A DNA stretch of 64,000 nucleotides from a virus (taxonomy: Duplodnaviria > Caudoviricetes), in IMG/VR virus record IMGVR_UViG_3300012974_000540, positions 29,343 through 93,342 of that record; one strand, written 5' to 3'. Below the pieces are notes generated by a model. It searched no databases. It saw only the letters and a list, made by a program, of their open reading frames with translations, and had not been told where the DNA came from. This document shows positions 1 through 64,000 of this stretch, piece after piece. The position numbers were made by a program, and so were the translations under genes. Position 1 is the first letter of the stretch. Each line of letters begins with the position of its first letter.

Positions 1-9
1 TTCGGTGGG

Positions 10-273
10 TTAGGCCGCCTCGACCGGGGGCAGCCGGGCCTTCATGGCGCTGGCCTGGGCATCGGCCAGCAGCCGGAAGGTGCCGAGGTCGTGCAGGCGG
101 TCCTGGCCGTCGATGATGATCCAGTAGGGATAATTGGCCGTGGGGTGTCCGCAATGGCGCACCTCCAGGCCTGGGTCGCGGATCGAGCGCCAGGCCACGG
201 CCCGCCGGCGCTGGCCGTTGGTGTGCCAGGCGCAGGCTTCCCATCCCGCCATCACGAGGCGTTTGGTGGGCAT
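10..273 (-). CDS. hypothetical accessory protein (cassette)
   Basis: 87 aa ORF; GAGGAG SD supplied by the repeat at 280-323. Confidence 0.7.
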   Translation of the reverse strand: MPTKRLVMAGWEACAWHTNGQRRRAVAWRSIRDPGLEVRHCGHPTANYPYWIIIDGQDRLHDLGTFRLLADAQASAMKARLPPVEAA

Positions 274-279
274 GTTTGT

Positions 280-323
280 CTCCTCATGCCGGCGGAGGTG
301 CCGGCGACCCCAGAGGGGTTTCG
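280..323 (-). ncRNA. type II hammerhead-like motif R1 (A3 core)
   Basis: CGAAAC CCC UCU GGG GUC GCCGGC ACCUCC GCCGGC AUGAGGAG. Confidence 0.75.
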
Positions 324-324
324 C

Positions 325-696
325 TCATCGCTCGCCGAAGCGGCACCCCACCTCGGCGCTCAGGGCCTCGGCGTGCAGCCCGGCATAGTCGAGCTGCAGG
401 GGGGTGTAGTTGCTGAAATAATCGCGGTCGGTGTCGCCCGGCCGCAACGTCAGGAAGGCCATCACCGCCGCCACCGTCGCGTCGCTGTCGATCGCGTGGA
501 TCGGCGGGCAGCTAAAGTCCTCGCCCATGAACAGCGGGGCGTCCAGGCCGCTCTGCGTGAGCCGGTAGCCGATGACCCATCGGCCGTTCTGGGACCGGCC
601 CGTGTCAAAGAGCGTCAGCGTGAAGGACGGCCCCATGCCCCGCCTGTAGGGGTGGAACCGAACAAAGCGGATCGGTGTGCCCGAGGGCGTGTCCAT
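325..696 (-). CDS. hypothetical phage protein (FLTLRPGDTD motif)
   Basis: start re-assigned to MDTPSG behind the R2 SD; stop 1 nt from R1. Confidence 0.75.
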   Translation of the reverse strand: MDTPSGTPIRFVRFHPYRRGMGPSFTLTLFDTGRSQNGRWVIGYRLTQSGLDAPLFMGEDFSCPPIHAIDSDATVAAVMAFLTLRPGDTDRDYFSNYTPLQLDYAGLHAEALSAEVGCRFGER

Positions 697-702
697 GTTT
701 GT

Positions 703-743
703 CTCCTCATGCCCAAAGACGGGCGACCCCCGGAGGGGTTTCG
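703..743 (-). ncRNA. type II hammerhead-like motif R2 (A3 core)
   Basis: CGAAAC CCC UCCG GGG GUC GCCC GUCUUU GGGC AUGAGGAG. Confidence 0.75.
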
Positions 744-749
744 GTAGGG

Positions 750-1262
750 CTAGCCTCCGGCCGCGCTGGCCTCGACGGCCTGGCGGTAGATCGCCAGCGC
801 CTCGGCGAAGGGCAGGCAGTTCAGGATCTGGTCGCAGTCCCGCAGCGTGGCGCGCGCCTTCTCCGGGTTCCGGGTCCACTGCTCCAGGGTCGCCTTCGGC
901 AGCGACTTGGTCTCGTAGATCGGGGTCTGCCCCTGCTTCGTGAACAGGATGCGCCGCTTCAGGGCTGTCCGCAGATCGCGCTCCGTCAGCCAGTCGCTCA
1001 GCAGCTCGTCCACCAGGATCTCGCCGGTTTGCGGCATGGTGTGCGTTCGGCCGCCCATGTCGTAGGACAGGGGAGGCAGCGTGGCCGCATAGGCGTTGAG
1101 CCGTTCTTCCAGCTCGCGCGGGTGGATCGAGGTGGGGCCACCATGGCCCCGGTTGCTGGCCTCGCCCGCGCGTTTGCCATCGACATAGATCGATGCCGTG
1201 AAGCAGCGCGTCTCCTCGCTCATGGAGGCGACGTACTGCACGTTCCGCAGCTCGATTTTCAT
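750..1262 (-). CDS. conserved hypothetical phage protein (SEET..F.A..Y.DGK..N.GHGG)
   Basis: MKIELRN start behind R3. Confidence 0.75.
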   Translation of the reverse strand: MKIELRNVQYVASMSEETRCFTASIYVDGKRAGEASNRGHGGPTSIHPRELEERLNAYAATLPPLSYDMGGRTHTMPQTGEILVDELLSDWLTERDLRTALKRRILFTKQGQTPIYETKSLPKATLEQWTRNPEKARATLRDCDQILNCLPFAEALAIYRQAVEASAAGG

Positions 1263-1271
1263 GGGGTGTCT

Positions 1272-1319
1272 CTCATCAAGCCCGCGATGGTGCGGGCGAC
1301 CTGACAGCGTCAGGTTTCG
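1272..1319 (-). ncRNA. type II hammerhead-like motif R3 (U3 core)
   Basis: CGAAAC CUGAC GCU GUCAG GUC GCCCGC ACCAUC GCGGGC UUGAUGAG. Confidence 0.8.
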
Positions 1320-1600
1320 ATGCGTACGTTCCTTTCCGGGGTGATGCGGCTCTGCGCATCCCGCCAGGGGCGGTCGTCCTTCCAGACGCGGCGGTTGTAG
1401 TGCCACTGCGCCAGGGTGAGGCGGGCATAGCCCTCCAGCAGCGGCTGGGTGCGGATGCCGCCATCGGCCGCGGTGAAATGCTCCGTGGCGACCTCCTCGC
1501 CCGCTTTCGTGCAGCGGATCTGGATCCAGCCGTCCTGGTAGTCACCGTGGACGGTGCGGCCCTCGTCGTCCGCCGCCTGGGCGGTGAAGGACGTGCTCAT
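1310..1600 (-). CDS. hypothetical protein
   Basis: MSTSFT start overlaps the upstream stop (ATGA); its own stop lies inside R3. Confidence 0.6.
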   Translation of the reverse strand: MSTSFTAQAADDEGRTVHGDYQDGWIQIRCTKAGEEVATEHFTAADGGIRTQPLLEGYARLTLAQWHYNRRVWKDDRPWRDAQSRITPERNVRIET

Positions 1601-1953
1601 GCCTCGTGCTCCAATTCGTCGTCTTCCGGCAGGCCGGCTGCGAGCTTCTGGACCATCAGCCGCATGTTGTTTGCGAGGATGGTCTGCTCGCGCCGCAGCC
1701 GGTCCAGGGCGCCGATGGCGGCTTGCAGCTCCTCGGACAGGCCGGCGCTGAATCGCTCCAGCCGCCTGATGCGAGAGCTTTGCACCTGCTTGTCCCCGAT
1801 CAGGAGCGCCAGTGCGGCGGCGATCTGCTTCGCCTCCGTCTCCGGGTCGGGGCCGGGCTGATAGATCTCGATCAGCTCGGGCCGTCCGGACTGGATGGCG
1901 AGCGCGACCGCGCCCGGCACCGTGAGGTCCGTTGTGAAGATGGATGAGCGCAT
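1597..1953 (-). CDS. hypothetical coiled-coil protein
   Basis: 118 aa ORF behind the R4 SD. Confidence 0.7.
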   Translation of the reverse strand: MRSSIFTTDLTVPGAVALAIQSGRPELIEIYQPGPDPETEAKQIAAALALLIGDKQVQSSRIRRLERFSAGLSEELQAAIGALDRLRREQTILANNMRLMVQKLAAGLPEDDELEHEA

Positions 1954-1958
1954 GTGGT

Positions 1959-2006
1959 CTCCTCATGCCCGCGATGGTGCGGGCGACCTGACGGTGTCAG
2001 GTTTCG
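1959..2006 (-). ncRNA. type II hammerhead-like motif R4 (A3 core)
   Basis: CGAAAC CUGAC ACC GUCAG GUC GCCCGC ACCAUC GCGGGC AUGAGGAG; nearly identical to R3. Confidence 0.75.
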
Positions 2007-2227
2007 GTCTGTCGCCGCCTCAGCTCATCTCGAAAGATGCTGAGGTGCAGGTGGCAGAGCTGTCGGTTTATCCGCCGGCCCAGGTGAACACCGAGCACCG
2101 GCGCGATGTCCGGCAGGGCCAGGGTCTCCTGCGTGCTCCGGATATGCCAGCGCAGGCGCGCTTTCGGCCAGAGCCGCGCGGATGCGCGCAGCTCCTCCGC
2201 GTGTCGGCAGGCCGCCGCATCGCTCAC
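1997..2227 (-). CDS. hypothetical protein
   Basis: 76 aa, GTGA-coupled to the upstream ORF, stop inside R4. Confidence 0.5.
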   Translation of the reverse strand: MSDAAACRHAEELRASARLWPKARLRWHIRSTQETLALPDIAPVLGVHLGRRINRQLCHLHLSIFRDELRRRQTET

Positions 2228-2610
2228 GCGCTGGCCGCCGCCGGGAAGGGGTCCGTCAGGGGGCTGAAGATCTCCGCGTCGCCCGAGGCGCTGTCGGCCT
2301 CCGGGCGCGTCCAGGCGAAGAACCCCATCGGGTCACCGCCCGGGCGCGAATTGGCGGTCGCCTTGTCGAAGCCCGGCGGCTTCCGCTGGGTGCGGTTCGC
2401 CATCGTGGTGGAGATCATGAAGCTCCGGTGCCGGTTCGCCGCGTGAACGTGCTCCCCGAAGGCCTGCACCTTCTCGGGCAGCTCGGAGATGCGGCGGATG
2501 CCGACGATCTCCTGCGGCGGGCGGCTGCCCAGCGAGAAGCTGGTCTTGAAGCCCACGTCGGTCCGCACCGCGGGGAGGGCGGTGAGCTTGATCAGATAGG
2601 TTGTCGCCAA
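2224..2610 (-). CDS. hypothetical protein
   Basis: TTG start behind the R5 SD. Confidence 0.65.
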   Translation of the reverse strand: MATTYLIKLTALPAVRTDVGFKTSFSLGSRPPQEIVGIRRISELPEKVQAFGEHVHAANRHRSFMISTTMANRTQRKPPGFDKATANSRPGGDPMGFFAWTRPEADSASGDAEIFSPLTDPFPAAASA

Positions 2611-2618
2611 GGGTCTTA

Positions 2619-2668
2619 CTCCTCATGCCCGCGAATGTGCGGGCGACCCCCGAGGAGAGGGGGTTTCG
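2619..2668 (-). ncRNA. type II hammerhead-like motif R5 (A3 core)
   Basis: CGAAAC CCCC..GGGG GUC GCCCGC ACAUUC GCGGGC AUGAGGAG. Confidence 0.75.
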
Positions 2669-3040
2669 TCAGCCCTTGGCGGGCTGGGTCATCAGGGCGA
2701 TGGCCTCCTCGGCCAGCCTGATGACGGTCTCGTTCCAGGCGCGCTGCTCCTCCAGCGTGTAGGGATACCAGCTCGCGGGGCGCAGCCACACGCCATCCAC
2801 CAGACGCAGGTACATGGCGTCGTCGGGAGCGACGTCGTCCGGCATCAGCGGGGCGTCGTCGTCCGCCTTGTCCTGCTCCGGCGGGTCGTCCTGGTTGTCG
2901 TAGTAACCCGGCGGCGGCGTCTCGGGGCTGAGCAGTTCCGGCCCGCCTGGCACGCTGCCGTCCAGGTCGTCGATCCAGCGGCCCGTGGCGCGGCTGCCCC
3001 GGATGATCTCCTGCAGCCTGGCGACGATCGCTTCGTCCAT
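2669..3040 (-). CDS. acidic hypothetical protein
   Basis: 123 aa; stop directly abuts R5; SD from R6. Confidence 0.7.
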   Translation of the reverse strand: MDEAIVARLQEIIRGSRATGRWIDDLDGSVPGGPELLSPETPPPGYYDNQDDPPEQDKADDDAPLMPDDVAPDDAMYLRLVDGVWLRPASWYPYTLEEQRAWNETVIRLAEEAIALMTQPAKG

Positions 3041-3046
3041 GTTTGT

Positions 3047-3094
3047 CTCCTCATGCCCGCAGGTGCGCGGGCGACCGCCACGGGGGCGGTTTCG
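3047..3094 (-). ncRNA. type II hammerhead-like motif R6 (A3 core)
   Basis: CGAAAC CGCC CCCGU GGCG GUC GCCCGC GCACCU GCGGGC AUGAGGAG. Confidence 0.75.
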
Positions 3095-3098
3095 ATGC

Positions 3099-3989
3099 TC
3101 AGGGCCGCACGATGGTCATCGGCGGTGAGTGGCCGCCGCCGTGGATGGCGGTGGCACGCACCGGGATCTGGCGGCCATCTTGCAGCGTTCGGGTGTGTGC
3201 GCGGCGCCAGTGCGGCGCAACGGTGGCGCCTGTCGGTGCTCCACGCTGCCTGGATCTCTCCGCCCCAAGCTGGCTGAGCGAGAGGACGCGGATGCTGGAG
3301 AGAGGCCGTAAGCGCCCCCTCTCCCGACCCCGGTTCATCTCCCTCCAGGCCTGCGTTTCCGGGGCGTCCCGCACCTCGACCTCGCCATCTCCCCGGCCGC
3401 TGTCCGCCAGGGCGGTTGCGAGGGCGATGCAGTACAGGACCTGCTCCTTGTAGGCTCTCAGGTCCTGCTCCCGTTCCTCGGGTGTCTGCGGGTCGTCCTT
3501 CTCTGGCAGGCCAGGCATTTCCAGACGGACGACGGCGAGCGCCTGCATGGCGAATGAGTAGCGCCAGCCGGAGGTGATGAGATACCACGGCGACGTCCGT
3601 CCGGTGACGGGATCGACGTCGCGCCATGCCTCGAAGCACGTCCAGCTTCCATCGGTCTCGTCAGCTTGGAGGAACAGGAGAACCTGCTCCACGATGTCCG
3701 GGAACTCAGGATCGGTGGTGCCGGTATTCAGCATGAAGACGCATTCGGGGTGCGGCAGCGGCGGGGCCTGATCCAGCGTGATCTGCCCACCCTGCATGGC
3801 GTGGACGCGCTCCACCACCACCGGGTCCGCGAAAGCGAAGACCGGCACGGTCAACCAATCCTGCGGAAGCCGGATCTCCCGATACTCGCCGTGGGTGCCG
3901 AACGACACGCGGAGACGACCCTTGCGGGCCGCCTCCACGAATGCCGAAAATGCGTCCGGGAATGCCGGAACCTTGTCGGCGGCGGGCAT
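3099..3989 (-). CDS. hypothetical phage protein with C-terminal PHWRRAH motif
   Basis: MPAADK start coupled (TGATG) to the upstream stop; VAPHWRRAHTR is a motif seen in phage proteins. Confidence 0.65.
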   Translation of the reverse strand: MPAADKVPAFPDAFSAFVEAARKGRLRVSFGTHGEYREIRLPQDWLTVPVFAFADPVVVERVHAMQGGQITLDQAPPLPHPECVFMLNTGTTDPEFPDIVEQVLLFLQADETDGSWTCFEAWRDVDPVTGRTSPWYLITSGWRYSFAMQALAVVRLEMPGLPEKDDPQTPEEREQDLRAYKEQVLYCIALATALADSGRGDGEVEVRDAPETQAWREMNRGRERGRLRPLSSIRVLSLSQLGAERSRQRGAPTGATVAPHWRRAHTRTLQDGRQIPVRATAIHGGGHSPPMTIVRP

Positions 3990-4342
3990 CACGCGACATC
4001 CTCGGCCGTGTCGAGGCCGGCGTCGTCGTAGAGCTCTTTCGCCAGGCGGCCGTGCCCGAAGAACGCCATCACCTCCTCGATGGTGGTGCAGACGGCGCCT
4101 TCGTGGCGGGTGCGCTCGCCCTGCCACTGCGAGAAGCCGACGCGCTCGCAGACATACTTTCCGCCCTCGGTTTCGTAGAGCGCCAATGCCTGCCTGCGGC
4201 CGGTGCTGCCCGAGAAGTCCGGGCTGGCGGTGTCCCAGGAATTGCTGGCGGCACCGAGGAGCCATCCCTTGAACCGGATGGGCCGCTCCTTGTCCCGCTC
4301 CAAGACGTGGGCCCTGGCTGGGGGCTTGGTGTCGTCGGTCAT
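3989..4342 (-). CDS. hypothetical phage protein (LYET.GGKYV motif)
   Basis: MTDDTK start with GAGGA SD after a multi-hairpin leader. Confidence 0.7.
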   Translation of the reverse strand: MTDDTKPPARAHVLERDKERPIRFKGWLLGAASNSWDTASPDFSGSTGRRQALALYETEGGKYVCERVGFSQWQGERTRHEGAVCTTIEEVMAFFGHGRLAKELYDDAGLDTAEDVA

Positions 4343-4440
4343 GATGTTTCCTCGCCCGAAGACGCAGTCGGGCCTCTGCTGCCGCACAGCGGCACAAGAA
4401 GGGTGCCCCGGCGTCGTGGCCGGGCACAACCCTTTCGGTT

Positions 4441-4485
4441 CTCGTCAAGCCGGCGTGATTGCCGGCGACCCCCGTGGGGGTTTCG
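4441..4485 (-). ncRNA. type II hammerhead-like motif R7 (U3 core)
   Basis: CGAAAC CCC CACG GGG GUC GCCGGC AAUCAC GCCGGC UUGACGAG. Confidence 0.8.
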
Positions 4486-4486
4486 C

Positions 4487-4966
4487 TCAAGCGTGCTGCT
4501 CGTCCAGATCGTCCGTCCCGATCACATCGGAGACGAAGACATCCTTCAGCTCCGGTTCGGGCCAATAGGAGCCGTGGTTGGAGGCCATGTCGTCCATGGC
4601 CTGGCCGATCTCGCCGTTGAGATTGGCCTCGACGATGGCGATCGCTTCCTCGGCGCTGCTGGCCTCGACTTCGACGGCGCCATCACCGGTGCTTTCCGGA
4701 TAAAGGAACTCCATGCAGATCTGATAGAATTGCGAGCCGGAGCCGCCGTTCAGCTCCCGCAGGGCATCCTCGTAATCGAGCAGGACCAGGGGATGCTGGC
4801 GCGGCAGGGCCAGCGCGGGCTCGCTGTCGTGGGTCAGATAGGCGTGGCGGCCGGTCAGGGCAGCCGCGGCCGCCTTGCGGACGGCGCGGGGGCCGTAATC
4901 GGCCGCGATCTCCTCGAAGCTGCGCAGGCGGCGGGTGCCGGGGCGCAGAACAAAGATGTCGGACAT
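4487..4966 (-). CDS. hypothetical protein, paralog of 5350-5835
   Basis: shares RKAA.AALTGRH and A.SAEEA motifs. Confidence 0.75.
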   Translation of the reverse strand: MSDIFVLRPGTRRLRSFEEIAADYGPRAVRKAAAAALTGRHAYLTHDSEPALALPRQHPLVLLDYEDALRELNGGSGSQFYQICMEFLYPESTGDGAVEVEASSAEEAIAIVEANLNGEIGQAMDDMASNHGSYWPEPELKDVFVSDVIGTDDLDEQHA

Positions 4967-4974
4967 CGCGCGTT

Positions 4975-5019
4975 CTCGTCATGCTGGCGGGATTGCCAGC
5001 GACCGCCGGGGCGGTTTCG
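4975..5019 (-). ncRNA. type II hammerhead-like motif R8 (A3 core)
   Basis: CGAAAC CGCC..GGCG GUC GCUGGC AAUCCC GCCAGC AUGACGAG (compensatory change in stem I). Confidence 0.75.
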
Positions 5020-5020
5020 G

Positions 5021-5290
5021 TCAGCGCGTTTTTTTGCAGAGCCGTGGGGCCTGCCGGGGCGGGATGCCGTCCACCACCTCGACCTCCGCCTCCGTGCTGA
5101 TCCACAACCGCGCGCCGCAGGAGAGCGGCTTGTCGGGTGAATAGACGATGCGGCAGGGGCCATGGATGACCAGCTCGCTGGCGTAGCGGCGGTGGCGTCC
5201 CTCTCGGATGATGACCGGCGGCTCCCGCTGCTCCGGCGCGACATGCATGTTGCGCCGGATGCGGTGCTGATAGACGTGAATGAGCTTCAC
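5021..5290 (-). CDS. conserved small phage protein (YSPDKPLSCGARLWI)
   Basis: 89 aa between R8 and R9. Confidence 0.7.
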   Translation of the reverse strand: MKLIHVYQHRIRRNMHVAPEQREPPVIIREGRHRRYASELVIHGPCRIVYSPDKPLSCGARLWISTEAEVEVVDGIPPRQAPRLCKKTR

Positions 5291-5298
5291 GGAGGGGC

Positions 5299-5345
5299 CT
5301 CTTCAAGCCGGCGGATGTGCCGGCGACCGCCCTGCGGCGGTTTCG
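5299..5345 (-). ncRNA. type II hammerhead-like motif R9 (U3 core)
   Basis: CGAAAC CGCC GCAG GGCG GUC GCCGGC ACAUCC GCCGGC UUGAAGAG. Confidence 0.8.
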
Positions 5346-5349
5346 CTGT

Positions 5350-5835
5350 TTAGATCGGGTTGATGTCCCCGATGGCGTATCTGACCGGATAGGGGTTCGG
5401 GTAGTCGTGCATTTCGTGCGCGGACTCCAGAGCCTCCGAGACGTAGCCGTTGTGGTCGTTGTTGGCTTCCTGCAGCGCCTCCTCGGCGCTGTTGGCGCGG
5501 ATCGGCACGCGACCTTCGACTTCCGTGGCCGGGAACTCGAAGGTGACATAGACCATGTAGCGGCGCTTCTCGCCGTCCTGCCTCGTCAGCTCCTCCACGA
5601 CGTCGCTGTGGGCGACGTAGCGCAGGATGTGGTTGCGCGGCAGGATGACGGTCTGCGGCGCGTTGGCCTGGCGCTCCCGGTCGTCCACCAGCAGGTGGCG
5701 CCCGGTCAGCGCGGCCATCGCCGCCTTGCGGGCGACCGCATCGCCAAAGCTGACGCGGATCCACTCAAAGCTCTGCGCGGTGCGCAGCCCGTTGCGGAGG
5801 ACGATCACGTCGCCCTCGGTTTCAAAGACGGACAT
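5350..5835 (-). CDS. hypothetical protein, paralog of 4487-4966
   Basis: MSVFETEG start behind R10. Confidence 0.75.
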   Translation of the reverse strand: MSVFETEGDVIVLRNGLRTAQSFEWIRVSFGDAVARKAAMAALTGRHLLVDDRERQANAPQTVILPRNHILRYVAHSDVVEELTRQDGEKRRYMVYVTFEFPATEVEGRVPIRANSAEEALQEANNDHNGYVSEALESAHEMHDYPNPYPVRYAIGDINPI

Positions 5836-5845
5836 GGTGTGCATG

Positions 5846-5891
5846 CTCTTCATGCCGGCGGGATTGCCGGCGACCCCTCTACGGGGTTTCG
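5846..5891 (-). ncRNA. type II hammerhead-like motif R10 (A3 core)
   Basis: GCGAAAC CCC GUAGA GGG GUC GCCGGC AAUCCC GCCGGC AUGAAGAGC. Confidence 0.75.
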
Positions 5892-6268
5892 CGATGCGAC
5901 AGCGAGAGCGCCAGATTGATGTGGGTGATCTGCTGGTGCAGTTCCAGGATCCAGGGCGCGTCGAGGGGTTCCAATGTCTCGGCATTGCCCTGGACGGTCG
6001 CCTGCCGGAAGGCGCTGTCGCGCTCATCCTCCAGCAGGTTCCGCACATCCATCAGCGCCGCGCGGGTGGCCGCCACGAAGTGGCCCGGCGGACCCAGCAC
6101 CCGGTGCAGCAGCGCGGCGAAGGTCTTCGAGAGGTGCAGCGTCCCGCCCCTGGCGGAGTGGTAGGCGGCCTCGGCCCGGCCTGGGCCATCCGCCAGCCGG
6201 TAGCCCGGCGGGCAGCCGGCCTGCCAGAAGCGCTGGCGGTCCATCATTATCTGCATGTCTGCATGCAT
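5879..6268 (-). CDS. hypothetical protein
   Basis: 129 aa between R10 and R11. Confidence 0.6.
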   Translation of the reverse strand: MHADMQIMMDRQRFWQAGCPPGYRLADGPGRAEAAYHSARGGTLHLSKTFAALLHRVLGPPGHFVAATRAALMDVRNLLEDERDSAFRQATVQGNAETLEPLDAPWILELHQQITHINLALSLSHRETP

Positions 6269-6280
6269 GCATGCGGTCTC

Positions 6281-6322
6281 CTCGTCATGCCAGTGAAGCT
6301 GGCGACCCCTCGCGGGGTTTCG
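6281..6322 (-). ncRNA. type II hammerhead-like motif R11 (A3 core)
   Basis: CGAAAC CCC GCGA GGG GUC GCCAG CUUCA CUGGC AUGACGAG. Confidence 0.75.
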
Positions 6323-6341
6323 GTTTCGCGGGCCTTTGGGG

Positions 6342-6806
6342 TCACGCGGTGGCGGGTGTCGTCGCCAGCAGCATGGCCTTCAGGTCGTCCCAGCGGGAGC
6401 AGGTGTAGCCGGGCAGGCGATGCTGGATGTCCTCCTCGGCCGACGCTATCGCGTTGCGCAGGCAGCGGAGGCGTTGTTCGGACGGCTCCCGGAGGTAGCT
6501 GGCCCAGTCGTCGTGCAGGCACTGCATCAGGAGCAGGATGGTGCTATCGGCGCCGAGGAAGCGCGGCGCCAGGTAGCCGCGGACCTGCAGCCCGCCCTTG
6601 CCCTCCATGTAGGGCTGGTAGAGGCTCGGGGAGATCAGCGCGCCCAGGGCGCACATGAGTCCGTCCGGCCCGCGATAGAGGCAGTCGCCGCTTTCGTTGA
6701 CGCTCGGGCGCCCCTGATCGAGCAGGTGCGCCACGATGGCGTCGATGGCGGCGGTGGTGGCCTCGCGCTGGGTCTGGCCACCGGGGTCGATGTTGGTTTC
6801 GGACAT
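6342..6806 (-). CDS. conserved phage protein (HLL.QG.PS..C.YR..G..CA.G.LI..Q..HD)
   Basis: MSETNID start with AAGGA SD. Confidence 0.7.
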   Translation of the reverse strand: MSETNIDPGGQTQREATTAAIDAIVAHLLDQGRPSVNESGDCLYRGPDGLMCALGALISPSLYQPYMEGKGGLQVRGYLAPRFLGADSTILLLMQCLHDDWASYLREPSEQRLRCLRNAIASAEEDIQHRLPGYTCSRWDDLKAMLLATTPATA

Positions 6807-6846
6807 GGATATGTCGTCCTTTTCATCCGGCGAAGGTGCCGGAACC

Positions 6847-6882
6847 AAAAGAGGCCGCCCAACGGTGATTGGGCGGCCTCTT
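6847..6882 (-). terminator. rho-independent terminator-like hairpin next to a degenerate repeat (R12, about 6818-6846)
   Basis: AAGAGGCCGCCCAA/TTGGGCGGCCTCTTTT followed by GGUU CCGGC ACCUUC GCCGG AUGAAAAGGA. Confidence 0.6.
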
Positions 6883-6884
6883 GG

Positions 6885-7325
6885 TCATGCGTAGCTGGGG
6901 TTCAGTGACGGCAGATCGACCCGCGCCCGCAGCGTCCGGAAACGCATCCCGTCGCCGGGGGCGGCGATCACCAGCGGCTCGGTGAGCCACTGGATCTGGT
7001 CTTCGGTGACGCGGTTCAGCGCGTCACGCGGCCGGAGTTGGTAGCCGTCCAGCGACAGCGCGATCAGGTAGCGCGTGCCGTCGGGCCGGTATTGTTCCCC
7101 ATCGACGCTGACCACCAGGACGCTGCAATCGCTGTCCTGGTAGAGGCCCAGCGCCTCAACCTGGAGGTCGTGGCGCGGGAAGTGGTCGGGAACGGTGCCA
7201 TACGTGTGGGTGAGCTGCAGACCGAAGATGTCGGATGCGACCGGCGGAAAGTTTTGAAACAGCCGGTCGCGAACGGCATCGGGGATCGGCGCCGTCACGC
7301 GCATGACAGGGTGCCTCTTGCTCAT
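6885..7325 (-). CDS. hypothetical phage protein (T..YG..V.V.VDG..RPDG..Y.I.LS)
   Basis: MSKRHP start behind R13; first gene of the left array. Confidence 0.7.
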   Translation of the reverse strand: MSKRHPVMRVTAPIPDAVRDRLFQNFPPVASDIFGLQLTHTYGTVPDHFPRHDLQVEALGLYQDSDCSVLVVSVDGEQYRPDGTRYLIALSLDGYQLRPRDALNRVTEDQIQWLTEPLVIAAPGDGMRFRTLRARVDLPSLNPSYA

Positions 7326-7334
7326 GTGTGTATG

Positions 7335-7379
7335 CTCTTCAGGCCGGCTGGAGTGCCGGCTACCCCATGCGGGGTTTCG
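7335..7379 (-). ncRNA. type II hammerhead ribozyme R13, fully canonical core
   Basis: CGAAAC CCC GCAU GGG GUA GCCGGC ACUCCA GCCGGC CUGAAGAG: CUGANGA, GAAA and GUA triplet. Confidence 0.85.
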
Positions 7380-7414
7380 TGTCGCGCCATGGATGGCGAG
7401 CATGCGACGTGGCG

Positions 7415-7520
7415 TAGCTGATATGGTGTTAAATTCTTAAAATTCAATGCGTTGTTGGCATGGCTTCCGCCCAGGCCCCATCCCGCACCTTCACATCGAT
7501 GTTGCATCCGATGTGATTTC
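7415..7520. promoter_or_regulatory. AT-rich divergent promoter region with TCACATC-N12-GATGTGA operator (7491-7516)
   Basis: AT-rich island between divergent transcription units; motif recurs at 12071, 13062 and 22956. Confidence 0.55.
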
Positions 7521-7968
7521 CTCGCTACAGGTTCGCGGAGGAATTGAGGACTTCTCCCCTTTGCCCAGCCGCCGCAGCGCTCCCGCAGGCGATGTGCCCG
7601 CCACATCCGCGCCAAAGCCGTCGCGCCGCGGCCCGCCCCCCGGCATGCCCGAGGCGATGCTGGCGGTCTGGAACCGCTATGCGAGCGCGCAGGGGCTGGT
7701 GGCGGCCCGCGCCCTGACGCCCAAGCGCCGCACCGCGCTGCTGGCCCGCCTGCGCGACACCTTCGGCGGCGACCTGGCTGGCTGGGAGGGCTATTGCGAG
7801 CGGCTGGCGCGGAGCGGCTTCTGCTGCGGCGAGAACGACCGGGGCTGGCGGGCCGACCTCGACTTCGCCATCCGCCCGGACAGCGCCGTGCGCGCCCTGG
7901 AGGGCCGCTACGACAACCGCCAGACGCGCCAGCCAGTGCCGAAGCTGATGCAGCGCTGGGCCGTCTGA
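7447..7968 (+). CDS. phage replication protein O-like C-terminal domain (start uncertain, possibly 7644)
   Basis: S.F..GENDRGWRADLDFAI..LEGRYDN motif; coupled to the primase-helicase. Confidence 0.6.
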   Translation: MRCWHGFRPGPIPHLHIDVASDVISSLQVRGGIEDFSPLPSRRSAPAGDVPATSAPKPSRRGPPPGMPEAMLAVWNRYASAQGLVAARALTPKRRTALLARLRDTFGGDLAGWEGYCERLARSGFCCGENDRGWRADLDFAIRPDSAVRALEGRYDNRQTRQPVPKLMQRWAV

Positions 7969-9725
7969 TGCCGCTTCCTGGCGATGTCCTGGACGAGCTG
8001 CGCGCGGTGGGCATCCACATGACGCGGCGCGATGTCGGACGGAACTTCAAACTGCTCTGCCCGCGCTGCAACGGCGGCAATGACCGCGAGAAGGCCCTCT
8101 CGGTGCTGCTCGACGCCGATGGCGGCGCGGTCTGGGAGTGCAAGCGCGGCAGCTGCGGCTGGAAGGGCAATGTCCCCGGCCGCTCGGCCGCGCAGGGCAA
8201 GGCCTCCTTCACGCCGCGCCCGAAGGCCTACGTCCGGCCGCCGGCGCCCGTGGCGCCCATCAAGACCGATCCGCTCTACGAGTTCTTCGGCGCGCGCGGC
8301 ATCAGCCGCGAGACCGTCGATGCCTTCGGCTGCTTCCTGACGAAGCGCGCCTTCCCCCAGCTCGACTGGAAGGAGGCCGGCGCCATCGCCTTCCCGTATA
8401 TCTGGAAGGGCGAGTACGTGAATGCGAAGTTCCGCTCGCGCGAGAAGCACTTCATCCAGGAGAAGGGCGCCGAGCCGACCCTGTTCAACATCGACCGGAT
8501 CGACCTCGACCGGGTGGTGTTCTGCGAGGGCGAGAGCGACGTGATGGCGGTCTTCGAGGCGGGCGAGCCCTCGGCCGTCTCCCTCGCCAACGGCGCGCCC
8601 GCGAAGCTGAAGGAGGAGGTCGATCCGAACGACCTCCGCTACCTGCCGCTCCACACCCATGCCGAGCAGCTCGCCCAGGTGAAGTCGTTCGTGCTGGCCG
8701 GCGACATGGACGGGCCGGGCCGGAATCACTGCGAGGAGATCGCGCGCCGCCTCGGCAAGGAGAAGTGCCGCCTGGTGAAGTGGCCGGAGGACTGCAAGGA
8801 CGCGAACGAGACCTTGCAGAAGCACGGCCGCCAGGCGGTGCTGGCCTGCCTGGACCATGCCGCGCCCTATCCGATCAGCGGCCTCTGGAACCTCGGCGTG
8901 GACGACATCGCCGTCCTCGACAGCCCGACCTGGTCGCACACCGTCTCGACCGGCTCCAGGGTGCTCGACGCGCTGTTCCGCATCCCCGTCCAGGGGCGGC
9001 TGTTTGTCATCACCGGCGTGCCGAACGCCGGCAAGAGCACCTTCCTGAACTGGCTGGTGACGCAGCAGGCCCGGCTGCACGGCCGCAAGCTCGCCATCTT
9101 CTCGCCGGAGAGCGAGCCGTGGCAGCTCCATGGCAGCCAGCTCGCCGAGGTCTATAGCGGCAAGCCCTGGCGCGTGATGTCGCCGGACGAGAAGATCGAC
9201 GCGGTCACCTTCGTCGGGCACCACTTCACGCACATCGCCCAGCCGCGCGAGGACCAGCTCCCCTCCATGGAGTGGTTGCTCGACCAGGTGCGCTTCTGCG
9301 TGCTGCGCGACGGCATCAACGGCGTCGTCATCGACCCCTGGAACGAGATCGAGCACGCCCGGCCGAACGGGCAGAGCATGACCGAATACGCGAACCTCGC
9401 CCTGCCCCGCCTGAAGCGGTTCTGCGCGGTCTATGGGATCAACGTCTTTCTGGTCGCGCATCCCCGCAAGTTGCAGAGCGACGAGATCCCGACCGGCTAC
9501 GCCATCGCCGACACGGCCGCCTTCGCCAACAAGGCGGATTTCGGGATCTCGGTGTATCGCCCCGACCCGAATATTCCCGCGCGCATCGGCATCCTCACCT
9601 GGAAGATCCGGTTCAAGTCCCATGGCAGCAAGGGGGCGTGCTGGATGATGTGGGACCGCGCGAGCGACCGTTTTCACGACTGCGACGAGCAGCCCGACAA
9701 CTGGCCGCAGCCGGTGCCGGCATGA
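7968..9725 (+). CDS. T7 gp4/Twinkle-like primase-helicase
   Basis: Zn finger CPRC..CKRGSC; TOPRIM CEGESD and DMDGPG; Walker A GVPNAGKS; VIDPWN; VAHPRK. Confidence 0.9.
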   Translation: MPLPGDVLDELRAVGIHMTRRDVGRNFKLLCPRCNGGNDREKALSVLLDADGGAVWECKRGSCGWKGNVPGRSAAQGKASFTPRPKAYVRPPAPVAPIKTDPLYEFFGARGISRETVDAFGCFLTKRAFPQLDWKEAGAIAFPYIWKGEYVNAKFRSREKHFIQEKGAEPTLFNIDRIDLDRVVFCEGESDVMAVFEAGEPSAVSLANGAPAKLKEEVDPNDLRYLPLHTHAEQLAQVKSFVLAGDMDGPGRNHCEEIARRLGKEKCRLVKWPEDCKDANETLQKHGRQAVLACLDHAAPYPISGLWNLGVDDIAVLDSPTWSHTVSTGSRVLDALFRIPVQGRLFVITGVPNAGKSTFLNWLVTQQARLHGRKLAIFSPESEPWQLHGSQLAEVYSGKPWRVMSPDEKIDAVTFVGHHFTHIAQPREDQLPSMEWLLDQVRFCVLRDGINGVVIDPWNEIEHARPNGQSMTEYANLALPRLKRFCAVYGINVFLVAHPRKLQSDEIPTGYAIADTAAFANKADFGISVYRPDPNIPARIGILTWKIRFKSHGSKGACWMMWDRASDRFHDCDEQPDNWPQPVPA

Positions 9726-9849
9726 CCCCCTTCCAGGAGCGCGCCGCGTGCCCTGCCTCCACCGCAGCCTCCGCCACCGCCGCCGTCCCCATGCCGGGGA
9801 GCGGGAGCCGGGCCGTGCCCGTGCCGCCGCCGCCGGGAGGGGTGCCACA

Positions 9850-10134
9850 GTGACGGCGCTGTTTCCGGAGCGCCCGGCCCGCCGCGGCCCGGCGCCGGCC
9901 GGCGAGTTCGGGGCCGAGCTGCAGGCGGTGGGCGCCCAGCTCGCGGTCGCCCTCACCCGCTCCCCCTTGCTGCCGCGCGACGTGGCGCGGCGCGCCAATG
10001 TCTCGATGCCCCGGCTGGAGGCGATCCTCGCCGGCCAGTGCGAGGACGTGACCGTGACCGAGGTCGCGGCCCTGGCCGCTGCCTGCGGCATGCGGATGTC
10101 GGTCCGCTTCGAGCCGACCCGGCAGCCCTTCTGA
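9850..10134 (+). CDS. XRE-family HTH protein
   Basis: DVARRANVSMPRLEAILAG..VTVTEVAALAAACG. Confidence 0.7.
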   Translation: MTALFPERPARRGPAPAGEFGAELQAVGAQLAVALTRSPLLPRDVARRANVSMPRLEAILAGQCEDVTVTEVAALAAACGMRMSVRFEPTRQPF

Positions 10135-10144
10135 GGACCCCCTT

Positions 10145-10711
10145 ATGGACGCCCTGACCGCCATCCTCACCCGCAATGACTCCGGCGGGCCCTACGACGC
10201 CACGGTGATGCCGCTCAGCATGGAGCGGGCGCTGCTCGGCCTGGTCGGCGACGCCGCCCGGCTGACGGAGCGGCTGCGGCGCGCCCGCTTCGAGGGGCGT
10301 CCTATTGACTGGGTCTTCGCCGACCAGCGCGCGGCCGAGATGCTGCGCTGCCTGGCGCTCTACGCCCGTGCCCGGGGCAAGGATCTCACCTTCCTCCAGG
10401 ACATCCTGCTGCGGCAGCTGGGCGAGGTGCTTCCGCCGCCCCCGCCCCCGCCGCCACCGCCGCCGCCCGCCCAGCCGGCCCTGCCCATCGCCCTGCCGGC
10501 GCGGCGGGCGAGCACGCGCCGCCTCGGCAACCCGGGCGAGCGGAACGGCTCGGCCAAGCTGACCTGGGCGAAGGTCGCCAAGATCCGCGCCAGCAAGGAG
10601 GCGGGCGGCAAGGCCCGCGCCATGGCCGAGGAATGGGGCGTCAGCCTCGCCACCATCCACGCGATCCTGGGCGGCCGCGCCTGGGCCGAGAAGGATTCAC
10701 CCCGCGCATGA
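10145..10711 (+). CDS. hypothetical protein with poly-Pro linker and HNH-associated C-terminal HTH
   Basis: GERNGSAKLT..MAEEWGVSLATIHAI..GRAW. Confidence 0.6.
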   Translation: MDALTAILTRNDSGGPYDATVMPLSMERALLGLVGDAARLTERLRRARFEGRPIDWVFADQRAAEMLRCLALYARARGKDLTFLQDILLRQLGEVLPPPPPPPPPPPPAQPALPIALPARRASTRRLGNPGERNGSAKLTWAKVAKIRASKEAGGKARAMAEEWGVSLATIHAILGGRAWAEKDSPRA

Positions 10712-10968
10712 ACGACACTGAGATCCAGGCCGAGGTGGGCGGCGTCGCCGCCGACCGTCTCCGCTCCATCATCGAGCGCGTCGAGCGCCTGGAGGAGGAG
10801 CGCAAGGCGCTCGCCGACGACATCAAGGACATCTTCACCGAGGCGAAGTCGGCCGGCTTCGAGGCGAAGGTGATCCGCCAGATCATCCGCCAGCGGAAGC
10901 AGGAGCCCGCCGAGGTGGAGGAGCAGGAGACCCTGCTCGACCTCTACCGCCGCGCCCTGGGGATGTGA
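10708..10968 (+). CDS. gapR: GapR (DUF2312) nucleoid-associated protein
   Basis: AADRLRSIIERVERLEEERKALADDIKDIFTEAKSAGF..ETLLDLYRRALGM. Confidence 0.92.
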   Translation: MNDTEIQAEVGGVAADRLRSIIERVERLEEERKALADDIKDIFTEAKSAGFEAKVIRQIIRQRKQEPAEVEEQETLLDLYRRALGM

Positions 10969-10969
10969 G

Positions 10970-11143
10970 ATGGGGCGTCGTCGTGCGAGCGGCATGAAAG
11001 ACCCCTTCGCGGAGGGCTGGGACGCCTGCTGCGAAGGGGCCGGGCTGGAATCATGCCCCTACCCGGTGGCGAGCGGAGATGCCGCCCTCTGGATGGATGG
11101 CTGGCACGAGGCCGTGCATGAGAGGTTGTGCCAGGCGGCATGA
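10970..11143 (+). CDS. Rmf-like small protein (57 aa, absent from the ORF track)
   Basis: own translation: ..PFAEGWDACCEGAGLESCPYP..LWMDGWHEA, matching the Rmf pattern G..A..G..CPY..W..GW. Confidence 0.65.
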   Translation: MGRRRASGMKDPFAEGWDACCEGAGLESCPYPVASGDAALWMDGWHEAVHERLCQAA

Positions 11144-11382
11144 TCGCGGCATCCGGGCCGGCCGCCTCCGTGTGGCTGGTCCGGCGGGGGTCCGGCGCTG
11201 GGCCGGTTGTGGGCCTCCTGCTGCGGGAGATCCCGCCCGGCCAGGAGGCGCTCTGCCTGCGGCGGCAGGAGGGGCTGGAGCGGCATCCGCTCGACTGGGT
11301 GGCCCGCGAGGTGCATCTGCAATGCGGCGCCGCGCTCGACGGCCTGCTGGGCTTTCTGCCGACGCCCCTCGATGTCGGCTAA
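11140..11382 (+). CDS. hypothetical protein
   Basis: ATGA-coupled ORF. Confidence 0.5.
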   Translation: MIAASGPAASVWLVRRGSGAGPVVGLLLREIPPGQEALCLRRQEGLERHPLDWVAREVHLQCGAALDGLLGFLPTPLDVG

Positions 11383-11840
11383 AAGACGATGATGGGATTC
11401 CCGGTGAGGGGCACCTGCAGCATCCGCAGCAGGTCGGCGTATTCCGTCACCGACCGCACCACGGCGTAGCGGTGGCCGAAGGCTTCGACGGCGGCCTGGA
11501 ACTGCTTCTGCTCGCGGCTCTGGTAGGTGCGCTCGGTGAGCAGGCCCTGCGGTAGCTTGACCTCGACGAATGCGACGGCGCCGTGGGTGACCAGGATCAG
11601 GTCGCTGGCGCCCGGCAGCACGCCGGCATCGAGGAGGCGGGCGGCCTCGGCCCTGGCCCTGCGGCCGCCGTTCGGCACCGCGAAGAGCAGGGCGCGCGGG
11701 TCGGCGAAGCGGCGGTGGAACTCGACCAGCGAGGTTTGCAGGTCGTCCTCGGCGTGACGCGGCGCCCGCCGGCGGCCCAGGATCGTGGAATGTTCGGCCA
11801 AGCCCCCTCGCGGCTTCACATCGCCCTTGCCGAGCTTCAC
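11379..11840 (-). CDS. VRR-NUC domain nuclease
   Basis: EDDLQ..FAVPNGG..GVLPGASDL..FVEVK..EQKQF. Confidence 0.85.
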   Translation of the reverse strand: MKLGKGDVKPRGGLAEHSTILGRRRAPRHAEDDLQTSLVEFHRRFADPRALLFAVPNGGRRARAEAARLLDAGVLPGASDLILVTHGAVAFVEVKLPQGLLTERTYQSREQKQFQAAVEAFGHRYAVVRSVTEYADLLRMLQVPLTGNPIIVF

Positions 11841-12073
11841 ACGGAGCGGCTACCGATGTGAAGAGACGCAGCTTCCGCGATCGGCAGCAAGGCTCGTTCC
11901 AATCGGCGCACCGTGGCGAGGGATGGATTCCAATCCGGATCTTCCATGTGACGCAGCGTGTTGGCGTGGACACACGCCTTCTCGGCGAGGACGCATTTCC
12001 GGAGCCCTGCGCTCCGGAAGGCCAGGCGGATCTCGGAAAGGACGGCGTCGATGCGGGGCGTGGAACTCTGCAT
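11837..12073 (-). CDS. Cro-like HTH regulator
   Basis: LAEKACVHANTLRHME..WNPSLATVRRLE; divergent from the CI-like gene. Confidence 0.7.
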   Translation of the reverse strand: MQSSTPRIDAVLSEIRLAFRSAGLRKCVLAEKACVHANTLRHMEDPDWNPSLATVRRLERALLPIAEAASLHIGSRSV

Positions 12074-12100
12074 GACGATGTGACCTATCACATCGTCATG
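12071..12100. promoter_or_regulatory. 13-bp perfect inverted repeat operator between cro-like and cI-like genes
   Basis: CATGACGATGTGA-ccta-TCACATCGTCATG. Confidence 0.7.
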
Positions 12101-12130
12101 TGACGCGGAACAAGACCAGGGGGTCGTTGA

Positions 12131-13009
12131 GTGATGGTAGTGAAGGCGTCGCAGCCTGCCAGGAAGAATCCTTCCGTGGGGGCGCGCGCGGAGGCGAAGC
12201 CTGTGGTCGTGCAGGTGAGCGCGGCCGAGGCGCGGCTGAGTGATTACCTCTCCGACGAAGAGGTGGAGCGCGACCGGCAGGGGATGCGCGACACGATGAA
12301 GCGCCTCGACCTGGTGCCGAACACCTGGGCGCGGGCAGCCGGGTTCCGCAACGCCAATGCCCTCTACAACTGGTTGTCGGGCCGCACCCGGAGCCTGAGC
12401 CTGGATGTGCGGGAGCGGCTGGCGGCGGTGCTGCCCGGCGAGACGGCCTGGAGCATCATCGGGCGGAAGCCGCCGCGGGCGCGGAAGAACGCGGTCGATG
12501 CGGTGATGCGGCAGGTGCCGATCCGCACGGCGGCGCGGGCCAGCCTCTGGCGGCGCGTCTATGAGCTGCCGAAGCGGGAGCGGGGCAGCATCCTCGCCGT
12601 CGCGATGCCCGACAACGACATGGATATCGCCGTCCGCATCGACGACGACAGCATCAACGAGCTTTATTCCGCCGGCTCCTATGCCCTGGTGCATAGCCTC
12701 CGGCCCCAGGATCGGCTGCGGAACGGCGATGTCGTGCTGGTGGAGCGGCGCCGTGTGCGCGCCGAGGCCGAGACGGTCGAGATCACGCTGCGCCAGGTCG
12801 TGGTGACGAAGCAAGGGGCCGTGCTGCGCTGGCGCAGCCTGAATCCGGACTTCCAGGGGGACGTGCCCATGCCCTGGCCTTACGAGGGGGGGAAGCCCTT
12901 CACCAACCTGCAGGAGCCGAAATTCGCGATCCACAAGCGGTCGGTCTATCGGATCACCGGCGTGGTGGTCACCGTGCAGACCATGGCGCGGCGCATCTTG
13001 AACGGCTGA
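12131..13009 (+). CDS. CI-like repressor (HTH plus S24-like C-terminal domain)
   Basis: WARAAGF..NALYNWLSGRTRSL; DDSINELY..G..LRNGDVVLVER..ITGVV. Confidence 0.7.
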   Translation: MMVVKASQPARKNPSVGARAEAKPVVVQVSAAEARLSDYLSDEEVERDRQGMRDTMKRLDLVPNTWARAAGFRNANALYNWLSGRTRSLSLDVRERLAAVLPGETAWSIIGRKPPRARKNAVDAVMRQVPIRTAARASLWRRVYELPKRERGSILAVAMPDNDMDIAVRIDDDSINELYSAGSYALVHSLRPQDRLRNGDVVLVERRRVRAEAETVEITLRQVVVTKQGAVLRWRSLNPDFQGDVPMPWPYEGGKPFTNLQEPKFAIHKRSVYRITGVVVTVQTMARRILNG

Positions 13010-13047
13010 CAAACCCTCTGGATTGACCCGCCTGGGCGGTGTTTTTA

Positions 13048-13088
13048 TTGACTTTCCACCTTCACATCACATAGCTGTGTGATGTGAA
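13048..13088 (+). promoter_or_regulatory. sigma70-like promoter overlapped by TTCACATCACA/TGTGATGTGAA operator
   Basis: TTGACT at 13048; inverted repeat 13061-13088. Confidence 0.6.
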
Positions 13089-13104
13089 GAATGGGTGGTG
13101 CCGC

Positions 13105-13740
13105 ATGGCTCGGAAGCGTCGCTACGTGAAGTCGAGGACGATGACGCTGGTGCGGGACAAGCAGAGCGGCATCCTTGTCGCCCACGCCGGCAGCGACTAC
13201 GGCGCCCAGCACGAGGTGCGCCGTGCCCGTGGGGAAATCGAGATCCGCGACCGTGAGGTGACGAATTCCGGCGTGCTCGTCGCGCGCGGCGCCTATGTCG
13301 TGGCGCCGGGTGCGGTCGAGCGCCTCGCCCGCGACGGCCTGCTCTGCGATCCGCGCGACACAGCGGCGAACCGGGCCGCCGAGACGCGGCGGCGCCTGAT
13401 GGCGGCCGAGACGTTCCGCGTCAGCGCCGAGATCGCCCAGGTGCGCCCGCGCATGGTGGCCCGCTACGACTCATGCATGTTCAGCGGCGCCATGGCGGTG
13501 ATTCCCGACGTCATGGCGCATGCCCGCTCCCGCCTGAACCGCTATGTGCCGGTCATGGGCTGGTGCCGCTTCCTGACGCTGCTGAACGCGGTGGTCTTCG
13601 AGTGCGCGACCACGCCGCGCGAGGACCGCATCATCGCCGAGGCGCTGCGGCTCCTGGCCGACCACCTGGACGCAAAAAACCCCCGAGGTGATACCTCGGG
13701 GGCGGGGCACTCAGCCGAGCAGCGGATGCAGGCAGCCTAG
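13105..13740 (+). CDS. hypothetical protein, possible late-gene regulator
   Basis: 211 aa; position after repressor; LR.LADH C-terminus. Confidence 0.5.
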   Translation: MARKRRYVKSRTMTLVRDKQSGILVAHAGSDYGAQHEVRRARGEIEIRDREVTNSGVLVARGAYVVAPGAVERLARDGLLCDPRDTAANRAAETRRRLMAAETFRVSAEIAQVRPRMVARYDSCMFSGAMAVIPDVMAHARSRLNRYVPVMGWCRFLTLLNAVVFECATTPREDRIIAEALRLLADHLDAKNPRGDTSGAGHSAEQRMQAA

Positions 13741-14097
13741 CTGCGACAGCGACTGGAGGTCGCGCAGGACGGTCTGTCCGAGCGCGACGGCGAAGGGGGT
13801 CACGTCGGCCTCGATGATGTCCAGCAGGCACTGGAGCTTCATCACCAGCTCGCGGCCGTTCTGCGCGGCGGCCGCGGCCATCTCCCAGTCGAGCACGGTG
13901 AGGTCGGCCATGATCTGCTTGGCCTCGGGGCTCTCGGGGTCGAGGTCGCCCCAGGCGAGGCGCATCTCATTGCCGCGGCGGAGCAGGTCGGGGATGGAAT
14001 CCGGCACGACGGGCAGGCGGCTCAGGGGGGCGACATCCGGGAAGGTGACGCTGGAGGGCAGGGAGGTCGTAGGCACCGCGGGCAGAGTGGGGGTCAT
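13711..14097 (-). CDS. hypothetical protein
   Basis: MTPTLP start with GGAGAGG SD. Confidence 0.55.
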   Translation of the reverse strand: MTPTLPAVPTTSLPSSVTFPDVAPLSRLPVVPDSIPDLLRRGNEMRLAWGDLDPESPEAKQIMADLTVLDWEMAAAAAQNGRELVMKLQCLLDIIEADVTPFAVALGQTVLRDLQSLSQLGCLHPLLG

Positions 14098-14252
14098 GGA
14101 CCTCTCCAGGGGGACGGAGTTTCGGAACAATCCGCGAACTCACGTTGCGGCGCCGTGGTGAAATTGCCTCGAAGGGGTTGATCACGCAAGCGTGAAATTC
14201 AACCGACCCGAAATGTGCCTTGGAAAAGAGCCAGCCCGAGTCTGTAAACACA

Positions 14253-14293
14253 GAAACGCCCACCAGCCTCGGGGAGAGGCTGATGGGCGTTTC
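14253..14293. terminator. long hairpin, possible bidirectional terminator
   Basis: GAAACGCCCA-CAGCCTC/GAGGCTG-TGGGCGTTTC. Confidence 0.5.
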
Positions 14294-14739
14294 GTCGTTC
14301 AGTCGTCGGGGAGGGTTTAGGCTTAGAAGGCATGAAGCCTCCTGTGTTCGGGCAGGGGTGCGGGGCCCTGGCCTACTCGGGGCCTGCTCCTGGCGCTCGT
14401 GGGGTCCGCGAGCACCGGGAATCTCTATTGATGTCTTCCCTCCGGAAGTCGGGCCGTTGTCCAGGCGGCGGTCGTCTAGTCCAGCTCGTCGGGTGCCAGG
14501 CGACGTGACGGGATCTGGCAGTGCGGCGTGTGTGGGCCGATGCCGGGCATCCCAGCGTCGGCACACCTCCCAAGGACTCCAGATGGGACGCCCTGGACGG
14601 GGCGGCCACCTTCGCTCGACCCTGCGGGGATTGCTTGATCGGGGTTAGGGGAACTGGTTGGCGGCGGTGTGCCGGTGACAGATATATGGCGACGCCAGCG
14701 CTGTTTTTCAACGCGGGCGTTTCGTTTCTTCTCAGGCCA

Positions 14740-15210
14740 TTACAGGGAAATCGGCGAATAGAAGCCGAGCCGGGCGGCGTGCGCATCGAAGGGCCGGCAG
14801 CCGGTCTTGATCCATTGGATGATGTGCTGGAGGTCGGTGCCCATCGGGAAGCCCAGGAAGGCTTCCTCGGTGAGGCCGTCGCCGCCCAGCTCGATCTCCT
14901 GCAGCGCATCCCAGACGCGGATCGCTTCCGGGAGGCCGAAGGGGCCGTGGCACCACTCGTCGGGCACCAGCTGGTGCTCGCGCCAGAAGGCGCCGGTCTC
15001 ATCCTGCACGACCTGCTGCCCGTCGATCCGCAGGGGCGTCGGGGTGTTCCCGGCGCTGTAGGGGTGGCCATCCGTGTGCGTGTCGATCTGCGGGATGCGC
15101 CCATGATCCGTCACCAAGAAGGTGGCTTTGCTCACGGGCGCGCATTGGTGGGCCACGAGGACCAGGCCCGAGATCAGATCGCCGGTCGGCGAGCGCAGAA
15201 GGGTGTTCAT
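14740..15210 (-). CDS. hypothetical protein (cassette)
   Basis: MNTLLRS start behind R14. Confidence 0.65.
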   Translation of the reverse strand: MNTLLRSPTGDLISGLVLVAHQCAPVSKATFLVTDHGRIPQIDTHTDGHPYSAGNTPTPLRIDGQQVVQDETGAFWREHQLVPDEWCHGPFGLPEAIRVWDALQEIELGGDGLTEEAFLGFPMGTDLQHIIQWIKTGCRPFDAHAARLGFYSPISL

Positions 15211-15219
15211 GGGTCTGCT

Positions 15220-15264
15220 TTCTTCAAGCCGGCGGGAATGCCGGCAATCCCGGAACGGGATTTC
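15220..15264 (-). ncRNA. type II hammerhead-like motif R14 (U3 core, AUU triplet)
   Basis: GAAAU CCCG UUC CGGG AUU GCCGGC AUUCCC GCCGGC UUGAAGA; compensatory U-A at pair 15.2-16.2. Confidence 0.7.
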
Positions 15265-15638
15265 TAGCTCTGCACCAGCGCGGTGACGGCGATCACGCGC
15301 TGGCGCTGGTCCTTCACGGGGGCGAATTGCGGCCCCGATCCGGGAAATACCACGTCCGGCCGGCTCATGCCCCGCTGGCGGAGCAGCAGGGCGGTGATCT
15401 GGGAGACGATGTGGAAGGTCCCGGCGCGCGGTGGCGGCAGGCCGACCACGTCGCCGTAGATCGGTGGCGGCTCGATCCGCACGCCGTCCGCCTCGGCCGG
15501 CTGGCCGCAGGGGTGGACGACGACGCGCGCCACGGTGCCGCTCGGGGGCACCATGCGCATGCCGGTGGGGGTGGCGAGCATGACCGGATGTGGGGTGAGA
15601 TTCACGAACCGCTCGCAGGCGGTCGCTGGTGTCGGCAA
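15264..15638 (-). CDS. NLTPH-motif phage protein
   Basis: FVNLTPHPV..VPPSGTVARV..GLPPPR.G..IVS..RPDVVFP. Confidence 0.7.
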   Translation of the reverse strand: MPTPATACERFVNLTPHPVMLATPTGMRMVPPSGTVARVVVHPCGQPAEADGVRIEPPPIYGDVVGLPPPRAGTFHIVSQITALLLRQRGMSRPDVVFPGSGPQFAPVKDQRQRVIAVTALVQS

Positions 15639-15648
15639 AGGTCGGTTC

Positions 15649-15695
15649 CTCTTCATGCCGGCGGGATGGCCGGCGACCGCCAGGTGGCGGTTTCG
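15649..15695 (-). ncRNA. type II hammerhead-like motif R15 (A3 core)
   Basis: CGAAAC CGCC ACCU GGCG GUC GCCGGC CAUCCC GCCGGC AUGAAGAG. Confidence 0.75.
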
Positions 15696-15700
15696 TTTTA

Positions 15701-16012
15701 CTACCACTCGAAGGTGGGCAGTCCTTCCACATCCTCGCCGTCGCCATGCAGGTTGATCCACCAGCAATCGTGCTGGCGGGCCAGCCGCATGATCCCGAGG
15801 AAGGCGTCCGACATGCCGCGCTGGCGCAGCTCGGCGTCGGTTTCGCGGGCGCTGTCGCTCGGGCAGTTGATGAACCACCCGATCTCGTGGTGGATCACCC
15901 GCACCGGGAAGTCATGGCTCTCCCGGTCGAGGGCCTGGAGGCGGTCGTTGTCGGCCTTCGGGATGTGGCCGGTGGAGATGTTCAGGAAGTGACGAATGGC
16001 GTCGTCGGCCAT
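15701..16012 (-). CDS. DUF5983-like protein
   Basis: LNISTGHI..GWFI..LARQHDCWWINL..DG..EGLPTFEW. Confidence 0.65.
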   Translation of the reverse strand: MADDAIRHFLNISTGHIPKADNDRLQALDRESHDFPVRVIHHEIGWFINCPSDSARETDAELRQRGMSDAFLGIMRLARQHDCWWINLHGDGEDVEGLPTFEW

Positions 16013-16019
16013 GGTTTGT

Positions 16020-16063
16020 CTCCTCATGCCCGCGGGGTGCGGGCGACCGCGAGCGCGGTTTCG
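16020..16063 (-). ncRNA. type II hammerhead-like motif R16 (A3 core)
   Basis: CGAAAC CGC..GCG GUC GCCCGC ACCCC GCGGGC AUGAGGAG. Confidence 0.75.
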
Positions 16064-16112
16064 TGGATGTGGAAAAGGCCCCCCTGCGCGCGGGGCGACA
16101 GGGAGGCCTTGG

Positions 16113-16394
16113 TCACGCCCGCCGGCGAAAGCCGACGAGATGCTGCAAGCAGTCGTCCAGGCTTCCATGCGCGATCCAGATCTTCGTCTGGGCCGGCTTG
16201 TGCGCCACGCCCTCGGCCGTCGCCAGGAAGTCCGTGTCCCAGAGGGAGAGGAACTCCAGGCCGTAGCCGAGGGTGCCGTGGCGGTCGGCCTCGATGTCGT
16301 GGGTGGCGAGCATGCCGCACAGGTGGCGGCCGCCGTACACGGTTCCGGGCTTCATCGCGTTTTGGACGTTCTGCAAGGTTTGCGGTGAGAGCAA
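16113..16394 (-). CDS. hypothetical protein (cassette)
   Basis: TTG start behind the GAGGAG SD of R17. Confidence 0.55.
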   Translation of the reverse strand: MLSPQTLQNVQNAMKPGTVYGGRHLCGMLATHDIEADRHGTLGYGLEFLSLWDTDFLATAEGVAHKPAQTKIWIAHGSLDDCLQHLVGFRRRA

Positions 16395-16404
16395 GGGGTT
16401 TCTC

Positions 16405-16448
16405 CTCATCGGCGGCGCGGATTGCGCCGTAGCCCCGAGGGGCTTTCG
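16405..16448 (-). ncRNA. type II hammerhead-like motif R17 (CCGAUGA core, CUA triplet)
   Basis: CGAAAG CCC..GGG CUA CGGCGC AAUCC GCGCCG CCGAUGAG; compensatory G-C at pair 15.2-16.2. Confidence 0.75.
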
Positions 16449-16491
16449 GAGAAGCGAGCGGCCCACCGGGGCGGGCCGCTCGACACGTTTG

Positions 16492-16755
16492 TCAGGCCAG
16501 CAGCAGGTATTGCCGCAGGTGCCGGCTGGCGGCCTCTGCGCGCTTGTGCAGGACGGCCTGACGGGCCTGGCCGAGCACCTCGGTGCTCCGGTCCATCTTC
16601 TGGCTGACATCCTCGGGGATCGCATCGCCGTAGAGGGCGGTGAGCTGGGCCGAGCGTGCCAGCAGGATCGCCACCTCGGTCTCCACGGCGGCGCGCAGGC
16701 GCTCCAGGGGGAGCGTGGCGACGGTGGCGAGGAGGTGGGCTTCGATGTGGCTCAT
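16492..16755 (-). CDS. hypothetical protein (cassette)
   Basis: 87 aa behind R18. Confidence 0.65.
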   Translation of the reverse strand: MSHIEAHLLATVATLPLERLRAAVETEVAILLARSAQLTALYGDAIPEDVSQKMDRSTEVLGQARQAVLHKRAEAASRHLRQYLLLA

Positions 16756-16762
16756 GGGTGGT

Positions 16763-16817
16763 CTCTCTTTCGCCGGATCTGCGGCTTGTCAGCCCGGCCG
16801 CCTGGCCGGGAAGAGAG
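16763..16817 (-). ncRNA. type III hammerhead-like motif R18 (CUGACAA core)
   Basis: CUCUC UU CCCGGCC AGGC GGCCGGG CUGACAA GCCG CAGAUC CGGC GAAA GAGAG. Confidence 0.75.
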
Positions 16818-16847
16818 TCCCCCTCCCCGTAGGGGAGGGGGGAGAGA

Positions 16848-17222
16848 TCAGTCGTCCAGTTCCGCCAGCCGCGTCAGCCGGTGGAGAGGGTGCGACGCCC
16901 GGTAGAGGACGATCTCCCGCTTGGTGACCTCGGCGACGATGTCCGTCACCGCCCGGAAGGCGGAGAGGACCAGCTCCGAGGTCATGTCGAGGTTGCCGGC
17001 GGTGCCATCCACCAGGTGGCGGAAGCGCATCCCGGCCTCCTCGGCCTGGTCCCGCTCCGGGAACTGGGCGGGCAGGTAGCAGAGCCGGCTGCGGCCGTTC
17101 CCCTGGTTCGTCAGGGTGACGGCGACGGCGTGGCGGGTGTTCGACGTTTGGATCACGGCATAGCCGGCGGCGAGGCCCGGAAGGCCCGGCTCGCCGATCG
17201 GCAAGCTGATCGGGTGGTCCAT
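16848..17222 (-). CDS. hypothetical protein (cassette)
   Basis: MDHPIS start behind R19. Confidence 0.65.
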   Translation of the reverse strand: MDHPISLPIGEPGLPGLAAGYAVIQTSNTRHAVAVTLTNQGNGRSRLCYLPAQFPERDQAEEAGMRFRHLVDGTAGNLDMTSELVLSAFRAVTDIVAEVTKREIVLYRASHPLHRLTRLAELDD

Positions 17223-17229
17223 GGGGGTT

Positions 17230-17279
17230 CCTTTCGCCCGAGTTGGGCTCAACAGCCCGGCGGGGGGGTGCCGGGTAGG
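17230..17279 (-). ncRNA. type III hammerhead-like motif R19 (CUGUUGA core)
   Basis: CC UA CCCGGC ACCCCCCC GCCGGG CUGUUGA GCCC AACUC GGGC GAAA GG. Confidence 0.7.
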
Positions 17280-17382
17280 GTTGGACGCGCCAGATTGGTT
17301 TGTGTAATGTTGCCTTTGGCCCGCATCTCCCATGCGGAGATGCAGAAACCCCCGCCCCATCTCTGGAGCGGGGGTTCGCGTT

Positions 17383-17805
17383 TCAGGCCTTCGCGGACTT
17401 GGTCCTGATGACCACCTCTTCCGCCTCGCCATCAATGACGGGCTTGTTTTCGGCGGTCTTGGTCATGACCTCGGCCGCATCGGCCACGGCATCACCGATG
17501 GTGTTGCCGACGGCCTCGCGGGCGCTGTCGATGGCGTCGCCAACGGCTTCGCTGACAGCAGACCCGGCTTTGGCGGTGGCGTCGTAGGCCGTGGTGGCGG
17601 CGTAGGCGACGCCATCATAGGCCGCGCCGGCCGCCATGGCGCCGAGCCGGAAGGCGCCCGCCACGAGGGCGATGCCGCCGATGGCGACCACGGCGGTCGC
17701 CAGGAACTTCACGCCTTCCTTCGCTCCTTCCTCGACCGCCTTCCCGATGACCGGGGTGGCGGCGGAGGCAGCGGACTGAAGCATCGGCGCAATAGCGTTG
17801 AACAT
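17383..17805 (-). CDS. Ala-rich membrane protein
   Basis: GGAG SD; hydrophobic FLATAVVAIGGIALVAGAF; terminator-like hairpin at about 17345-17378. Confidence 0.7.
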   Translation of the reverse strand: MFNAIAPMLQSAASAATPVIGKAVEEGAKEGVKFLATAVVAIGGIALVAGAFRLGAMAAGAAYDGVAYAATTAYDATAKAGSAVSEAVGDAIDSAREAVGNTIGDAVADAAEVMTKTAENKPVIDGEAEEVVIRTKSAKA

Positions 17806-17933
17806 GGATAGTCTCCGTTTTTGGTATCAGCATCCTTGCTGATGTCTATTATTTGGGACTTATTCTAATCATTTCAATAGATAAGCGTCTGAATTTGCTC
17901 ATTAGTTGAGCAATACTTGGAGTATATTGTCCA

Positions 17934-18821
17934 ATGCCCAGCCTGACCGAGGAGCAATGGATCGCGGTCCGGGCGGAGTGGGAAACCGGTGTCGGTTCCG
18001 AGCGCGCTCTGGCCCAAAAGTGGGGCATTGACCGCAAGCAGGTCATCCGGCGCCGCTCGCGCGAGGAATGGGTCCGCCTGGATAGCCAGCGGGACGCCAT
18101 CGTGTCCGAGGCGAACCTCCGCACCGCCACGCGCGCCATCGAGATCCAGGGCGTCGCCGAGGAGGTCTTCGACGATGCCGACCCGGTGGTGCGCGAAGCG
18201 CGTGTCGCCGCCCGCATCGCCGAGCTGCTGGCCGCCCGCCCGCCGCAGCGGCCCGGCACCTCCCCGCCAGGCGCCAATGGCCGCCCCACCCTGCCCCGCC
18301 CCGTGCTCTCGGCCGAGCTGCGCGAGTTGGCCCAGCGCGAAAGCCGCGAGGTCGCCATCGAGACGGCGGTGCGGACCATCAGCGATGTCTCCCTGGTCCA
18401 GATGCAGGAGGCGCAGGAGCAGCGCGCGATGCTCGACGCCTACCGCCGGCTGGTGATGGAGGTGTTGACCGGCGACGAGGCGACCGCGCGCGCCGCGGCG
18501 GGCCGCATCCTGGTGACGCGCGGCGACAGTCTGGCCGCCGCCGTCGCCACCTGCACCCGCTCCGCTGAGGGAATTCAGAAAATGGAGCGCCTGGCTCTGG
18601 GACTCGACAAAGCCCCCGCGAAGGGCGGCCAGTCGGAGGAGGGCGGCACCTCGCTGCTCAGCAACGAGAACGGGGCGCCGGTGATCGACACCACGCAGCT
18701 CTCCACCGAGGACCTCGCGGCCCTGAGCCGCGTCGCCGCGATGCTGGACGGCAGCGACGTGGACGACCTGCCGCTGCCGCCCTCGGGGCCCATCATGATC
18801 TCGTCGGAGATCTCCGCGTGA
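17934..18821 (+). CDS. terS: terminase small subunit
   Basis: N-terminal HTH (W..VRAEWETG..SERALAQKWGI..EEW.R); directly upstream of terL. Confidence 0.7.
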   Translation: MPSLTEEQWIAVRAEWETGVGSERALAQKWGIDRKQVIRRRSREEWVRLDSQRDAIVSEANLRTATRAIEIQGVAEEVFDDADPVVREARVAARIAELLAARPPQRPGTSPPGANGRPTLPRPVLSAELRELAQRESREVAIETAVRTISDVSLVQMQEAQEQRAMLDAYRRLVMEVLTGDEATARAAAGRILVTRGDSLAAAVATCTRSAEGIQKMERLALGLDKAPAKGGQSEEGGTSLLSNENGAPVIDTTQLSTEDLAALSRVAAMLDGSDVDDLPLPPSGPIMISSEISA

Positions 18822-19669
18822 CCATCGACACTTCCCGTGCCCTGCAGCTCGCGCGTGCGCAGCGCGTGGAGATCGAGCGCGAGCTGGGGAAGCGGTCCTT
18901 CTACGAGTTCTTCAAGCTGGCCTGGCACCAGCTCGACCCGGTGAAGTTCCTCGACAACTGGCACATCAAGCTGGTCTGCGACGAATTGCAGGCCGCCGCC
19001 TGCCGGGAGCACCGCAACCTCGTGGTCTGCATCCCGCCGCGCCACGGCAAGAGCCTCATCGTGTCGCAGGCCTTCCCGGCCTGGGTCTGGACCTGGTGGC
19101 CGGCGGCGAAGTTCATCACCGCCTCCTATGCCATGGACCTCGCCACGCGCGACGCGGTGGCGACGCGCCGCCTGGTGCAGAGCGAGTGGTACCAGGCGCG
19201 CTGGGGCGGCCCGACCGCCATCAAGGCCGACCGCGACCGCATCACCTTCTACGAGACCGAGGCCGGCGGCTACCGGATGGCGACCTCGACCAATGCCCGC
19301 GTGACTGGATTTGGTGCGGACATCATCCTATGCCTGCCTCCAGACGCCGTGGTTCGCACGGAGCTTGGTCTGCGCCCCATCGATGCTGTGGTGCAGGGAC
19401 CGGACCAGATGGTGCTGGCCTTCGACCACGCGCAGGGCGCCGAGGTCTTCCGCCCCATCGCCCGCCGGCAGCGGCTTCCTGCCCGCGAGCTGGTGGAGAT
19501 CGAGACGGCGGATGGGCAGACGCTGCGCTGCACGCTCGATCACCCGGTCTGGGTGGAGGGCCGTGGTTACGTGCCGGCGGCCGAGGTTCGGGAAGGGGAT
19601 GAGGTGCTGACGTGCCCGGATGCCTTTACCGGCTGCGCTTCCCGAATGGAAAAACCTACATCGGACTGA
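18818..19669 (+). CDS. terL: terminase large subunit N-fragment plus split intein IntN
   Basis: Walker A IPPRHGKS; ..GFGADIIL then intein block A CLPPDAVV and block B LRCTLDHPVW. Confidence 0.9.
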   Translation: MTIDTSRALQLARAQRVEIERELGKRSFYEFFKLAWHQLDPVKFLDNWHIKLVCDELQAAACREHRNLVVCIPPRHGKSLIVSQAFPAWVWTWWPAAKFITASYAMDLATRDAVATRRLVQSEWYQARWGGPTAIKADRDRITFYETEAGGYRMATSTNARVTGFGADIILCLPPDAVVRTELGLRPIDAVVQGPDQMVLAFDHAQGAEVFRPIARRQRLPARELVEIETADGQTLRCTLDHPVWVEGRGYVPAAEVREGDEVLTCPDAFTGCASRMEKPTSD

Positions 19670-20508
19670 GCCGGCATGGCTTGGACTGGCGCTGGCGGCG
19701 CCATCTGCGCCAAGCCCTGGATGAGGGTTCCCAGGCGTTGGTTCACCGCGCCATCCGCCAGCATGGCGCGGCCTCGATCCGGCGTGAGGTGCTGCTGGTC
19801 GCGGACGACCTGACCTACCTCGGCATGATGGAGGTCGCCGCCATCCTGCGCTTCGGCACCCTCTCCCCGCGAGGCTACAACCTGGTCGGTGGGGGCGAGG
19901 GGACGGCGCAGGATCTGCGAGCGGCGCGTCGCGCCACCTGGGAGGCGGCTGGATACCGCGAGAATCAGAGCGCGAAGCAGAGGCAGGCATGGGCTGGCGG
20001 GGAGCGTCGCATAGCCCAGGCCGAGCGGACACGGGCGCTCTGGGCGGGCGAATATGGCGAGCGGATGCGGACCCGGCATGCGGCGCGCCCCAAAGCTCCC
20101 CCGAAAGCCCTTCTCACGCCCGATGAGCGGGCGGCGGCGCTGCGCCAGGCTTGGACGCCAGAGCGTCGGCTTCGGCAGTCCGCCATCATCAAGGCGGTGG
20201 CGGCAACGCGGCGGGATGCGCTCTCCGCACAGGCCCAGGCGCAGATGGCCGATCCCGCCGCCCGCATGAAGATCGCGAAGTCTGTCTCGCTGCTGGGCGA
20301 CAAGCGGTTCCGCAAGGCGCGGAAGCCGGTGCGCGGGCACATCCTGCGCGCGCTCTGGGATCGGATTCCCGAGGTCGCGACCTGGGAGCAGCTCTATCAA
20401 CTCGGGTTGCGCAAGCAGCTCATCCCGAAAGCCGTGGCGAACGGCAATTTACAGGTGATCGATGACGACGAAGCTGGCGCGGGTGAGCGCGGTAAGGCGG
20501 GTGGCTGA
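19612..20508 (+). CDS. free-standing GIY-YIG homing endonuclease
   Basis: GCLYRL..NGKTYIGLS..RWRRH..E..GYN; basic repetitive C-terminus; different frame from terL, own GAGGTG SD. Confidence 0.85.
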   Translation: MPGCLYRLRFPNGKTYIGLSRHGLDWRWRRHLRQALDEGSQALVHRAIRQHGAASIRREVLLVADDLTYLGMMEVAAILRFGTLSPRGYNLVGGGEGTAQDLRAARRATWEAAGYRENQSAKQRQAWAGGERRIAQAERTRALWAGEYGERMRTRHAARPKAPPKALLTPDERAAALRQAWTPERRLRQSAIIKAVAATRRDALSAQAQAQMADPAARMKIAKSVSLLGDKRFRKARKPVRGHILRALWDRIPEVATWEQLYQLGLRKQLIPKAVANGNLQVIDDDEAGAGERGKAGG

Positions 20509-21595
20509 CCTGCCGAGCCACGTCTGCAATCTGGAGGTCGAGGGCACCCACAACTTCTTCGTGGACGGCGTATTGACCCATAACTGCGACGATCCGCACA
20601 ATGTTCGCCAGTCCGAGAGCCCGGCCGAGCGCGCCCAGGTGCATAGCTTCTGGTTCGAGGCCATCCCGTCGCGGTTGGACAAGCCAGATCATGGCGTCAA
20701 GGTCATTGTTCAGCAGCGCGTCCACGAGAAGGATCTCGCGGGCGAGTGCCTGAAGCGCGGCTATTACCCGGTGGTCGTGCCGGCGCGCAGCGAGCTGAAT
20801 CACCCGCAGCGCCATCCGAAAGACCCGCGCCCCGAAGGCGAGCCCCTGTGGCCCACGCGCATGAGCGACAAGACGCTCAATGCCCTGGCGACGGAGATGG
20901 GGTCATACGCCGCGGCGGGGCAGCTCCAGCAGCGCCCGGCCCCGCGCGAGGGCGGCATGTTCAAGAAGACCTGGTTCCAGGTCGAGGCGGCGGCGCCGGC
21001 GCGCGCCATCATGACGGCCGTGCGGCGGTGGGATCTTGCAGGCACCGAGGCCAGCGGCGTCGGCAGCGACCCGGACTGGACGGCCGGCGTGAAGATGGGG
21101 AAGGACGAGCTGGGCCGCTACTGGGTGCTCGACGTGGTGCGCTTCCGCGACAGCGCCAGCAAGGTCGAGCAGGCGATCAAGGCCATCGCCCAGCAGGACG
21201 GCACCGGCTGCACCATCGGCCTGCCGCAGGACCCCGGCCAGGCCGGCAAGCACCAGGCCGGATACCTCATCCGCCAGCTCGCCCCCTTCACGGCGCGGGC
21301 CACCACCGAGACCGGCGACAAGGCCACCCGCGCCACCCCGTTCTCGGCCCAGGCCGAGGCGGGCAACGTGTTCATGGTGAAGGGGGACTGGAACGAGGAC
21401 TTCCTCGACGAGCTGGCCTCCTTCCCGAACGCCTCGCACGACGACCAGGTGGACGCGGCGGCGGGCGCCTTCGGGATGCTGCACGACAGCGGTGGCGGGA
21501 TGCTGGAATGGATGCGCCAGCAGGCGTCCGGCATGGAGGCCCAGGCGCCGTCTTCGCACTGGACGGTGGAGCGCATGCGCCTCGCGGGCCGCTGA
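20462..21595 (+). CDS. terL: split intein IntC plus terminase large subunit C-fragment
   Basis: VCNLEVEGTHNFFVDGVLTHN|CDDPH (blocks F/G, Cys+1); QQRPAP; RRWDLAG; HDDQVDA nuclease motif. Confidence 0.9.
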   Translation: MTTKLARVSAVRRVADLPSHVCNLEVEGTHNFFVDGVLTHNCDDPHNVRQSESPAERAQVHSFWFEAIPSRLDKPDHGVKVIVQQRVHEKDLAGECLKRGYYPVVVPARSELNHPQRHPKDPRPEGEPLWPTRMSDKTLNALATEMGSYAAAGQLQQRPAPREGGMFKKTWFQVEAAAPARAIMTAVRRWDLAGTEASGVGSDPDWTAGVKMGKDELGRYWVLDVVRFRDSASKVEQAIKAIAQQDGTGCTIGLPQDPGQAGKHQAGYLIRQLAPFTARATTETGDKATRATPFSAQAEAGNVFMVKGDWNEDFLDELASFPNASHDDQVDAAAGAFGMLHDSGGGMLEWMRQQASGMEAQAPSSHWTVERMRLAGR

Positions 21596-21973
21596 CGACA
21601 TCGGCGGTCTAACGCAATGATAGAAAAGGATGCCACCTTCACATTGTCGTGTGGTAGGGATGGGCCTCCATGTGAAGCGCGAAGGCCATCGATGAAGCAG
21701 CAGCTGGCGATCTGGTGGCCCGATGCGGGTGATCCGCTCGTCGTCTTCTTCGTCGCCGAGGCCAGGGGGATCGCGACCATCAGCATGGACGGCGCCCACG
21801 CCCTGGTCCCGGCCGATGCGGTCTTCCGCCTCGACCAGATTCCTGACTTCCAGCCCTGCCGGCTGATGGACGATTGGGGGACCGCCTGATGGAACCGGCC
21901 GACATCCTCGCCACCCTCGCCTTCACGGTCGGCACCGGCATGCCGCAGCTCGTCCTCTGGTGGCTGCAAGCGC

Positions 21974-22366
21974 GTGCTTGAAAAGCCGGTCCGGCACCGC
22001 TCGCCGGGCCACCTGAACTTCATTCGCGGACTGCGCTGCGCCACCTGCCAGCTCGGCCCGCGATCCACGGCGCACCACCTCACCATCGCGCAGCCGAAAG
22101 CGCGGGGCCTGAAGGCCGGAGACCAGTGGTGCGTGCCGCTCTGCGCGCCCTGCCATCACCAGCTCCACGCCCATGGCGATGAGCGCGGCTGGTGGAGCAA
22201 CCAGGGCATCGAACCCCTCCAGCTGGCGGCCCGTCTCTGGGCGACCAGCCCGCATCACACGGACGATCCGGCGGCGCGGCACCCGTCCAAGAAACCCCGT
22301 TCCCGGCCTATTCCGAGCCGGCCGCTCAGATGGACACCAGCATGTACCTCGGGTTTGCGAAGGTAG
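21974..22366 (+). CDS. DUF968-like putative HNH nuclease
   Basis: HLNFIRGLRCATC..AHH..GLKAGDQWCVPLCAPCHHQLH. Confidence 0.75.
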   Translation: MLEKPVRHRSPGHLNFIRGLRCATCQLGPRSTAHHLTIAQPKARGLKAGDQWCVPLCAPCHHQLHAHGDERGWWSNQGIEPLQLAARLWATSPHHTDDPAARHPSKKPRSRPIPSRPLRWTPACTSGLRR

Positions 22367-22617
22367 AGACGAAGCTCATCCAGGAAGGCATCCTGGAACT
22401 GACGATCCGCAGCCGCACCGGCAAAGGGCGGCCCACCGTGATCTCGGTCGATGCCGGGGGCCTGCGTCGCCTGATCGCCGACTTGCAGGCGGTGCAGCCG
22501 CAGGTGGGCGACCGCCAGCAGGGCGAGCGTCGCCTCCGCAGCGAGGTGGAGCAGGTCTTCCGCGACATGGGCAAGCTGGCGCGGGGCGGAAAACGCCGCG
22601 GCGGGGCGCCGGCCTGA
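22330..22617 (+). CDS. hypothetical protein
   Basis: MDTSMYL ORF; start uncertain. Confidence 0.45.
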   Translation: MDTSMYLGFAKVETKLIQEGILELTIRSRTGKGRPTVISVDAGGLRRLIADLQAVQPQVGDRQQGERRLRSEVEQVFRDMGKLARGGKRRGGAPA

Positions 22618-22682
22618 TTGAGCCGCGCGATCCGCTCTGGTATTGCTTTTCCCTCGGAAGGCGCCCCGCGCCTTTTCGGAAA

Positions 22683-22711
22683 TTGCCTCCCCCTCCCCGA
22701 TCCTCTAGAAT
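22683..22711 (+). promoter_or_regulatory. sigma70 promoter for the Y RNA
   Basis: TTGCCT-17 bp-TAGAAT, 7 nt upstream of the RNA stem. Confidence 0.75.
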
Positions 22712-22718
22712 CGCAAGC

Positions 22719-22833
22719 GGCGGGTCGCCGTGGAACTGTTCTCATGTCGCCGGTTCGAGTCCGGTCCGGTGCCCGTCGCATCGGTAGCTCAGTTGGTAGA
22801 GCAGATAACCGGTTCCACATTCCCTTATCCGCC
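22719..22833 (+). ncRNA. yrlA: YrlA-type tRNA-like Y RNA
   Basis: terminal stem GGCGGGU/AUCCGCC; T arm GCCGG-UUCGAGU-CCGGU; loop-closed acceptor stem CCGGUGC/GCAUCGG; then UA and D arm GCUC-AGUUGGUA-GAGC; adjacent to Ro60. Confidence 0.88.
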
Positions 22834-22862
22834 TTGCTGAGTGTGTGAGCGCACACTCACAT

Positions 22863-22944
22863 CGACAGGGGAGCCACGGGTCGCCGGCTGGGCGTTATCA
22901 GGCATGAGTCGCCCCGCCATCATCTCATCCGTGGCTCCTTGTCG
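22863..22944 (+). ncRNA. second Y-like long-stem RNA
   Basis: CGACAGGGGAGCCACGGGU/AUCCGUGGCUCCUUGUCG stem; shares CGGGUCGCCG/AUCCG with YrlA. Confidence 0.55.
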
Positions 22945-22948
22945 CTCC

Positions 22949-22977
22949 TTGCCATTTCACATCGCGATGTGAAGAAT
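22949..22977 (+). promoter_or_regulatory. sigma70-like promoter with palindromic operator in its spacer
   Basis: TTGCCA-17 bp-AAGAAT; TTCACATCGCGATGTGAA at 22956-22973. Confidence 0.6.
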
Positions 22978-22983
22978 GCGGCA

Positions 22984-23069
22984 GGCGCCGCAGATCGCCC
23001 TCTGGAACAGCGCCTTCCCTCCCCAAGCGGTCGGGCCATCTCCGTTCCTGGCGTCCCCTCCCCCGGGGT
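22984..23069 (+). ncRNA. third Y-like stem RNA or structured rsr leader
   Basis: GGCGCCGCAGAUC/GGUCUGCGGCGCC stem; UCGCC..UGGAAC/GUUCC and pyrimidine-rich loop as in YrlA. Confidence 0.55.
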
Positions 23070-23100
23070 CTGCGGCGCCCTCCATCGCGAGGTGTCGATC

Positions 23101-24726
23101 ATGCCCGACTTCCCAACCCACGCCACGCCGCCCGCTCAGCTGCGTCCGATCACCGGCCGGGAGGCCGAGATGATCCGCAACAAGGCAGGTGGATACAGTT
23201 TCGCCCTGACGCCCTGGGAGCGCCTGGAGCGCTTCCTCATCATGGGCAGCGAGAGCGGCAGCTACCGCGTCGGCGAGGATGACCTGACGCTGGAGGGCGC
23301 CCAGGCGGTGCAGCTCTGCCTCGTGATGGATGGCCCGGAGACGGTGCGCCGGGCGATGCGGGTGTATCAGGGCGAGGCGGTACCGAAGTGGAAGCCCGCC
23401 GTGTTCGCCCTGGCGGTCTGCTCCGTCCATGGGGCGCCCAAGGTCAAGGCGATGATGCGCCAGGCGGTGGCGAGGCTCCGCACCGCCGCCCACCTGCTGT
23501 TCTTCGTGCAGAGCTGCGACCAGCTCGGCAAGTGGCGGCGCTCGCTGCGCGCGGCCGTGCGGGCGTGGTTCGAGGCCCGCGACCCGGTCAAGCTCGCCCA
23601 CCAGGCCCTGAAGTACCGCAGCCGCGATGGCTGGGCGCTGGTGGACGTGATGCGCATGGCCCACGTTCCGATGCGGGGCGACAAGGCGCCCATCGCCCAG
23701 TTCCTGCTCGGCAAGCCGCTCGCGGCCGACGCGCCCTCGATCCTGCGGGAATACGAGGCCATGCGACGCATCGCCACCGCGTCGGATGATCCCGCCGCGC
23801 CCCTGGGAGCGATGGCATGGGCGACGGTGCTGCCCCGCGAGGTGATGCCGACCGAGGTGCTGGCCCATCCGGCCTACTGGGCCCTGGTGGCGCCCAAGGC
23901 GCTGCCCCTGGAGGCCCTGCTCCGCAACCTCGCCACGATGTCGCGGCTTGGGGTGCTGTCGGACCCCGCCACGCTCGATGCGGTGGCCCGCCGCCTGGGC
24001 GACGCGGACGAGCTGCACAGGGCGCGGATTCACCCGGTCCAGCTCCTCATCGCCTTCCTGGTCTATCAGGCCGGCGGCGGTGGCGGGCGGTCGGCCCAGG
24101 AGCGCGAGGCGCTGCGCTTCGAGCCGGTGCCCCGCGTGCTGGAGATCCTCGAACGCGCCTTCTTCAAGATGCTCCAGGGCCGCCCCGCGGTGCGCCGCCG
24201 CATCCGGGTCGCCGTCGATGTCAGCACCTCCATGATGCAGGAGACCCTGGGGACGCCGATGCGCTGCAAGGAGGCCGCCGCCGCCATCGGCCTCGCCTTC
24301 TATCGCAGCTGCGCCGCGGCCGAGATCGGTCTGTTCAACACCCGCTACCCGGCCGCGCGGGACGGGCAGGCGCCCTACCCCTTCCAGGTGACCCGCGGCT
24401 CCGGGCTGATGGACATCGTGCGCCAGGTCGAGCGTGCCAGCGGCGGCACCGACTGCGCGGCGCCCATCATCGAGGCCCAGGTGGGGCGCCGCAGCTTCGA
24501 TGCCTTCGTCATCCTCTCCGACGGGGATAGCTGGGCAGGCCGGGACCATGTGGCGGTGGCGATGGACCGCTACCGCAAGACGGTGAACCCGGACGCCAAG
24601 CTGGTCCTGGTCTCGATGACGGGGGCGGGCACCGACCTGGTGGACCCGCTGGACCGCCAGGCGCTCGGCGTCGTCGGCTTCGACGGCTCGGTGCTGCGGG
24701 TGATCGAGGATTTCCTGGCCGGATAG
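23101..24726 (+). CDS. rsr: Ro60/Rsr TROVE-vWA RNA-binding protein
   Basis: NKAGGYSF..RLERFLIMGSESGSY; KYRSRDGW; ALLRNL; RIHP; MIDAS DVSTSM, GGTDC, ILSD; about 541 aa. Confidence 0.93.
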   Translation: MPDFPTHATPPAQLRPITGREAEMIRNKAGGYSFALTPWERLERFLIMGSESGSYRVGEDDLTLEGAQAVQLCLVMDGPETVRRAMRVYQGEAVPKWKPAVFALAVCSVHGAPKVKAMMRQAVARLRTAAHLLFFVQSCDQLGKWRRSLRAAVRAWFEARDPVKLAHQALKYRSRDGWALVDVMRMAHVPMRGDKAPIAQFLLGKPLAADAPSILREYEAMRRIATASDDPAAPLGAMAWATVLPREVMPTEVLAHPAYWALVAPKALPLEALLRNLATMSRLGVLSDPATLDAVARRLGDADELHRARIHPVQLLIAFLVYQAGGGGGRSAQEREALRFEPVPRVLEILERAFFKMLQGRPAVRRRIRVAVDVSTSMMQETLGTPMRCKEAAAAIGLAFYRSCAAAEIGLFNTRYPAARDGQAPYPFQVTRGSGLMDIVRQVERASGGTDCAAPIIEAQVGRRSFDAFVILSDGDSWAGRDHVAVAMDRYRKTVNPDAKLVLVSMTGAGTDLVDPLDRQALGVVGFDGSVLRVIEDFLAG

Positions 24727-24749
24727 ACCATCCCGCCAGGGCGTGAAGC

Positions 24750-24781
24750 AAAGGCTCGGCCATTCGGTCGGGCCTTTTTTT
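24750..24781 (+). terminator. rho-independent terminator
   Basis: AGGCTCGGCC attc GGTCGGGCCT followed by a T-run. Confidence 0.8.
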
Positions 24782-24793
24782 ATGGAGGGCGCT

Positions 24794-25060
24794 GTGTCGT
24801 CAAAGGATACCTACCACGGGCTCGCGCCTGCCATGGTGAACACGCCCCGAGGGGCCTTTCCCATCGTCCCGAGCGACCATACGGACCTGCCCTTCGTCAC
24901 GACCGCCCTCTGGGTCGGCATGCCGGGCAACCTGACTGTGCTGTTCGCCGGCGCCGCGGCGCCCGTGACGTTCCTGAACGTCCCCGTGGGCCGCTTCCCT
25001 GGCCGCTTCGTGCGCGTCCTCTCCGCCACCACGGCGACGGACCTCGTCGGGACTTACTGA
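24794..25060 (+). CDS. head spike base protein (RcGTA Rcc01079-like)
   Basis: AFPIVPSD.TDL..T.ALWVG..GNL.V..VTF.NVP.G..VRV..TTATDLV. Confidence 0.7.
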   Translation: MSSKDTYHGLAPAMVNTPRGAFPIVPSDHTDLPFVTTALWVGMPGNLTVLFAGAAAPVTFLNVPVGRFPGRFVRVLSATTATDLVGTY

Positions 25061-25064
25061 GACC

Positions 25065-26777
25065 ATGCAAAACCCCAGCGAGCCCGGGCAGCCGCCCTAC
25101 CGGGAGGCAGCGCGCGTGACCCCGATCGACCGTTCCCTGGTGGACCGGCTCCTGGGGGGCGCCCGCAACCTCTTCTCCCCTGAGCGTCCCCCGGCGGTGC
25201 AGCCGGCCGGGAGTGACAAGAAGGAACCCTGGTTCGGGCCTGGCCGCCCGCAGGTGCCGACCGCGCCGCGCGAGGATGTCGCCGGCCGCGCCTTCGACTT
25301 CCCGGTGGGCATCAACACCTATGCCCGCCCGCGCGCCCATGAGGGCGTCAGCTTCGAGCAGCTGCGCGCCCTGGCCGACAACTACGACCTGCTGCGGATC
25401 TGCATCGAGACCCGCAAGGACCAGATGGCGAACCTGGAATGGGCGATCCAGCCCAGGAAGCCGCCCGGCCAGTCGCACCGTCCGAAGCCCTCGCCCCGCT
25501 GCCAGGAGATCCAGCGGTTCTTCCGCAAGCCCGACCGGCACCACTCCTGGCAGGACTGGGTCCGCATCCTGGTGGAGGAGCAGATCGTCCTCGATGCCCC
25601 GGCGATCTACAAGCGGACCACCGTGGAGGGGAAACCCTGGGCGGCGGAGATCATCTCGGGCGACACCATCCAGCCCCTGATCGACGCCACCGGCCGCCGC
25701 CCCATGGCGCCCGACCCGGCTTATCAGCAGGTGCTGAAGGGGGGCGTGGCGGCCAGCTACACCAACGACGAGCTGCTCTATGTCCCGCGCAACCCGAGGG
25801 CCAACAAGCTCTACGGCCTGGGGGTGGTGGAGCAGGTCATCGCCACGGTGAACATCGGCCTGCGGCGCGAGGTCGCCCAGCTCCACCATTTCACTGAGGG
25901 CAATGTCCCGGATGCCCTGATCGGCGTGCCCGAGACCTGGACGCCGATCCAGATCAACGAGTTCCAGCGCTACTGGGACGCGCTGATGGCGAGCGAAGAG
26001 ACGAAGCGGAAGGCGAAGTTCGTCCCAGGCGGCCTGAACTACCTGCCGACCCGCAATGACGCGGCCCTGGTGGACCAGTTCGACGAGTGGCTGGCCCGGA
26101 TCATCTGCTACGCGATGTCCCTGCCGCCCCTGCCCTTCGTGAAGACCTTCAACCGGGCGACCGCCCAGACCTCCTACGACACGGCCATGGAGGAGGGGCT
26201 CGCGCCCATGATGGCGTGGTTGAAGAACGCGATTGATGACCTGATCGCCGACTGGTTCGGGGAGCCGGATCTGGAGCTGGTCTGGGACAACATCCGCAAG
26301 CTCGACCCCACGGAGCAGAACCGCGAGAACCTGCAGCTCATGCAGAGGGGTGTCCGCTCCCTGGATGAGATCCGCGCCGACATGGGCGATGAGCCGCTGG
26401 GCCTCGGCCACATCATGTTCGGCGTCGGCCCGCTCGGCTTCATGTCCATCGCCGACATGAAGCGCTGCATCGAGCAGGGCCTGACGATGCCGCAGAACCC
26501 CATGATGCCTCCGGAGATGGGCGGCATGCCCATGGGACCAGGGGGAATGCCCCAGGGTGGCGAGGCCGGGATGATCGACATGCTCCAGGGGGTGGACCCC
26601 GCCCTGCTGCACACCGTGGGCCTCAGCCCCGAGGGGAGCCTCCTCGAACCCGCCGACGACGACGACGAGGACCTCACCGCCGAGGAAGCCCTGCCTGGGA
26701 GCGTCCATCCCGAGGTGTCCCGCACCCTGAACGAAGTGGAGAGCCGCCTTGGCTTCACCGACGCTCGCGCTCCTTGA
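25065..26777 (+). CDS. portal protein
   Basis: LRICIETRKDQ; YVPRNPR..YG; EWLARIICYAM; NRATAQ; DEIRADMG.EP. Confidence 0.9.
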   Translation: MQNPSEPGQPPYREAARVTPIDRSLVDRLLGGARNLFSPERPPAVQPAGSDKKEPWFGPGRPQVPTAPREDVAGRAFDFPVGINTYARPRAHEGVSFEQLRALADNYDLLRICIETRKDQMANLEWAIQPRKPPGQSHRPKPSPRCQEIQRFFRKPDRHHSWQDWVRILVEEQIVLDAPAIYKRTTVEGKPWAAEIISGDTIQPLIDATGRRPMAPDPAYQQVLKGGVAASYTNDELLYVPRNPRANKLYGLGVVEQVIATVNIGLRREVAQLHHFTEGNVPDALIGVPETWTPIQINEFQRYWDALMASEETKRKAKFVPGGLNYLPTRNDAALVDQFDEWLARIICYAMSLPPLPFVKTFNRATAQTSYDTAMEEGLAPMMAWLKNAIDDLIADWFGEPDLELVWDNIRKLDPTEQNRENLQLMQRGVRSLDEIRADMGDEPLGLGHIMFGVGPLGFMSIADMKRCIEQGLTMPQNPMMPPEMGGMPMGPGGMPQGGEAGMIDMLQGVDPALLHTVGLSPEGSLLEPADDDDEDLTAEEALPGSVHPEVSRTLNEVESRLGFTDARAP

Positions 26778-26990
26778 GCTGGAACGCTTCCACGCCACCC
26801 TGGGGGCGGCCATCACCGACCTCACGCGGGAGATCGATGAACTGGAGGAGCTGGGGGAGGTCTGGCTCCGCTGTGAGGTGCGCCTCCCATCGGGGCGCCT
26901 GGCCTGCCACGACGTCCTGCGTAGCGATCTGGTCCGCTCCCTGTCCCGAACACGCGCTCGCTTCATGAGTGCCATGGAGAGCGCACAAGC

Positions 26991-28892
26991 ATGAACATCG
27001 AGCAGGGGGCCATGCAGAAGGCCCTGGTGCTGGCCGGGAGCGTCCTGGCGAAGGGTGGAGACACCTCCAGGGGTGTCCCCACCCCTGTCTCCACCCCTGT
27101 CCCCACCCTCCTGTCCCCAGGCGTGAATCACCGCAAGGACTTAGGGAATCAGGAAGGTGGGGCCGGTGACTCTTTCGACTCACTCGGGGCCTCGCGCGTC
27201 TGGGGTGTCCCCACGCCTGTCCCCGGTGTCTCCACTGTCCCCACCGGCCTGATCGACGCGCTCGGGGGCTGGCTCGGGAAGTCGGAGATCCTGGCCGAGC
27301 TGGGGAAGGCAGACACGGCGACCCGGCAGCTCAGCGACAAGGAGCGCGAGCAGCGGCGTGCGGCGGCCAAGGCGCGCTGGGCGAAGTACCGGGGCCAGGC
27401 CGCGACGGCCGGGATGGCGCCGGTGCGGATCGGTGGCGACGAGGGGCGGCAGCTTCCGGGTGGGCCTGGGCGGCGGATGACCTCCTCGCTCTACGGCCAG
27501 TACCGGGCGCACAAGGACGCCGAGTTCGCGGACGTGAAGCCGGAGGGCGGGCGCGCGGGCTTCAAGACCTTCGGCTTCCAGCCGCAGCGGCCCAAGGGCA
27601 TGAGCGAGGAGAGCTACACGCAGCTCGCCACGGCGGCCGGGCGGACGGTGAAGGGCCTGCGCGAGCAGATCGCGGCGAAGGCGCAGGAGCGGCGGCTGAT
27701 CCCCGAGGGGACCACCAGCCGGGATTACCGGGCGGCGCTCTCCCACGCCCAGCGGCTCGCGCTGCATGACGTGGGCCTGGGTTCCTATGACTTCCGCATG
27801 GAGGACGAGGCGAAGGGGCGGATGAAGCCCCTGGAGCCCTTCATCCGCTACGCCCGGCGGCGCACCTACTCGGCGCTGCGGGACGAGCACAAGGGCACCT
27901 GGCAGCAGTTCAAGGCGGAGTTCGGCCAGGAGTTCGCCGACCGGCGCGTTGACCTGGAAGGCAACGTCCGGCGGCGCTTCTACCCGCACATGGAGCTGGT
28001 GAGGTCCGAACCTTCGGACCTCCTGAGCTCCGAAGGTTCGGACCTCGGCAAGCGCGTCCTCACCGACAAGGAGCGGGAGCAGCGGCGCGCGGCGGCCAAG
28101 GCCCGGTGGGGCAACCAGCCCCGGAGTGACTATTCGCCGAAGCGCCAGCTGCTCATGCAGCGCTACGGCATGACCGAGAGCGTGGCGAACGCGGTGGGTG
28201 GGCGCTTCAGCGGCAAGTCCCGCCTCTCGGTCGGCGCCGAGGCGGAGGGCAGCTTGCTCCAGGGCCTCTATGCCCCTGGGGCCTCGGGCGCGGCGCAGGG
28301 CCGCAACATCCTCGGCCGCGGGTATGATCGCACCATGAACTCGTTCATGGGGACCGTCCTGACCGGGACGCGGCGCAACAGCGGGCGGGCGCATGTGGCG
28401 CGCCAGCTCTCCGACAGCCGCAGCCCCTACTCCAGCCCGGAGCATTATGGGGCCGGGCTGCCCTCCGCCCACGGCCGCCGCGTGGCCGAGAAGGAGATCG
28501 CGCGGCATGAGGTTGGGCACCTGCTCGACCTCTCCACGGGGCGGAAGCCCGCCTCGCGCACCGGGCAGTTCCTGGATGGGATGCGCCGGGATAGCCGCAG
28601 GGTCATGGAAGGCTTCCTGCGCCAGAACCCCGCGTACAAGGCCCATACGAGCGTCGGGGCGGCCGTGAAGCCGCTCGGCACCAAGGCCGCGCATGTGGTG
28701 AAGATCGTGTCGGAGACCGGGGCCGAGGCGGCGCGCGCCGCCATGAAGTCGCCCGCGGGCCAGGTCTCCTCCGCGCTGCAGGACCCGAAGACCATCGGCA
28801 ACGCCAGCCGCACCATGGCGCGCATCATGCTTCGACGCGGCATCCGTCTCGGCAAGGCCGAGGACGCGGACCTTCTGGAGGACACCCAGTGA
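26991..28892 (+). CDS. modular head-associated protein with two QRRAAAKARW modules and a zincin HExxH motif (start uncertain)
   Basis: LGKAD..LSDKEREQRRAAAKARW; LGKRVLTDKEREQRRAAAKARW; IARHEVGHLLD. Confidence 0.7.
   Translation: MNIEQGAMQKALVLAGSVLAKGGDTSRGVPTPVSTPVPTLLSPGVNHRKDLGNQEGGAGDSFDSLGASRVWGVPTPVPGVSTVPTGLIDALGGWLGKSEILAELGKADTATRQLSDKEREQRRAAAKARWAKYRGQAATAGMAPVRIGGDEGRQLPGGPGRRMTSSLYGQYRAHKDAEFADVKPEGGRAGFKTFGFQPQRPKGMSEESYTQLATAAGRTVKGLREQIAAKAQERRLIPEGTTSRDYRAALSHAQRLALHDVGLGSYDFRMEDEAKGRMKPLEPFIRYARRRTYSALRDEHKGTWQQFKAEFGQEFADRRVDLEGNVRRRFYPHMELVRSEPSDLLSSEGSDLGKRVLTDKEREQRRAAAKARWGNQPRSDYSPKRQLLMQRYGMTESVANAVGGRFSGKSRLSVGAEAEGSLLQGLYAPGASGAAQGRNILGRGYDRTMNSFMGTVLTGTRRNSGRAHVARQLSDSRSPYSSPEHYGAGLPSAHGRRVAEKEIARHEVGHLLDLSTGRKPASRTGQFLDGMRRDSRRVMEGFLRQNPAYKAHTSVGAAVKPLGTKAAHVVKIVSETGAEAARAAMKSPAGQVSSALQDPKTIGNASRTMARIMLRRGIRLGKAEDADLLEDTQ
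27055..27244 (+). repeat. TGTC(C/T)CCAC short repeats, 8 direct plus 1 inverted
   Basis: copies at 27074, 27086, 27098, 27112, 27206, 27218, 27227, 27236; inverted at 27055. Confidence 0.75.
28001..28046. repeat. 18-bp perfect inverted repeat inside CDS
   Basis: GAGGTCCGAACCTTCGGA-N10-TCCGAAGGTTCGGACCTC. Confidence 0.8.
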
Positions 28893-29479
28893 CCGGCAGC
28901 GACGCCTTCACGGCCCACGACAAGACGCTCGGCGTCAGCATTTCCCCAGGATATCGAGCCATGATTGCGCGCGACCCCGACCTCTACCTCTCCATCCCGC
29001 CGAGGGTGGCGGTGGCCCGCTCGAAGGAGACGGGGCTGGTCTATGCCAGCGGGCCCAAGGTGGCGGTGGCGCGCACGGAGGGGTTGGAGATCCGCGAGGT
29101 CAAGCCGGTTTCCGATCCAGAAATCCCGCAAAAGTCCTCGGCCCTGACCGGCCTGCGGCACAACGCGGGCAAGCCTCGGGTGGATCTCGTGGCTCCGTCG
29201 ATCATGACGGCCATCGCGGCGGTGGCGGCGTTCGGGGCGGAGAAATACGCGGCCCGGAACTGGGAAAAGGGGATGGAATACGGGAAGGTCTATGCCTCCC
29301 TGATGCGCCACCTCATGGCCTGGTGGCAGGGGGAGGAGGTGGATGCCGAGAGCGGCCTGCCGCACCTCCACCACGTCGCCTGGAACGTGCAGGCCCTGGT
29401 GGAATACGACCGCCGCCTGAAGGCTGGCACGCTGCCTGCTGAGGTTGATGACCGCCCGCACAAGGCGCTGTCGGCCTGA
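28889..29479 (+). CDS. dATP/dGTP diphosphohydrolase domain protein (DUF5664)
   Basis: GKPRVDLV..FGAEKY..RNWEKG..SLMRHL..GEEVD.ESGLPHL.H..WN. Confidence 0.85.
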   Translation: MTGSDAFTAHDKTLGVSISPGYRAMIARDPDLYLSIPPRVAVARSKETGLVYASGPKVAVARTEGLEIREVKPVSDPEIPQKSSALTGLRHNAGKPRVDLVAPSIMTAIAAVAAFGAEKYAARNWEKGMEYGKVYASLMRHLMAWWQGEEVDAESGLPHLHHVAWNVQALVEYDRRLKAGTLPAEVDDRPHKALSA

Positions 29480-29564
29480 AGCGAAGAACCCCACCCCCTC
29501 GGAGGAGAGCGTCAGGTGGGGTGGGGTTCCCGTTCGCTGCCTTGGGTCTGAGTACCCAGGGCAA

Positions 29565-29882
29565 TCATACACGCCGAGGTTGTGGCTCCAAGCCCGAAGT
29601 CGCATTCATCGGCATGGGAGCCTCCGCCTCCGGCTCGGGGAACAGCAGGGCCTTCGCGGCCTCGGACACCTCCATCATGTCCACCTCCTGGGGCGGGATG
29701 CCCTGGAGGGCCGCGCGCCGCTCCACCAGGCGATGCTCCAGGGCCTGGAAGATCGGCATGAGGACGCGCTCATGCGCGAGTGCGGATCGGTAGCGCTTCT
29801 TGTGCGCGGCGTGGATCTCGTGAACCAGCCGCCGCACGATCTTGTCGTCCTTGTCCCGAGCCGGCAGTCCGAGTTGCAGCAT
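29565..29882 (-). CDS. hypothetical protein
   Basis: AGAGGA SD, 105 aa. Confidence 0.6.
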   Translation of the reverse strand: MLQLGLPARDKDDKIVRRLVHEIHAAHKKRYRSALAHERVLMPIFQALEHRLVERRAALQGIPPQEVDMMEVSEAAKALLFPEPEAEAPMPMNATSGLEPQPRRV

Positions 29883-30156
29883 GGGGCGTCCTCTCTGTGG
29901 AGGGGGGGAGCCTCACGCGATGCGGGCCATGCCGTCAATCACTGGTGTGGCGCGCGAGTTCCCTCGCATGCCGATACCGCCGTTTTGCCCCTGGTTCCAC
30001 GCCGCCCAGTTCAAGCCCTGGCAACATGTCGGGCTGAATGTGGCGGCCCTTGACTGCCTCTGGTCCGCATCCGGTAAGCGTGGATTATCGCATGTTATCG
30101 GCGCTGACCCGCCCCCCGAAAAAATAATCCCATCCCGCCTGGAAAGGCCCCCGCCG

Positions 30157-30342
30157 ATGACCCCAGCCTCCCTGTCGGCCGCCTTCGCGGTCGGCTTCAT
30201 GCTGATGTCCATGCTCAGTGGCGCCATCACCCTGCGGACCCAGCACGAGATGCTGCGCGCCGTGACGCTGATGGCCCTGGTCTTCGCCTTCATGATGGCG
30301 ATCAAGGCGATCCGGCTCCTGGGCGTGGAGCTGGGCCTGTGA
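30157..30342 (+). CDS. small two-TM membrane protein
   Basis: MTPASL..; two hydrophobic segments. Confidence 0.55.
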   Translation: MTPASLSAAFAVGFMLMSMLSGAITLRTQHEMLRAVTLMALVFAFMMAIKAIRLLGVELGL

Positions 30343-30728
30343 GCGGGGGCGACATGCTCGACCAGATCGGGGGCATGATCTCGGCGGTGGTGGTCTCGCT
30401 CGGCCCGCTCGGCTGGTTCGCGGTGGCGATCTGCGGCTACCTCGCCTTCAACTGGCTCTCCGACGTGGCGTGGTCCAGGGCGCGCCACCGCCTCCGGGCC
30501 CTGCGGCGGGCGCGGCGCCCGAAGCTCCCGCCCCTGCCCAGCACCACCCTGCGGTCCGCCGACGACGCCACCGACCGCATCCGGGCCGCCGTGGTGGCGT
30601 TCAACGCCGCCGCCCGCGAGGCCATGCAGCTCGGCCTGGTGGTCGAGCTTTACGCGCAGACGGGCGCACGACCGGGCGTGAAGCCCGCCGCCCCGCGCCT
30701 CTCCGTCGAGATACTGGAGCGGCGGTGA
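30339..30728 (+). CDS. membrane-anchored hypothetical protein
   Basis: N-terminal hydrophobic segment; GTGA coupling. Confidence 0.55.
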   Translation: MSGGDMLDQIGGMISAVVVSLGPLGWFAVAICGYLAFNWLSDVAWSRARHRLRALRRARRPKLPPLPSTTLRSADDATDRIRAAVVAFNAAAREAMQLGLVVELYAQTGARPGVKPAAPRLSVEILERR

Positions 30729-30857
30729 GGGAGCGCGGCGTGATGCAATTCGCTCTCCCCTGGGTGCTCTACCTGCTGGCCGTCCTGGCGATCTTCTACC
30801 TGCCCTGACGGGCGCTCGACGGGGGCCGGAGGCGGCCTCCACAGGAAACCCCCTGCC

Positions 30858-31097
30858 ATGATGACTGTTTCCCTTGTGATGCTGTCCCTGAGCTTCAGCG
30901 GCGTGTTCGTGGCGCTCTGCCACGAGCGCATCCTCCGCGAGCTGCCCTCGCCGTGGCTACGCCGCGCCTGCATTGCCCTCGCCGTGCCGTGCCTCACCGT
31001 GGGCGCCTGCGTGGCGGCGGTCCTGGCCGCCCCGGCCATCGGCCTCTGGATCACCTGGGTCGCGGTGTCGGCCCTGAGCCGCGTCGGGTCGGCGTGA
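30858..31097 (+). CDS. small membrane protein
   Basis: hydrophobic 79 aa. Confidence 0.5.
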   Translation: MMTVSLVMLSLSFSGVFVALCHERILRELPSPWLRRACIALAVPCLTVGACVAAVLAAPAIGLWITWVAVSALSRVGSA

Positions 31098-31420
31098 GCG
31101 CGGTGCGGGATCTCGATGTCGTCGCCCGCGCCAAGGCGCTGCCCGGCTTCGGGGTGCTGCGGCAGGGCAAGGGCGTGGTGCCGCACCATCCCGGCATCGT
31201 CCCCGAATTGGTGGCCGAGGTGGAGCGGCTGCGCGAGGAGCTGGCGGGCGAGCAGCGCCTGACGTCGCGCGACCCCGACCTCGACCTGGCGCTGCTGGAC
31301 CGCGCCCATGAGCGCCTGCTGCGGCTCTGGCAGGCGGCCTTGCGCGCGGAGCGGCAGGACGAGGCGGACGAACTGGAAGCCCTGCTGGTGGCCTCTGGCT
31401 ATGGTTGGCCCCCGCGGTAG
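31094..31420 (+). CDS. hypothetical protein
   Basis: GTGA-coupled ORF. Confidence 0.5.
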   Translation: MSAVRDLDVVARAKALPGFGVLRQGKGVVPHHPGIVPELVAEVERLREELAGEQRLTSRDPDLDLALLDRAHERLLRLWQAALRAERQDEADELEALLVASGYGWPPR

Positions 31421-31559
31421 GCATCATCGCCTTGCGGGTGTTGTGGCATTCGGGCACTCTCGGCTCCGGTGCTTTGGTGCCTGGGCGCCGATCATCTGCC
31501 GTATGGCCCTCGCTGCGTTGCACCGCAGCGGGGGTCGCTTGATTCAAGGAGGGCAGTCG

Positions 31560-32240
31560 ATGCCGCCTGATGCCAGCCAGCCGGATCGCTCCGGGCCGGA
31601 AACCGCGCCGCCTTCCGTCCTCGCGGATGCGTATGACCACGTCACCGCCGCGATTGCGGAAGCGCGCGCCCTCGCGCCCGAGGGTGACGAGGCGGTGGCC
31701 TTCGATGTGAGTGCCGGCATCATGTCGGCTGGCGTCTCCGCCATCGCCGGGGAGCTGAAGCACATGAACCTGGATGCCGGTGCGAAGAAGTACGCGGCGC
31801 AGGTGATCGCTCAGCAGGTGATCCAGCGGATGGATCTGGAGAAGCGCCTGATCAGCATCCAGAACCAGTGGATGCAGGAGGACAGCAGGGACGCCCTCGC
31901 TGCCATCCGCCAGCTCGACGCGGAGGAGGCGGAGGAGGCGGAGGCCATGGATGCGTCCGCCGAGGGCATCGTGGCCCAGATGACGGCGAATGCCGAGGTG
32001 CGGCGAGAGGCCCGCCTCTTCAACCTCATCATGGCGACCATCGAGGCGGAGGACGCGCGGGACATCGCCATCCCGATCCTGGTGAATGCCCTGGCCTTCC
32101 ACCTGTCCCGGAACAGCAGGACGATCCGCGAGGGCCAGGACGCCGTGCATGACGTGGCCGCGTCCATGCGGCAGATCATCCGCGAGCACTGGGACGATGT
32201 TCACTACACGCCGCCCGCCGCCGCCGGAGCGGACCTCTGA
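31560..32240 (+). CDS. acidic helical hypothetical protein
   Basis: AAGGAGG SD before MPPDAS. Confidence 0.7.
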   Translation: MPPDASQPDRSGPETAPPSVLADAYDHVTAAIAEARALAPEGDEAVAFDVSAGIMSAGVSAIAGELKHMNLDAGAKKYAAQVIAQQVIQRMDLEKRLISIQNQWMQEDSRDALAAIRQLDAEEAEEAEAMDASAEGIVAQMTANAEVRREARLFNLIMATIEAEDARDIAIPILVNALAFHLSRNSRTIREGQDAVHDVAASMRQIIREHWDDVHYTPPAAAGADL

Positions 32241-32881
32241 TGTCGGACGTGAAGCCGCAGGGGGCGCCTATGATCGGGCCGGCGGAGGAGCTGCGGACCG
32301 AGATCGACGAGCGCGAGAGGGAGTTGGCGCAGCGGGAGGCGCTGGACGGCCCGTTCGATGACGTGCTGGACGCGGCGATGGATCTCTCCGATGCCGAAGT
32401 GGTTCTGGCCTGCTCCACCCTGCTGGGCCAGATAGCGGCCCGCCGCTGCCAGTCGGACGCTGACACCAACGCGGTGCTCGATCTCTTGCGCGATGAGATC
32501 GAGGAGGCGGTGCATGGCGAGCGGGATCTGGATGAGCAGTTCGGGCTTGATGAGGGCCAGGACGCCGCCGGGCCGCAAGTCCCGCCGTCAGGCGAGGGCG
32601 ATACCTCCGACCAGGAGGGAGAGGATGAGGCGGATCAGGAGAGCGTCGAGCAGCTCGACAGCATGATTTGCTTCACCCGGATGATGGTGCTGTTGCAGGA
32701 GGAGGAGATGCATGTGGGGCTCGCCGCCCTGGTGGCGGTCACTGCCGAATACCTGTCCCTTGGCGCGGCCTCGCAGGAGAGAGCCCTGGACGGGGTGGAT
32801 GAGATGGCAGAGCAGATCAAGGCAGCCATCAAGGATCGGGCCGCGCAGCGGCGGCCTTCCGCGTCCCAGATCCGGCACTGA
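32240..32881 (+). CDS. acidic helical hypothetical protein
   Basis: TGATG coupling; 213 aa. Confidence 0.7.
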   Translation: MSDVKPQGAPMIGPAEELRTEIDERERELAQREALDGPFDDVLDAAMDLSDAEVVLACSTLLGQIAARRCQSDADTNAVLDLLRDEIEEAVHGERDLDEQFGLDEGQDAAGPQVPPSGEGDTSDQEGEDEADQESVEQLDSMICFTRMMVLLQEEEMHVGLAALVAVTAEYLSLGAASQERALDGVDEMAEQIKAAIKDRAAQRRPSASQIRH

Positions 32882-33109
32882 TGCGGCCGCCGCGCAATCC
32901 GTCTCCATCCGATAACACTCCGTTACCGGATGGAATCAGGTTCTCGTCCGAAATGCAGGTGCTCGCGCAGGCACCGTGGTTCACCCGCGCCTATGAGATG
33001 GCGGCCGCCGCGGCGCGTATCCTGGAGGAGAATGGTGTGTCCGACAGCATGACCATCGCCCTGGGGGGCCGCTGGCACCTCATGCAGACCGCGCGCCCGC
33101 TGGCCCGCG

Positions 33110-33361
33110 ATGAGTGACGACGCGAATCCCGGCGTGCCGCGCCGCCGCCCCGACATCACCTTCGCCATCGAGCTGGACCCGGTGGAGCTGACGTGCCGCA
33201 TCGGGGAGGCGATCACGGGCCGCAAGCGCCCGCCCGGCCTGAACGCCGAAGAAGCCCTGTCGCTCTATCCCGACGACCTGCGGAACGTGATGGAGGACGC
33301 CGCCATCACCGCCCTCGAATACCTGCGCGATCAGGTCCAGCACACGCAGCGGCTCCTGTGA
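33110..33361 (+). CDS. hypothetical protein
   Basis: 83 aa, coupled to neighbours. Confidence 0.55.
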   Translation: MSDDANPGVPRRRPDITFAIELDPVELTCRIGEAITGRKRPPGLNAEEALSLYPDDLRNVMEDAAITALEYLRDQVQHTQRLL

Positions 33362-33693
33362 CGGGCACGCCGGGCTATCGCATCCTGCGCATGTCGCTGG
33401 TCGATGCGGGCTTCTCCTGCACCTGCGGCATGCACTGGAACGCCCCGCTCCTCCAGAGCTGCCCCGTGGATGTCTTTGTGGCGGCCACGCAGGGGGTTTG
33501 GTGCCCGCGCTGCGGCCGAGGCCCCCGGCATCTCGTCGTGGGGCCTGTGCATGACCAGGCGGCCTGCGAGCGCGCCCAGTCGATGCCGCAGCCGGACTCC
33601 GAGGAGCGCGCCTTGATCGAGGTGGATCTGAAGCGCGACCGCGAGCTGGAGGATGCCGAGCGTCGGAAAGAGGACGACGAGTATGGTGAGTAA
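33358..33693 (+). CDS. Zn-ribbon-like protein
   Basis: C.CG..W..CPRCG. Confidence 0.5.
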   Translation: MTGTPGYRILRMSLVDAGFSCTCGMHWNAPLLQSCPVDVFVAATQGVWCPRCGRGPRHLVVGPVHDQAACERAQSMPQPDSEERALIEVDLKRDRELEDAERRKEDDEYGE

Positions 33694-33705
33694 TGGGGCG
33701 GGGTG

Positions 33706-33891
33706 TCAGGTGTCCTGCATGATCCGCCGGTGCCGGGTGGCGGCGAGCGCCGCTTCCGCCACCGCCGCTTCCGCCAGTTCGCTGATGGTGCGGCCGCTCT
33801 CGTCGGCGACGAGCTGCAGGCGGTGCAGCGTGTCGGCGTCCACATAGACGCGGAGGAACGTCCCTCCCCGCCCGGCATCGTTCACGGCCAT
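33706..33891 (-). CDS. ribbon-helix-helix (CopG-like) protein
   Basis: LRVYVDADTLHRLQLVADESGRTISELAEAAV. Confidence 0.7.
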   Translation of the reverse strand: MAVNDAGRGGTFLRVYVDADTLHRLQLVADESGRTISELAEAAVAEAALAATRHRRIMQDT

Positions 33892-33892
33892 C

Positions 33893-34312
33893 CTAGTGCT
33901 CCACCCGGCGCATCCTCGGCATGTCGCCGCGATAGTTGATCGGCTGCGCGACATGCGCCTGGTGCCAGTCGTCCTCCATGTCCTGCGCCCAGGTGGAGCA
34001 GGCCTCCAGGCCCTCGACAAAGCCCACCTCTTCGGCCACCCGCCACAGGATCTCGGGCGATGGCGTGCCCTTCGACAGGAGGTTCGTCAGCGACAGGTGG
34101 CGGACGGGGCCGACCGGGTGGCCCAGCTCGATCGACAGGATCGCCAGCAGGCCGCCGCGCAGCAGCACGGCCCGGCCATCCAGGCTCTCCTGAAGCTGCT
34201 TCCGGCGGGCGGGATCATCCGACGCTTCCCGCTCCATCGCGATGTGGAAGGGCTTGTCGGCGGCTTTCTGGCGCATCTCGCGCAGCGCGTCGCATTCCTG
34301 TTGTGTCAGCAT
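33893..34312 (-). CDS. hypothetical protein
   Basis: 139 aa; SIE..HP.G..RHLS..P. Confidence 0.65.
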   Translation of the reverse strand: MLTQQECDALREMRQKAADKPFHIAMEREASDDPARRKQLQESLDGRAVLLRGGLLAILSIELGHPVGPVRHLSLTNLLSKGTPSPEILWRVAEEVGFVEGLEACSTWAQDMEDDWHQAHVAQPINYRGDMPRMRRVEH

Positions 34313-34471
34313 CCTGGTGGTCCGTGGTGGGTGGCTCCGGTGGACATCGGCGCCGAGCGGTGACTAGGATCGTCTTCCCTGCTCTGCGGGGATGACGCCA
34401 CTCTGACGTCCATTCCGATGGTCTCCCCGCTCAGCGGGGACGGCGGCGCTGGCAAGGTTCGCAGCGCCGCC

Positions 34472-34744
34472 TCACGACCTGCCACCGCTCCACCGCCCGA
34501 CCAGCACGCGCGCGTCGGCCTGGATGCGCCGCTCCGCTGCCTGCTCCATGGCGGCCTGGGTGCGCGCGGCGGCCTGCACATGCGCATCGACCCAGTTCAG
34601 CAGGGCGCGCAGCATCCCGGCCGCGTCGCGGCAGTCGGCATCCTGGCGCAGATCGAGGCGCGCGGCGAGGGCCAGGACTTGCGAGCGGACGCGGGCCTGC
34701 GCCGCACTCGACTCTCCATGGGTCGTGATGGTCGTCGTTGGCAT
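34472..34744 (-). CDS. hypothetical protein
   Basis: 90 aa; same ACCAGGATG start context as the neighbour. Confidence 0.55.
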   Translation of the reverse strand: MPTTTITTHGESSAAQARVRSQVLALAARLDLRQDADCRDAAGMLRALLNWVDAHVQAAARTQAAMEQAAERRIQADARVLVGRWSGGRS

Positions 34745-34832
34745 CCTGGTGTCCCGCAGGTGGTAAGGGCGTGCAACCGATAAGGCTCCCTTCCCAGGTG
34801 GTGCTTACCGGAGGGGAGCGGTGCGATCGAGG

Positions 34833-35420
34833 TCAGTTCCAGCCTTCGATCCATGCCTTGATAGCATCGGGACCGCGCTGCGCCTCCAACAATCCTGCCG
34901 CCATCAGCATCCGCGAGGCGTCGTCCTGCCAGGCCGTGTGCTTCGCCAGGTCGGAGCACATCGAGGCCCAGGCCTGCTGGGTATCGCCAAAAGCCACATA
35001 CTGCAGGGCGCGCTCCTTCGCCCAGGCGAGGTGGGCGGTGCGGTCGGAGAGGAGATCGGACATGGCGGGGATTCCGAAGCGGGCGAGGTAGAGGTGGATG
35101 GCCGTCAGGACGACATCGGCGACCGTCACGTTGCGGCGCTCGGCGAATTCCATCACCGCATCCTGGAGGAGCCCGGGCAGCACGATCTGGTAGCGGTCGC
35201 CGGCGCGCGGGGCCGCCAGGAACAGGGCGCGATCCTCGCGGATCGGCAGGCGCATCAGGTCGGTGAGTGCTTCCGCGAAGGCGGGCCGGACGGTGCGGGC
35301 CTGGCCTCGGGTCTCGGTGCGGGACTGGGCCACCCGGTGCATTTCCAGGCGTATCCAGGTCGGTAGTCGGAGGCTGATGGTGGGTCTTGGCGGTGCGGTG
35401 CGTTTCGGGCGGGTCGCCAT
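34833..35420 (-). CDS. hypothetical protein with RHH-like N-terminus
   Basis: TISLRLPTWIR..; possibly two genes (internal MSDLLS). Confidence 0.5.
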   Translation of the reverse strand: MATRPKRTAPPRPTISLRLPTWIRLEMHRVAQSRTETRGQARTVRPAFAEALTDLMRLPIREDRALFLAAPRAGDRYQIVLPGLLQDAVMEFAERRNVTVADVVLTAIHLYLARFGIPAMSDLLSDRTAHLAWAKERALQYVAFGDTQQAWASMCSDLAKHTAWQDDASRMLMAAGLLEAQRGPDAIKAWIEGWN

Positions 35421-35468
35421 CAGGCGGGCCTCTGGTTGCCCAAGGCGCGTGCGATGAGGGGCGCGGGA

Positions 35469-35776
35469 GAATCTGGCGATGGCGCGAGCCTGGGCCTGAA
35501 AGGCTGCCCTGGTAATTCCTGCATCACATCTGAACCTTCATCGTGTATAGCATTCGGCGGCCCGGCCTCGTGCGCGCGCCGGGAATCTCCGCAACTGGCC
35601 GCCTGGTGGCCGCACGCTTGCCGGAGAGCTGCGCTACGGGAATCGCCCCCAGCTCTCGGCGCCACGATGCATGTTAACAATCTTGACGAATGTTAACACG
35701 CTGATTCTCCCTTTAGATTCACCGTGTTAACAATCTCGTTTGATGTTAACATAGGAATGAATCTGCGGTTAGATTC
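35469..35776. promoter_or_regulatory. AT-rich control region with 4 TGTTAACA palindromes and 7 GANTC sites
   Basis: TGTTAACA at 35672, 35691, 35725, 35744; GANTC at 35469, 35583, 35640, 35703, 35716, 35759, 35772. Confidence 0.65.
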
Positions 35777-35951
35777 ACGTAATGGAAAAATCGCAGAGCA
35801 GCAAAGTCATCGGCGTGCGGATCGGCGAAGCCGATTATGCCGCCCTCGCCACCCTTGCGGAAAAGGAAGATCGCCCCGTCGGAGCGATGGCGCGGATCAT
35901 CCTTCTCGCATTCCTGCAATCCCGGCGGGACGGCCCATCCCAGGATGAGCG

Positions 35952-36734
35952 GTGACGCCCCTCGACGGCGACGGCGTAGGCCAGATCGTCGAGAACAACC
36001 GGGACGCGCTCGAAGGCCTCATCCGCCATGTGCGTGATGACGTGCTGGACGCATGGCCCGACCCGCTGACGCCGGAGAGTTTCGGTGGCATCGCCGCCGG
36101 CGTCCACGAGCTGGGCGACCAGCAGATGGCCGCCATCATCGCGCGGGCGCGCCGCACCCTTGGCCGAAGCCCGGCCTGCAGCAAGGGGTGCGGGATGTGC
36201 TGCTACCAGAAGGTCGAGCCGACCAGCTCCGAGCTGGCGTTGATGGCGGCGGCGATCCTCGGCGGTGGCGATGCCGACCAGGTGCGCGATTCCTGCGCGC
36301 GGACGGTGGCGCGGCTCGCCTCGGTGAGCGACCGCTACGCCGCCAGCATCCCCTGCCCCCTGCTGGAGCGCGGACGGGTCTGCGGCATCTACGCCTATCG
36401 GCCCGCCATGTGCCGGGGCCACCTGTCGCTCTCGCGCGTCGCCTGCGAAAAGGACTGGCGCCATCGCGGCAAGGCCGACTACGCCGAGAAGGCGCGCATC
36501 CCGATGATCGGCGAGACGCCTGTGGTGCAGCAGGCCGTGCGGATCGGGGCGGATGCGGCGGCCCGCCGGAAGGGCCTGCAAATGGTCCGCGTCGAGCTGG
36601 CGCACGGCCTGCTCGGGATGCTGCGGCCTGGCGCGCTGGAGCTGTGGCTGGCGGGCGGCGAGCTGTGGCAGGACGTGCCCGACGAGCAGATCCGCCGTGA
36701 CTACACGGACACCCTCGACCGCTTCGCCGCGTGA
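35952..36734 (+). CDS. YkgJ-family cysteine-cluster protein
   Basis: CSKGCGMCC..CPLL..CGIYAYRPAMCR. Confidence 0.8.
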   Translation: MTPLDGDGVGQIVENNRDALEGLIRHVRDDVLDAWPDPLTPESFGGIAAGVHELGDQQMAAIIARARRTLGRSPACSKGCGMCCYQKVEPTSSELALMAAAILGGGDADQVRDSCARTVARLASVSDRYAASIPCPLLERGRVCGIYAYRPAMCRGHLSLSRVACEKDWRHRGKADYAEKARIPMIGETPVVQQAVRIGADAAARRKGLQMVRVELAHGLLGMLRPGALELWLAGGELWQDVPDEQIRRDYTDTLDRFAA

Positions 36735-37105
36735 GCATCCTTCTCGCCGGCCTGCGGATCAGCGTCCATGACTGGTTGCCGCCCGGCAGTCAGGCCTTCA
36801 CCCGCGAGGGGCAGATCGTCGGCTTCGGGCGTCTCGGCTCGCGCTGCCCCCACCGCTTCGACGGCCTGATCCTGCACCCGCAGGATTACGACCGCCTGAC
36901 AGGGATTCTCCACTCCCATGCTGCTGCCCCTTCCGAAAGAGATGGCGCTGCTGTCGCCCCGCAGCCGCCGGGTGCAGCTCTACGCGCTGGCTGATCGCGC
37001 CCCCGCCCGGTCGCCCGAGCGCCGCGCCTATCTCCGCGCCGCCGCCGTGGTGTCGCGGGAGATCGCGGAGGCCGCGCCCGAGGCCAAGAAGAGGAAGCCC
37101 GCCTG

Positions 37106-39598
37106 ATGCAGCCTGCCGCCCCCACGCCCGCCCAGGCCGCCGCAGGGAACTACCGCAAGGGGCGCCTGCGCCTCTGTGGCCTGCGCATCGCCATCGAGAC
37201 GCCGAAGGGCGCGGTGCGCCGCGGCGTCGGCCCGGATGGCACGCCCTGGGAATGCACCATGCCTGGGGACTATGGTGATATCGGCGGCACGCGCGGCGCG
37301 GACGGCGACCCCATCGACGTGACGGTGGGGCCGTTCGGCACCCAGGGGGAGCGCCACCTCGTCTATGTCGTGGACCAGCTCGGCGAGGATGGCGCCTTCG
37401 ACGAGCATAAATGCTTCCTCGGCTATGCCACCCAGGCCGAGGCGGTCGAAGCCTACGACGCCAGTTTCTCGGACGGGCGCGGCCCGGAGCGGCGCGGCGC
37501 CGTGACCTCGCTGCCCTTCATCGCCTTCCGGGCCTGGGTGCGCTCGGGCGACACCCGCAAGCCACTCGCCTGGCGCCCGGAGTTGACGCAGCGTCAAGAC
37601 GCGCCTGCCCCGGCCGTGGAGGCCGCCACCCTCGGCAGCACCGCGCAGGCCCAGGTTTCCGAGCTGCCGGCGCCCTTCGGGGTGCGGATGCTCACCCTCG
37701 GGAAGCGCGAGAAGGGCAGCCCTCTCAGCGAGGCCGAGATCCAGCAGCGCCGGGACGCCGCCAAGGCGCGGTGGCGGGATGCCGGCGCCACCGCCGTCGG
37801 CGCCGCCGCTGGCGCGGGCCTGGGCACCCTCGCCGCGCGCCGCCTCGCCGACCGCAAGGGGGCCGAGGCCCCGACCCCCGACCGGGTGCGCCGCCTCCGC
37901 CTCGCCTGGCTCGACCGCCAGGAGGACCGCATCACCGCCGCGCGCGCCGCGAAGGAGCGGCTGATCCGGCGGCCCTTCACGCGCCCGGCCGAGAGCGAGA
38001 AGCCCGGCAGGCCGCTCTCCCCCGTCTCCCTGCGCGTGCGCCAGGTGCGCGGTGCCATCGCCCCCACCGAGGCGCGGCGCGGGGCGTTGCAGGACCGCCT
38101 GCGCCAGCTCGACACGGCCTGGGAGCGCGGTGAGAGCCTTCCTGGCCCCGGAGAGGCCCAGGTCCGCCGGGAGCTGGCCTCCCTGCCCTCCACGGCCGTC
38201 CAGCAGGCCGAGATCGAGCGCCTGAAGGCCGCCAAGCCCCGCCGCTACGCCCAGGTGGGCGAGGCCGAGGTGACGCGCCGCACCGAGAGCTGGGGCATGC
38301 GGCGCCGGATCAAGCGCGAGGGGATGCCCGACACCGTGAAGCACAGCCAGGCCCTCGGCCTGACGGGCTTCTCGTGGCAGCGGAAGGGCGGGCGCCGCAA
38401 GGTGCCCTCGACCATTCCCGACGGCGAGATGCGGAACATCCGCTACGCCCTGCGCGGCAAGGCCGACATGGTGGAGAGCGCCGCCCGCGACCGGGCCGCG
38501 CGCAACGCCCCGAAGCAGAATGCCCGCCTCGCCGCCGGCCTCGCCGAGCGCACGCGGCGCATGGTGATGGGGCGGGTCGGCCTGCGCTACGCCGCGGCGG
38601 CGGGCGCGGCGGGCGCGGCGGCGGGCTATCTCGGCAGCCAGATGGGCAAGGCCGATGAGCCGGGAGTCCTGTCCAAGGCCGCGCCCACCCCCTCGAAGGC
38701 GGATGAGGCCACGCTGGCCCAGCGGATCGCGGCGGTGTTCCGTGACTGGTACGAGAACCCGCAGGCCATCGACCCGGCGAAGCTGCGCGACGCCACCGTG
38801 CCGACCGCCGACCTGTTCCTGCGCGGGGCGGCCTCCTCCGGCATCTACGCCGACACCGACCGCGAGAACCCGCGCCGCTTCGTGGATGTCGCCTTCGACC
38901 GGCGCAACCCGCGCGTCGAGGAGGCGGCGACGCGCCATCACATCACCCTGGTCGGCGAGATCACCCAGACGCAGCAGCGCGCCATCCAGGCGGCCATCAC
39001 CGAGCAGGCCCGCCTCGGCATGAGCCCGCAGGAGGCGGCGCGGCGCGTGCGGGATTCCATCGGCCTCACCGAGACCCAGGCACACCACGTCGCCACCTTC
39101 CGCACCCAGCTCCGCACCGGAGATCCGCGCGTGCTGAACCGGGCGCTGCGCGACCGCCGCTTCGACAAGTCCATTGAGCGCGCCCTGGCCGAGAAGCGCC
39201 CCCTGAAGGACGAGCAGGTGGAGCGGATGGTGGACGCCTATCACCGCCGCTACCTCGCCTACCGGGCGACCACCATCGCGCGCACCGAGGGCGTGCGCGC
39301 GGCCAACACCGGCTCAGTCGAGGGTATCCGCGCCCAGCTCGACGCCTTCCCCGACCTCACGGTGGTGAAGACCTGGCAGGCCACCGACGACGAGCGCACG
39401 CGGGATGATCATGTCGGCCTGGACGGGCGGCAGGCGGTCGGCATCGACAGTCACTTCGTCTGCCGGTCGGGCGACACCATCCGCTACCCGCACGACCCGC
39501 TGGCCCCGGCGCGGCAGACGATCAACTGCCGCTGCACGGTGAAATGGACCCTGGTGCCGCGCGCCACCGCCCCGCGGCTGGTGGCCGAAGGCGTCTAG
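37106..39598 (+). CDS. polyvalent protein: inorganic-pyrophosphatase-like domain, QRRDAAKARW module, MuF head morphogenesis domain
   Basis: GNYRKG..IETPKG..DYG..GADGDPIDV..DQ..FDEHK; RATTIARTE..KTW..DERTRDDH..INCRC. Confidence 0.88.
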   Translation: MQPAAPTPAQAAAGNYRKGRLRLCGLRIAIETPKGAVRRGVGPDGTPWECTMPGDYGDIGGTRGADGDPIDVTVGPFGTQGERHLVYVVDQLGEDGAFDEHKCFLGYATQAEAVEAYDASFSDGRGPERRGAVTSLPFIAFRAWVRSGDTRKPLAWRPELTQRQDAPAPAVEAATLGSTAQAQVSELPAPFGVRMLTLGKREKGSPLSEAEIQQRRDAAKARWRDAGATAVGAAAGAGLGTLAARRLADRKGAEAPTPDRVRRLRLAWLDRQEDRITAARAAKERLIRRPFTRPAESEKPGRPLSPVSLRVRQVRGAIAPTEARRGALQDRLRQLDTAWERGESLPGPGEAQVRRELASLPSTAVQQAEIERLKAAKPRRYAQVGEAEVTRRTESWGMRRRIKREGMPDTVKHSQALGLTGFSWQRKGGRRKVPSTIPDGEMRNIRYALRGKADMVESAARDRAARNAPKQNARLAAGLAERTRRMVMGRVGLRYAAAAGAAGAAAGYLGSQMGKADEPGVLSKAAPTPSKADEATLAQRIAAVFRDWYENPQAIDPAKLRDATVPTADLFLRGAASSGIYADTDRENPRRFVDVAFDRRNPRVEEAATRHHITLVGEITQTQQRAIQAAITEQARLGMSPQEAARRVRDSIGLTETQAHHVATFRTQLRTGDPRVLNRALRDRRFDKSIERALAEKRPLKDEQVERMVDAYHRRYLAYRATTIARTEGVRAANTGSVEGIRAQLDAFPDLTVVKTWQATDDERTRDDHVGLDGRQAVGIDSHFVCRSGDTIRYPHDPLAPARQTINCRCTVKWTLVPRATAPRLVAEGV

Positions 39599-40281
39599 CG
39601 GGGGCTTTCGGGCATCACGGGCCACGGCCGCGCGCCGACCGGCTCGGGCTGCCGGTGCGGATAGCGGACCAACCCCTCCAGGGACGCGATGCAGCAGACC
39701 GACACGATTCGGATCTGCTGGTCGCGGTCGAGCGCGTCGAACCCATCCTCGGTGACGGCATCCTGGCCGAACGCCGCCTCGACGACCTCATCCAGCCGCT
39801 GCTCCGCGAGCGCCTGGCTGCCGTAGCGCAGCTCGGGCCTCTCGGCCGCGACCTCCGCGATCTGCCGCATCAGCTCCTCGGGCAGCCGCAGATGGATGTC
39901 GTGCAGCACGAAGACGCGGTGCTCAGGCTCCGGGGGCGGGCCGTCGCTGATCTGCAGGAGGCCGGCCAGCAGCCTGATGGCCGAACTCCTGGCCTCCGCC
40001 TCGGTGGCGAGCGGGTATGCCACCGATGAGCCGAACGTATTCGGGACGCCGGGCGGCGTGTTGCTCAGGTGGATGTCGGCGATCCAGCCCCCCTTCTCGC
40101 CGCGCTCGATGGTGACCGCTGCCAGGTTCTCCTCGCGGACATAGGGCAGCATCGACCGGCCGAGCGGCGACATCGCCTCGGGGTCGATGAGGGGCTTCGT
40201 CAGCTTGGCCTTCAGTTCCCTGGCGGCCGGCAAGAGTTCCCCCAGCAGGCGCTGCTGGGGTGTCAGTGAGCCTGAGAACAT
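39595..40281 (-). CDS. antisense accessory (moron-like) protein
   Basis: AAAGGAG SD before MFSGSL; stop overlaps the MuF stop. Confidence 0.65.
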   Translation of the reverse strand: MFSGSLTPQQRLLGELLPAARELKAKLTKPLIDPEAMSPLGRSMLPYVREENLAAVTIERGEKGGWIADIHLSNTPPGVPNTFGSSVAYPLATEAEARSSAIRLLAGLLQISDGPPPEPEHRVFVLHDIHLRLPEELMRQIAEVAAERPELRYGSQALAEQRLDEVVEAAFGQDAVTEDGFDALDRDQQIRIVSVCCIASLEGLVRYPHRQPEPVGARPWPVMPESPR

Positions 40282-40354
40282 CGGGTCTCCTTTGCGTGGC
40301 CGGCCTGAGCTGCCCGCGCTCCTACCAGAATCATTACGAAAGGACAGGTCCGCC

Positions 40355-42865
40355 ATGCGGGAACCTTTGGGGAAAGGCGTGCTCGGGAGCCTGGGTGCCC
40401 GGCTGGCCGTGGGTGCCACGCGCGGCAAAGTGGCGCTGAAGGCCACCCGGATGCGCAACCAGACCTACGGCAAGATTTCGCGGGCCGGGACCGATATCGA
40501 TGCCAGCGGACGCCGGGGCCTGAGCTGGGACCAGCAGGTGGCCGCCGCTGCCGTGGCGAATACCGCCGCCGGGGCGAAGTTGCACAACGGCACCCGCGCC
40601 GCCGCCCGCATCGGCCGCGCGCGCGGCGAGGCCGTCGAAGGCGCCATCAAGCGCAACAAGTGGCCGCTGGCCGGCATCGCCGCGGCGACGGGCGCGGCCG
40701 GCTATTCCGCCCATCACCGCCAGAAGCGAAAGCAGGAAGCCAAGGTGCTCAAAGCGGACCCGCTCGCGCCCATCGAGGCGCTGCTGGAGAAGATGGACCC
40801 CGAGGCCCAGGGACGGGCGGTGTTCACCCTGCAGCACCACTGGTCCGAGATCCTCGGGCACGAGGCCGATTTGCAGAAGCTCGACCCCGCCGGGCAGGCT
40901 GAGGCGATGGCGGCCTGGGCGGGCGAAGACCCGCTGCGCAAGGCGGCCTGGGGCGCGGTGGCGCACCGGTTCGTGCGGCCAGCGGTCGAGGCCGTGACGG
41001 ATATCGGCGCCAGGAAAGTCTCGGACGGCATCCGCTCCGGGCGTCTCTCCCGCCGCACGGCTGCCGTCTTCGGGGGTGCCGCTGTCGGCGCCGCCGCTGG
41101 GGCCTCGATCCATGAGGGGCAGAGCCGGAAGAAGGACAAGGCCGTCGCCAAGAGCCTCACCACCGACGACCTGGTGAAGATCGCGCCGCCGGAGTTCCTG
41201 GCGGATCTCGATGCCGCCGGCCGGATCGACCGGGCCTCGATGCTCCACCGCGCCACCGCCGTCGCCAACGACATGCTGGCCCTGGACCACGAGATGGGCG
41301 CCATGCCGGTCGAGAAGGCGGAGGTGGTCGCCCAGGACTGGATGGGCAGCGGCAATGTGGCGCTGAAGAAGTGGGTGGGCGCCGCGATGTCCGCTGCCCG
41401 GCTGCTCGGCCGCGCCGGCCCGGCGGCCATGCGCGCCTGGTCGGTGGCCTCAACCGGCACCGGCGCCGCCAAGGCGGGCCTCTCGATGTCCAACCGCACC
41501 TTCCGGCGGTCCTCCCTGTCGCGCGGCGTCGTCCACGCGAAGCGGACCAGCGCGAAGTGGATGGATCGCGGCACGGCGGCGATGAACAGCAAGGGTGGCC
41601 GCCGGGCGCAGGCCGGGGCGGGCGCGGCCGGCATCGGGCTCACCGCCTATGACGGCTACGACATGCAGCAGCGCCACGCCGCCCGCGCCGCCTCCGCCAA
41701 CTGGCAGCAGGGCACCTCGCTCGGGAAGCGGGAGATCGGACCCCAGGGGCTGAGCGAGGCCGAGCGCGAGCAGCGGCGCGCGGCGGCGCGGGCTCGGTGG
41801 GAGAAGGAGCGTCCCGCCGCCCGCACGGAACGCCGCCTCCCCAACGGGAGCTACGGCAAGGAAGGCGCCGCGGCCGGTGGCGCCATCGGGGCCGCCTTCG
41901 GTGGTGTCGCGAGCCGGCGCCTGCGTGGGGCCGGGATCGGCGCGGTGGCGGGCGCCGCCGTGGGTCTCGGGCTGGGCGGGATCTTCCGCAAGACGCGCAC
42001 GGAGGTCACCGACCGCACTGCCCAGCAGCAGAGTGAGCGTGCCTCATACGCCAGCCGCAAGGGCGGTGATGCGCTGGCGGACCAGTACGACTTTGGCGAC
42101 TGGCGGAAGGAGAACCCCGGCCAGATCCAGCGCCTGGACCGCGAACCGAAGGCTCGCCGCGAGGTGGTCGCTCACTACAACCAGTGGTCCACCAACCGCT
42201 ACCGGAAGCCGGCGGAAGGTCTCGGCAAGCGGGAGAAGGGCAAGCCGCTCTCCGAGGCCGAGCTGCAACAGCGGCGCGACGCGGCGAAGAAGCGCGCGGA
42301 GTCCCAGCAGCGCGTCGGGCGGGCTGCCGATGTCGGCGCGGTGGCGGGCGCCGGCCTGGGCGCGGCGGCTAGCATGGCGGCCCCCGGCGCCATCAGCGCG
42401 GCCCTGGCCTACCGGAGGGCGCCGACCCGCCAGGGCGCGGCCGACGGGGCCTTCGAGCGGCAGAGGCACCACAGCGCGGTCCATGCCGAGATCAGCGCCA
42501 CGGGCGCGGCGAGTCACGGCGGGCTGAAGTACGGCGAGCTGAGGGGGCGCGGCGCCTACACGGACATGATGATGGGGCGTCGGCCGGGCACCTCCGCCGA
42601 ATTCTCCACCTCCCGCGGCATGACGGCCGGCAGCCGTCCCGACATCGGCCGGGTGCCGTTGGCGGAGCGTGAGTCGGCGCGGATCAGCTACGGCAAGGGG
42701 CGTCTCGCCGCGGCCAAGACGGGCTTCATGGAAGGCCTGCGCAGCGGCCCCAAGGCTCCCGGGTTGATCCTCGGCGGCACCGTTGGCGCGGTCCTCGGCG
42801 CCGCCGGCGCCGCCCACTGGCAACAGGCGCGCGAGCGTTCCGCCCGCACCAAGAAGAAGGACTGA
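40355..42865 (+). CDS. large modular head-associated protein with many LxK motifs and glycine zippers
   Basis: AAGGA SD; LGKG, VLKAD, LEKMD, LQKLD, LRKAA, VAKSL, VEKAE, LGKRE twice with QRR.AA modules. Confidence 0.75.
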   Translation: MREPLGKGVLGSLGARLAVGATRGKVALKATRMRNQTYGKISRAGTDIDASGRRGLSWDQQVAAAAVANTAAGAKLHNGTRAAARIGRARGEAVEGAIKRNKWPLAGIAAATGAAGYSAHHRQKRKQEAKVLKADPLAPIEALLEKMDPEAQGRAVFTLQHHWSEILGHEADLQKLDPAGQAEAMAAWAGEDPLRKAAWGAVAHRFVRPAVEAVTDIGARKVSDGIRSGRLSRRTAAVFGGAAVGAAAGASIHEGQSRKKDKAVAKSLTTDDLVKIAPPEFLADLDAAGRIDRASMLHRATAVANDMLALDHEMGAMPVEKAEVVAQDWMGSGNVALKKWVGAAMSAARLLGRAGPAAMRAWSVASTGTGAAKAGLSMSNRTFRRSSLSRGVVHAKRTSAKWMDRGTAAMNSKGGRRAQAGAGAAGIGLTAYDGYDMQQRHAARAASANWQQGTSLGKREIGPQGLSEAEREQRRAAARARWEKERPAARTERRLPNGSYGKEGAAAGGAIGAAFGGVASRRLRGAGIGAVAGAAVGLGLGGIFRKTRTEVTDRTAQQQSERASYASRKGGDALADQYDFGDWRKENPGQIQRLDREPKARREVVAHYNQWSTNRYRKPAEGLGKREKGKPLSEAELQQRRDAAKKRAESQQRVGRAADVGAVAGAGLGAAASMAAPGAISAALAYRRAPTRQGAADGAFERQRHHSAVHAEISATGAASHGGLKYGELRGRGAYTDMMMGRRPGTSAEFSTSRGMTAGSRPDIGRVPLAERESARISYGKGRLAAAKTGFMEGLRSGPKAPGLILGGTVGAVLGAAGAAHWQQARERSARTKKKD

Positions 42866-42870
42866 GCGCC

Positions 42871-43461
42871 ATGAACTTCGACATCCCGCTGTGCAAGATC
42901 GACGAGGAGCGGCGCCTGGTGATCGGGCGCGCCGTGCAGGAGGTCGTCGATCGGTCGGGGGAAATCCTCGACTACGAGAGCGCCAAGCCGGCCTTCCTGG
43001 AGTGGAGCAACAGCTTCGTGGAGGCCACGGGCGGCCTCTCCAAGGGCAATGTCCGCGTGATGCATGACAGCAAGCGCGTGGCGGGGAAGCTGGTGGACCT
43101 CTCCTTCAACGACCAGGACAAGGCCATCGATATCGTCGCGAAAATCGTTGACGATCAGGAGTGGAAAAAGGTCGTCGAAGGGGTTTATACTGGATTTTCG
43201 GTGGGCGGCGCCTATGCGCGCAAGTGGACGGATGAGAGCGGTCAGAACCGCTACACCCCCCGCGTCTCCGAGATCTCCCTCGTAGATCGCCCCTGTATCC
43301 AGACCTGCCGGATCATCGAACTGCATAAGGCCGACGGCTCCATCATGGAGCGTCGGATCGACGTGCTTCCCGGTCCGCTCACCCGCGCTGCGCCTCGCAC
43401 CTACGCCGCGATGGCCGCCGCCGCGCCCCGCACCTATGCCCAGATGAGGAGCCGCGCGTGA
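42871..43461 (+). CDS. prohead maturation protease (XkdF/HK97-like serine protease)
   Basis: KIDEERRLVIG..D..GE..NVRVMH..AGK..YTGFSVGG..EISLVDRP. Confidence 0.85.
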   Translation: MNFDIPLCKIDEERRLVIGRAVQEVVDRSGEILDYESAKPAFLEWSNSFVEATGGLSKGNVRVMHDSKRVAGKLVDLSFNDQDKAIDIVAKIVDDQEWKKVVEGVYTGFSVGGAYARKWTDESGQNRYTPRVSEISLVDRPCIQTCRIIELHKADGSIMERRIDVLPGPLTRAAPRTYAAMAAAAPRTYAQMRSRA

Positions 43462-46400
43462 GCAGAGCCCGCTTCGATGCTGACGTCATCACGGCCCTTC
43501 GGGGCCGTGTCATCGCTCACAACGAAGCGGCGCCCCCGGTGCGCGTGAAGTTGGCCGAGCTGAAGAAGGTCTTCGAGCGCGGCTGGCGGGGCGCCGCACC
43601 GGAAACCTCCGCCCTGGAGGCGGTGGACCGGCACCTGGCGATGCGCAAGGCCGACGACTTCGACGAGAGCAAGCATCGCCGGGATGGCGACGGCAAGTTC
43701 GCGCCGAAGGGTGGCGGCGCCAGCGCCAAGACCGCCCCCCAGTCGGGGCAGAAGGCGTTCTTTCGTGACACCAAGACCAGCTCCCAGCACAGCAAGCTGA
43801 AGGACCAGAACGCGGGCTACAAGGCGTCGCAGACCGAGGTCATCCCGGAAACCCGCTACAGCACCTTCGGCCCCCTCGCCGCGGCTGGGGCGGTGGGCGT
43901 GGTGAGCGGCCTGGGCGGCGCCTTCCCCTCGGCGCGCGGCGGCATCGTCGTCGCCGCCACCAAGGGCCTCGGCACGATGGCGGGTGTCGGCACCGGCAGC
44001 GCCGCCCGCCTCGCCACCGGCCTCGGCATCGACGCGGTGAATCTCACCCGCGCCGGAGCGCGCAAGCTCGGCGCCCGGACCCAGGGAATCCCCCCGGAGC
44101 GGGGCGAGGACATCAAGGATGCCGTCGCGGGCGCCACCAAGCGCGGGACGAAGCGCGTCGTCGGCGGCATCGGCCAGCTCTACAGCCGCGTCAGCGTGGG
44201 GCTGAACCGCAAGGTGATCGATGGCATGACGGGTCCGCTCCGCGAGGGCAAAGACCCTGTCTCCCGCAGCATCAACATGTCGCGCATGGCGCGCGGCAAG
44301 GCGGCGGGCTTCGCCTATGGCGTCGCCACCAGCGCGCCGCTCATGTACGGCGCCTATGAGGGCGCCCGGGCGGTCGGCCCGCTGCTCGACGCCTACAGCC
44401 CCCGCAAGGTGGAGAAGGCCGATATCGAGGCCCTGCTGGCGAAGGTCGAGGGCGAGCAGGAGCTCCAGAAGGCGGCGCTCTCCTCCTTCGTGCGGAACCT
44501 CACCTCCCGTGTCGGGACCGCGCTGCGCCGGCCGACGCCGCAGGCGCCACGCAGCACCAGCAGCCTGCCCAGCAACTTCCCTCCCCGCATGCGCCAGCAG
44601 GCCGAGCGCACCGCCAACGCCTATGACCGTGGCATCCGCCGCGAGATGGGCGGCGGCCCCCGCCAGGCGGTCAACCGCTCCACGGTGCGGGGCGCCCTGG
44701 GTGGCGCGGCGCTGGGCGCGGCGGCGGGCGGCGCGGCCCACCTCGCCACGGCGGGCGGCGGCAAGGGCGGCAACCCCTACCGCGACGAGGACGGCAAGTT
44801 CACCTCGAAGGAGAAGGCCGTCGCCACCGTCGGCGGCGGCGCGATGCTCGGCGCGGCGGCGGGCGCGCTGCTCAGCCGGGGCCGCTCCATCGGCAATGTC
44901 AGCCGCTTCATCGGCCGCTTCGACGCGAAGGAATCCCCCAAGGCCGCCGCGCGCGTGAGCGGCATGCGCGGCCGCGTCGAGGAAATGGCGGCGCGGAACG
45001 ACACGGCCTACGTCAAGGCTCGCCAGACGGCCGGCGCCAAGGAGTTCACCGAGATCCAGCAGCTGGATGCGCGGGCCTCCGATCCGGTCGCCTGGGCGAA
45101 GCACCAGCTCGCCAACCGGATGCGCGAGAAGATCCAGGATCTCGGCCGCGACGCGCAGTTCATGACGCCGCCGCAGGGCACCGCGAACCCGGCCGAGTGG
45201 TCGCGGCGCGTGCGCTCCGCCCTGAAGCGCAGCGAGACCGGCGAGGAATCCGGCCTCATCGACCTGCTCGGCCCCAAGCAGCGGAAGTCCCTGAAGAGCA
45301 TCACCGACACCGCCAAGAGCACGCGCAGCGAGATCGACCAGCGGATTGGCGGCTTCGAGCGGCGCCGCGACGAGCTGAACACCACCTACCAGAACCTGCA
45401 GCGCGACCTGGAGAGCGCCCGCAAGGGCTTTCAGGATCTCGTGGCCGAGGGGAACGGCAAGGTGGCCGATGGCGCGAAGCCGCGCAGCAAGTCGGTCATC
45501 ACCCGCCTGAAGGGCGAGGCGGCCGAGCAGATCGACAACCTCGAAGAGCAGATCCGCCAGGTGAGGGCGGACGGCCAGGCGTATCAGAAGCAGGTCAGCG
45601 AGATCGGCGCCGCGGGTGCCCGCCGCCATGTCAGCCCCGACAGGCTCCCGGCGGACCAGCGGATCGAAGACCCCTGGAAGCCGGGCAACTTCTTCGAGCG
45701 CTTCCCGCCCGATCATCGCGTGGATGCCATGAAGGAGGCGGTCACCGCGAAGCACACCGACGCCGTGGATGCGAGGTTCACCGCGCGCCACCACGCGGCG
45801 GGCGGCGAGGCGGCGCGCATCCTGGGCGACCATGTGGCGCAGCTCCGCGCCGAGATTCCGCGCCTGGTGCCAGCGCGGGTGCAGGCGGGCCTCGATGCCG
45901 CCCAGCGCAACCTGTCCGGCATCATGAAAGAGGCGCAGCGCGCCGCGAAGAAGATCCGCAACGCGAAGAACAAGGCCGAGGCCGCCGCCGCCGAGCATGA
46001 CGTGGTCGGGCGCACGAACCGCGCCGCCATCTGGCTCGGCCTGAAGGCCGCCGAGAAGAACGGCGTGCCGGACGGCCTCTGGCAGCATGCCAAGCGCAAC
46101 TGGCGCACCTACGGCTCCACGGTCGTCGGCGCCGCCGCCGCCCTGGACGTGGTGGATCTCGGGAACGACGGCTCGTTCATCTACAAGGGCTTCGACAAGA
46201 TCATGGGGAAGAAGCCCGAGGGCTATTTCCAGATCCTGCACGCCGGCCAGCCGAACGAGACGATCATCTACGGCGCCACCGTCGGCAGCGGCGCCAGCAA
46301 GCGCTTCGTCTATGCCGAGGCGCACCGCACCCGCGACGAGAACTGGAAGGTGCCGATCACCGCCAGCACCAAGGTGTCCGACATCGAGCGCGCCCTGGCG

Positions 46401-47237
46401 CAGCACGGCGGCCAGGGCGGCCAGGGCGGCCAGGGTGGCGGTGGCGGTGGCGGCAATGGCGCGGCCATCGCCATGATCGGCTACGCCCAGGACGAGCAGA
46501 ACCGGCTGAACACCACGCGCAACGCCCTGCGGAGCGGGAACAACACGGCGCACACCGATGGCCCGGACGGCTTCGGCGTGCGGGTGGCGAAGCAGGGCAC
46601 CGAGGTCGCGGGCCTGGTGATGGGCAAGGTCCGCAACGCCATGCAGGGCAAGGATGCGGGCGTGCAGCTCGCCACCGCGCTGCGCGGCAATGGCACCGAC
46701 CTGCTGACGGCGGGCCAGCGCGCGGGCCTGCTGCTCGGCAAGGAAGGCGGCGCCCCTGGCCCGCTCGCCTCGCTGCGCGGCGCCCAGGACCAGGATGCCG
46801 TCATCGCCGGCATGAAGAGCTGGGCCGCGAAGAACCCCGGCGTGCCGGCCGTCGATGTCGCCCGCGCCACCGGCGTGCTGCTCTCGGCGAAGGGGATGAG
46901 CGGCTACAGCGCCGCGCTGAAGGATCTGAGCAGCGCCCTCTCGGCCGGTCGGGCCGCCCCGCCGCCCGCGCAGCCGAAGCCCGGCCAGCCGGCGCCGGAG
47001 CGCCCTGCCGCCGCGCCGTCCGGCCTCGACTACAAGGGCTTCCTGCACCGCAACCGCAAGCTGCTCACCAGCGGGGATGACGACACCGCCAGCAACCCGG
47101 AGCGCGCCGCGAAGGTGATGCTGGACGGCTATCTGGCCGAGGCCCGCAAGACCCACCCGAACCGCGACGAGCGGTTCTGGAACGCCGAGGCGGTGCGCCG
47201 CGCCGAGGCCGACCTGAAGCAGTTCGCCGACCAGTAA
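43458..47237 (+). CDS. 1259-aa head-associated/ejection-type protein
   Basis: MRKADDFDESKHRRDGDGKF; NPYRDEDGKF; VEKAD/LQKAA; glycine zippers; coiled coil. Confidence 0.75.
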   Translation: MSRARFDADVITALRGRVIAHNEAAPPVRVKLAELKKVFERGWRGAAPETSALEAVDRHLAMRKADDFDESKHRRDGDGKFAPKGGGASAKTAPQSGQKAFFRDTKTSSQHSKLKDQNAGYKASQTEVIPETRYSTFGPLAAAGAVGVVSGLGGAFPSARGGIVVAATKGLGTMAGVGTGSAARLATGLGIDAVNLTRAGARKLGARTQGIPPERGEDIKDAVAGATKRGTKRVVGGIGQLYSRVSVGLNRKVIDGMTGPLREGKDPVSRSINMSRMARGKAAGFAYGVATSAPLMYGAYEGARAVGPLLDAYSPRKVEKADIEALLAKVEGEQELQKAALSSFVRNLTSRVGTALRRPTPQAPRSTSSLPSNFPPRMRQQAERTANAYDRGIRREMGGGPRQAVNRSTVRGALGGAALGAAAGGAAHLATAGGGKGGNPYRDEDGKFTSKEKAVATVGGGAMLGAAAGALLSRGRSIGNVSRFIGRFDAKESPKAAARVSGMRGRVEEMAARNDTAYVKARQTAGAKEFTEIQQLDARASDPVAWAKHQLANRMREKIQDLGRDAQFMTPPQGTANPAEWSRRVRSALKRSETGEESGLIDLLGPKQRKSLKSITDTAKSTRSEIDQRIGGFERRRDELNTTYQNLQRDLESARKGFQDLVAEGNGKVADGAKPRSKSVITRLKGEAAEQIDNLEEQIRQVRADGQAYQKQVSEIGAAGARRHVSPDRLPADQRIEDPWKPGNFFERFPPDHRVDAMKEAVTAKHTDAVDARFTARHHAAGGEAARILGDHVAQLRAEIPRLVPARVQAGLDAAQRNLSGIMKEAQRAAKKIRNAKNKAEAAAAEHDVVGRTNRAAIWLGLKAAEKNGVPDGLWQHAKRNWRTYGSTVVGAAAALDVVDLGNDGSFIYKGFDKIMGKKPEGYFQILHAGQPNETIIYGATVGSGASKRFVYAEAHRTRDENWKVPITASTKVSDIERALAQHGGQGGQGGQGGGGGGGNGAAIAMIGYAQDEQNRLNTTRNALRSGNNTAHTDGPDGFGVRVAKQGTEVAGLVMGKVRNAMQGKDAGVQLATALRGNGTDLLTAGQRAGLLLGKEGGAPGPLASLRGAQDQDAVIAGMKSWAAKNPGVPAVDVARATGVLLSAKGMSGYSAALKDLSSALSAGRAAPPPAQPKPGQPAPERPAAAPSGLDYKGFLHRNRKLLTSGDDDTASNPERAAKVMLDGYLAEARKTHPNRDERFWNAEAVRRAEADLKQFADQ

Positions 47238-47250
47238 GGGCGGAAGCACC

Positions 47251-47898
47251 ATGGAACGACAATACGAGCGGCACCCGCCCGGCTCCGACAAGGGCGGCGA
47301 GTTCGCCCCGAAGCACGGGCCGAAGGCGTCGGCCACCCCGAAGCCGCAGAAAGCGTCCGAGCCGCCGAAGGAGGACAATCGCTCCGTGCTGGAGCCGATG
47401 CGCTTCCTCGGCACGGCCGGCGAGGTCGCTGGCATGCAGGCGGCCTGGGATCTCACCGACAAGGTTCTGCCGAAGGTGAATCCCAGGGCGTCCGCCGAGA
47501 CCACGCTCGGGCGCGCCAAGGCGACGGCCGCCTTTGCCGCGAAGAAGGTTTCCCGCGTCGGCGTCGGCATCGTGGCTGGCGGCGTCGGCTCGATGGTTGG
47601 CGGCATGGTCGGCCGGGAGGGCGCCCAGAACCTCTACGCCGCCGCCGGCAAGGAGGCCCCCGAAGCCTACACGCCGCCCGAGCGCAGCGGCGCGGAGACG
47701 GCGTGGCGGATCGGTGGCGGCATCGTCGGCTGGTCCATCGGCAATGCCGTGGGCCGGACCTACTTCGGCAAGATGGCGACGGCTGTCCTGGGCAGCATGG
47801 CGGGCGAGGAGATCAGCGCCTTCGTCCACCAGAACATCGTCGGACATTTCGGGGACCGCGCCGCCATCCGCGTCGCCAATGCCCTGAAATTGGGATGA
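47251..47898 (+). CDS. glycine-zipper protein with HPPGS.KGGEF N-terminus
   Basis: 215 aa in the head operon. Confidence 0.7.
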   Translation: MERQYERHPPGSDKGGEFAPKHGPKASATPKPQKASEPPKEDNRSVLEPMRFLGTAGEVAGMQAAWDLTDKVLPKVNPRASAETTLGRAKATAAFAAKKVSRVGVGIVAGGVGSMVGGMVGREGAQNLYAAAGKEAPEAYTPPERSGAETAWRIGGGIVGWSIGNAVGRTYFGKMATAVLGSMAGEEISAFVHQNIVGHFGDRAAIRVANALKLG

Positions 47899-48058
47899 CA
47901 GCATGACTTGGTCCCAGCCCGCCGGTCCCTTCCAGGGCATGGCGGCCACAGATCTTGCGGCTCGTCGCCGCAAGCCCGCCCTCCGCACCGTCCCGGAGGC
48001 GGCCTCACTACATCGCCGGCCAAAGCGCCGGGACGGAATCACGCAGGAGACATCGGAT

Positions 48059-49285
48059 ATGCATGTGCAGGACGACAAGCTCGCGCGGATCACCGCGTCC
48101 GTGCTGGAAATCGCCAAGAGCGACGTCCCGGACCAGGAGGCCATGGTCTCGCAGTCCCTGAGCGAGTTCGCGCAGGACCTCGCCGAGACCAAGGACCAGC
48201 TCGAAGCGGCTGCCGACATCGAAACCGATGAGATGCAGAACCCGCTGGTCGATCTGGCCCTGCTGATCCACCAGGCGGTCGAGGCGGCGGACGACCTGAT
48301 CGAGAGCGGCGCCGTGACGGCCGAGGCCTCCGCGCTGCTGAGCGAGTGGGCCGACCTGAGCGAGGTGGTGCTGCGCGCCGCCGCGAACGATCAGGTCGAG
48401 CCGATCGACGACAGCGCGGAGCTGACGGAAGAGGATGTCGAGGCCGCCAAGGCGGATGGCCTGAGCTTCATCGATCTGCCGCTCACCAAGAGCGACAGCA
48501 CCCTGCGCCTCGTGTCCAGCCTGCCGCCGCAGCTCATCGGCTACGTCACCGACCCCGACGTGCTGAGCGACGTGATGGGCCAGATCGGCGTGAACCTGAT
48601 GAAGATGGCCGGCGTCCCGCCCGAGGCTGGCGCGCCCCAGGCCGCAGCCCCGGCCGAGGGCGGCGAGGACGTGGCCGAGATGTGCCAGGTGCTCATGCGC
48701 CTGAACGCCGCGGCGCTGGTGCAGGGCGAGGCCGTGCTGCGCGCGGTTGGCGGCCAGGTCGAAGACCCCGAGGACCAGGACCCGGCCGAGGAAGAAGCGG
48801 CCCAGGGTGCGCCGCCGGCCGAGGCGCCGCCCGCCGAAGGTGCGCCGCCGGCCGACAAGCCCGCCGCGCCGCCGGCCGAGGAGAAGCCCGCCGCGCCGCC
48901 CGCCGCGCCGCCCGCCGACAAGCCCGAGGGCGAGGGCGAAGGCGAAGGCGAAGGCGAAGGCGAGGGCGACGAGGAGGAGAAGGCCGAGAAGTCCGCCAAG
49001 GCCGGCGCCTTGCAGAAGGCGGCCATCGAGGAGGCCATGGCGACGGTCCTCGCCGAGGTGGTCGGCCCGCTCCAGAAGCAGCTCGCCGATGCCGGCGCCG
49101 AGATCATCCGCCTGCGCCAGATGCCCGCCGCCCCGAAGGGCGTGCTCGGCGTCGCGGGCGGCCTGAGCAAGGCGGCCGACAGCGCCCAGCGCCTCGAGGA
49201 GCAGGCCGTGGAGCTGTCGAAGCTCTCCCCCGAGGAGCGCTCGGTCGCGCTGATCAAGATGGCGCACCGCGCCCCGCTGGGGTGA
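48059..49285 (+). CDS. scaffolding-like protein
   Basis: AGGAG SD before MHVQDD; very acidic Pro/Ala-rich; several KS/KA motifs; immediately upstream of capsid. Confidence 0.65.
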   Translation: MHVQDDKLARITASVLEIAKSDVPDQEAMVSQSLSEFAQDLAETKDQLEAAADIETDEMQNPLVDLALLIHQAVEAADDLIESGAVTAEASALLSEWADLSEVVLRAAANDQVEPIDDSAELTEEDVEAAKADGLSFIDLPLTKSDSTLRLVSSLPPQLIGYVTDPDVLSDVMGQIGVNLMKMAGVPPEAGAPQAAAPAEGGEDVAEMCQVLMRLNAAALVQGEAVLRAVGGQVEDPEDQDPAEEEAAQGAPPAEAPPAEGAPPADKPAAPPAEEKPAAPPAAPPADKPEGEGEGEGEGEGEGDEEEKAEKSAKAGALQKAAIEEAMATVLAEVVGPLQKQLADAGAEIIRLRQMPAAPKGVLGVAGGLSKAADSAQRLEEQAVELSKLSPEERSVALIKMAHRAPLG

Positions 49286-49347
49286 TCGGACAGGGCAGGC
49301 CTCGCCTGCCCCACGAGATAGCCGCCGCCATCGGGCGGTGTGCTGAC

Positions 49348-49373
49348 AGGGCGGCCTTTGTGCCGCCCTTTTT
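49348..49373 (+). terminator. terminator-like hairpin before the capsid leader
   Basis: AGGGCGGC..GCCGCCCT followed by TTTT. Confidence 0.6.
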
Positions 49374-49376
49374 GTT

Positions 49377-49474
49377 GCTCGGGCGGGGCTTCGGCCTCGC
49401 CGCCGCCGGCTGAGCCCCGGCTGTTTCCCGCTCGGGCGAGGCTTTGTCCTCGCCGCCGCCGGCTGAGCCCCGGC
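49377..49474 (+). repeat. 45-bp direct repeat, 2 copies (42/45 identical), structured
   Basis: copies at 49377-49421 and 49430-49474. Confidence 0.8.
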
Positions 49475-49596
49475 CGCCCGTGAAATGCCGTTGGGCCACG
49501 GCCCGGAGCAGACCCCCCGCCCCTGGCGGCCTGGGGCGCTTCGGCACGCCTGCTGATCACGCCTGCCCGCGGGCCGCGTGATCCGGGAGCATCCTC

Positions 49597-51087
49597 GTGA
49601 ACACGAACGACACCCTGTCCCTGGTGCGCAACGCGCTCGCCAAGGCGAATGCCGGCGCCAATCTGGCGAAGTCCTGGACGCAGTCGCCCAATGCGACTAC
49701 TGGTCTCACCGCGTACTCGCTGGAAGCACCGGCCAAGACGCTGACGCCGCTCATCACGCCGCTGCGTAATGAACTGGCCCGCTCGACAGGTGGTATGGGC
49801 ATCCAGGCCAATTGGCGAGCTGTCACGAAAATCAACAATGCTTCGATTTCGGGCGGCGTTTCTGAGGGCAACCGAGGCGGCGTCATCGGTACTACTGTAA
49901 AAGAGTACCTCGCTGCTTTCCGCACCATCGGTGTTGAAGACAACGTTACTTGGGAAGCCGACCTGGCCGCCCAGGGCTTCGACGACGTCAAGGCGCGCGC
50001 CGTGCAGGGCACGCTGCACGCCCTGATGGAGATCGAGGAGAAGCTGATCGTCGGCGGCAACGGCTCCGTCTCGCTCGGCCAGCCCGCCACCCCGGTCCTC
50101 GTCGCCAGCACCCAGGGCGGCGCCATCGCGGCCACCACGCCCGTGCATGTGCGCGCCGTGGCGCTGACCATGGACGGCTACCTCGCGGCCTCCGGCGGCA
50201 CCGTGCTCGCCCAGGTGACGCGCGCCAACGCGGACGGCAGCACCGACACCTACAACGGTGGCGCGTCGCAGGCCTCGGCCGCCGCGAACGTGACGACCGG
50301 CACGGGCGGCACCAACTCCGTCGCCGCCAGCGTGCAGGCCGTGATCGGCGCCGTGGGCTACGCCTGGTTCGTCGGCGACGCCGGCACCCAGCGCCTCTAC
50401 GGGACGACCACCACCAACTCCGTGGTCATCACCCACCTGGCCGCCGGCGGTCAGACGCTGCCGGCCGACCTGGTGACGAACGACCGCTCGGCCAACCTGA
50501 TGGTGTTCGACGGCTTCCTGGCCTTGGCCGCGAAGCCCGGCTCCGGCGCCTACTGGAAGGCGCTGCCCACCGGCACCGCTGGCCTCGGCTCCACGCTGAC
50601 CGCCGATGGCGCGGGCGGCATCGAGCAGCTCGACGAGATGCTGGAGTGGTACTGGACGCAGCACCGCATCAGCCCGACCGAGATCTGGGTCTCGGCGCGC
50701 GAGGCGAACACGCTGCGCAAGAAGGCGCTGGCGGGCGTGCAGAACGGCACCCACCGCTTCAGCTTCAATGCGCAGCAGGGCATGATCACCGCCGGCAGCA
50801 TGCTGCGTGGCTACCTCAACCAGTATTCCATGAGCGGTGCGCAGGACATTCCGATCCGCCTGCACCCGAACCTGCCGCCCGGCACCATCCTGGTGCTGAC
50901 GCACGAGCTGCCCTACCGCCTGTCCGGCGTGGACAAGGTGAACCGCATCCTGTGCCGCAAGGACTACCACCAGACTGAGTGGCCGATGCGGAGCCGCAAG
51001 TACGAGTACGGCGTGTACTCGGACCAGGTTCTCCAGTGCTACTTCCCGCCCGGCATTGGCGTCATCTCCAATATCGCTGGCGGCTGA
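49597..51087 (+). CDS. major capsid protein
   Basis: LAKS near the N-terminus; YSLEAPAK.L.P..TPLRN; YHQTEWPMRSRKYEYGVY; position in operon. Confidence 0.88.
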   Translation: MNTNDTLSLVRNALAKANAGANLAKSWTQSPNATTGLTAYSLEAPAKTLTPLITPLRNELARSTGGMGIQANWRAVTKINNASISGGVSEGNRGGVIGTTVKEYLAAFRTIGVEDNVTWEADLAAQGFDDVKARAVQGTLHALMEIEEKLIVGGNGSVSLGQPATPVLVASTQGGAIAATTPVHVRAVALTMDGYLAASGGTVLAQVTRANADGSTDTYNGGASQASAAANVTTGTGGTNSVAASVQAVIGAVGYAWFVGDAGTQRLYGTTTTNSVVITHLAAGGQTLPADLVTNDRSANLMVFDGFLALAAKPGSGAYWKALPTGTAGLGSTLTADGAGGIEQLDEMLEWYWTQHRISPTEIWVSAREANTLRKKALAGVQNGTHRFSFNAQQGMITAGSMLRGYLNQYSMSGAQDIPIRLHPNLPPGTILVLTHELPYRLSGVDKVNRILCRKDYHQTEWPMRSRKYEYGVYSDQVLQCYFPPGIGVISNIAGG

Positions 51088-51165
51088 TCGCCGTAACTGT
51101 CGCCGCGCCCAGGCCTCACCGCCTGGGCGCGGTTTCTACTTGCCCTTTGCTTCGGAAAGGTGCCC

Positions 51166-51354
51166 ATGCCCCATTACCGCACCACCCCCGCCGTGACCGC
51201 CGTCTTCGTGCCGGGCCGCGGCGAGCTGGCCGCCGATGCCGACGGCATCCTCAGCCTCACCGAGGACCAGGCCGCCGCCCTCACCGATCTCGGCCTCCTG
51301 CTGGAGCCGGTCGAGGCCCCCGCGCCGAAGCCCGCCCGCAAGGCCGCCGCCTGA
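51166..51354 (+). CDS. small virion protein
   Basis: AAGG SD; coupled to the next gene. Confidence 0.6.
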   Translation: MPHYRTTPAVTAVFVPGRGELAADADGILSLTEDQAAALTDLGLLLEPVEAPAPKPARKAAA

Positions 51355-51884
51355 TGCCGCGCCTGATCTCGATCGCCGAAGCCAAGGCCCATCTCGGCGA
51401 CACCACCGACGTCACCGACGCCGCCCTGGGCGAGATGATCGAGGTCGCCTCGCAGACCGTCGAGGATTTCTGCCAGCGCCCCTTCGGCCGCTCCGAGGAA
51501 GTCGAAACCCTGTTCGGCACCGGCAGCGCGACGATCTTCCCGAAGCGCACCCCCCTCGCCTTCGTCTCCTCCTGCGAGGTGATGGGCGATCCGGTCCCGG
51601 TGACCTGGGACAGCATCGGCGTCACCACCCGCACCGGCTTTCCCTTCGCCCGCAACGCCCGCATCACGCTGCGCTACACCGGCGGCGACGAGCCCGTGCC
51701 GGGCGCCGTGCGCATGGCGACGCGGATCGTCCTCCAGGCCCAGCGCACCGCCCCCGCCCTCGACCCGAATCTCAGCGGCGAGCAGCTGGCCGGCGTCTAT
51801 GGCGGCTCCTACAGCGAGTTCGGCCCCGGCGCCCTCCCGCGCGCGGCGCGCCACCTGCTGAACGCCCATATCCGGCGCTACTGA
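51354..51884 (+). CDS. head-tail connector (gp6-like)
   Basis: LISIAEAKAHLG..D..L..IE.AS..VE.FC.R..YTGG..VP..V. Confidence 0.8.
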   Translation: MPRLISIAEAKAHLGDTTDVTDAALGEMIEVASQTVEDFCQRPFGRSEEVETLFGTGSATIFPKRTPLAFVSSCEVMGDPVPVTWDSIGVTTRTGFPFARNARITLRYTGGDEPVPGAVRMATRIVLQAQRTAPALDPNLSGEQLAGVYGGSYSEFGPGALPRAARHLLNAHIRRY

Positions 51885-51885
51885 C

Positions 51886-52470
51886 ATGCGCCCCGCCGAT
51901 TTCGTCGCCCGGCGCTACCGCGATGTCCTGCTCGCCCGCGGCACCTTCGTGGTGCTGCACTACGCCACCACCCTCGAAGGCCCCGACCCGGCGCCGAACC
52001 CGCCCCGCAGCGCGAACCTCACCGCGCGCGACGAGCACCCCATCGGCAGCACCGAGCTGCGCCTGGTGGGCGAGGTGCTGGCCGGGCGCATCGAGGCCGG
52101 CGACGCCTTCGTGGTCGGCTACCAGCGCATGACGGCGGCCGGCATGGTGAAGACCGCCGCCAACAGCGCCACGGTCCCCCTCGCCGCCCCCCTCACCGAT
52201 CCCCTCGCTGCCGGCGCCCCGGTGACGCCCCACTGGCAGGGCCACCGCCGCGTCCCCGCCGAGGTGAACGGCTTCAGCCGCCACCTGATCGACGGCACGC
52301 TGATCGACGCCGCCGACCTCTCCGTGACGATCTCGAATTTCGGCCTGCCCTCCGAGCCGAAGCCCGGCATGGCCGTCATCGCCCCCTGGGGCCAGCGCTA
52401 CGTCATCCGCAGCGCCGTGCCCGCCTACCTGCGCGGCGCCCCGGTGCGCTGGGCCATCCAGGCGAGGTAA
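51886..52470 (+). CDS. head closure-like protein
   Basis: IDGTLI..D..; position in neck module. Confidence 0.6.
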   Translation: MRPADFVARRYRDVLLARGTFVVLHYATTLEGPDPAPNPPRSANLTARDEHPIGSTELRLVGEVLAGRIEAGDAFVVGYQRMTAAGMVKTAANSATVPLAAPLTDPLAAGAPVTPHWQGHRRVPAEVNGFSRHLIDGTLIDAADLSVTISNFGLPSEPKPGMAVIAPWGQRYVIRSAVPAYLRGAPVRWAIQAR

Positions 52471-52473
52471 CCG

Positions 52474-52884
52474 ATGCCCGATTTCTCGGTGGACGTGACC
52501 CGCTGGGTCGAGAAGGCCCGGCACCGCGCCGATGCCGCGCTGCGCGCCACGGCCGAGGACGCCGTGAACCGCGTCAAGGAGCTGACCCCGGTGGATACCG
52601 GCCACCTCCGCGCCAACTGGTCGGCCATCCGCCCCGACGAAAGCCTGCCCATCGAGGGCCGCGCCACCACCGAGGCCATCACCCAGGCGAGCCTCGGGGA
52701 CATCATCGTCGTGGTGAACCCGGTGATCTACGCGCGCGCCATCGAGTATGGCCGCGACATCGAGCGCAAGGATGGCGAGACCACCCACGTCACCGGCGCC
52801 GGCATGGTCACGCAGACCGTCGCCGAGCTGCCGGAGATCGCCCGCCGGGCCACGCGCCGCGTCATCCAGGGCGGCGGCGCATGA
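52474..52884 (+). CDS. HK97 gp10-like tail completion protein
   Basis: TPVDTGHLRANW..N..YARAIEYG. Confidence 0.85.
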   Translation: MPDFSVDVTRWVEKARHRADAALRATAEDAVNRVKELTPVDTGHLRANWSAIRPDESLPIEGRATTEAITQASLGDIIVVVNPVIYARAIEYGRDIERKDGETTHVTGAGMVTQTVAELPEIARRATRRVIQGGGA

Positions 52885-53279
52885 TCAGCGACATCGAGGA
52901 GGCCCTGAACGCCCAGGCCGCCCTGATCCCCGGCCGCAAGGCGTGGCAGGGCATCCCGTTCCGGCCGGATGGCGAGCCCTACATGGCCGTCTCCATGCCC
53001 TTCCGGGGGCGCCAGGTTCCCGGCGTCGGCGCCGAGGCCCGCGCCTTCTGGAACGGCGTCTTCCAGATCCTGGTCTGCAACCCGGCCCGCGAGGGTGTTC
53101 CGGGCGCCAGCCGAGCCGCCGAGGTGGCGGCCGGCTTCTTCAAGCGCGGGCACACGCTGATCCTGGGCGCCGCCCGCGTCCACATCGAACAAGTGAACCT
53201 CCCCGCACCCGTGGTCACCGCCGACTACATCAGCGTGCCGGTGCAGGTCTCCTGGTTCTGCGAGGACACCCCCTCATGA
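52881..53279 (+). CDS. tail terminator-like protein (DUF4128)
   Basis: W..F.P..PY..GVFQI..FKRG..PV.V.W. Confidence 0.75.
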   Translation: MISDIEEALNAQAALIPGRKAWQGIPFRPDGEPYMAVSMPFRGRQVPGVGAEARAFWNGVFQILVCNPAREGVPGASRAAEVAAGFFKRGHTLILGAARVHIEQVNLPAPVVTADYISVPVQVSWFCEDTPS

Positions 53280-53527
53280 AGACCCTGCACATCCACGAAT
53301 ACTGCGCGATGGGAGGCCGCTCCTATTACCGCGGCGAATCCTTCAGCGCGGCGCAGCTCGCCGAGCGCGGCGCCACCGAGGCCGAGATCCAGCGCGCCGC
53401 CTTCTACGGCTGCCTCTCCGAAGAGAGCCTGCCGCCCAGCGCCGACCTGTCGGAGCAGCCCGACTTCGAGAGCCCCGCGCCCGCCGAGGACGCCGATCCC
53501 GAGCAGGACGCGCCCGCCGAGGACTGA
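53276..53527 (+). CDS. hypothetical protein
   Basis: ATGA-coupled 83 aa. Confidence 0.55.
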   Translation: MKTLHIHEYCAMGGRSYYRGESFSAAQLAERGATEAEIQRAAFYGCLSEESLPPSADLSEQPDFESPAPAEDADPEQDAPAED

Positions 53528-53571
53528 TCCTCCCGTCCGACTGAGGCCCGTTTCCGCCGGTGGGTCACGGC

Positions 53572-53599
53572 AAGGCTGCCTTCGGGCGGCCTTTTTTTT
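53572..53599 (+). terminator. rho-independent terminator
   Basis: AAGGCTGCC TTCG GGCGGCC followed by 8 T. Confidence 0.8.
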
Positions 53600-53641
53600 G
53601 CCCTGCGCCCAGGCGCGTCGGGGCTGTGAGGAGATTGAGCC

Positions 53642-54865
53642 ATGGCGCTCGCTCGCGGCATTAACAAGCAGCTCATCATCGCCCGCGAAGCCACCTTCGG
53701 CACGCTGGCGGCCAGCTCCGGCGGCCGCGTCCTGCGCCGCCTGAACGGCGCGCTGTCGCTCACCAAGGACGGCATCCGCAGCCAGGAAATCCTGCCCAGC
53801 CAGCAGTTCCGCGATGCCCGGCACGGCGTCCGCCGCGTGGTCGGCTCGCTCAGCGGCCAGCTCTCGCCCGGCGCCTACCAGGACTTCTTCGAGGGCATGC
53901 TGCGCCGCCAGTTCGCGGTCGGCGCCACCACCGGGCCGCTCAGCACCATCGGCGCCGCCGCCGGCCCGCCGGGCACCTTCACCCGCACGGGCGGCTCCTT
54001 CCTCGCCGACGGCTTCAAGGTCGGCGACGTGGTGCGCTGGACCGGCTGGGCCACCACGGGCACCGACAACAACGCCCGCAACTACCGCATCGTCAACCTG
54101 ACGGCGACCGTGATGACGGTGTCAGGGCTCGGCAACGAGGTGGTCTCCACCAAGGCGGCCGGCGACACGGTGACCTGCGCGGTGGTCGGCAAGAAGACCT
54201 TCATCCCGGTCGCGAACCAGGGCCGCTACAGCTACAGCGTCGAGCAGTATTTCGGCGATTCCGATGTGCCGATCAGCGAGCGCTTCAGCGGCGTGCGCGT
54301 CCAGGGCGCCCGCATCTCCCTGCCGCCGACCGGCATGGTGACCGCCGACTTCCAGATGATGGGCCAGAAGATGGTGGAGGGCACCGCGCCCTACTTCACC
54401 GCGCCGACCCCGCCGACCACTGACAACTCCTTGGTGGCCGTCAACGGCGCCGTCCGCTTCAACGGGGTCGATGTGGCGCTGATCACCGGCGCCCAGCTCA
54501 ACATCTCCACCTCCATGGACGCCCAGCCCGTGCTCGGCTCCGATGTGGTCCCCGACATCTTCGAGGGCGCGCTCTCGGTCGAGGGCCAGGCCAGCGTTTA
54601 CGTGCAGGACAACAGCTTCCAGCAGCTGTTCCTGAACGAGGCCGAGGTGGACCTGCACTTCTACATGACCTCGGACGGGACGATTAACTCGCCCTTCATC
54701 AGCATCGTCCTGAACCGCGTGAAGCTGTTCAGCGCCACCAAGTCCGACAGCGACCGCGCCATCATCCAGAGCATCGCCTTCCAGGCCCTGGAGCACACCA
54801 CGGGTGCCGGCGCGGGCACGAAATTCGAGCAGACCACCATCACCATGCAGGACTCGTCCCTCTGA
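53642..54865 (+). CDS. major tail tube protein
   Basis: REATFG..LRR..SQEI..RHG..G.L..SYSVEQ; siphovirus tube type. Confidence 0.85.
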   Translation: MALARGINKQLIIAREATFGTLAASSGGRVLRRLNGALSLTKDGIRSQEILPSQQFRDARHGVRRVVGSLSGQLSPGAYQDFFEGMLRRQFAVGATTGPLSTIGAAAGPPGTFTRTGGSFLADGFKVGDVVRWTGWATTGTDNNARNYRIVNLTATVMTVSGLGNEVVSTKAAGDTVTCAVVGKKTFIPVANQGRYSYSVEQYFGDSDVPISERFSGVRVQGARISLPPTGMVTADFQMMGQKMVEGTAPYFTAPTPPTTDNSLVAVNGAVRFNGVDVALITGAQLNISTSMDAQPVLGSDVVPDIFEGALSVEGQASVYVQDNSFQQLFLNEAEVDLHFYMTSDGTINSPFISIVLNRVKLFSATKSDSDRAIIQSIAFQALEHTTGAGAGTKFEQTTITMQDSSL

Positions 54866-55278
54866 TGTTCGACATCGCCAAGCTCGACACGCACACCCTT
54901 CAGGAGAAGGGCCTGCCGATGACGGTGAAGCACCCGAAGACGGGCGCCGCCGTGCTGGACGACACCGGCAAGCCGGTCACGCTCACCCTGCTCGGCCGCC
55001 ACTCCGACACCGCGCGCGGCGCGGCGCGCCGCATCAGCGAGCGCACCGCCGAGCAGATCATGCGCGGCGTCCGCAAGACCGAGGAGCAGGTCGCCGCCGA
55101 CAACACCGACATGCTGGTCTCGGCCACGGTGGGCTGGTCCTTCACCAAAATGGACGGCGAGGATTTCCCCTGCACCGTGGAGAACGCGAAGAAGTTCTAC
55201 GCCGATCCGCGCTTCCGGCTGATCAAGGAGCAGGCGCTCGACTTCTTCGTCAATGAGGGGAACTTCCTCCTGGACTGA
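54865..55278 (+). CDS. tail assembly chaperone
   Basis: HPKTG..LLG..S..GWS..T.ENA..NF. Confidence 0.8.
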   Translation: MFDIAKLDTHTLQEKGLPMTVKHPKTGAAVLDDTGKPVTLTLLGRHSDTARGAARRISERTAEQIMRGVRKTEEQVAADNTDMLVSATVGWSFTKMDGEDFPCTVENAKKFYADPRFRLIKEQALDFFVNEGNFLLD

Positions 55279-55640
55279 CGAAGCGCGTTCGCCATTGGGC
55301 GTCGAGGGTCTTCCCCCTCGACGCGCCAGTGCCCGGGGGCGGCACCCTGCGGGACGCGCTCGACAGCGTGCGGCGGCAAACCGGCTGCACGCCACCAGAA
55401 CTGCTGGATCTCCCCGAGATGCCGCCGGAGGTGGAGACGGTCTTCGAGGCTTTCAAAGACCTCTCGCCAGGGCGGCCCTACTCCGCCCAGGGCGCTCCGC
55501 TCTCCATCCAGTTCAGCGAAATCGATGCCTGGTCGCGCCTCACCAGCATCCGGCTCGCCATCTGGGAACTGCGCCTCCTGCGCACCCTCGATGACGAGTT
55601 GATCAAGGCGCTTAGTCAGCCGGGAGCGCCGCCAGCATGA
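55257..55640 (+). CDS. tail chaperone -1 frameshift extension (gpGT-like)
   Basis: open -1 frame from 55257; F..L..R..I.FSEI.AW..E..L..LD. Confidence 0.65.
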   Translation, partial: GELPPGLTKRVRHWASRVFPLDAPVPGGGTLRDALDSVRRQTGCTPPELLDLPEMPPEVETVFEAFKDLSPGRPYSAQGAPLSIQFSEIDAWSRLTSIRLAIWELRLLRTLDDELIKALSQPGAPPA

Positions 55641-58600
55641 CCACCGACATCGCGCAACTGTCGTTCGCCATCGACAGTTCGCAGGCGGCGCAGGCCACCC
55701 GCAACCTCGAAGGCATGAAGGCCGCCGCGGCCGGCGTGACCGAGGGACAGCGCAAGCTCGATCAGGCGTTGCAGGATGGCCGCCGCTCGGTGGTCGATTA
55801 CGGCGAGAAGGCGGCTCTGCTCACCAGCAGCCTGACCGCCGTGCATTCGGCGCTCGACGGCGTGGTGGAGCGGGCCAACAAGGCGACCGGCGCGCTGCGC
55901 GACAGCGCCTCGGCCATGGGCGAGTTCCAAACCGCCATGCGCGGCCTCGACGGCCTCGCCCGCTCCTTCGAGATGAGCGCCTCCGGCCTGGAGGGCTATG
56001 CGCGCTCGGCGCGGCAGGCGGGCCTCGCCTCGAACGAGACCCTCACCGCGCTGCAGAACATCCAGGCCGCCTTCGAGGGCGTCACCGCCAAGGGGCAGCA
56101 GGCGCGCGCGGTGCTGGAGAACTACGGCCTCTCGGTGCGCGGCCTCGACCGCAACCAGGCCGGCAACGTGATGACGCAGTTCATCTCGCGCATGCAGACC
56201 TTCGCGGACGATCCGCAGCGCCTGCGCGACGCCATGACCGTCATGGGCCCGCTCGGCGCCGATACCGTCACCCGCCTCTCCTATCCGGATTACCGCTCGA
56301 CCGAGCAGCAGCGCCGCGAGGCCGAGGCCCACCAGCGCGCCCAGAACACCGCGCTCGCCCGCGAGGGCATCTTCCGGCTGAACAACGCGAACTCGCAGAT
56401 GGAGGGCCGCTACGGCGAGCTGCGCGGCCTCTGGGGCGAGGGCGAGGCGGGCCTGCTGTCGCGCATGTTCGGCGAGGGCGATTCCGGCCGCCGCCAGCGC
56501 CTGGAGGAATGGGAGCGGCAGTACCAGGGCTACAAGGCCGGTGACCGCGTGCCCGCCTGGATGGCGCTTCAGCGCGAGAACAAGAATACCCTCTGGCAGC
56601 GCTTCGACACGGCGTGGAGCGACTGGCGCGACTACCGGAACAACGGCGAGTCCGAGGCCAATGCCGAGCTGATCAACGCCCAGTACCAGCGCGACCGGCT
56701 CAACGGCGGCTGGTGGGAAGCGAACATGGACTGGGCGGGCCGCCGCATCGGCAACCTGTTCAGCGCCGACCAGGCCGGCATCCAGCAGATCCTGGACAAC
56801 CTTCCGGCCGACCAGCGCCCGGTCAATCCGCGCATCGCCGCCTACCAGCGGCAGACCGGGCAGATGGCCTTCGCGGGCGCGATGTCGCCCGACGACCAGC
56901 GCCGGATGCAGCCGATGATGGCGGCGTTGCAGGGCTTCGGCGTCGATATCGGGCGCCTGGAGGGCTTCTCCCCCGCCGCCCTCCGGGGCCTCGACGACAA
57001 GGCGCTGCGCGGCTTCGGCATCCTGCCCGAGCACATGGCGGCCATCGACCAGCGCTTCGCCGCCGAGGACGACACGCGCCTGCTGGCCGAGCAGCGCCTG
57101 CGGGGCGAGGAGCGCTCCATCTCCGGCGCGGCGCGGGGCGGCTACGCCAGCAGCTACGGCGACGGCGAGCGCGCCCGCACGGCCGAGCAGCTGCGCCTCC
57201 AGGTGGCCCGCGAATTCACCTCCGAGCGCGCCCAGCAGGAGGCGCTGGCGAAGCGCCTCGCCGATTACGAGGAGCGGATCGCCGACGCCACCGCGCGCGC
57301 CTCCGCCGCCCTCGATGCCCAGGCCCGCCCCGGCCACACCATGACGGCGCAGCTCCTGGCCGGCGCCACGCCCGAGAACGCCCTGCGCTCCCAGGCCGTG
57401 GCCCAGGCCGGGATGGTTCCCGGCGGCCCCAGCGCCGAGGCCATCCTGCGGAGCGGCGCCATGCAGGCGCTGGCCCAGGGCGGCGGCCATCTCGCCGGGA
57501 TGCGGACCCAGAATGACCACCTGGGGCGCCAGGTCGCCGCCGCCGAGGGTGGCCCCGGCGCCGCCGACCGCCTGCGCGACCTGCGCTACGAGAGCATGAC
57601 CGCCGACATGGCGCTGCGGGCCCGCGCCTCCGGCGACGAGACCCTGGCGCGCACCGCCGAGCAGCTCGGCAAGGCCCTGCGGGAAGCCGCCGAGAACGCC
57701 AGCCACTTCAACCAGCGCCTGGCGGTGGCGAATGCCGGCCGCGACGTGGCGGCGGGCGAGGGCGTGCTGGACAGCTACCGGGGCCTCGACCCCGCCGCGC
57801 GCAACCGCGAGAGCCGGCTCGACGGCATCGCGCTCAGCATGATCCCGCCCACCGAGCTGCAGGACATGACGGTGAACGAGCAGCGCGCCGAAGCGCGCCG
57901 CCGCCGCCTCGCCAATGTCGATGGCCTGGGCGACGCCTCCACCGCGCAGCTCAACCACCAGCAGCGCTCCAGCGACGAGGCCTCGGCCGCCGTGCGCGAG
58001 GCGGAGCTGGCCTCGGCCCGCGCCGGCCGCAGCGGCGATCCGCTGCGCGACGCCGCCGAGCGGCGCCAGGCGGGTCTCGCCGCCATCCGCGCCCGTGGCC
58101 TGCCGCCCACCGACGAAGCCCAGGCCATCGCCAACTTCGAGGCCTCGCTCGACACGCCGCGCATCGCCGCCAGCAATGCCCGCGTCCTCGGCGCCCAGCA
58201 GGGGGCCGCCGACATCGCGCGCGGCGCCCGTTGGTCCACCAGCGGGCAGCTCGGCCGCTACGAGGACCTCGCCCGCGCCACGGCCGAACGCCACGGAATC
58301 GACCCCGACCTGTTCGTGGCGCTCGGCGAGATGGAATCCTCGGGCAATCCGAACGCGCGGTCGCCCACCGGCGTCCAGGGCCTCTATCAGGTCACGCGGC
58401 GCACCGCCCGCGGCGTCGGCATCCAGGGCGACCACGCCACGCCCGAGAACAGCATCGAGGGGGCGGCCCGCTACATCGCCTCGATGCCGGCGGAGATCCG
58501 CGCCAACCCCTATGCCACGGCCCTGGCCTACAACCGGGGCGCCAACGGCGCCGGGGTGCAGGACTACCTCCGCACCGGCAACCTCGCCGGGGTCGATGCC

Positions 58601-59866
58601 GAGGGCCAGGGCTACGTCCGCAAGCTGGCGCAGCGCGACCTCTACGGCTCCGGCCGGGCGGCCGCAGAGCTGTCCGCCGACCAGGCGATCCGCTCCGGCG
58701 CCCTGCTGCCGGAATCGCGCGGCGCGATGATCGACGCGGAGATGCTGCGCGGCGCCAACGCGGCGCTGGCCGACTTCGCCCGGGCGACCCGCGACAGCAC
58801 CATCTCGCTGGCGAACCTCGCCGAGCGCAACCGCGCCGGGAGCACCTATGAGCGGGGCCTGGTCGCCACGCGCCAGGGCGGCGAGGCGGAGCGCATCCGG
58901 CAGGAGCAGGCGGCCCAGGTTTTCGAGAAGAATGGCGACACGGCGCGCGCGGCCCTGGCGCGGCGCAACGCGGAGACCGCCGGCCGCGACGCCGAGGCCG
59001 AGTACCGGGAGGGCCTGCGCGGCCGCTTCACCGATGAGGGGCGCCAGCTCGACATCTCGGCCGACGAAGCCCGCTTCCGGACGGAGAACTGGTGGTTGAC
59101 CAGCGACCAGCTCGCGGCAGAGTCCACACGCCGCAGCGAAAAGCGCCGCCTGAAGGACACCTACGGGGATTCGATCTCCGAGGACGAGCTGGAGAGCCGC
59201 GCGAACCAGAGCGCCGACATGGCGAAGTTCGGCGAGATCGCGCGGCAGAACCAGCTCATCCGCGACAGCTTCCTGGGCCTCGGACAGGCCGCCTCGCAGA
59301 CCCTCGACGCGGTGATCCTGAAAGGCGGCAAGGCGAGCGAGGTGATGAGCGCGCTGCTGTCGAACCTTGCCAGCCGCGCGCTCCAGACGGTGACCGGCAA
59401 CCTGTTCTCGCAGGCGCTTTCCTTCGCCGGCAACATGGTGATGTCCAGCGCGAGCGGCGGCACGGTGCCCGCCGCCACGGGCCACGTCTTCGACGGCGGC
59501 GGCCTGGTGCATATGGCGACCGGCGGCGTGGTGGACCGCATGACCTTCCGCCCGATGGCGCAGGGCGGCACCGCCGTGATCGGCGAGGCCGGGCCGGAGG
59601 CGGTGATCCCGCTGGTCCGCACCTCCTCGGGCAATCTCGGCGTCCGCATGGCGGGCGGCGGCGGCGGCGGCGCCTTCGCGCCCCAGGTGACCATCAACAT
59701 GGGCGGCGGCGGCGGCGGGGGCGGCGGCGGGGGCAGCAATGATCCCGGTCAGGCCCAGGCCGTGGGCCGCGCCGTCAGCCGCGCGCTGGAAGACGCCCAG
59801 GCGCAATACATGGTCGATCAGCAGCGCGTCGGCGGCCTCCTCAATCCCCTTTTCGCGGGGCGCTGA
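55637..59866 (+). CDS. tape measure protein with SLT lytic transglycosylase domain
   Basis: 1409 aa; HGIDPDL..ESSGNPNARS..GLYQ..AYN.G; GEAGPEAVIPL. Confidence 0.9.
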   Translation: MTTDIAQLSFAIDSSQAAQATRNLEGMKAAAAGVTEGQRKLDQALQDGRRSVVDYGEKAALLTSSLTAVHSALDGVVERANKATGALRDSASAMGEFQTAMRGLDGLARSFEMSASGLEGYARSARQAGLASNETLTALQNIQAAFEGVTAKGQQARAVLENYGLSVRGLDRNQAGNVMTQFISRMQTFADDPQRLRDAMTVMGPLGADTVTRLSYPDYRSTEQQRREAEAHQRAQNTALAREGIFRLNNANSQMEGRYGELRGLWGEGEAGLLSRMFGEGDSGRRQRLEEWERQYQGYKAGDRVPAWMALQRENKNTLWQRFDTAWSDWRDYRNNGESEANAELINAQYQRDRLNGGWWEANMDWAGRRIGNLFSADQAGIQQILDNLPADQRPVNPRIAAYQRQTGQMAFAGAMSPDDQRRMQPMMAALQGFGVDIGRLEGFSPAALRGLDDKALRGFGILPEHMAAIDQRFAAEDDTRLLAEQRLRGEERSISGAARGGYASSYGDGERARTAEQLRLQVAREFTSERAQQEALAKRLADYEERIADATARASAALDAQARPGHTMTAQLLAGATPENALRSQAVAQAGMVPGGPSAEAILRSGAMQALAQGGGHLAGMRTQNDHLGRQVAAAEGGPGAADRLRDLRYESMTADMALRARASGDETLARTAEQLGKALREAAENASHFNQRLAVANAGRDVAAGEGVLDSYRGLDPAARNRESRLDGIALSMIPPTELQDMTVNEQRAEARRRRLANVDGLGDASTAQLNHQQRSSDEASAAVREAELASARAGRSGDPLRDAAERRQAGLAAIRARGLPPTDEAQAIANFEASLDTPRIAASNARVLGAQQGAADIARGARWSTSGQLGRYEDLARATAERHGIDPDLFVALGEMESSGNPNARSPTGVQGLYQVTRRTARGVGIQGDHATPENSIEGAARYIASMPAEIRANPYATALAYNRGANGAGVQDYLRTGNLAGVDAEGQGYVRKLAQRDLYGSGRAAAELSADQAIRSGALLPESRGAMIDAEMLRGANAALADFARATRDSTISLANLAERNRAGSTYERGLVATRQGGEAERIRQEQAAQVFEKNGDTARAALARRNAETAGRDAEAEYREGLRGRFTDEGRQLDISADEARFRTENWWLTSDQLAAESTRRSEKRRLKDTYGDSISEDELESRANQSADMAKFGEIARQNQLIRDSFLGLGQAASQTLDAVILKGGKASEVMSALLSNLASRALQTVTGNLFSQALSFAGNMVMSSASGGTVPAATGHVFDGGGLVHMATGGVVDRMTFRPMAQGGTAVIGEAGPEAVIPLVRTSSGNLGVRMAGGGGGGAFAPQVTINMGGGGGGGGGGGSNDPGQAQAVGRAVSRALEDAQAQYMVDQQRVGGLLNPLFAGR

Positions 59867-59869
59867 GCC

Positions 59870-60226
59870 ATGGCCTATCCGGTCTTCGTCCCGCCCATCA
59901 ATCCGCAGATCGACGGCGCCGAGGCGGAGTTGCAGGCCGACATCCTGCAGCTCCGCATGGGTGACGGATACACGGTGCGCCAGCCGCGCGGCCTGAACTT
60001 CCAGCTGGTCACGAACCGCCTGCTCTGGGGGCCGCTCACCACCGCGCAGCGCAACCAGATGCTCGCCTTCTTCCGCGAGAGGGGCGGCCACAAGCCCTTC
60101 TACTACGCCGTCCCGCACGACGTGACGCGCCAATACATCGCCACGAACGTCCGCTGGTCCGCGATGAACTTCGATCTCTGGACCCTCTCGGCGGTCCTTA
60201 CCGAGACCTTCGACCCCGAGTTCTGA
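59870..60226 (+). CDS. lambda gpM-like minor tail protein
   Basis: MGDGY..RQP.GLN..FFRERGG.KPFY. Confidence 0.85.
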   Translation: MAYPVFVPPINPQIDGAEAELQADILQLRMGDGYTVRQPRGLNFQLVTNRLLWGPLTTAQRNQMLAFFRERGGHKPFYYAVPHDVTRQYIATNVRWSAMNFDLWTLSAVLTETFDPEF

Positions 60227-60272
60227 GCCGCCGGCCCAGCCCGGCCCCTCTCCCCTTTCCGGACGACCGAAC

Positions 60273-61544
60273 ATGCCCGCTTCCGACGCGCGGCGCGTGG
60301 CGCGATTGCTCGCGCCCGATCCGCTGATCTCGCTCTACGACTTCGATCTGAGCGCCAGGGGCGGTCCGGTCTATCACTGGACCCCCGGCCCCTACTCGCC
60401 GCTGCGCGGCAACCTGATCGGCAACAGCTGCTGCGCCTTCAACACCGGCGGCTGGTCGGCGGGCGGCTCCGCGCCCTTCGCCCTGCACTCCGCCAGCGCC
60501 GCCAACCCGGCCTTCGCGCTCCAGGGCTATGGCAGCGGCTATGCCTGGCGCGAGGCGGGGCTGGCGGCGGGCGGGCGCGGCATCGTCGCCTGGACCCTGG
60601 CGCCCCTGGCGGTGCAGCCGGGCCAGTGGGCGCAGATGCACGCCATGCTGGTCTCGCACCGCTGCCGCGCCCAGATCCGCATCACCTTCCTCGACGCCGC
60701 CGGCGGCACCCTGCCCGGCGGCATCGACAGCGCGAAAAACGACGACGGCGTGCCGCTCGGCATCGGCTCGGCCACCACCGAGGACCGCTACCAGCGCCTC
60801 TGGGCCAGGGCCCAGGCCCCGGAGGGCGCGGTGCGCGCCACGGCCCAGATCATCATCCTCGACGGCACCGGCGAGGCGCCGGCCATGATGGCCTGGACCC
60901 AGGCCACCTTCGCGGTCACCAACACCGAGCCGGGCGCGCCCGAACCCTGGGACCAGGGCACCACGGGCGTCTCGGTCGCCTTCGGCGGCACGATCTACAC
61001 CCCCGCGCCCATCGAGATCGAGCGCATGCGCTACAGCGGCACGGGCGCGCCGCCGCGGCCGACGCTGCGGGTGCCGAACCTGAACAGCTTCGCGGCGCAG
61101 ATGCTCGGCGGCATCGGCTACGGCCTGGGCGCCCTCATCACCCGCCGCCGGGTGTTCCTGCGCCACCTCGACGGGCAGGCCCAGGCCGACCCCTCGGCCT
61201 TCATCGGCCCCGATGTCTGGGAGGTGGACCGCAAGGCGTCGCACGGGCCGGAATCCATCACCTACGAGCTGGCCTCCAGCATCGACGTGCAGGGCAAGCG
61301 CCTGCCCTCGCGGCAGGTGCTGCGCGACAGCTGCCCCTACGGCTACCGCGTCTGGACCGGCGGCGCCTGGCGCCAGTCCGAATGCCCCTACAGCGGCGGC
61401 GCCTGCTTCAAGGCGGATGGCACGCCGACCGGAGATCCCGCGCTGGATGACTGCGGGCGCCGCATGAGCGATTGTATCCTGCGCTACGGCAATGCCCCCC
61501 TGCCGCTGGGCAACTTCCCAGGCGTCAGCCGCGGAGACCTGTGA
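60273..61544 (+). CDS. lambda gpL-like tail tip protein with inserted domain
   Basis: LYDFDL..GG; PRPTL.V.N; RRRVFLRHLD; C...Y..C.Y.G..D.C.R..C..RY. Confidence 0.85.
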   Translation: MPASDARRVARLLAPDPLISLYDFDLSARGGPVYHWTPGPYSPLRGNLIGNSCCAFNTGGWSAGGSAPFALHSASAANPAFALQGYGSGYAWREAGLAAGGRGIVAWTLAPLAVQPGQWAQMHAMLVSHRCRAQIRITFLDAAGGTLPGGIDSAKNDDGVPLGIGSATTEDRYQRLWARAQAPEGAVRATAQIIILDGTGEAPAMMAWTQATFAVTNTEPGAPEPWDQGTTGVSVAFGGTIYTPAPIEIERMRYSGTGAPPRPTLRVPNLNSFAAQMLGGIGYGLGALITRRRVFLRHLDGQAQADPSAFIGPDVWEVDRKASHGPESITYELASSIDVQGKRLPSRQVLRDSCPYGYRVWTGGAWRQSECPYSGGACFKADGTPTGDPALDDCGRRMSDCILRYGNAPLPLGNFPGVSRGDL

Positions 61545-62296
61545 TGTTCGGTGCCACCGTCGCGGAGGCGATCCGCGCGCATGCCGCCCAATGCTATCCG
61601 ATGGAGAGCTGCGGCCTCGTCACGGCCGCCGGCTACGAGCCGCAGCCGAACGTCGCGGACGACCCCTACGAGACCTTCGTGATGCCGCCCGAGGCCGAGG
61701 CGCGCATGCTGGCCGGCGACGTGCTGGCGGTGGTGCATAGCCATCCGGACGGTCCCGACCATCCCTCCATCGCCGACCAGGAGCAGCAGGTCGCCCTCGA
61801 CGTGCCCTTCGGCCTGGTGGTGACGCGCGGCCGCGCGGTCGGCGAGCCGTTCTTCTGGGGCTCGGGCATCCCCGAGGTGCCGCTGCTCGGCCGCGATTTC
61901 CGCTGGGGGCCGACCGGCACGGACGGCAAGGGCGACTGCTGGGCGCTGGTCCGCGACTGGTATGCGGGCCACGGCCTGTTCCTGCCCGAATTTACCCGCG
62001 ACGAGGACTGGCTTTCCGAAGCCCCGACGCGGTATCTTGCAAACCGCGAGAGGGTCGGTTTTTGTCCGGTCCCGACCGATGACCTCCGGGCCGGCGATCT
62101 CGTCTTCTTCGCGATCCAGTCCGGCGGCATCCCCAACCACAGCGGCATCTATCTCGGTGATGGCCTGCTGCTGCACCACCTCCAGGGCCACCTCTCCCGC
62201 CGCGAGCTGATCGTCCGCTGGCTGCGGAGCAGCTTCCGGCCCGAGGTGTTCCGTCACCCGGATCTCCGGCTGCCCAGCACCTACCGGGCGGCCTGA
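61544..62296 (+). CDS. lambda gpK-like (JAB plus NlpC/P60) tail tip protein
   Basis: ESCGLV; VHSHPDG..PS.AD; DCWALVRDWY; NHSGIYLG..LHH. Confidence 0.9.
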   Translation: MFGATVAEAIRAHAAQCYPMESCGLVTAAGYEPQPNVADDPYETFVMPPEAEARMLAGDVLAVVHSHPDGPDHPSIADQEQQVALDVPFGLVVTRGRAVGEPFFWGSGIPEVPLLGRDFRWGPTGTDGKGDCWALVRDWYAGHGLFLPEFTRDEDWLSEAPTRYLANRERVGFCPVPTDDLRAGDLVFFAIQSGGIPNHSGIYLGDGLLLHHLQGHLSRRELIVRWLRSSFRPEVFRHPDLRLPSTYRAA

Positions 62297-62396
62297 TCCC
62301 GCCGGCATCCACGCCGGCCCCCTCCCTCCCGACTGGCAGGCCCCTCCCGGCGCACCTCGTGCGCGCGGGCGCGTGGCGCTGCGTGGAGCGCACCGC

Positions 62397-64000
62397 TTGA
62401 ACACGATCCACCTCCACGGCCGGCTGAAGCGTTTCGGTGGGCCGTTCCGCCTCGACGTGGAAACTCCGGCGGAGGCCGTGCGCGCGCTGTGCTCGATGCT
62501 GCCGGGCTTCGGCCAGGCGGTGCGGGCGGGAAGCTGGCGCGTCATCCGTGGCAAGCGCCGCGGCGGCATGGAGCTGGATGTCGAGAGCCTGGAGATGCGT
62601 CTCGGCGGCGAGATGCACATCGCCCCGGCGCTGATCGGCGCCAAGAAGGGCGGCACGGGCAAGATCATCATCGGCGCGGTCATCCTGGCCGCCGCCATCA
62701 TCGCCGCGCCCGCCGTGGTCGGCGCCCTCGGCCCGACGCTCGGCATGGCGACGCCCATCGTCGCCGCCGGCGGCTTCAGCGTCACCTACACCTCGGTCGC
62801 CATGGTCGGCGCCGCCCTGATGCTCCAGGGCCTGAGCCAGATGCTCGCCCCGACCCCGAAGGCGGGGCCGGAGATCGACACCCGCTCCTCGTATCTGCTG
62901 GGCGGCACCGCGAACGTCGTCGAGCAGGGCTCGCCGGTTCCGCTGGTCTTCGGCAAGATCCGCACCGGCTCGGTCATCATCAGCAGCGGCACCTCGGTGC
63001 AGCGGATCGGCGCGCCCACGGAGAACCTGCGCGCCAAGCAGACCATGCGCCTGGTCCACCTGCTGAGCGAAGGCCCCATCGGCGGCGCCATCGCCAAGGA
63101 CGACAGCGCGAAGTCCGTCATCTTCGGGAACACGCCCTGGGTCGCCCAGGACGGCACGCGCAACTACAACGGCGTCAGCGTCGAGTGGCGCGGCGGCTGG
63201 CCGAACCAGGAGCCGCTGAGCGGCGTCGCCGGCCAGGAAACCACGATCCCGATCAGCGGCGGCATGGGCGTCGAGGTGACCGTGCGCAACGGGCCGGTCG
63301 TGCGCCGCTTCGATTTCACCGGCTACACCCGCGTCAAGATCACCGTGACCATCCCCTCGCTCTACGAGATGAGCAAGGGCGGCGACGTGATGCACCGCCG
63401 GGTTTACTGGCGCGTCGAGGCGCGTCCGGTCGGCTCGACCGGTGGGTGGAGCGTCCTGGAGCAGGGCACGGTCGGCGGGCGCAGCCTCTCGCCCTTCCCC
63501 CAGGAATCGATCCTGCCGGTGCCGGGCAGCGGCGAGTGGGACATCCGCCTCGTGCGCGAGACGCCCGACGCCACGCCGGACACCGACGGCGATTCCTTTG
63601 GCCCCGACGACATCCAGAACCAGACCTGGTGGACGAACGTCGTCCTGATCAGCGACCGCAAGATCCGCTACGAGCACTCGGCGCTGGCGTCGATGGAACT
63701 GGATGCCGAGCACTTCGGCAGCAGCATGCCGCCGATGCTCTTCGACATCGAAGGCATGCTGCTCCAGGTGCCGGCGAATTTCGACCCGATCAGCCGCACC
63801 TATGCGAGCACCGGGCCGGGCACCTCGGGCGGCGTCTGGGACGGCACCTTCAAGCTGGCCTGGACCGACAACCCGGCCTGGATTCTCTACAACCTCATCG
63901 TGAACGAGCGGTGGGGCCTTGGCCGCGCGCTCGCCACCAACAAGGTGGACAAGTTCGCCTTCTACGAGATCGCCGCCTATTGCGACCAGCATGTGCCGAA
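62397..64000 (+). CDS. gpI-gpJ fused tail tip/host-specificity protein, truncated by the window end
   Basis: own translation: TIHLHGRL..TPAEAVRALCS (gpI)..QGSPVPLVFG..in frame to LLSEGPIGG..WTDNPAWILY..YCDQ (gpJ). Confidence 0.85.
   Translation, partial: MNTIHLHGRLKRFGGPFRLDVETPAEAVRALCSMLPGFGQAVRAGSWRVIRGKRRGGMELDVESLEMRLGGEMHIAPALIGAKKGGTGKIIIGAVILAAAIIAAPAVVGALGPTLGMATPIVAAGGFSVTYTSVAMVGAALMLQGLSQMLAPTPKAGPEIDTRSSYLLGGTANVVEQGSPVPLVFGKIRTGSVIISSGTSVQRIGAPTENLRAKQTMRLVHLLSEGPIGGAIAKDDSAKSVIFGNTPWVAQDGTRNYNGVSVEWRGGWPNQEPLSGVAGQETTIPISGGMGVEVTVRNGPVVRRFDFTGYTRVKITVTIPSLYEMSKGGDVMHRRVYWRVEARPVGSTGGWSVLEQGTVGGRSLSPFPQESILPVPGSGEWDIRLVRETPDATPDTDGDSFGPDDIQNQTWWTNVVLISDRKIRYEHSALASMELDAEHFGSSMPPMLFDIEGMLLQVPANFDPISRTYASTGPGTSGGVWDGTFKLAWTDNPAWILYNLIVNERWGLGRALATNKVDKFAFYEIAAYCDQHVP

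Follow-up and report, generated by a model that had tools for sequence, protein, structure and literature searches.

The 93-kb phage contig studied here carries 30 motifs with the layout of hammerhead ribozymes (27 of type II and 3 of type III), all on the minus strand and all sited within two arrays of accessory genes. The window, i.e., the whole 64-kb stretch of DNA that was analysed, holds 16 of the type II and the 3 type III motifs. Their slot lies between the stop codon of one gene and the start codon of the next, and the 3' half of the motif core doubles as a Shine-Dalgarno (SD) site about 8 nt ahead of the start codon. Judging from sequence, we put at roughly 50% the probability that these elements are attenuated or assisted ribozymes, which would split the transcript into one-gene mRNAs protected by hairpins and double as recombination joints.

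Extent and placement of the motifs

The preliminary description listed 18 minus-strand motifs, 12 in 280-7379 and 6 in 15220-17279, and all were recovered at these positions; the first group is entirely of type II, and the second consists of 4 type II and 2 type III-like copies. We found a 19th, type III-like, at 6793-6848, and 11 further type II copies in the part of array 1 that extends beyond the window edge. The observation is thus real and on a larger scale than first noted, and the confinement of the motifs to accessory arrays holds across the 93-kb contig. By chance, one expects 0-1 type II matches per 64 kb (order-3 Markov shuffles) and 0.05 type III matches per 93 kb (shuffles). A scan relaxed to tolerate 3 core mismatches revealed no additional, decayed copies in the 93-kb contig. 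The arrays are not an assembly artefact, because independent assemblies from ENA, Logan, and JGI samples contain the identical sequence (100% identity); every close assembly is identical, with no strain-level indels.

Array 1 cargo spans 10-7325 of the minus strand in the window, with about 16 small ORFs, mostly lacking a family, and the array continues for some 6.9 kb outside the window, as far as YqaJ-Erf-SSB genes. Two of its genes, at 4966-4487 and 5844-5350, are paralogs (36% identity). An AT-rich, promoter-like stretch at its head (7418-7447, minus strand) was noticed by eye and missed by the consensus scan. The array's first motif (7335-7379) has the only fully canonical core of the window, with a predicted cut between 7361 and 7360. 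Eight type II copies have A3·G8: 6281-6322 (SD displaced 3 nt downstream), 5846-5891 (upstream gene's stop codon within loop III), 4975-5019 (ahead of gene 4966-4487), 3047-3094 (24.5 bits with Rfam Hammerhead_II, cut-off 37), 2619-2668 (same stem III as an out-of-window copy 6 kb away), 1959-2006, 703-743 (ahead of gene 696-325), and 280-323 (its core provides the SD for the gene whose start is at 273). Another three have U3·G8: 5299-5345, 4441-4485 (26 bits, with a 100-nt structured leader after it), and 1272-1319, which has the stem I of 1959-2006 and the upstream gene's stop codon within stem III. The type III-like copy at 6793-6848 has A3·A8 and a start codon (6806) within stem II.

Array 2 cargo (14740-17805, minus strand) comprises 7 small ORFs, one a DUF5983, and a motif stands ahead of 6 of the 7. 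Its type II copies are at 15220-15265 (U3·G8, U17, and A/A in place of the C11.1-G10.1 pair), 15649-15695 and 16020-16063 (both A3·G8), and 16405-16448 (C3-G8 but U4C, with A17). Its type III-like copies both have a 4-bp stem II; the one at 16763-16817 has C3·A8, and the one at 17230-17279 has A6U and a short stem III. At its head lies a sigma-70-like promoter (17848-17877, minus strand, 10 of 12 consensus matches), the sole match of our consensus scan, though 1.2 were expected by chance.

The stop codon had been said to precede the motif, which is correct except for three stop codons that are sited inside stem III. At 17 of the 24 measured junctions, the stop is at most 7 nt from GAAA or inside stem III, and translating ribosomes should therefore disturb the fold.

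Core bases, stems, and the ribosome-binding site

Type II topology and ancestry, as first proposed, are supported. The stems of the type II copies are 100% paired, versus 81% (stem III) and 84% (stem I) after arm swapping, and the covariation reported earlier was reproduced: of the 9 pairs tested, 5 vary on both sides, which was equalled by none of 500 shuffles. Folding in sequence context gives the stems a median formation probability of 0.95-0.98, and hairpin I persists after a simulated cut. All 27 type II copies have G12 A13 A14, A15.1-U16.1, G5 A6, and A9. U4 is present in 26; the exception, at 16405-16448, had been read as U4C, and its MFE fold is consistent with this. In agreement with the preliminary description, H17 is never G (C in 24, A in 2, U in 1), and the 15.2-16.2 pair is C-G, U-A, or G-C. 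Two contig copies exceed the gathering score of Rfam RF02276 (37 bits); they are among the 11 copies outside the window (42.7 and 41.4 bits). None of the 16 window copies reaches it (best 26), and canonical class A copies elsewhere fail too.

The key defect, which the first note did not weigh, is the broken 3-8 pair. It is Watson-Crick in 5 of the 27 type II copies (4 C-G, one with U4C, and 1 U-A) and broken in the other 22 (A·G in 16, U·G in 6); within the window, just 2 of 16 copies have C at position 3. Residual compensation between the two positions was considered and was not significant (p 0.15-0.18). Stem II consists of one pair, C-G at 10.1-11.1 in 26 of 27 copies, with the second pair mostly mismatched; it can be extended to 6-7 pairs in two out-of-window copies. 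We saw no pseudoknot between loop I and the tail, an interaction that is common but not universal in type II hammerheads: own pairing scored 2.26 versus 2.33 for swapped partners. Neither the tail nor the 5' flank was retained as a pseudoknot partner after such comparisons, and loop-tail covariation was not convincing in the copies of the contig and its relatives. The three type III-like copies all have lesioned cores (A6U, C3·A8, and A3·A8) and have kept their stems.

The UGA of the core is retained in 20 of the 22 copies whose SD has moved off it, so its conservation is not due to SD function. Removing the 5' part of the motif raises SD accessibility from 0.58 to 0.66 in nearest-neighbour folding, which leaves non-canonical pairs outside the model. 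Selection of A3 as part of an in-frame upstream AUG was rejected (about one-third are in frame, as by chance), and so was a role of the repeats as promoters or terminators, neither of which was found in the motif.

Relatives and known systems

We compared about 100 motif copies across phages, including the relative G002 as well as L193; relatives carry around 20 motifs per genome. Counts from the metagenome and third viral scans are lower bounds, and their patterns fixed GAAA, UC, and UGA; relaxed and covariance-model searches were added to offset this. In a genome-contig scan with a loose pattern, the matches listed were mostly due to chance, and among them only L077 and L079 looked real. Over the contig and its relatives, GAAA occurs in 102 of 103 copies and U16.1 in all, while H17 is G in 1 of 103. 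A9 is found in 97 of 97 copies, and UGA in 70 of the 76 non-self ones. Position 8 is nearly always a purine (G in 84, A in 12, U in 1), whatever position 3. The virion proteins of the compared phages are only about 25%-60% identical, and stem sequences vary. Since the core is shared across such diverged phages, within-genome homogenisation cannot account for its conservation. In L193, extra bases precede position 3 in 11 of 19 copies. C11.1 is missing from most copies of G002, U17 occurs in nine of them (facing an A in four), and UGA is absent from three, with both hairpins still present.

Other contigs carry canonical type II arrays, with C3-G8 in 81 of 87 copies and a separate SD, in the same stop-to-start slot; in one of them a twister-P5 ribozyme occupies such a slot. 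Across these contigs there is a graded series: canonical, one-pair stem II, broken 3-8 pair, and lost core. One contig (L381) starts with an unrelated low-GC piece and is probably a chimera. The nearest cultured relatives, the Brevundimonas phages Polewnik (whole genome) and Strzyga (first 35 of 62 kb), have no such array.

Tandem hammerheads between small prophage genes, cited at the outset as established, were indeed published in 2011 (PMC3088659). Like RF02276 type II hammerheads (Perreault et al. 2011, PMC3088659), our motifs have closed stems I and III, an open stem II, GAAA, UH, and UGA-N-G-A. They differ by the C3-G8 pair broken in 22 of 27, the one-pair stem II, the lack of the pseudoknot, and the core being the SD. 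The one-pair stem II example of Perreault et al. required its pseudoknot (PMC3088659), and in a tested type III hammerhead every single change at the 3-8 positions led to low activity (PMC9901934). The prophage clusters of Clostridium scindens, Azorhizobium caulinodans, and Agrobacterium tumefaciens flank small variable genes and are likewise intergenic and co-oriented, with one gene or short block per unit and variable gene identity; mRNA processing was proposed as their role (PMC3088659, PMC6155905, PMC6765202). Tandem prophage hammerheads are active in vitro (PMC3088659). The tested clusters are fragments of about 2 kb with a few active ribozymes (three in A. tumefaciens), whereas this phage has 30 per genome and its relatives about 20, nearly all core variants. 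The variants of salterns and of haloviruses HF1/HF2 (PMC3088659) resemble ours in a core changed beside C3, impaired cleavage, and a position near a start codon. Their insertions near C3 recall the one-base insertions of L193, and one halovirus variant with an impaired core, located 13 nt ahead of a start codon, falls at a mapped 5' end (PMC3088659). However, those are single elements in halophiles, whereas here C3 is substituted genome-wide in a non-halophile clade. The PeSL cassettes in hyperplastic regions of T4-like phages (PMC2839356) are also repeated, structured regulatory joints between non-essential genes and are linked with modular shuffling, and our repeated joint is similarly limited to hyperplastic accessory regions; PeSLs consist of promoter and terminator, whereas our motifs have neither and derive from a ribozyme. 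We found no description in the literature of an SD-fused, 3-8-broken variant or of a 30-copy scale.

With 30 natural variants in one genome and a graded series, the role of prokaryotic hammerheads can be tested directly with short synthetic RNAs. Efficient cutting by A3·G8 copies would mean that an active-site pair held to be essential can be dispensed with in some context, and that consensus searches overlook a ribozyme class; a lack of it would mean that a ribozyme fold is under selection for another job. RiboJ-type synthetic insulators and the RNase III sites of T7 early transcripts are cut upstream of the ribosome-binding site (RBS) to give a defined, hairpin-capped single-gene mRNA; the former are engineered, the latter cut by a protein, and in neither does the cutting element include the RBS. 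A 45-nt module of cutter and RBS would give operon design a compact insulator of natural origin.

Competing explanations

In the reading we prefer, each array would be transcribed as long RNAs, and the weakened 3-8 pair and stem II would make each joint's cut after H17 slow or dependent on help. Help might come from a protein (none was identified), ions, or ribosomes leaving the joint. The downstream product would be a 5'-OH mRNA starting with hairpin I, with the SD directly after it, and the upstream product would end in hairpin III and a cyclic phosphate. With the cut ends shielded by hairpins, we propose that each gene would have its own stability and translation rate. A core conserved across diverged phages while stems vary, the UGA kept despite the SD shift, an H17 rarely G, the lack of extra decayed copies, stable stems, the presence of canonical arrays and twister-P5 in the same slot, and the published data on tandem prophage hammerheads and the halovirus variant all argue for it. 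The few Watson-Crick 3-8 pairs (5 of 27, with no significant compensation), the one-pair stem II lacking a pseudoknot, the low activity of the altered type III hammerhead, the core decay of G002 with hairpins kept, and stop codons close to or within the motif weigh against it. The same defects make doubtful the simple form of the earlier proposal, RNA catalysis cutting every junction: with 22 of 27 pairs broken, such a stem II, and lesioned type III cores, ordinary, fast, self-sufficient hammerheads acting co-transcriptionally seem improbable, also given the published activity data (PMC9901934), despite the canonical topology, most core bases, two copies above the Rfam cut-off, and the activity that natural core variants can have (PMC3088659). 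The main rival, possible if rather unlikely, is that a non-cleaving hammerhead fold was re-used as a module for translation coupling or RNA stabilisation. Its ground-state three-way fold, with G8 or A8 pairing A13 instead of C3, would hold the SD loosely and would either open when a ribosome stops on the upstream gene or be bound by a protein. The pair lost is exactly that of the active state, position 8 is a purine irrespective of position 3, the type III copies lost catalytic bases and kept stems, L193 and G002 show insertions and further decay, and stop codons abut or enter the motif. Yet H17 is not G, and G5, A6, and G12 are kept, as catalysis needs; canonical and intermediate C3-G8 arrays share the slot; and the gain in SD accessibility is small, with non-canonical pairs outside the folding model. 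We hold equally tentatively that this phage lineage has turned a ribozyme into a novel type of RNA part, a hammerhead fold unable to cut unaided, which would gate translation initiation or cut only with the permission of a ribosome or a protein and would serve 20-30 times per genome as a universal plug of accessory genes.

The two halves of the motif show no correlation (Mantel r -0.09), the same stem I is combined with three different stems III, identical sub-blocks occur at distant copies, and genes of YqaJ (an exonuclease), Erf, and SSB adjoin the end of array 1. With the precedent of PeSLs (PMC2839356), this would suit DNA-level repeats only, i.e., PeSL-like recombination joints with an SD whose hammerhead features are relics maintained by gene conversion. 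We find this very improbable, as the similarity between copies is just 54% in stem III and 71% in stem I plus core and yet pairing is 100%, and the unpaired core is conserved across deeply diverged phages on one strand only. Scarcely credible is the re-ligation of a unit cut twice, which would yield a retrozyme-like circular RNA with one gene, or an RNA-mobile cassette. Type II geometry puts both hammerhead halves on each released unit, and the unit ends coincide with the mosaic break point. However, the tail of a copy pairs with the flank of the next no better than random (1.31 versus 1.25 bp), no RtcB or reverse transcriptase was found in the 85%-complete contig, and no circles were detected for the tested prophage clusters (PMC3088659). 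Integrase and tRNA genes were looked for in the contig as well and not found. Under the preferred reading of attenuated or assisted cutting, the joints would also supply short stretches of homology to the YqaJ/Erf recombination system of the phage, and units of stem I, SD, ORF, and stem III would be gained, lost, and swapped. The gene shuffling suggested in the preliminary description finds indirect support in the mosaic halves and the adjacent exonuclease and Erf genes. The joint is not always carried with the gene, since four other viral contigs have DUF6876 homologs that are not preceded by a motif. Turnover of the cargo is supported: contig and relatives have 0-2 array genes in common, and their cargo is almost wholly different.

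Distribution and core of the hammerhead-like joints

The window runs from base 29343 to the last base of a virus record of 93,342 nt that is 85% complete. A structure-aware scan of it revealed 16 type II hammerhead layouts, all on the minus strand, versus 0-1 in shuffled sequences. The whole contig has 27 type II and 3 type III layouts (0.05 of the latter expected by chance), all at gene junctions within the two accessory-gene arrays. When the 27 type II copies were made into a covariance model, it gave no further match in the contig (next best E 0.02). The regularity of nearly one motif per gene put forward in the preliminary description holds: a motif precedes 6 of the 7 genes of array 2, and the in-window junctions of array 1 without one are overlapping stop-start pairs. 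The covariation it reported is also borne out, since stems I and III are fully paired across the contig copies and double changes are well above controls. The proposed search with Rfam profiles gave a mixed answer, because matches to Hammerhead_II are sub-threshold in the window, whereas two copies just beyond its edge pass. Several motifs, most of them in array 2, have additional GC hairpins shortly upstream, in some cases resembling terminators (window 16440-16490, 16065-16110, 16820-16850, 17342-17379, and 6852-6880, minus strand); array 2 may not be a single continuous transcript.

The joint element descends from the type II hammerhead and would work like it. Most copies fail one defining feature and are therefore putative, not bona fide, members. 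Position 3 is A in 16 type II copies, U in 7, and C in 4 (one with U4C); G8 is kept in 26 of 27, and the 3-8 pair is Watson-Crick in only 5 of 27. The core is fully canonical in only three copies, one of which lies within the window (7335-7379). In most type II copies stem II is the C11.1-G10.1 pair alone, and no pseudoknot is detectable. All three type III copies have a proper 4-bp stem II, yet each carries one core lesion. A saturation study of a type III hammerhead found low activity for all single changes in the 3-8 region, with rescue only for the 3-8 swap (PMC9901934), and a published hammerhead with a one-pair stem II relied on its own pseudoknot (PMC3088659). By analogy, fast autonomous cleavage is thus unlikely for most copies. 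The type II ancestry and topology suggested earlier are supported; the idea that RNA catalysis cuts every junction is doubtful in its simple form.

Ribosome-binding sites and stem II classes

Judging from base pairing, the core of the joint serves as the ribosome-binding site. Where G7 is present (12-13 copies), it can form a 7-8-pair duplex with a generic anti-Shine-Dalgarno sequence (about -9 kcal/mol), and in most of these copies the duplex lies 6-11 nt ahead of the start codon. We compared 171 non-redundant, though not independent, copies from other loci and this contig. When stem II has at least three pairs (87 copies, 61 loci), C3-G8 is kept in 81/87 and the median distance from A9 to the start codon is 24 nt. 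When it has one pair or none (58 copies from 21 loci, 25 of them supplied by this contig), C3-G8 is kept in 22/58, the Shine-Dalgarno site (SD) lies within the core in 44/58, and the median distance is 8 nt. Three classes thus emerge: canonical, intermediate (C3 retained; loci L133, L201, L238), and compact, the contig's own. The canonical class is also arranged in tandem (L205, L151, L176). The tandem arrays at L205, L151/L194, L176, L136, L148, and L256 contain 3-6 type II hammerheads, all fully canonical and with stems II of 3-4 bp. All five tested (L205, L151, L176, L136, L256) score under the Rfam cut-off, so the model misses a common canonical tandem subtype. The cultured bacterium Hoeflea olei JC234 has a single compact A3·G8 copy (L077 3559-3623, minus strand).

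Conservation in relatives and possible function

Four related IMG/VR records (G001-G004) have syntenic virion genes in common with this phage, whose products are roughly 25-60% identical. Their arrays occupy the corresponding position but have only 0-2 genes in common with those of this phage. We found about 22 copies in G001, about 15 in G002, and 19 within 11 kb of the metagenome contig L193, and none outside the arrays of these three. GAAA, U16.1, and A9 are essentially invariant over 103 parsed copies, and UGA is retained in 70/76 non-self copies, including 20/22 whose SD has moved off UGA. Positions 3 and 8 vary among the parsed copies, with no significant compensation. This pattern indicates that selection has preserved the fold of the hammerhead over deep time, together with most of its catalytic bases; the 3-8 pair was not kept. 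Many L193 copies have an additional base before position 3, and resemble in this the impaired saltern variants, which have insertions near C3. Decay goes further in G002, with C11.1 lost, U17 present, and UGA lost in three copies. Between the hammerheads of another small-gene array, a twister-P5 ribozyme occupies the slot from stop codon to SD (L133 3983-4042, minus strand; 49.6 bits), which argues by analogy that cutting was the ancestral job of this slot.

Beyond the observed structure, position, SD overlap, and conservation pattern of the joints, we give a probability of about 0.5 to a scheme of long transcripts, slow or assisted cutting, and hairpin-capped products. Transcription would start at promoter-like sites at 17877 and near 7447 (the latter identified by eye), presumably early, judging only from gene type and promoter appearance. 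Each joint would be cut after H17 slowly, or with assistance, leaving a downstream product with a 5'-OH end capped by hairpin I and an upstream product with a cyclic-phosphate end capped by hairpin III. Hairpin I still forms in the predicted cut product of most copies. Hairpin-capped ends are expected to slow bacterial RNA degradation, and such capping would uncouple the array genes from one another. An impaired halovirus hammerhead, whose site coincides with a mapped 5' end, is an in vivo precedent (PMC3088659). The main alternative, less probable, is a non-cleaving fold used in translational coupling or protein binding; a purine at position 8 is compatible with a ground-state 8-13 contact, and stop codons adjoin or run into the motif. 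A circular-RNA reading found no support in sequence comparisons and gene content.

Hammerhead clusters flanking variable prophage genes, with a proposed role, were published in 2011 (PMC3088659). In the open-access literature we found no account of a genome with 20-30 copies, nor of a type II variant that is fused to the SD and whose 3-8 pair is generally broken.

Possible cassette shuffling, cargo, and the phage

Within the motif, the stem III half does not correlate across copies with the half made up of stem I and core, and the same half can occur with different partners, as would be expected of crossovers in the invariant centre. Genes for YqaJ, Erf, and SSB come directly after array 1. 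Gene shuffling, also proposed earlier, draws indirect support from these mosaics and neighbours; no strain pair with a cassette indel was found, and close assemblies, several of them independent, matched the contig at 100%. The motif is absent beside homologs of one cargo gene in other contigs. The pattern resembles the shuffling driven by PeSL cassettes in T4-like phages (PMC2839356), which consist of a promoter plus a terminator; the joints have neither.

Among the cargo, a 296-aa gene (window 3099-3989, minus strand) has a weak precomputed AcrVA2-like Pfam match, not recovered by hmmscan at E 0.01, and is possibly counter-defence. Between motif 4441-4485 and gene 4342-3989, a 100-nt leader (4345-4432, minus strand) has several hairpins, a possible pseudoknot, and no Rfam match. 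DUF6876 and DUF6884 genes are likewise cargo, and the final units of the array carry genes for a class II glutamine amidotransferase of 258 aa and, next to it, a protein of 416 aa (L001 8663-10749, minus strand).

The window encodes a split terminase, portal, Ro60, and primase-helicase; ParA, thymidylate synthase, SSB, Erf, and YqaJ are encoded beyond it. A GapR-family match suggests an alphaproteobacterial host. The terminase large subunit is split over two ORFs flanking a GIY-YIG endonuclease gene (18818-21595, plus strand; weak intein match), and both halves match adjacent positions in G001-G004. The gene for the RNA-binding protein Ro60/TROVE, located between those for terminase and portal (22939-24726, plus strand), has no match in G001 or G002. 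Two similar operator-like inverted repeats lie at about 7488-7515, close to the promoter region of array 1, and at about 13060-13090, near a repressor-like gene (11837-13012); together with ParA and the lack of an integrase, they hint at a plasmid-like prophage.

Follow-up and report, generated by a model that had tools for sequence, protein, structure and literature searches.

What is the role of an array of hammerhead-like units, set between the small genes of a phage, when most of its members lack a base pair of the ribozyme core and that core runs into the Shine-Dalgarno (SD) sequence of the next gene? The C3-G8 pair counts as an indispensable part of the hammerhead active site; to our knowledge, few natural exceptions have been described, and U3-A8 is a compensatory one.

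In silico analysis of the window, i.e. the whole 64,000-nucleotide stretch of DNA under study, located all 16 type II copies listed in a preliminary description. All are on the minus strand, the outermost positions being C11.1 at 16448 and G10.1 at 280 (Table 1). The whole 93-kb phage carries 27 miniature hammerhead motifs between small genes, the further 11 belonging to the same array upstream of window base 1. The units show the following features: (i) a relaxed hammerhead pattern gives 13 window matches, the expectation from 100 shuffles being 0.09; (ii) a covariance model (CM) built from the window units scores all 16 at 46-70 bits, the next-best window match reaching 14 bits; (iii) the order 11.x-GAAA-III-UH-I-CUGANGA-10.x is parsed in 27/27, with stems I and III capped and stem II open; (iv) 94.8% of the cells in stems I and III are paired, compared with 82% after shuffling and about 40% after sliding, and compensatory changes are present. 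The minimum free energy fold of R16383 is a full three-way junction. The Rfam model Hammerhead_II (RF02276) returned zero matches at its gathering score (best 19-26 bits, 37 required). Since the 27 copies are related by descent, counts across them do not represent independent events.

Table 1. Hammerhead-like units and transcription signals predicted in the window (CM, covariance model score; cut, predicted cleavage site)
Feature	Position	Strand	Core	Triplet and cut	SD	Start codon	Remarks
Promoter-like site TTGAAA-18-AATAAT	17848..17877	-					consensus match only
R16383	16405..16448	-	CCGAUGA (16406-16412; C3 but C4)	CUA, between 16430 and 16429	held in 6-bp stem II UUCUCC/GGAGAA	TTG 16394	CM 46 bits
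R16001	16020..16063	-	AUGAGGA (A3)	GUC, 16045/16044	GAGGAG	ATG 16012	CM 65 bits; DUF5983 in downstream protein
R15630	15649..15695	-	AUGAAGA (A3)	GUC, 15675/15674	AAGAGGAA	TTG 15638	
R15201	15220..15265	-	UUGAAGA (U3)	AUU		ATG 15210	A10.1/A11.1 mismatch
Terminator-like hairpin	14253..14293	-					18 bp + U-rich tail; downstream of four-unit array; consensus match only
Second terminator-like hairpin	13679-13703						consensus match only
R7316 (R13 of the preliminary description)	7335..7379	-	CUGAAGA	GUA, 7361/7360	weak	ATG 7325	only fully canonical core of the window; first unit of long array
R6262	6281..6322	-	AUGACGA (A3)		GAGGAG from G8	ATG 6272	additional CGAAAC immediately upstream
R5827	5846..5891	-	AUGAAGA (A3)		weak	ATG 5835 (or 5844)	
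R5280	5299..5345	-	UUGAAGA (U3)		AGAGG	GTG 5290	
R4956	4975..5019	-	AUGACGA (A3)		weak	ATG 4966	
R4422	4441..4485	-	UUGACGA (U3)		separate, AAAGGG	TTG 4429 or GTG 4427	top Rfam Hammerhead_II match, 26 bits
R3028	3047..3094	-	AUGAGGA (A3)		GAGGAG	ATG 3040	
R2600	2619..2668	-	AUGAGGA (A3)			TTG 2610	loop III UCUCCUC fully complementary to GAGGAG
R1940	1959..2006	-	AUGAGGA (A3)			ATG 1953	hairpins 94% identical to R1253 (U3)
R1253	1272..1319	-	UUGAUGA (U3)			ATG 1262	
R684	703..743	-	AUGAGGA (A3)		GAGGAG	ATG 696	
R261	280..323	-	AUGAGGA (A3)	GUC, 306/305	GAGGAG	ATG 273	CM 69.8 bits

The core is nearly uniform apart from one position. G12, A13, A14, A15.1, U16.1, G5, A6 and A9 are present in 27/27 units, and C11.1, U4, G8 and G10.1 in 26/27. 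H17 is C in 24 units, A in two and U in one, never G, and the cleavage triplet is GUC in 24. Twelve of the 27 have G at N7, a free position. At N3, A occurs 16 times, U seven times and C four times, G never, and 23/27 units are devoid of a C3-G8 or U3-A8 pair: there are 16 A3-G8 and six U3-G8 units and the CCGAUGA unit, beside three with C3-G8 and U4 and one with U3-A8. The last of these (R-5910) is the sole G8A unit and carries U3, the known compensating covariation tolerated in natural hammerheads (Perreault et al. 2011, PMC3088659). The window tally of ten A3, four U3, one C3 and one CCGAUGA agrees exactly with the one given before; the claim of a single canonical copy, R7316, holds for the window, whereas the array upstream of base 1 adds one unit with U3-A8 and two with C3. 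Unlike the core, which is kept, the hairpins have diverged, and N3 differs within each of the three hairpin pairs that are most alike (91-95% identity), which indicates that this position is labile and its neighbours are held.

The units share with the clustered type II hammerheads (PMC3088659; RF02276) their topology, the core letters except position 3 and the placement between single genes. However, in the established consensus position 3 is C, stem II (GC/GC) has no fewer than 2 bp, an AGCC-type tail pairs with loop I as a pseudoknot, and the SD is a separate downstream element (in 90 of the 96 units compared). In the present phage, C3 is found in 4/27 units, the SD lies inside the core, stem II measures 0-2 bp in 24/27 units (6-7 bp in R16383, R-4598 and R-5910) and scores stay below the Rfam gathering value. 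No consistent complementarity of loop I to either tail, hence no loop I/3'-tail pseudoknot, was found in the array units. A natural type II ribozyme with a single G10.1-C11.1 pair as stem II is active (Perreault et al. 2011), so one such pair can suffice; that ribozyme relies, however, on a 6-bp loop I/3'-tail pseudoknot of a kind not found here, and truncation of this pseudoknot lowered the rate 20- to more than 100-fold.

A minimal stem II merged with the SD was found in the phage under study (G000), in two sister phages (G001 and G002) and in a Falsiroseomonas prophage. The C3-G8 pair occurs in 4/27, 11/20, 0/8 parsed and 0/15 of their units, respectively, whereas the canonical type II units of other phages, with a longer stem II, have it in 90/96, those of G004 in 9/9 and those of G005 in 16/18. 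Position 3 is mostly C in G001, which has two or three U3-A8 units, A in G002, and U in 14/15 Falsiroseomonas units, and is thus lineage-specific, with C-, A- and U-dominant arrays among the relatives. The preliminary description had named a position 3 random across homologous phages as evidence against its reading; A is indeed not conserved, yet the position is not random, G being almost absent. Altered cores in phage-context hammerheads have precedents in U3-A8, in the Mn2+-preferring A6C variant of phage Bcep176 (PMC7151607) and in HHmeta/HHphage from salterns, with insertions adjoining C3 and slow, ion-dependent cleavage (Perreault et al. 2011). No published description of entire arrays dominated by A3-G8 or U3-G8 mismatches was found in the literature examined, and the dominance of A3 and U3 is the new part of this array.

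The genes between the units differ almost entirely among the related arrays (only 2/27 proteins have homologues there), and the units are mosaic, with core-plus-leader modules that differ where the hairpins are nearly identical. Both observations would suit repeats that serve mainly as DNA-level recombination points for shuffling accessory genes, their RNA features being secondary. This we consider very improbable: the conserved letters are exactly those of the hammerhead core, the stems show RNA-helix covariation on a single strand, and the conserved blocks of 5-8 nt are too short for homologous recombination. Shuffling might be a side effect and not necessarily what the units are for.

The second peculiarity of the core is its overlap with the SD. 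The hexamer G5-G10.1 reads GAGGAG in six window units, GAAGAG in four, GAAGAA in one, GACGAG in three and GAUGAG in two (one being the CCGAUGA unit), and the start codons follow 6-12 nt downstream of A9, which bears out the reported purine runs ahead of the starts. The open reading frames behind the units have a GC3 of 0.81-0.97. The broader statement that the core doubles as SD applies to part of the array: an entire SD, GAGGAG, lies within the core plus G10.1 in 12/27 units (spacing 4-10 nt), pairing at -8.6 kcal/mol or stronger with a generic anti-SD assumed for the host (-11.5 in R-1710), and in about five further units the SD begins at G8. Three to five units have a weak SD, GAAGAG or GACGAG alone giving -2 to -3 kcal/mol (R7316, R5827, R4956).

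With the SD in the core, the tertiary fold of the ribozyme and 30S binding must exclude each other, so the fold might have been exapted as a translational switch or protein-binding site that hides the SD until refolding, cleavage or factor binding, with position 3 tuned for gating and not for catalysis. In engineered aptazyme switches and RiboJ-type insulators, the downstream gene receives a freed or uniform 5' end and ribosome-binding site through cleavage. Those devices hold the site in a helix and not in the catalytic core strand; in R16383, R-4598 and R-5910 the 6-7 bp stem II encloses the purine run, and loop III (UCUCCUC) of R-3597, like that of R2600, is perfectly complementary to GAGGAG. 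However, stem II has only 0-2 bp in the other units, and the mean unpaired probability predicted for the SD hardly changes on cleavage (0.57 uncleaved, 0.53 cleaved). No consistent complementarity to the SD was found in loop I, loop III or the 5' flank; what loop-SD complementarity there is comes from three units, pairing between the 5' flank and the SD falls below the level of shuffled sequences, and no candidate binding protein was identified. The switch proposed in the preliminary description thus finds no backing in secondary structure outside R16383, R-4598 and R-5910, and is judged improbable.

Small accessory genes of two leftward operons are separated by the units, and in about half of these units the upstream stop codon lies 0-6 nt before C11.1. 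Neither an internal sigma-70 promoter nor a convincing terminator was found in positions 1-7450, which fits a polycistronic transcript. The label promoter-proximal given to R7316 derives from its place as the first unit past the change to plus-strand genes; the sigma-70 scan gave no promoter there. The promoter-like site at 17848..17877 could drive the upstream minus-strand operon containing R16383 to R15201. Prophage hammerhead arrays, three of them, cleave in vitro and in E. coli, and processing of long phage transcripts into single-gene mRNAs was proposed for them (Perreault et al. 2011, PMC3088659).

Our preferred reading, held with evenly balanced confidence and drawn from sequence comparison, is that most units work as operon-processing ribozymes, though probably at a reduced rate, and are neither dead nor riboswitch-like. 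Each would run from the upstream stop through CGAAA, hairpin III, the triplet, hairpin I, N3-UGA-N7-GA and G10.1 to the next start. Cleavage after H17 would cut the long transcript into single-gene mRNAs, each with hairpin III and a 2',3'-cyclic phosphate at its 3' end and, at its 5' end, a 5'-OH hairpin I directly followed by the ribosome-binding site. In this compact subclass, position 3 would accept A and U as well as C, excluding only G; the shrinking of stem II and the absence of the pseudoknot may have left the 3' core strand free to double as SD, N7 = G giving GAGGAG. The attenuation offered as one possibility in the preliminary description fits best, given the invariant catalytic positions, the exclusion of G at N3 and the low activity of C3 mutants (PMC9901934), while cleavage itself, its rate and what it would mean for mRNA stability and translation are inferences.

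In a comprehensive mutagenesis of a type III hammerhead, every single mutant of the CUGA turn had low activity and C3G:G8C alone was rescued (PMC9901934). With such data, an altered position 3 is expected to slow cleavage, and A3-G8 units could be nearly inactive. Two handicaps coincide here, as the C3-G8 pair is missing together with the stem II/pseudoknot support that the fast one-bp-stem-II ribozyme needs (Perreault et al. 2011). Most A3/U3 units may accordingly be non-cleaving relics, the hammerhead core being a fading inheritance within a two-hairpin and ribosome-binding-site module selected to insulate and stabilise cistrons or to guide host RNases. G002 would be the next step: its cores are decaying, several units have lost parts of them and 11.1 is no longer C, while both hairpins and the SD (AUGAGGAG) are retained, so that cleavage appears dispensable at least there; some Falsiroseomonas units have degenerate 5' halves. 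We regard this reading as possible but doubtful, because all 16 A3 units of the present phage keep the 12 other core positions without any change although their stems and loops have diverged, because CGAAA, U16.1-H17 and U4 would serve no purpose in such a module, and because the exclusion of G at N3 and H17 is relevant to catalysis only.

A further proposal, which the sequences allow us to put forward only tentatively, is that minimal type II hammerheads of this kind cleave efficiently without C3-G8 and need merely A, U or C at position 3. The missing tertiary support might then be replaced by a cellular factor, a specific metal ion or co-transcriptional folding beside the ribosome, and a single 7-nt sequence would couple cleavage mechanistically to the initiation of translation.

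The significance of the array lies in the A3-G8 or U3-G8 state of whole arrays whose catalytic residues are visibly constrained: 27 units here, 15 in Falsiroseomonas and others in the two sister phages. Should the units cleave, search tools rely on too strict a hammerhead consensus, as these units were missed at the Rfam gathering score, and the 3-8 pair would be dispensable in some scaffolds. If cleavage is slow, they would be natural rate-tuned ribozymes that set operon processing. Either way, the units illustrate how much can be packed into about 45 nt: ribozyme, stabilisers of the 3' and 5' ends, and ribosome-binding site.

The terminase and the Mu F-like head protein encoded in the window (bases 29343-93342 of a 93,342-bp IMG/VR record; GC content about 69%) indicate a tailed phage, which also encodes a Ro60/TROVE protein; among cultured phages the nearest terminase is that of Acetobacter phage phiAO1 (43% identity). 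The minus strand carries 16 hammerhead-like units in the order C-GAAA, hairpin, U-H, hairpin, N-U-G-A-N-G-A and G, which is a circular permutation of the type II hammerhead: 11.1, G12-A14, stem III, H17 (the cleavage-site base), stem I, positions 3-9 and 10.1. A relaxed hammerhead pattern gave 13 matches in the window versus 0.09 expected from shuffles, and pairing in the two hairpins reaches 94.8%, including compensatory changes (82% in column shuffles, about 40% when slid). The covariance model made from the units scores them at 46-70 bits and the rest of the window at 14 bits or less. Rfam at the gathering score returned no match in the window; below threshold only five Hammerhead_II matches were obtained (19-26 bits versus 37). 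The start codon lies 6-12 nt past A9 in each window unit and, in about half of the units, the upstream stop codon precedes C11.1 by 0-6 nt, therefore the unit is essentially the entire intergenic region. For the genes flanked by units, the sole assignments from Pfam and PHROGs were DUF5983 and families whose function is unknown, and no RtcB ligase was found in the phage.

The same covariance model located 27 units in the phage, 11 of them upstream of window base 1 (given negative numbers). According to GC3, the plus strand carries the genes between about 7447 and 13740, thus the units form two separate minus-strand arrays. No sigma-70-like promoter and no convincing terminator interrupting the long array was detected in 1-7450. 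Towards its far end, this array contains R-4598 and R-5910, which possess a conventional stem II of 6-7 bp (GAGAGAC/GUCUCUC and GGAUCA/UGAUCC, respectively), and therefore minimal and full-stem-II units share one operon. Directly 5' of R16383, the unit with the CCGAUGA core and a 6-bp stem II that hides its SD, a GC-rich 11-bp hairpin (GAGCGGCCCGC...GUGGGCCGCUC) is located; the 126-nt stretch holding both folds with z = -3.45. In three units (CGAAACCGAAAC, CGAAAACGCGAAAC, CGAAAACCGAAAC) the genuine CGAAA(A)C is preceded, at a distance of a few nt, by a second, partial copy, which resembles a trace of slippage or recombination at the unit's 5' boundary.

Arrays, units and associated elements of the phage
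Feature	Position	Strand	Remark
All window units (16)	window 280-16448	-	
Four-unit array	window 16448-15220	-	downstream of promoter-like 17877-17848; upstream of terminator-like hairpins 14293 and 13703
Long array, 23 units	window, from 7379 leftwards	-	
R16383	window 16405-16448	-	
GC-rich hairpin 5' of R16383	window 16449-16482	-	
R7316	window 7335-7379	-	first of long array
R2600	window 2619-2668	-	
R-3597	genome 25767-25816	-	
R-4598	genome 24764-24811	-	
R-5910	genome 23452-23496	-	
Extra partial CGAAA(A)C copies	window 6322-6328; genome 28866-28876, 26974-26983	-	

Across the 27 units, position 3 of the core is A in 16, U in seven and C in four. The window counts of the preliminary description proved exact (A3 10, U3 4, C3 1, CCGAUGA 1), and the sole canonical C3 core in the window is indeed that of R7316, CUGAAGA with GUA. 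A Watson-Crick 3-8 pair is formed in R7316, R-541, R-6930 (the last unit) and R-5910, whose core UUGAAAA is the known U3-A8 covariant. The 27 units have the following core features: (i) G12, A13, A14, A15.1, U16.1, G5, A6 and A9 are present in all; (ii) C11.1, U4, G8 and G10.1 are present in 26; (iii) H17 is C in 24, A in two and U in one, and never G; (iv) G never occurs at position 3, yet 12 units have it at the free position N7. Stems and loops have drifted apart in sequence among units. Since the members of the three closest hairpin pairs (91-95% identity) differ at position 3 (A/U, A/U and C/A), this position is labile and its neighbours are constrained. The exclusion of G parallels the idea of inhibitory C3-G17 pairing (PMC3884650), as G3 could pair with C17. 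Avoidance of the GGCC restriction site was rejected as the cause of C3 loss after ...GGC (GGCC observed/expected 0.92). G7 is confined to A3 units in this phage (12/4 versus 0/11, Fisher p = 1.8e-4); because CUGAGGA is common in the sister-phage array G001, the association looks like shared descent of a AUGAGGAG-plus-leader module and not a structural rule.

Comprehensive mutagenesis of the CUGA turn left every single mutant with low activity, rescued only by C3G:G8C (PMC9901934), and U3-A8 is the only natural 3-8 variant found in the literature (PMC3088659, PMC4209133). Natural changes adjoining C3 (saltern HHmeta) lead to slow, Mg-hungry ribozymes, and the natural A6C variant to a Mn-preferring one (PMC7151607). 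Given the published mutagenesis and natural-variant data, slow cleavage would be expected of the A3-G8 and U3-G8 units. The core pattern, although drawn from copies that share ancestry and are not independent, is unlike the neutral decay that would be expected of a dead ribozyme, because CGAAA, U16.1-H17 and U4 would have no role in a hairpin plus ribosome binding site. This conservation argues that catalysis is still under selection in the phage. The favoured reading, held with roughly even confidence, is that the units would be functional yet attenuated operon-processing ribozymes. A fully active H3 variant (A, U or C at position 3), which overlaps with the attenuated ribozyme, is regarded as rather doubtful.

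The proposal that the core doubles as the Shine-Dalgarno (SD) sequence stands for part of the array. In 12 of them, all A3 with G7, the entire GAGGAG lies within G5-G10.1 at a spacing of 4-10 nt, with an energy of -8.6 kcal/mol (-11.5 in the extended form of R-1710) against an assumed generic 16S tail; in about five units the SD begins at G8 (GA-N-GAGGAG). It does not extend to R4422, which has a separate SD (AAAGGG), nor to R7316, R5827 and R4956, where only weak matches occur, so GAAGAG and GACGAG by themselves are poor SDs. No start codon was found near R-541. The suggested role of the fold as a translational switch was largely not borne out: the SD is predicted to be unpaired with a probability of 0.57 in the uncleaved context versus 0.53 in the 3' cleavage product, and with accessibility alike in both RNAs a secondary-structure switch was rejected. 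Only R16383, R-4598 and R-5910, with their long stem II, have the purine run sequestered in a helix, which would be released on cleavage, and exaptation of the units for translational control or protein binding, ranked third, is judged quite improbable.

In these three units stem II spans 6-7 bp; in the other 24 it comprises 0-2 bp. An active natural type II ribozyme with a single-base-pair stem II, described by Perreault et al., relied on a loop I/3'-tail pseudoknot (PMC3088659). Among the 27 units no consistent complementarity of loop I to either tail was detected, the 5' flank pairs with the SD less than shuffles do, and loop III versus SD gave no consistent signal (p about 0.02, owing to three units). 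R2600 and R-3597 have a common 7-nt loop III, UCUCCUC, containing the exact complement of the downstream GAGGAG SD; the two might form a pseudoknot that masks the SD and would come apart on cleavage. Loop I across the 27 units contains 2% G and 46% C and frequently reads A-N-N-U-C-C, with no pairing partner found. Stem II formed between successive units (a circular-RNA/hybrid model) was rejected, as it amounts to 0-2 bp and offers no gain over pairing inside a single unit.

Related arrays were sought by an IMG/VR pattern scan with position 3 open, followed by the covariance model on the matches. The usual phage type II unit (GC-GAAAC ... CUGAUGA-GC-AGCC) has a separate downstream SD, and C3-G8 in 90/96. 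Two comparison arrays are canonical: G004, with a 6-bp stem II (C3 9/9), and G005 (16/18), where stem II has 2-3 bp, AGGA and UCCU form a pseudoknot, and UAGGAG stands apart as the SD. The latter is a 64.8-kb phage fragment (IMGVR_UViG_3300033551_000003) in which a 19-kb stretch (43-62 kb) contains no fewer than 20 canonical type II hammerheads; its pseudoknot pairs loop I with the tail, and the array is useful as a canonical comparator. A second pattern scan of IMG/VR returned nothing beyond canonical C3 units whose stem II has 4 bp, and none of 10 terminase-relative records scanned with the covariance model has units of the present kind. Arrays of this layout, with minimal stem II and the SD merged with the core, are rare.

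Such units were found in the sister phages G001 (96.6 kb), whose 22 units occupy the same genome position in front of a terminase of 44% identity, and G002 (95.5 kb), with 13 units and a terminase of 41% identity, and in Falsiroseomonas sp. CW058 (contig NZ_JBNXUO010000021.1; 15 units). Three near-identical soil metagenome contigs, with one A3 unit each, are too alike to inform. Position 3 in G001 is mainly C, accompanied by 4 C3-A8, 3 A3-G8 and 2-3 U3-A8; in G002 C3 is absent, AUGAGGA occurs seven times and G3 twice; in Falsiroseomonas 14/15 units have U3 (UUGAGGAG or UUGAAGAG) directly before start codons. The Falsiroseomonas array, at the contig start (92-9911), has mostly an AUC triplet and a conserved C15.2/A16.2 mismatch, and points to Acetobacteraceae as plausible hosts of such phages. 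Randomness of position 3 across homologous phages, considered in the preliminary description, holds only in part: the base is confined to A, U and C in the 27 units, although A is not conserved between lineages. C3 is present in 22/52 units with a stem II of at most 1 bp versus 112/130 with at least 2 bp; together with the array comparison, C3 loss thus tracks loss of stem II/pseudoknot and the SD-core merger.

In G002 (IMGVR_UViG_3300047168_000120, 3321-17135) several cores have lost part of their sequence, leaving just GGA or UUGA, 11.1 is frequently U or A and H17 frequently U; the units retain their two hairpins as well as the SD and A-rich leader. The lineage can apparently proceed to lose catalysis, as G002 exemplifies. 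That the units are inactive hairpin/RBS relics, a reading ranked second and considered unlikely, would agree with these deletions and conflicts with the core conservation in the present phage. Homologues in G001/G002 exist for only 2/27 downstream proteins, the genes between units (window 1-17000) being replaced almost completely among related phages, and the units have a mosaic make-up, in which nearly the same hairpin can be followed by differing core-plus-leader modules. These observations suggest that cassettes were exchanged, the breakpoints lying close to stem I.

That phages carry hammerhead arrays between their genes has been known since 2011 (PMC3088659); the literature search returned no account of phages in which a hammerhead core or stem II serves as the SD. 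What is new is a non-canonical position 3 as the majority state of whole arrays with the remaining core intact, and its identity, which differs by lineage among arrays of this layout.
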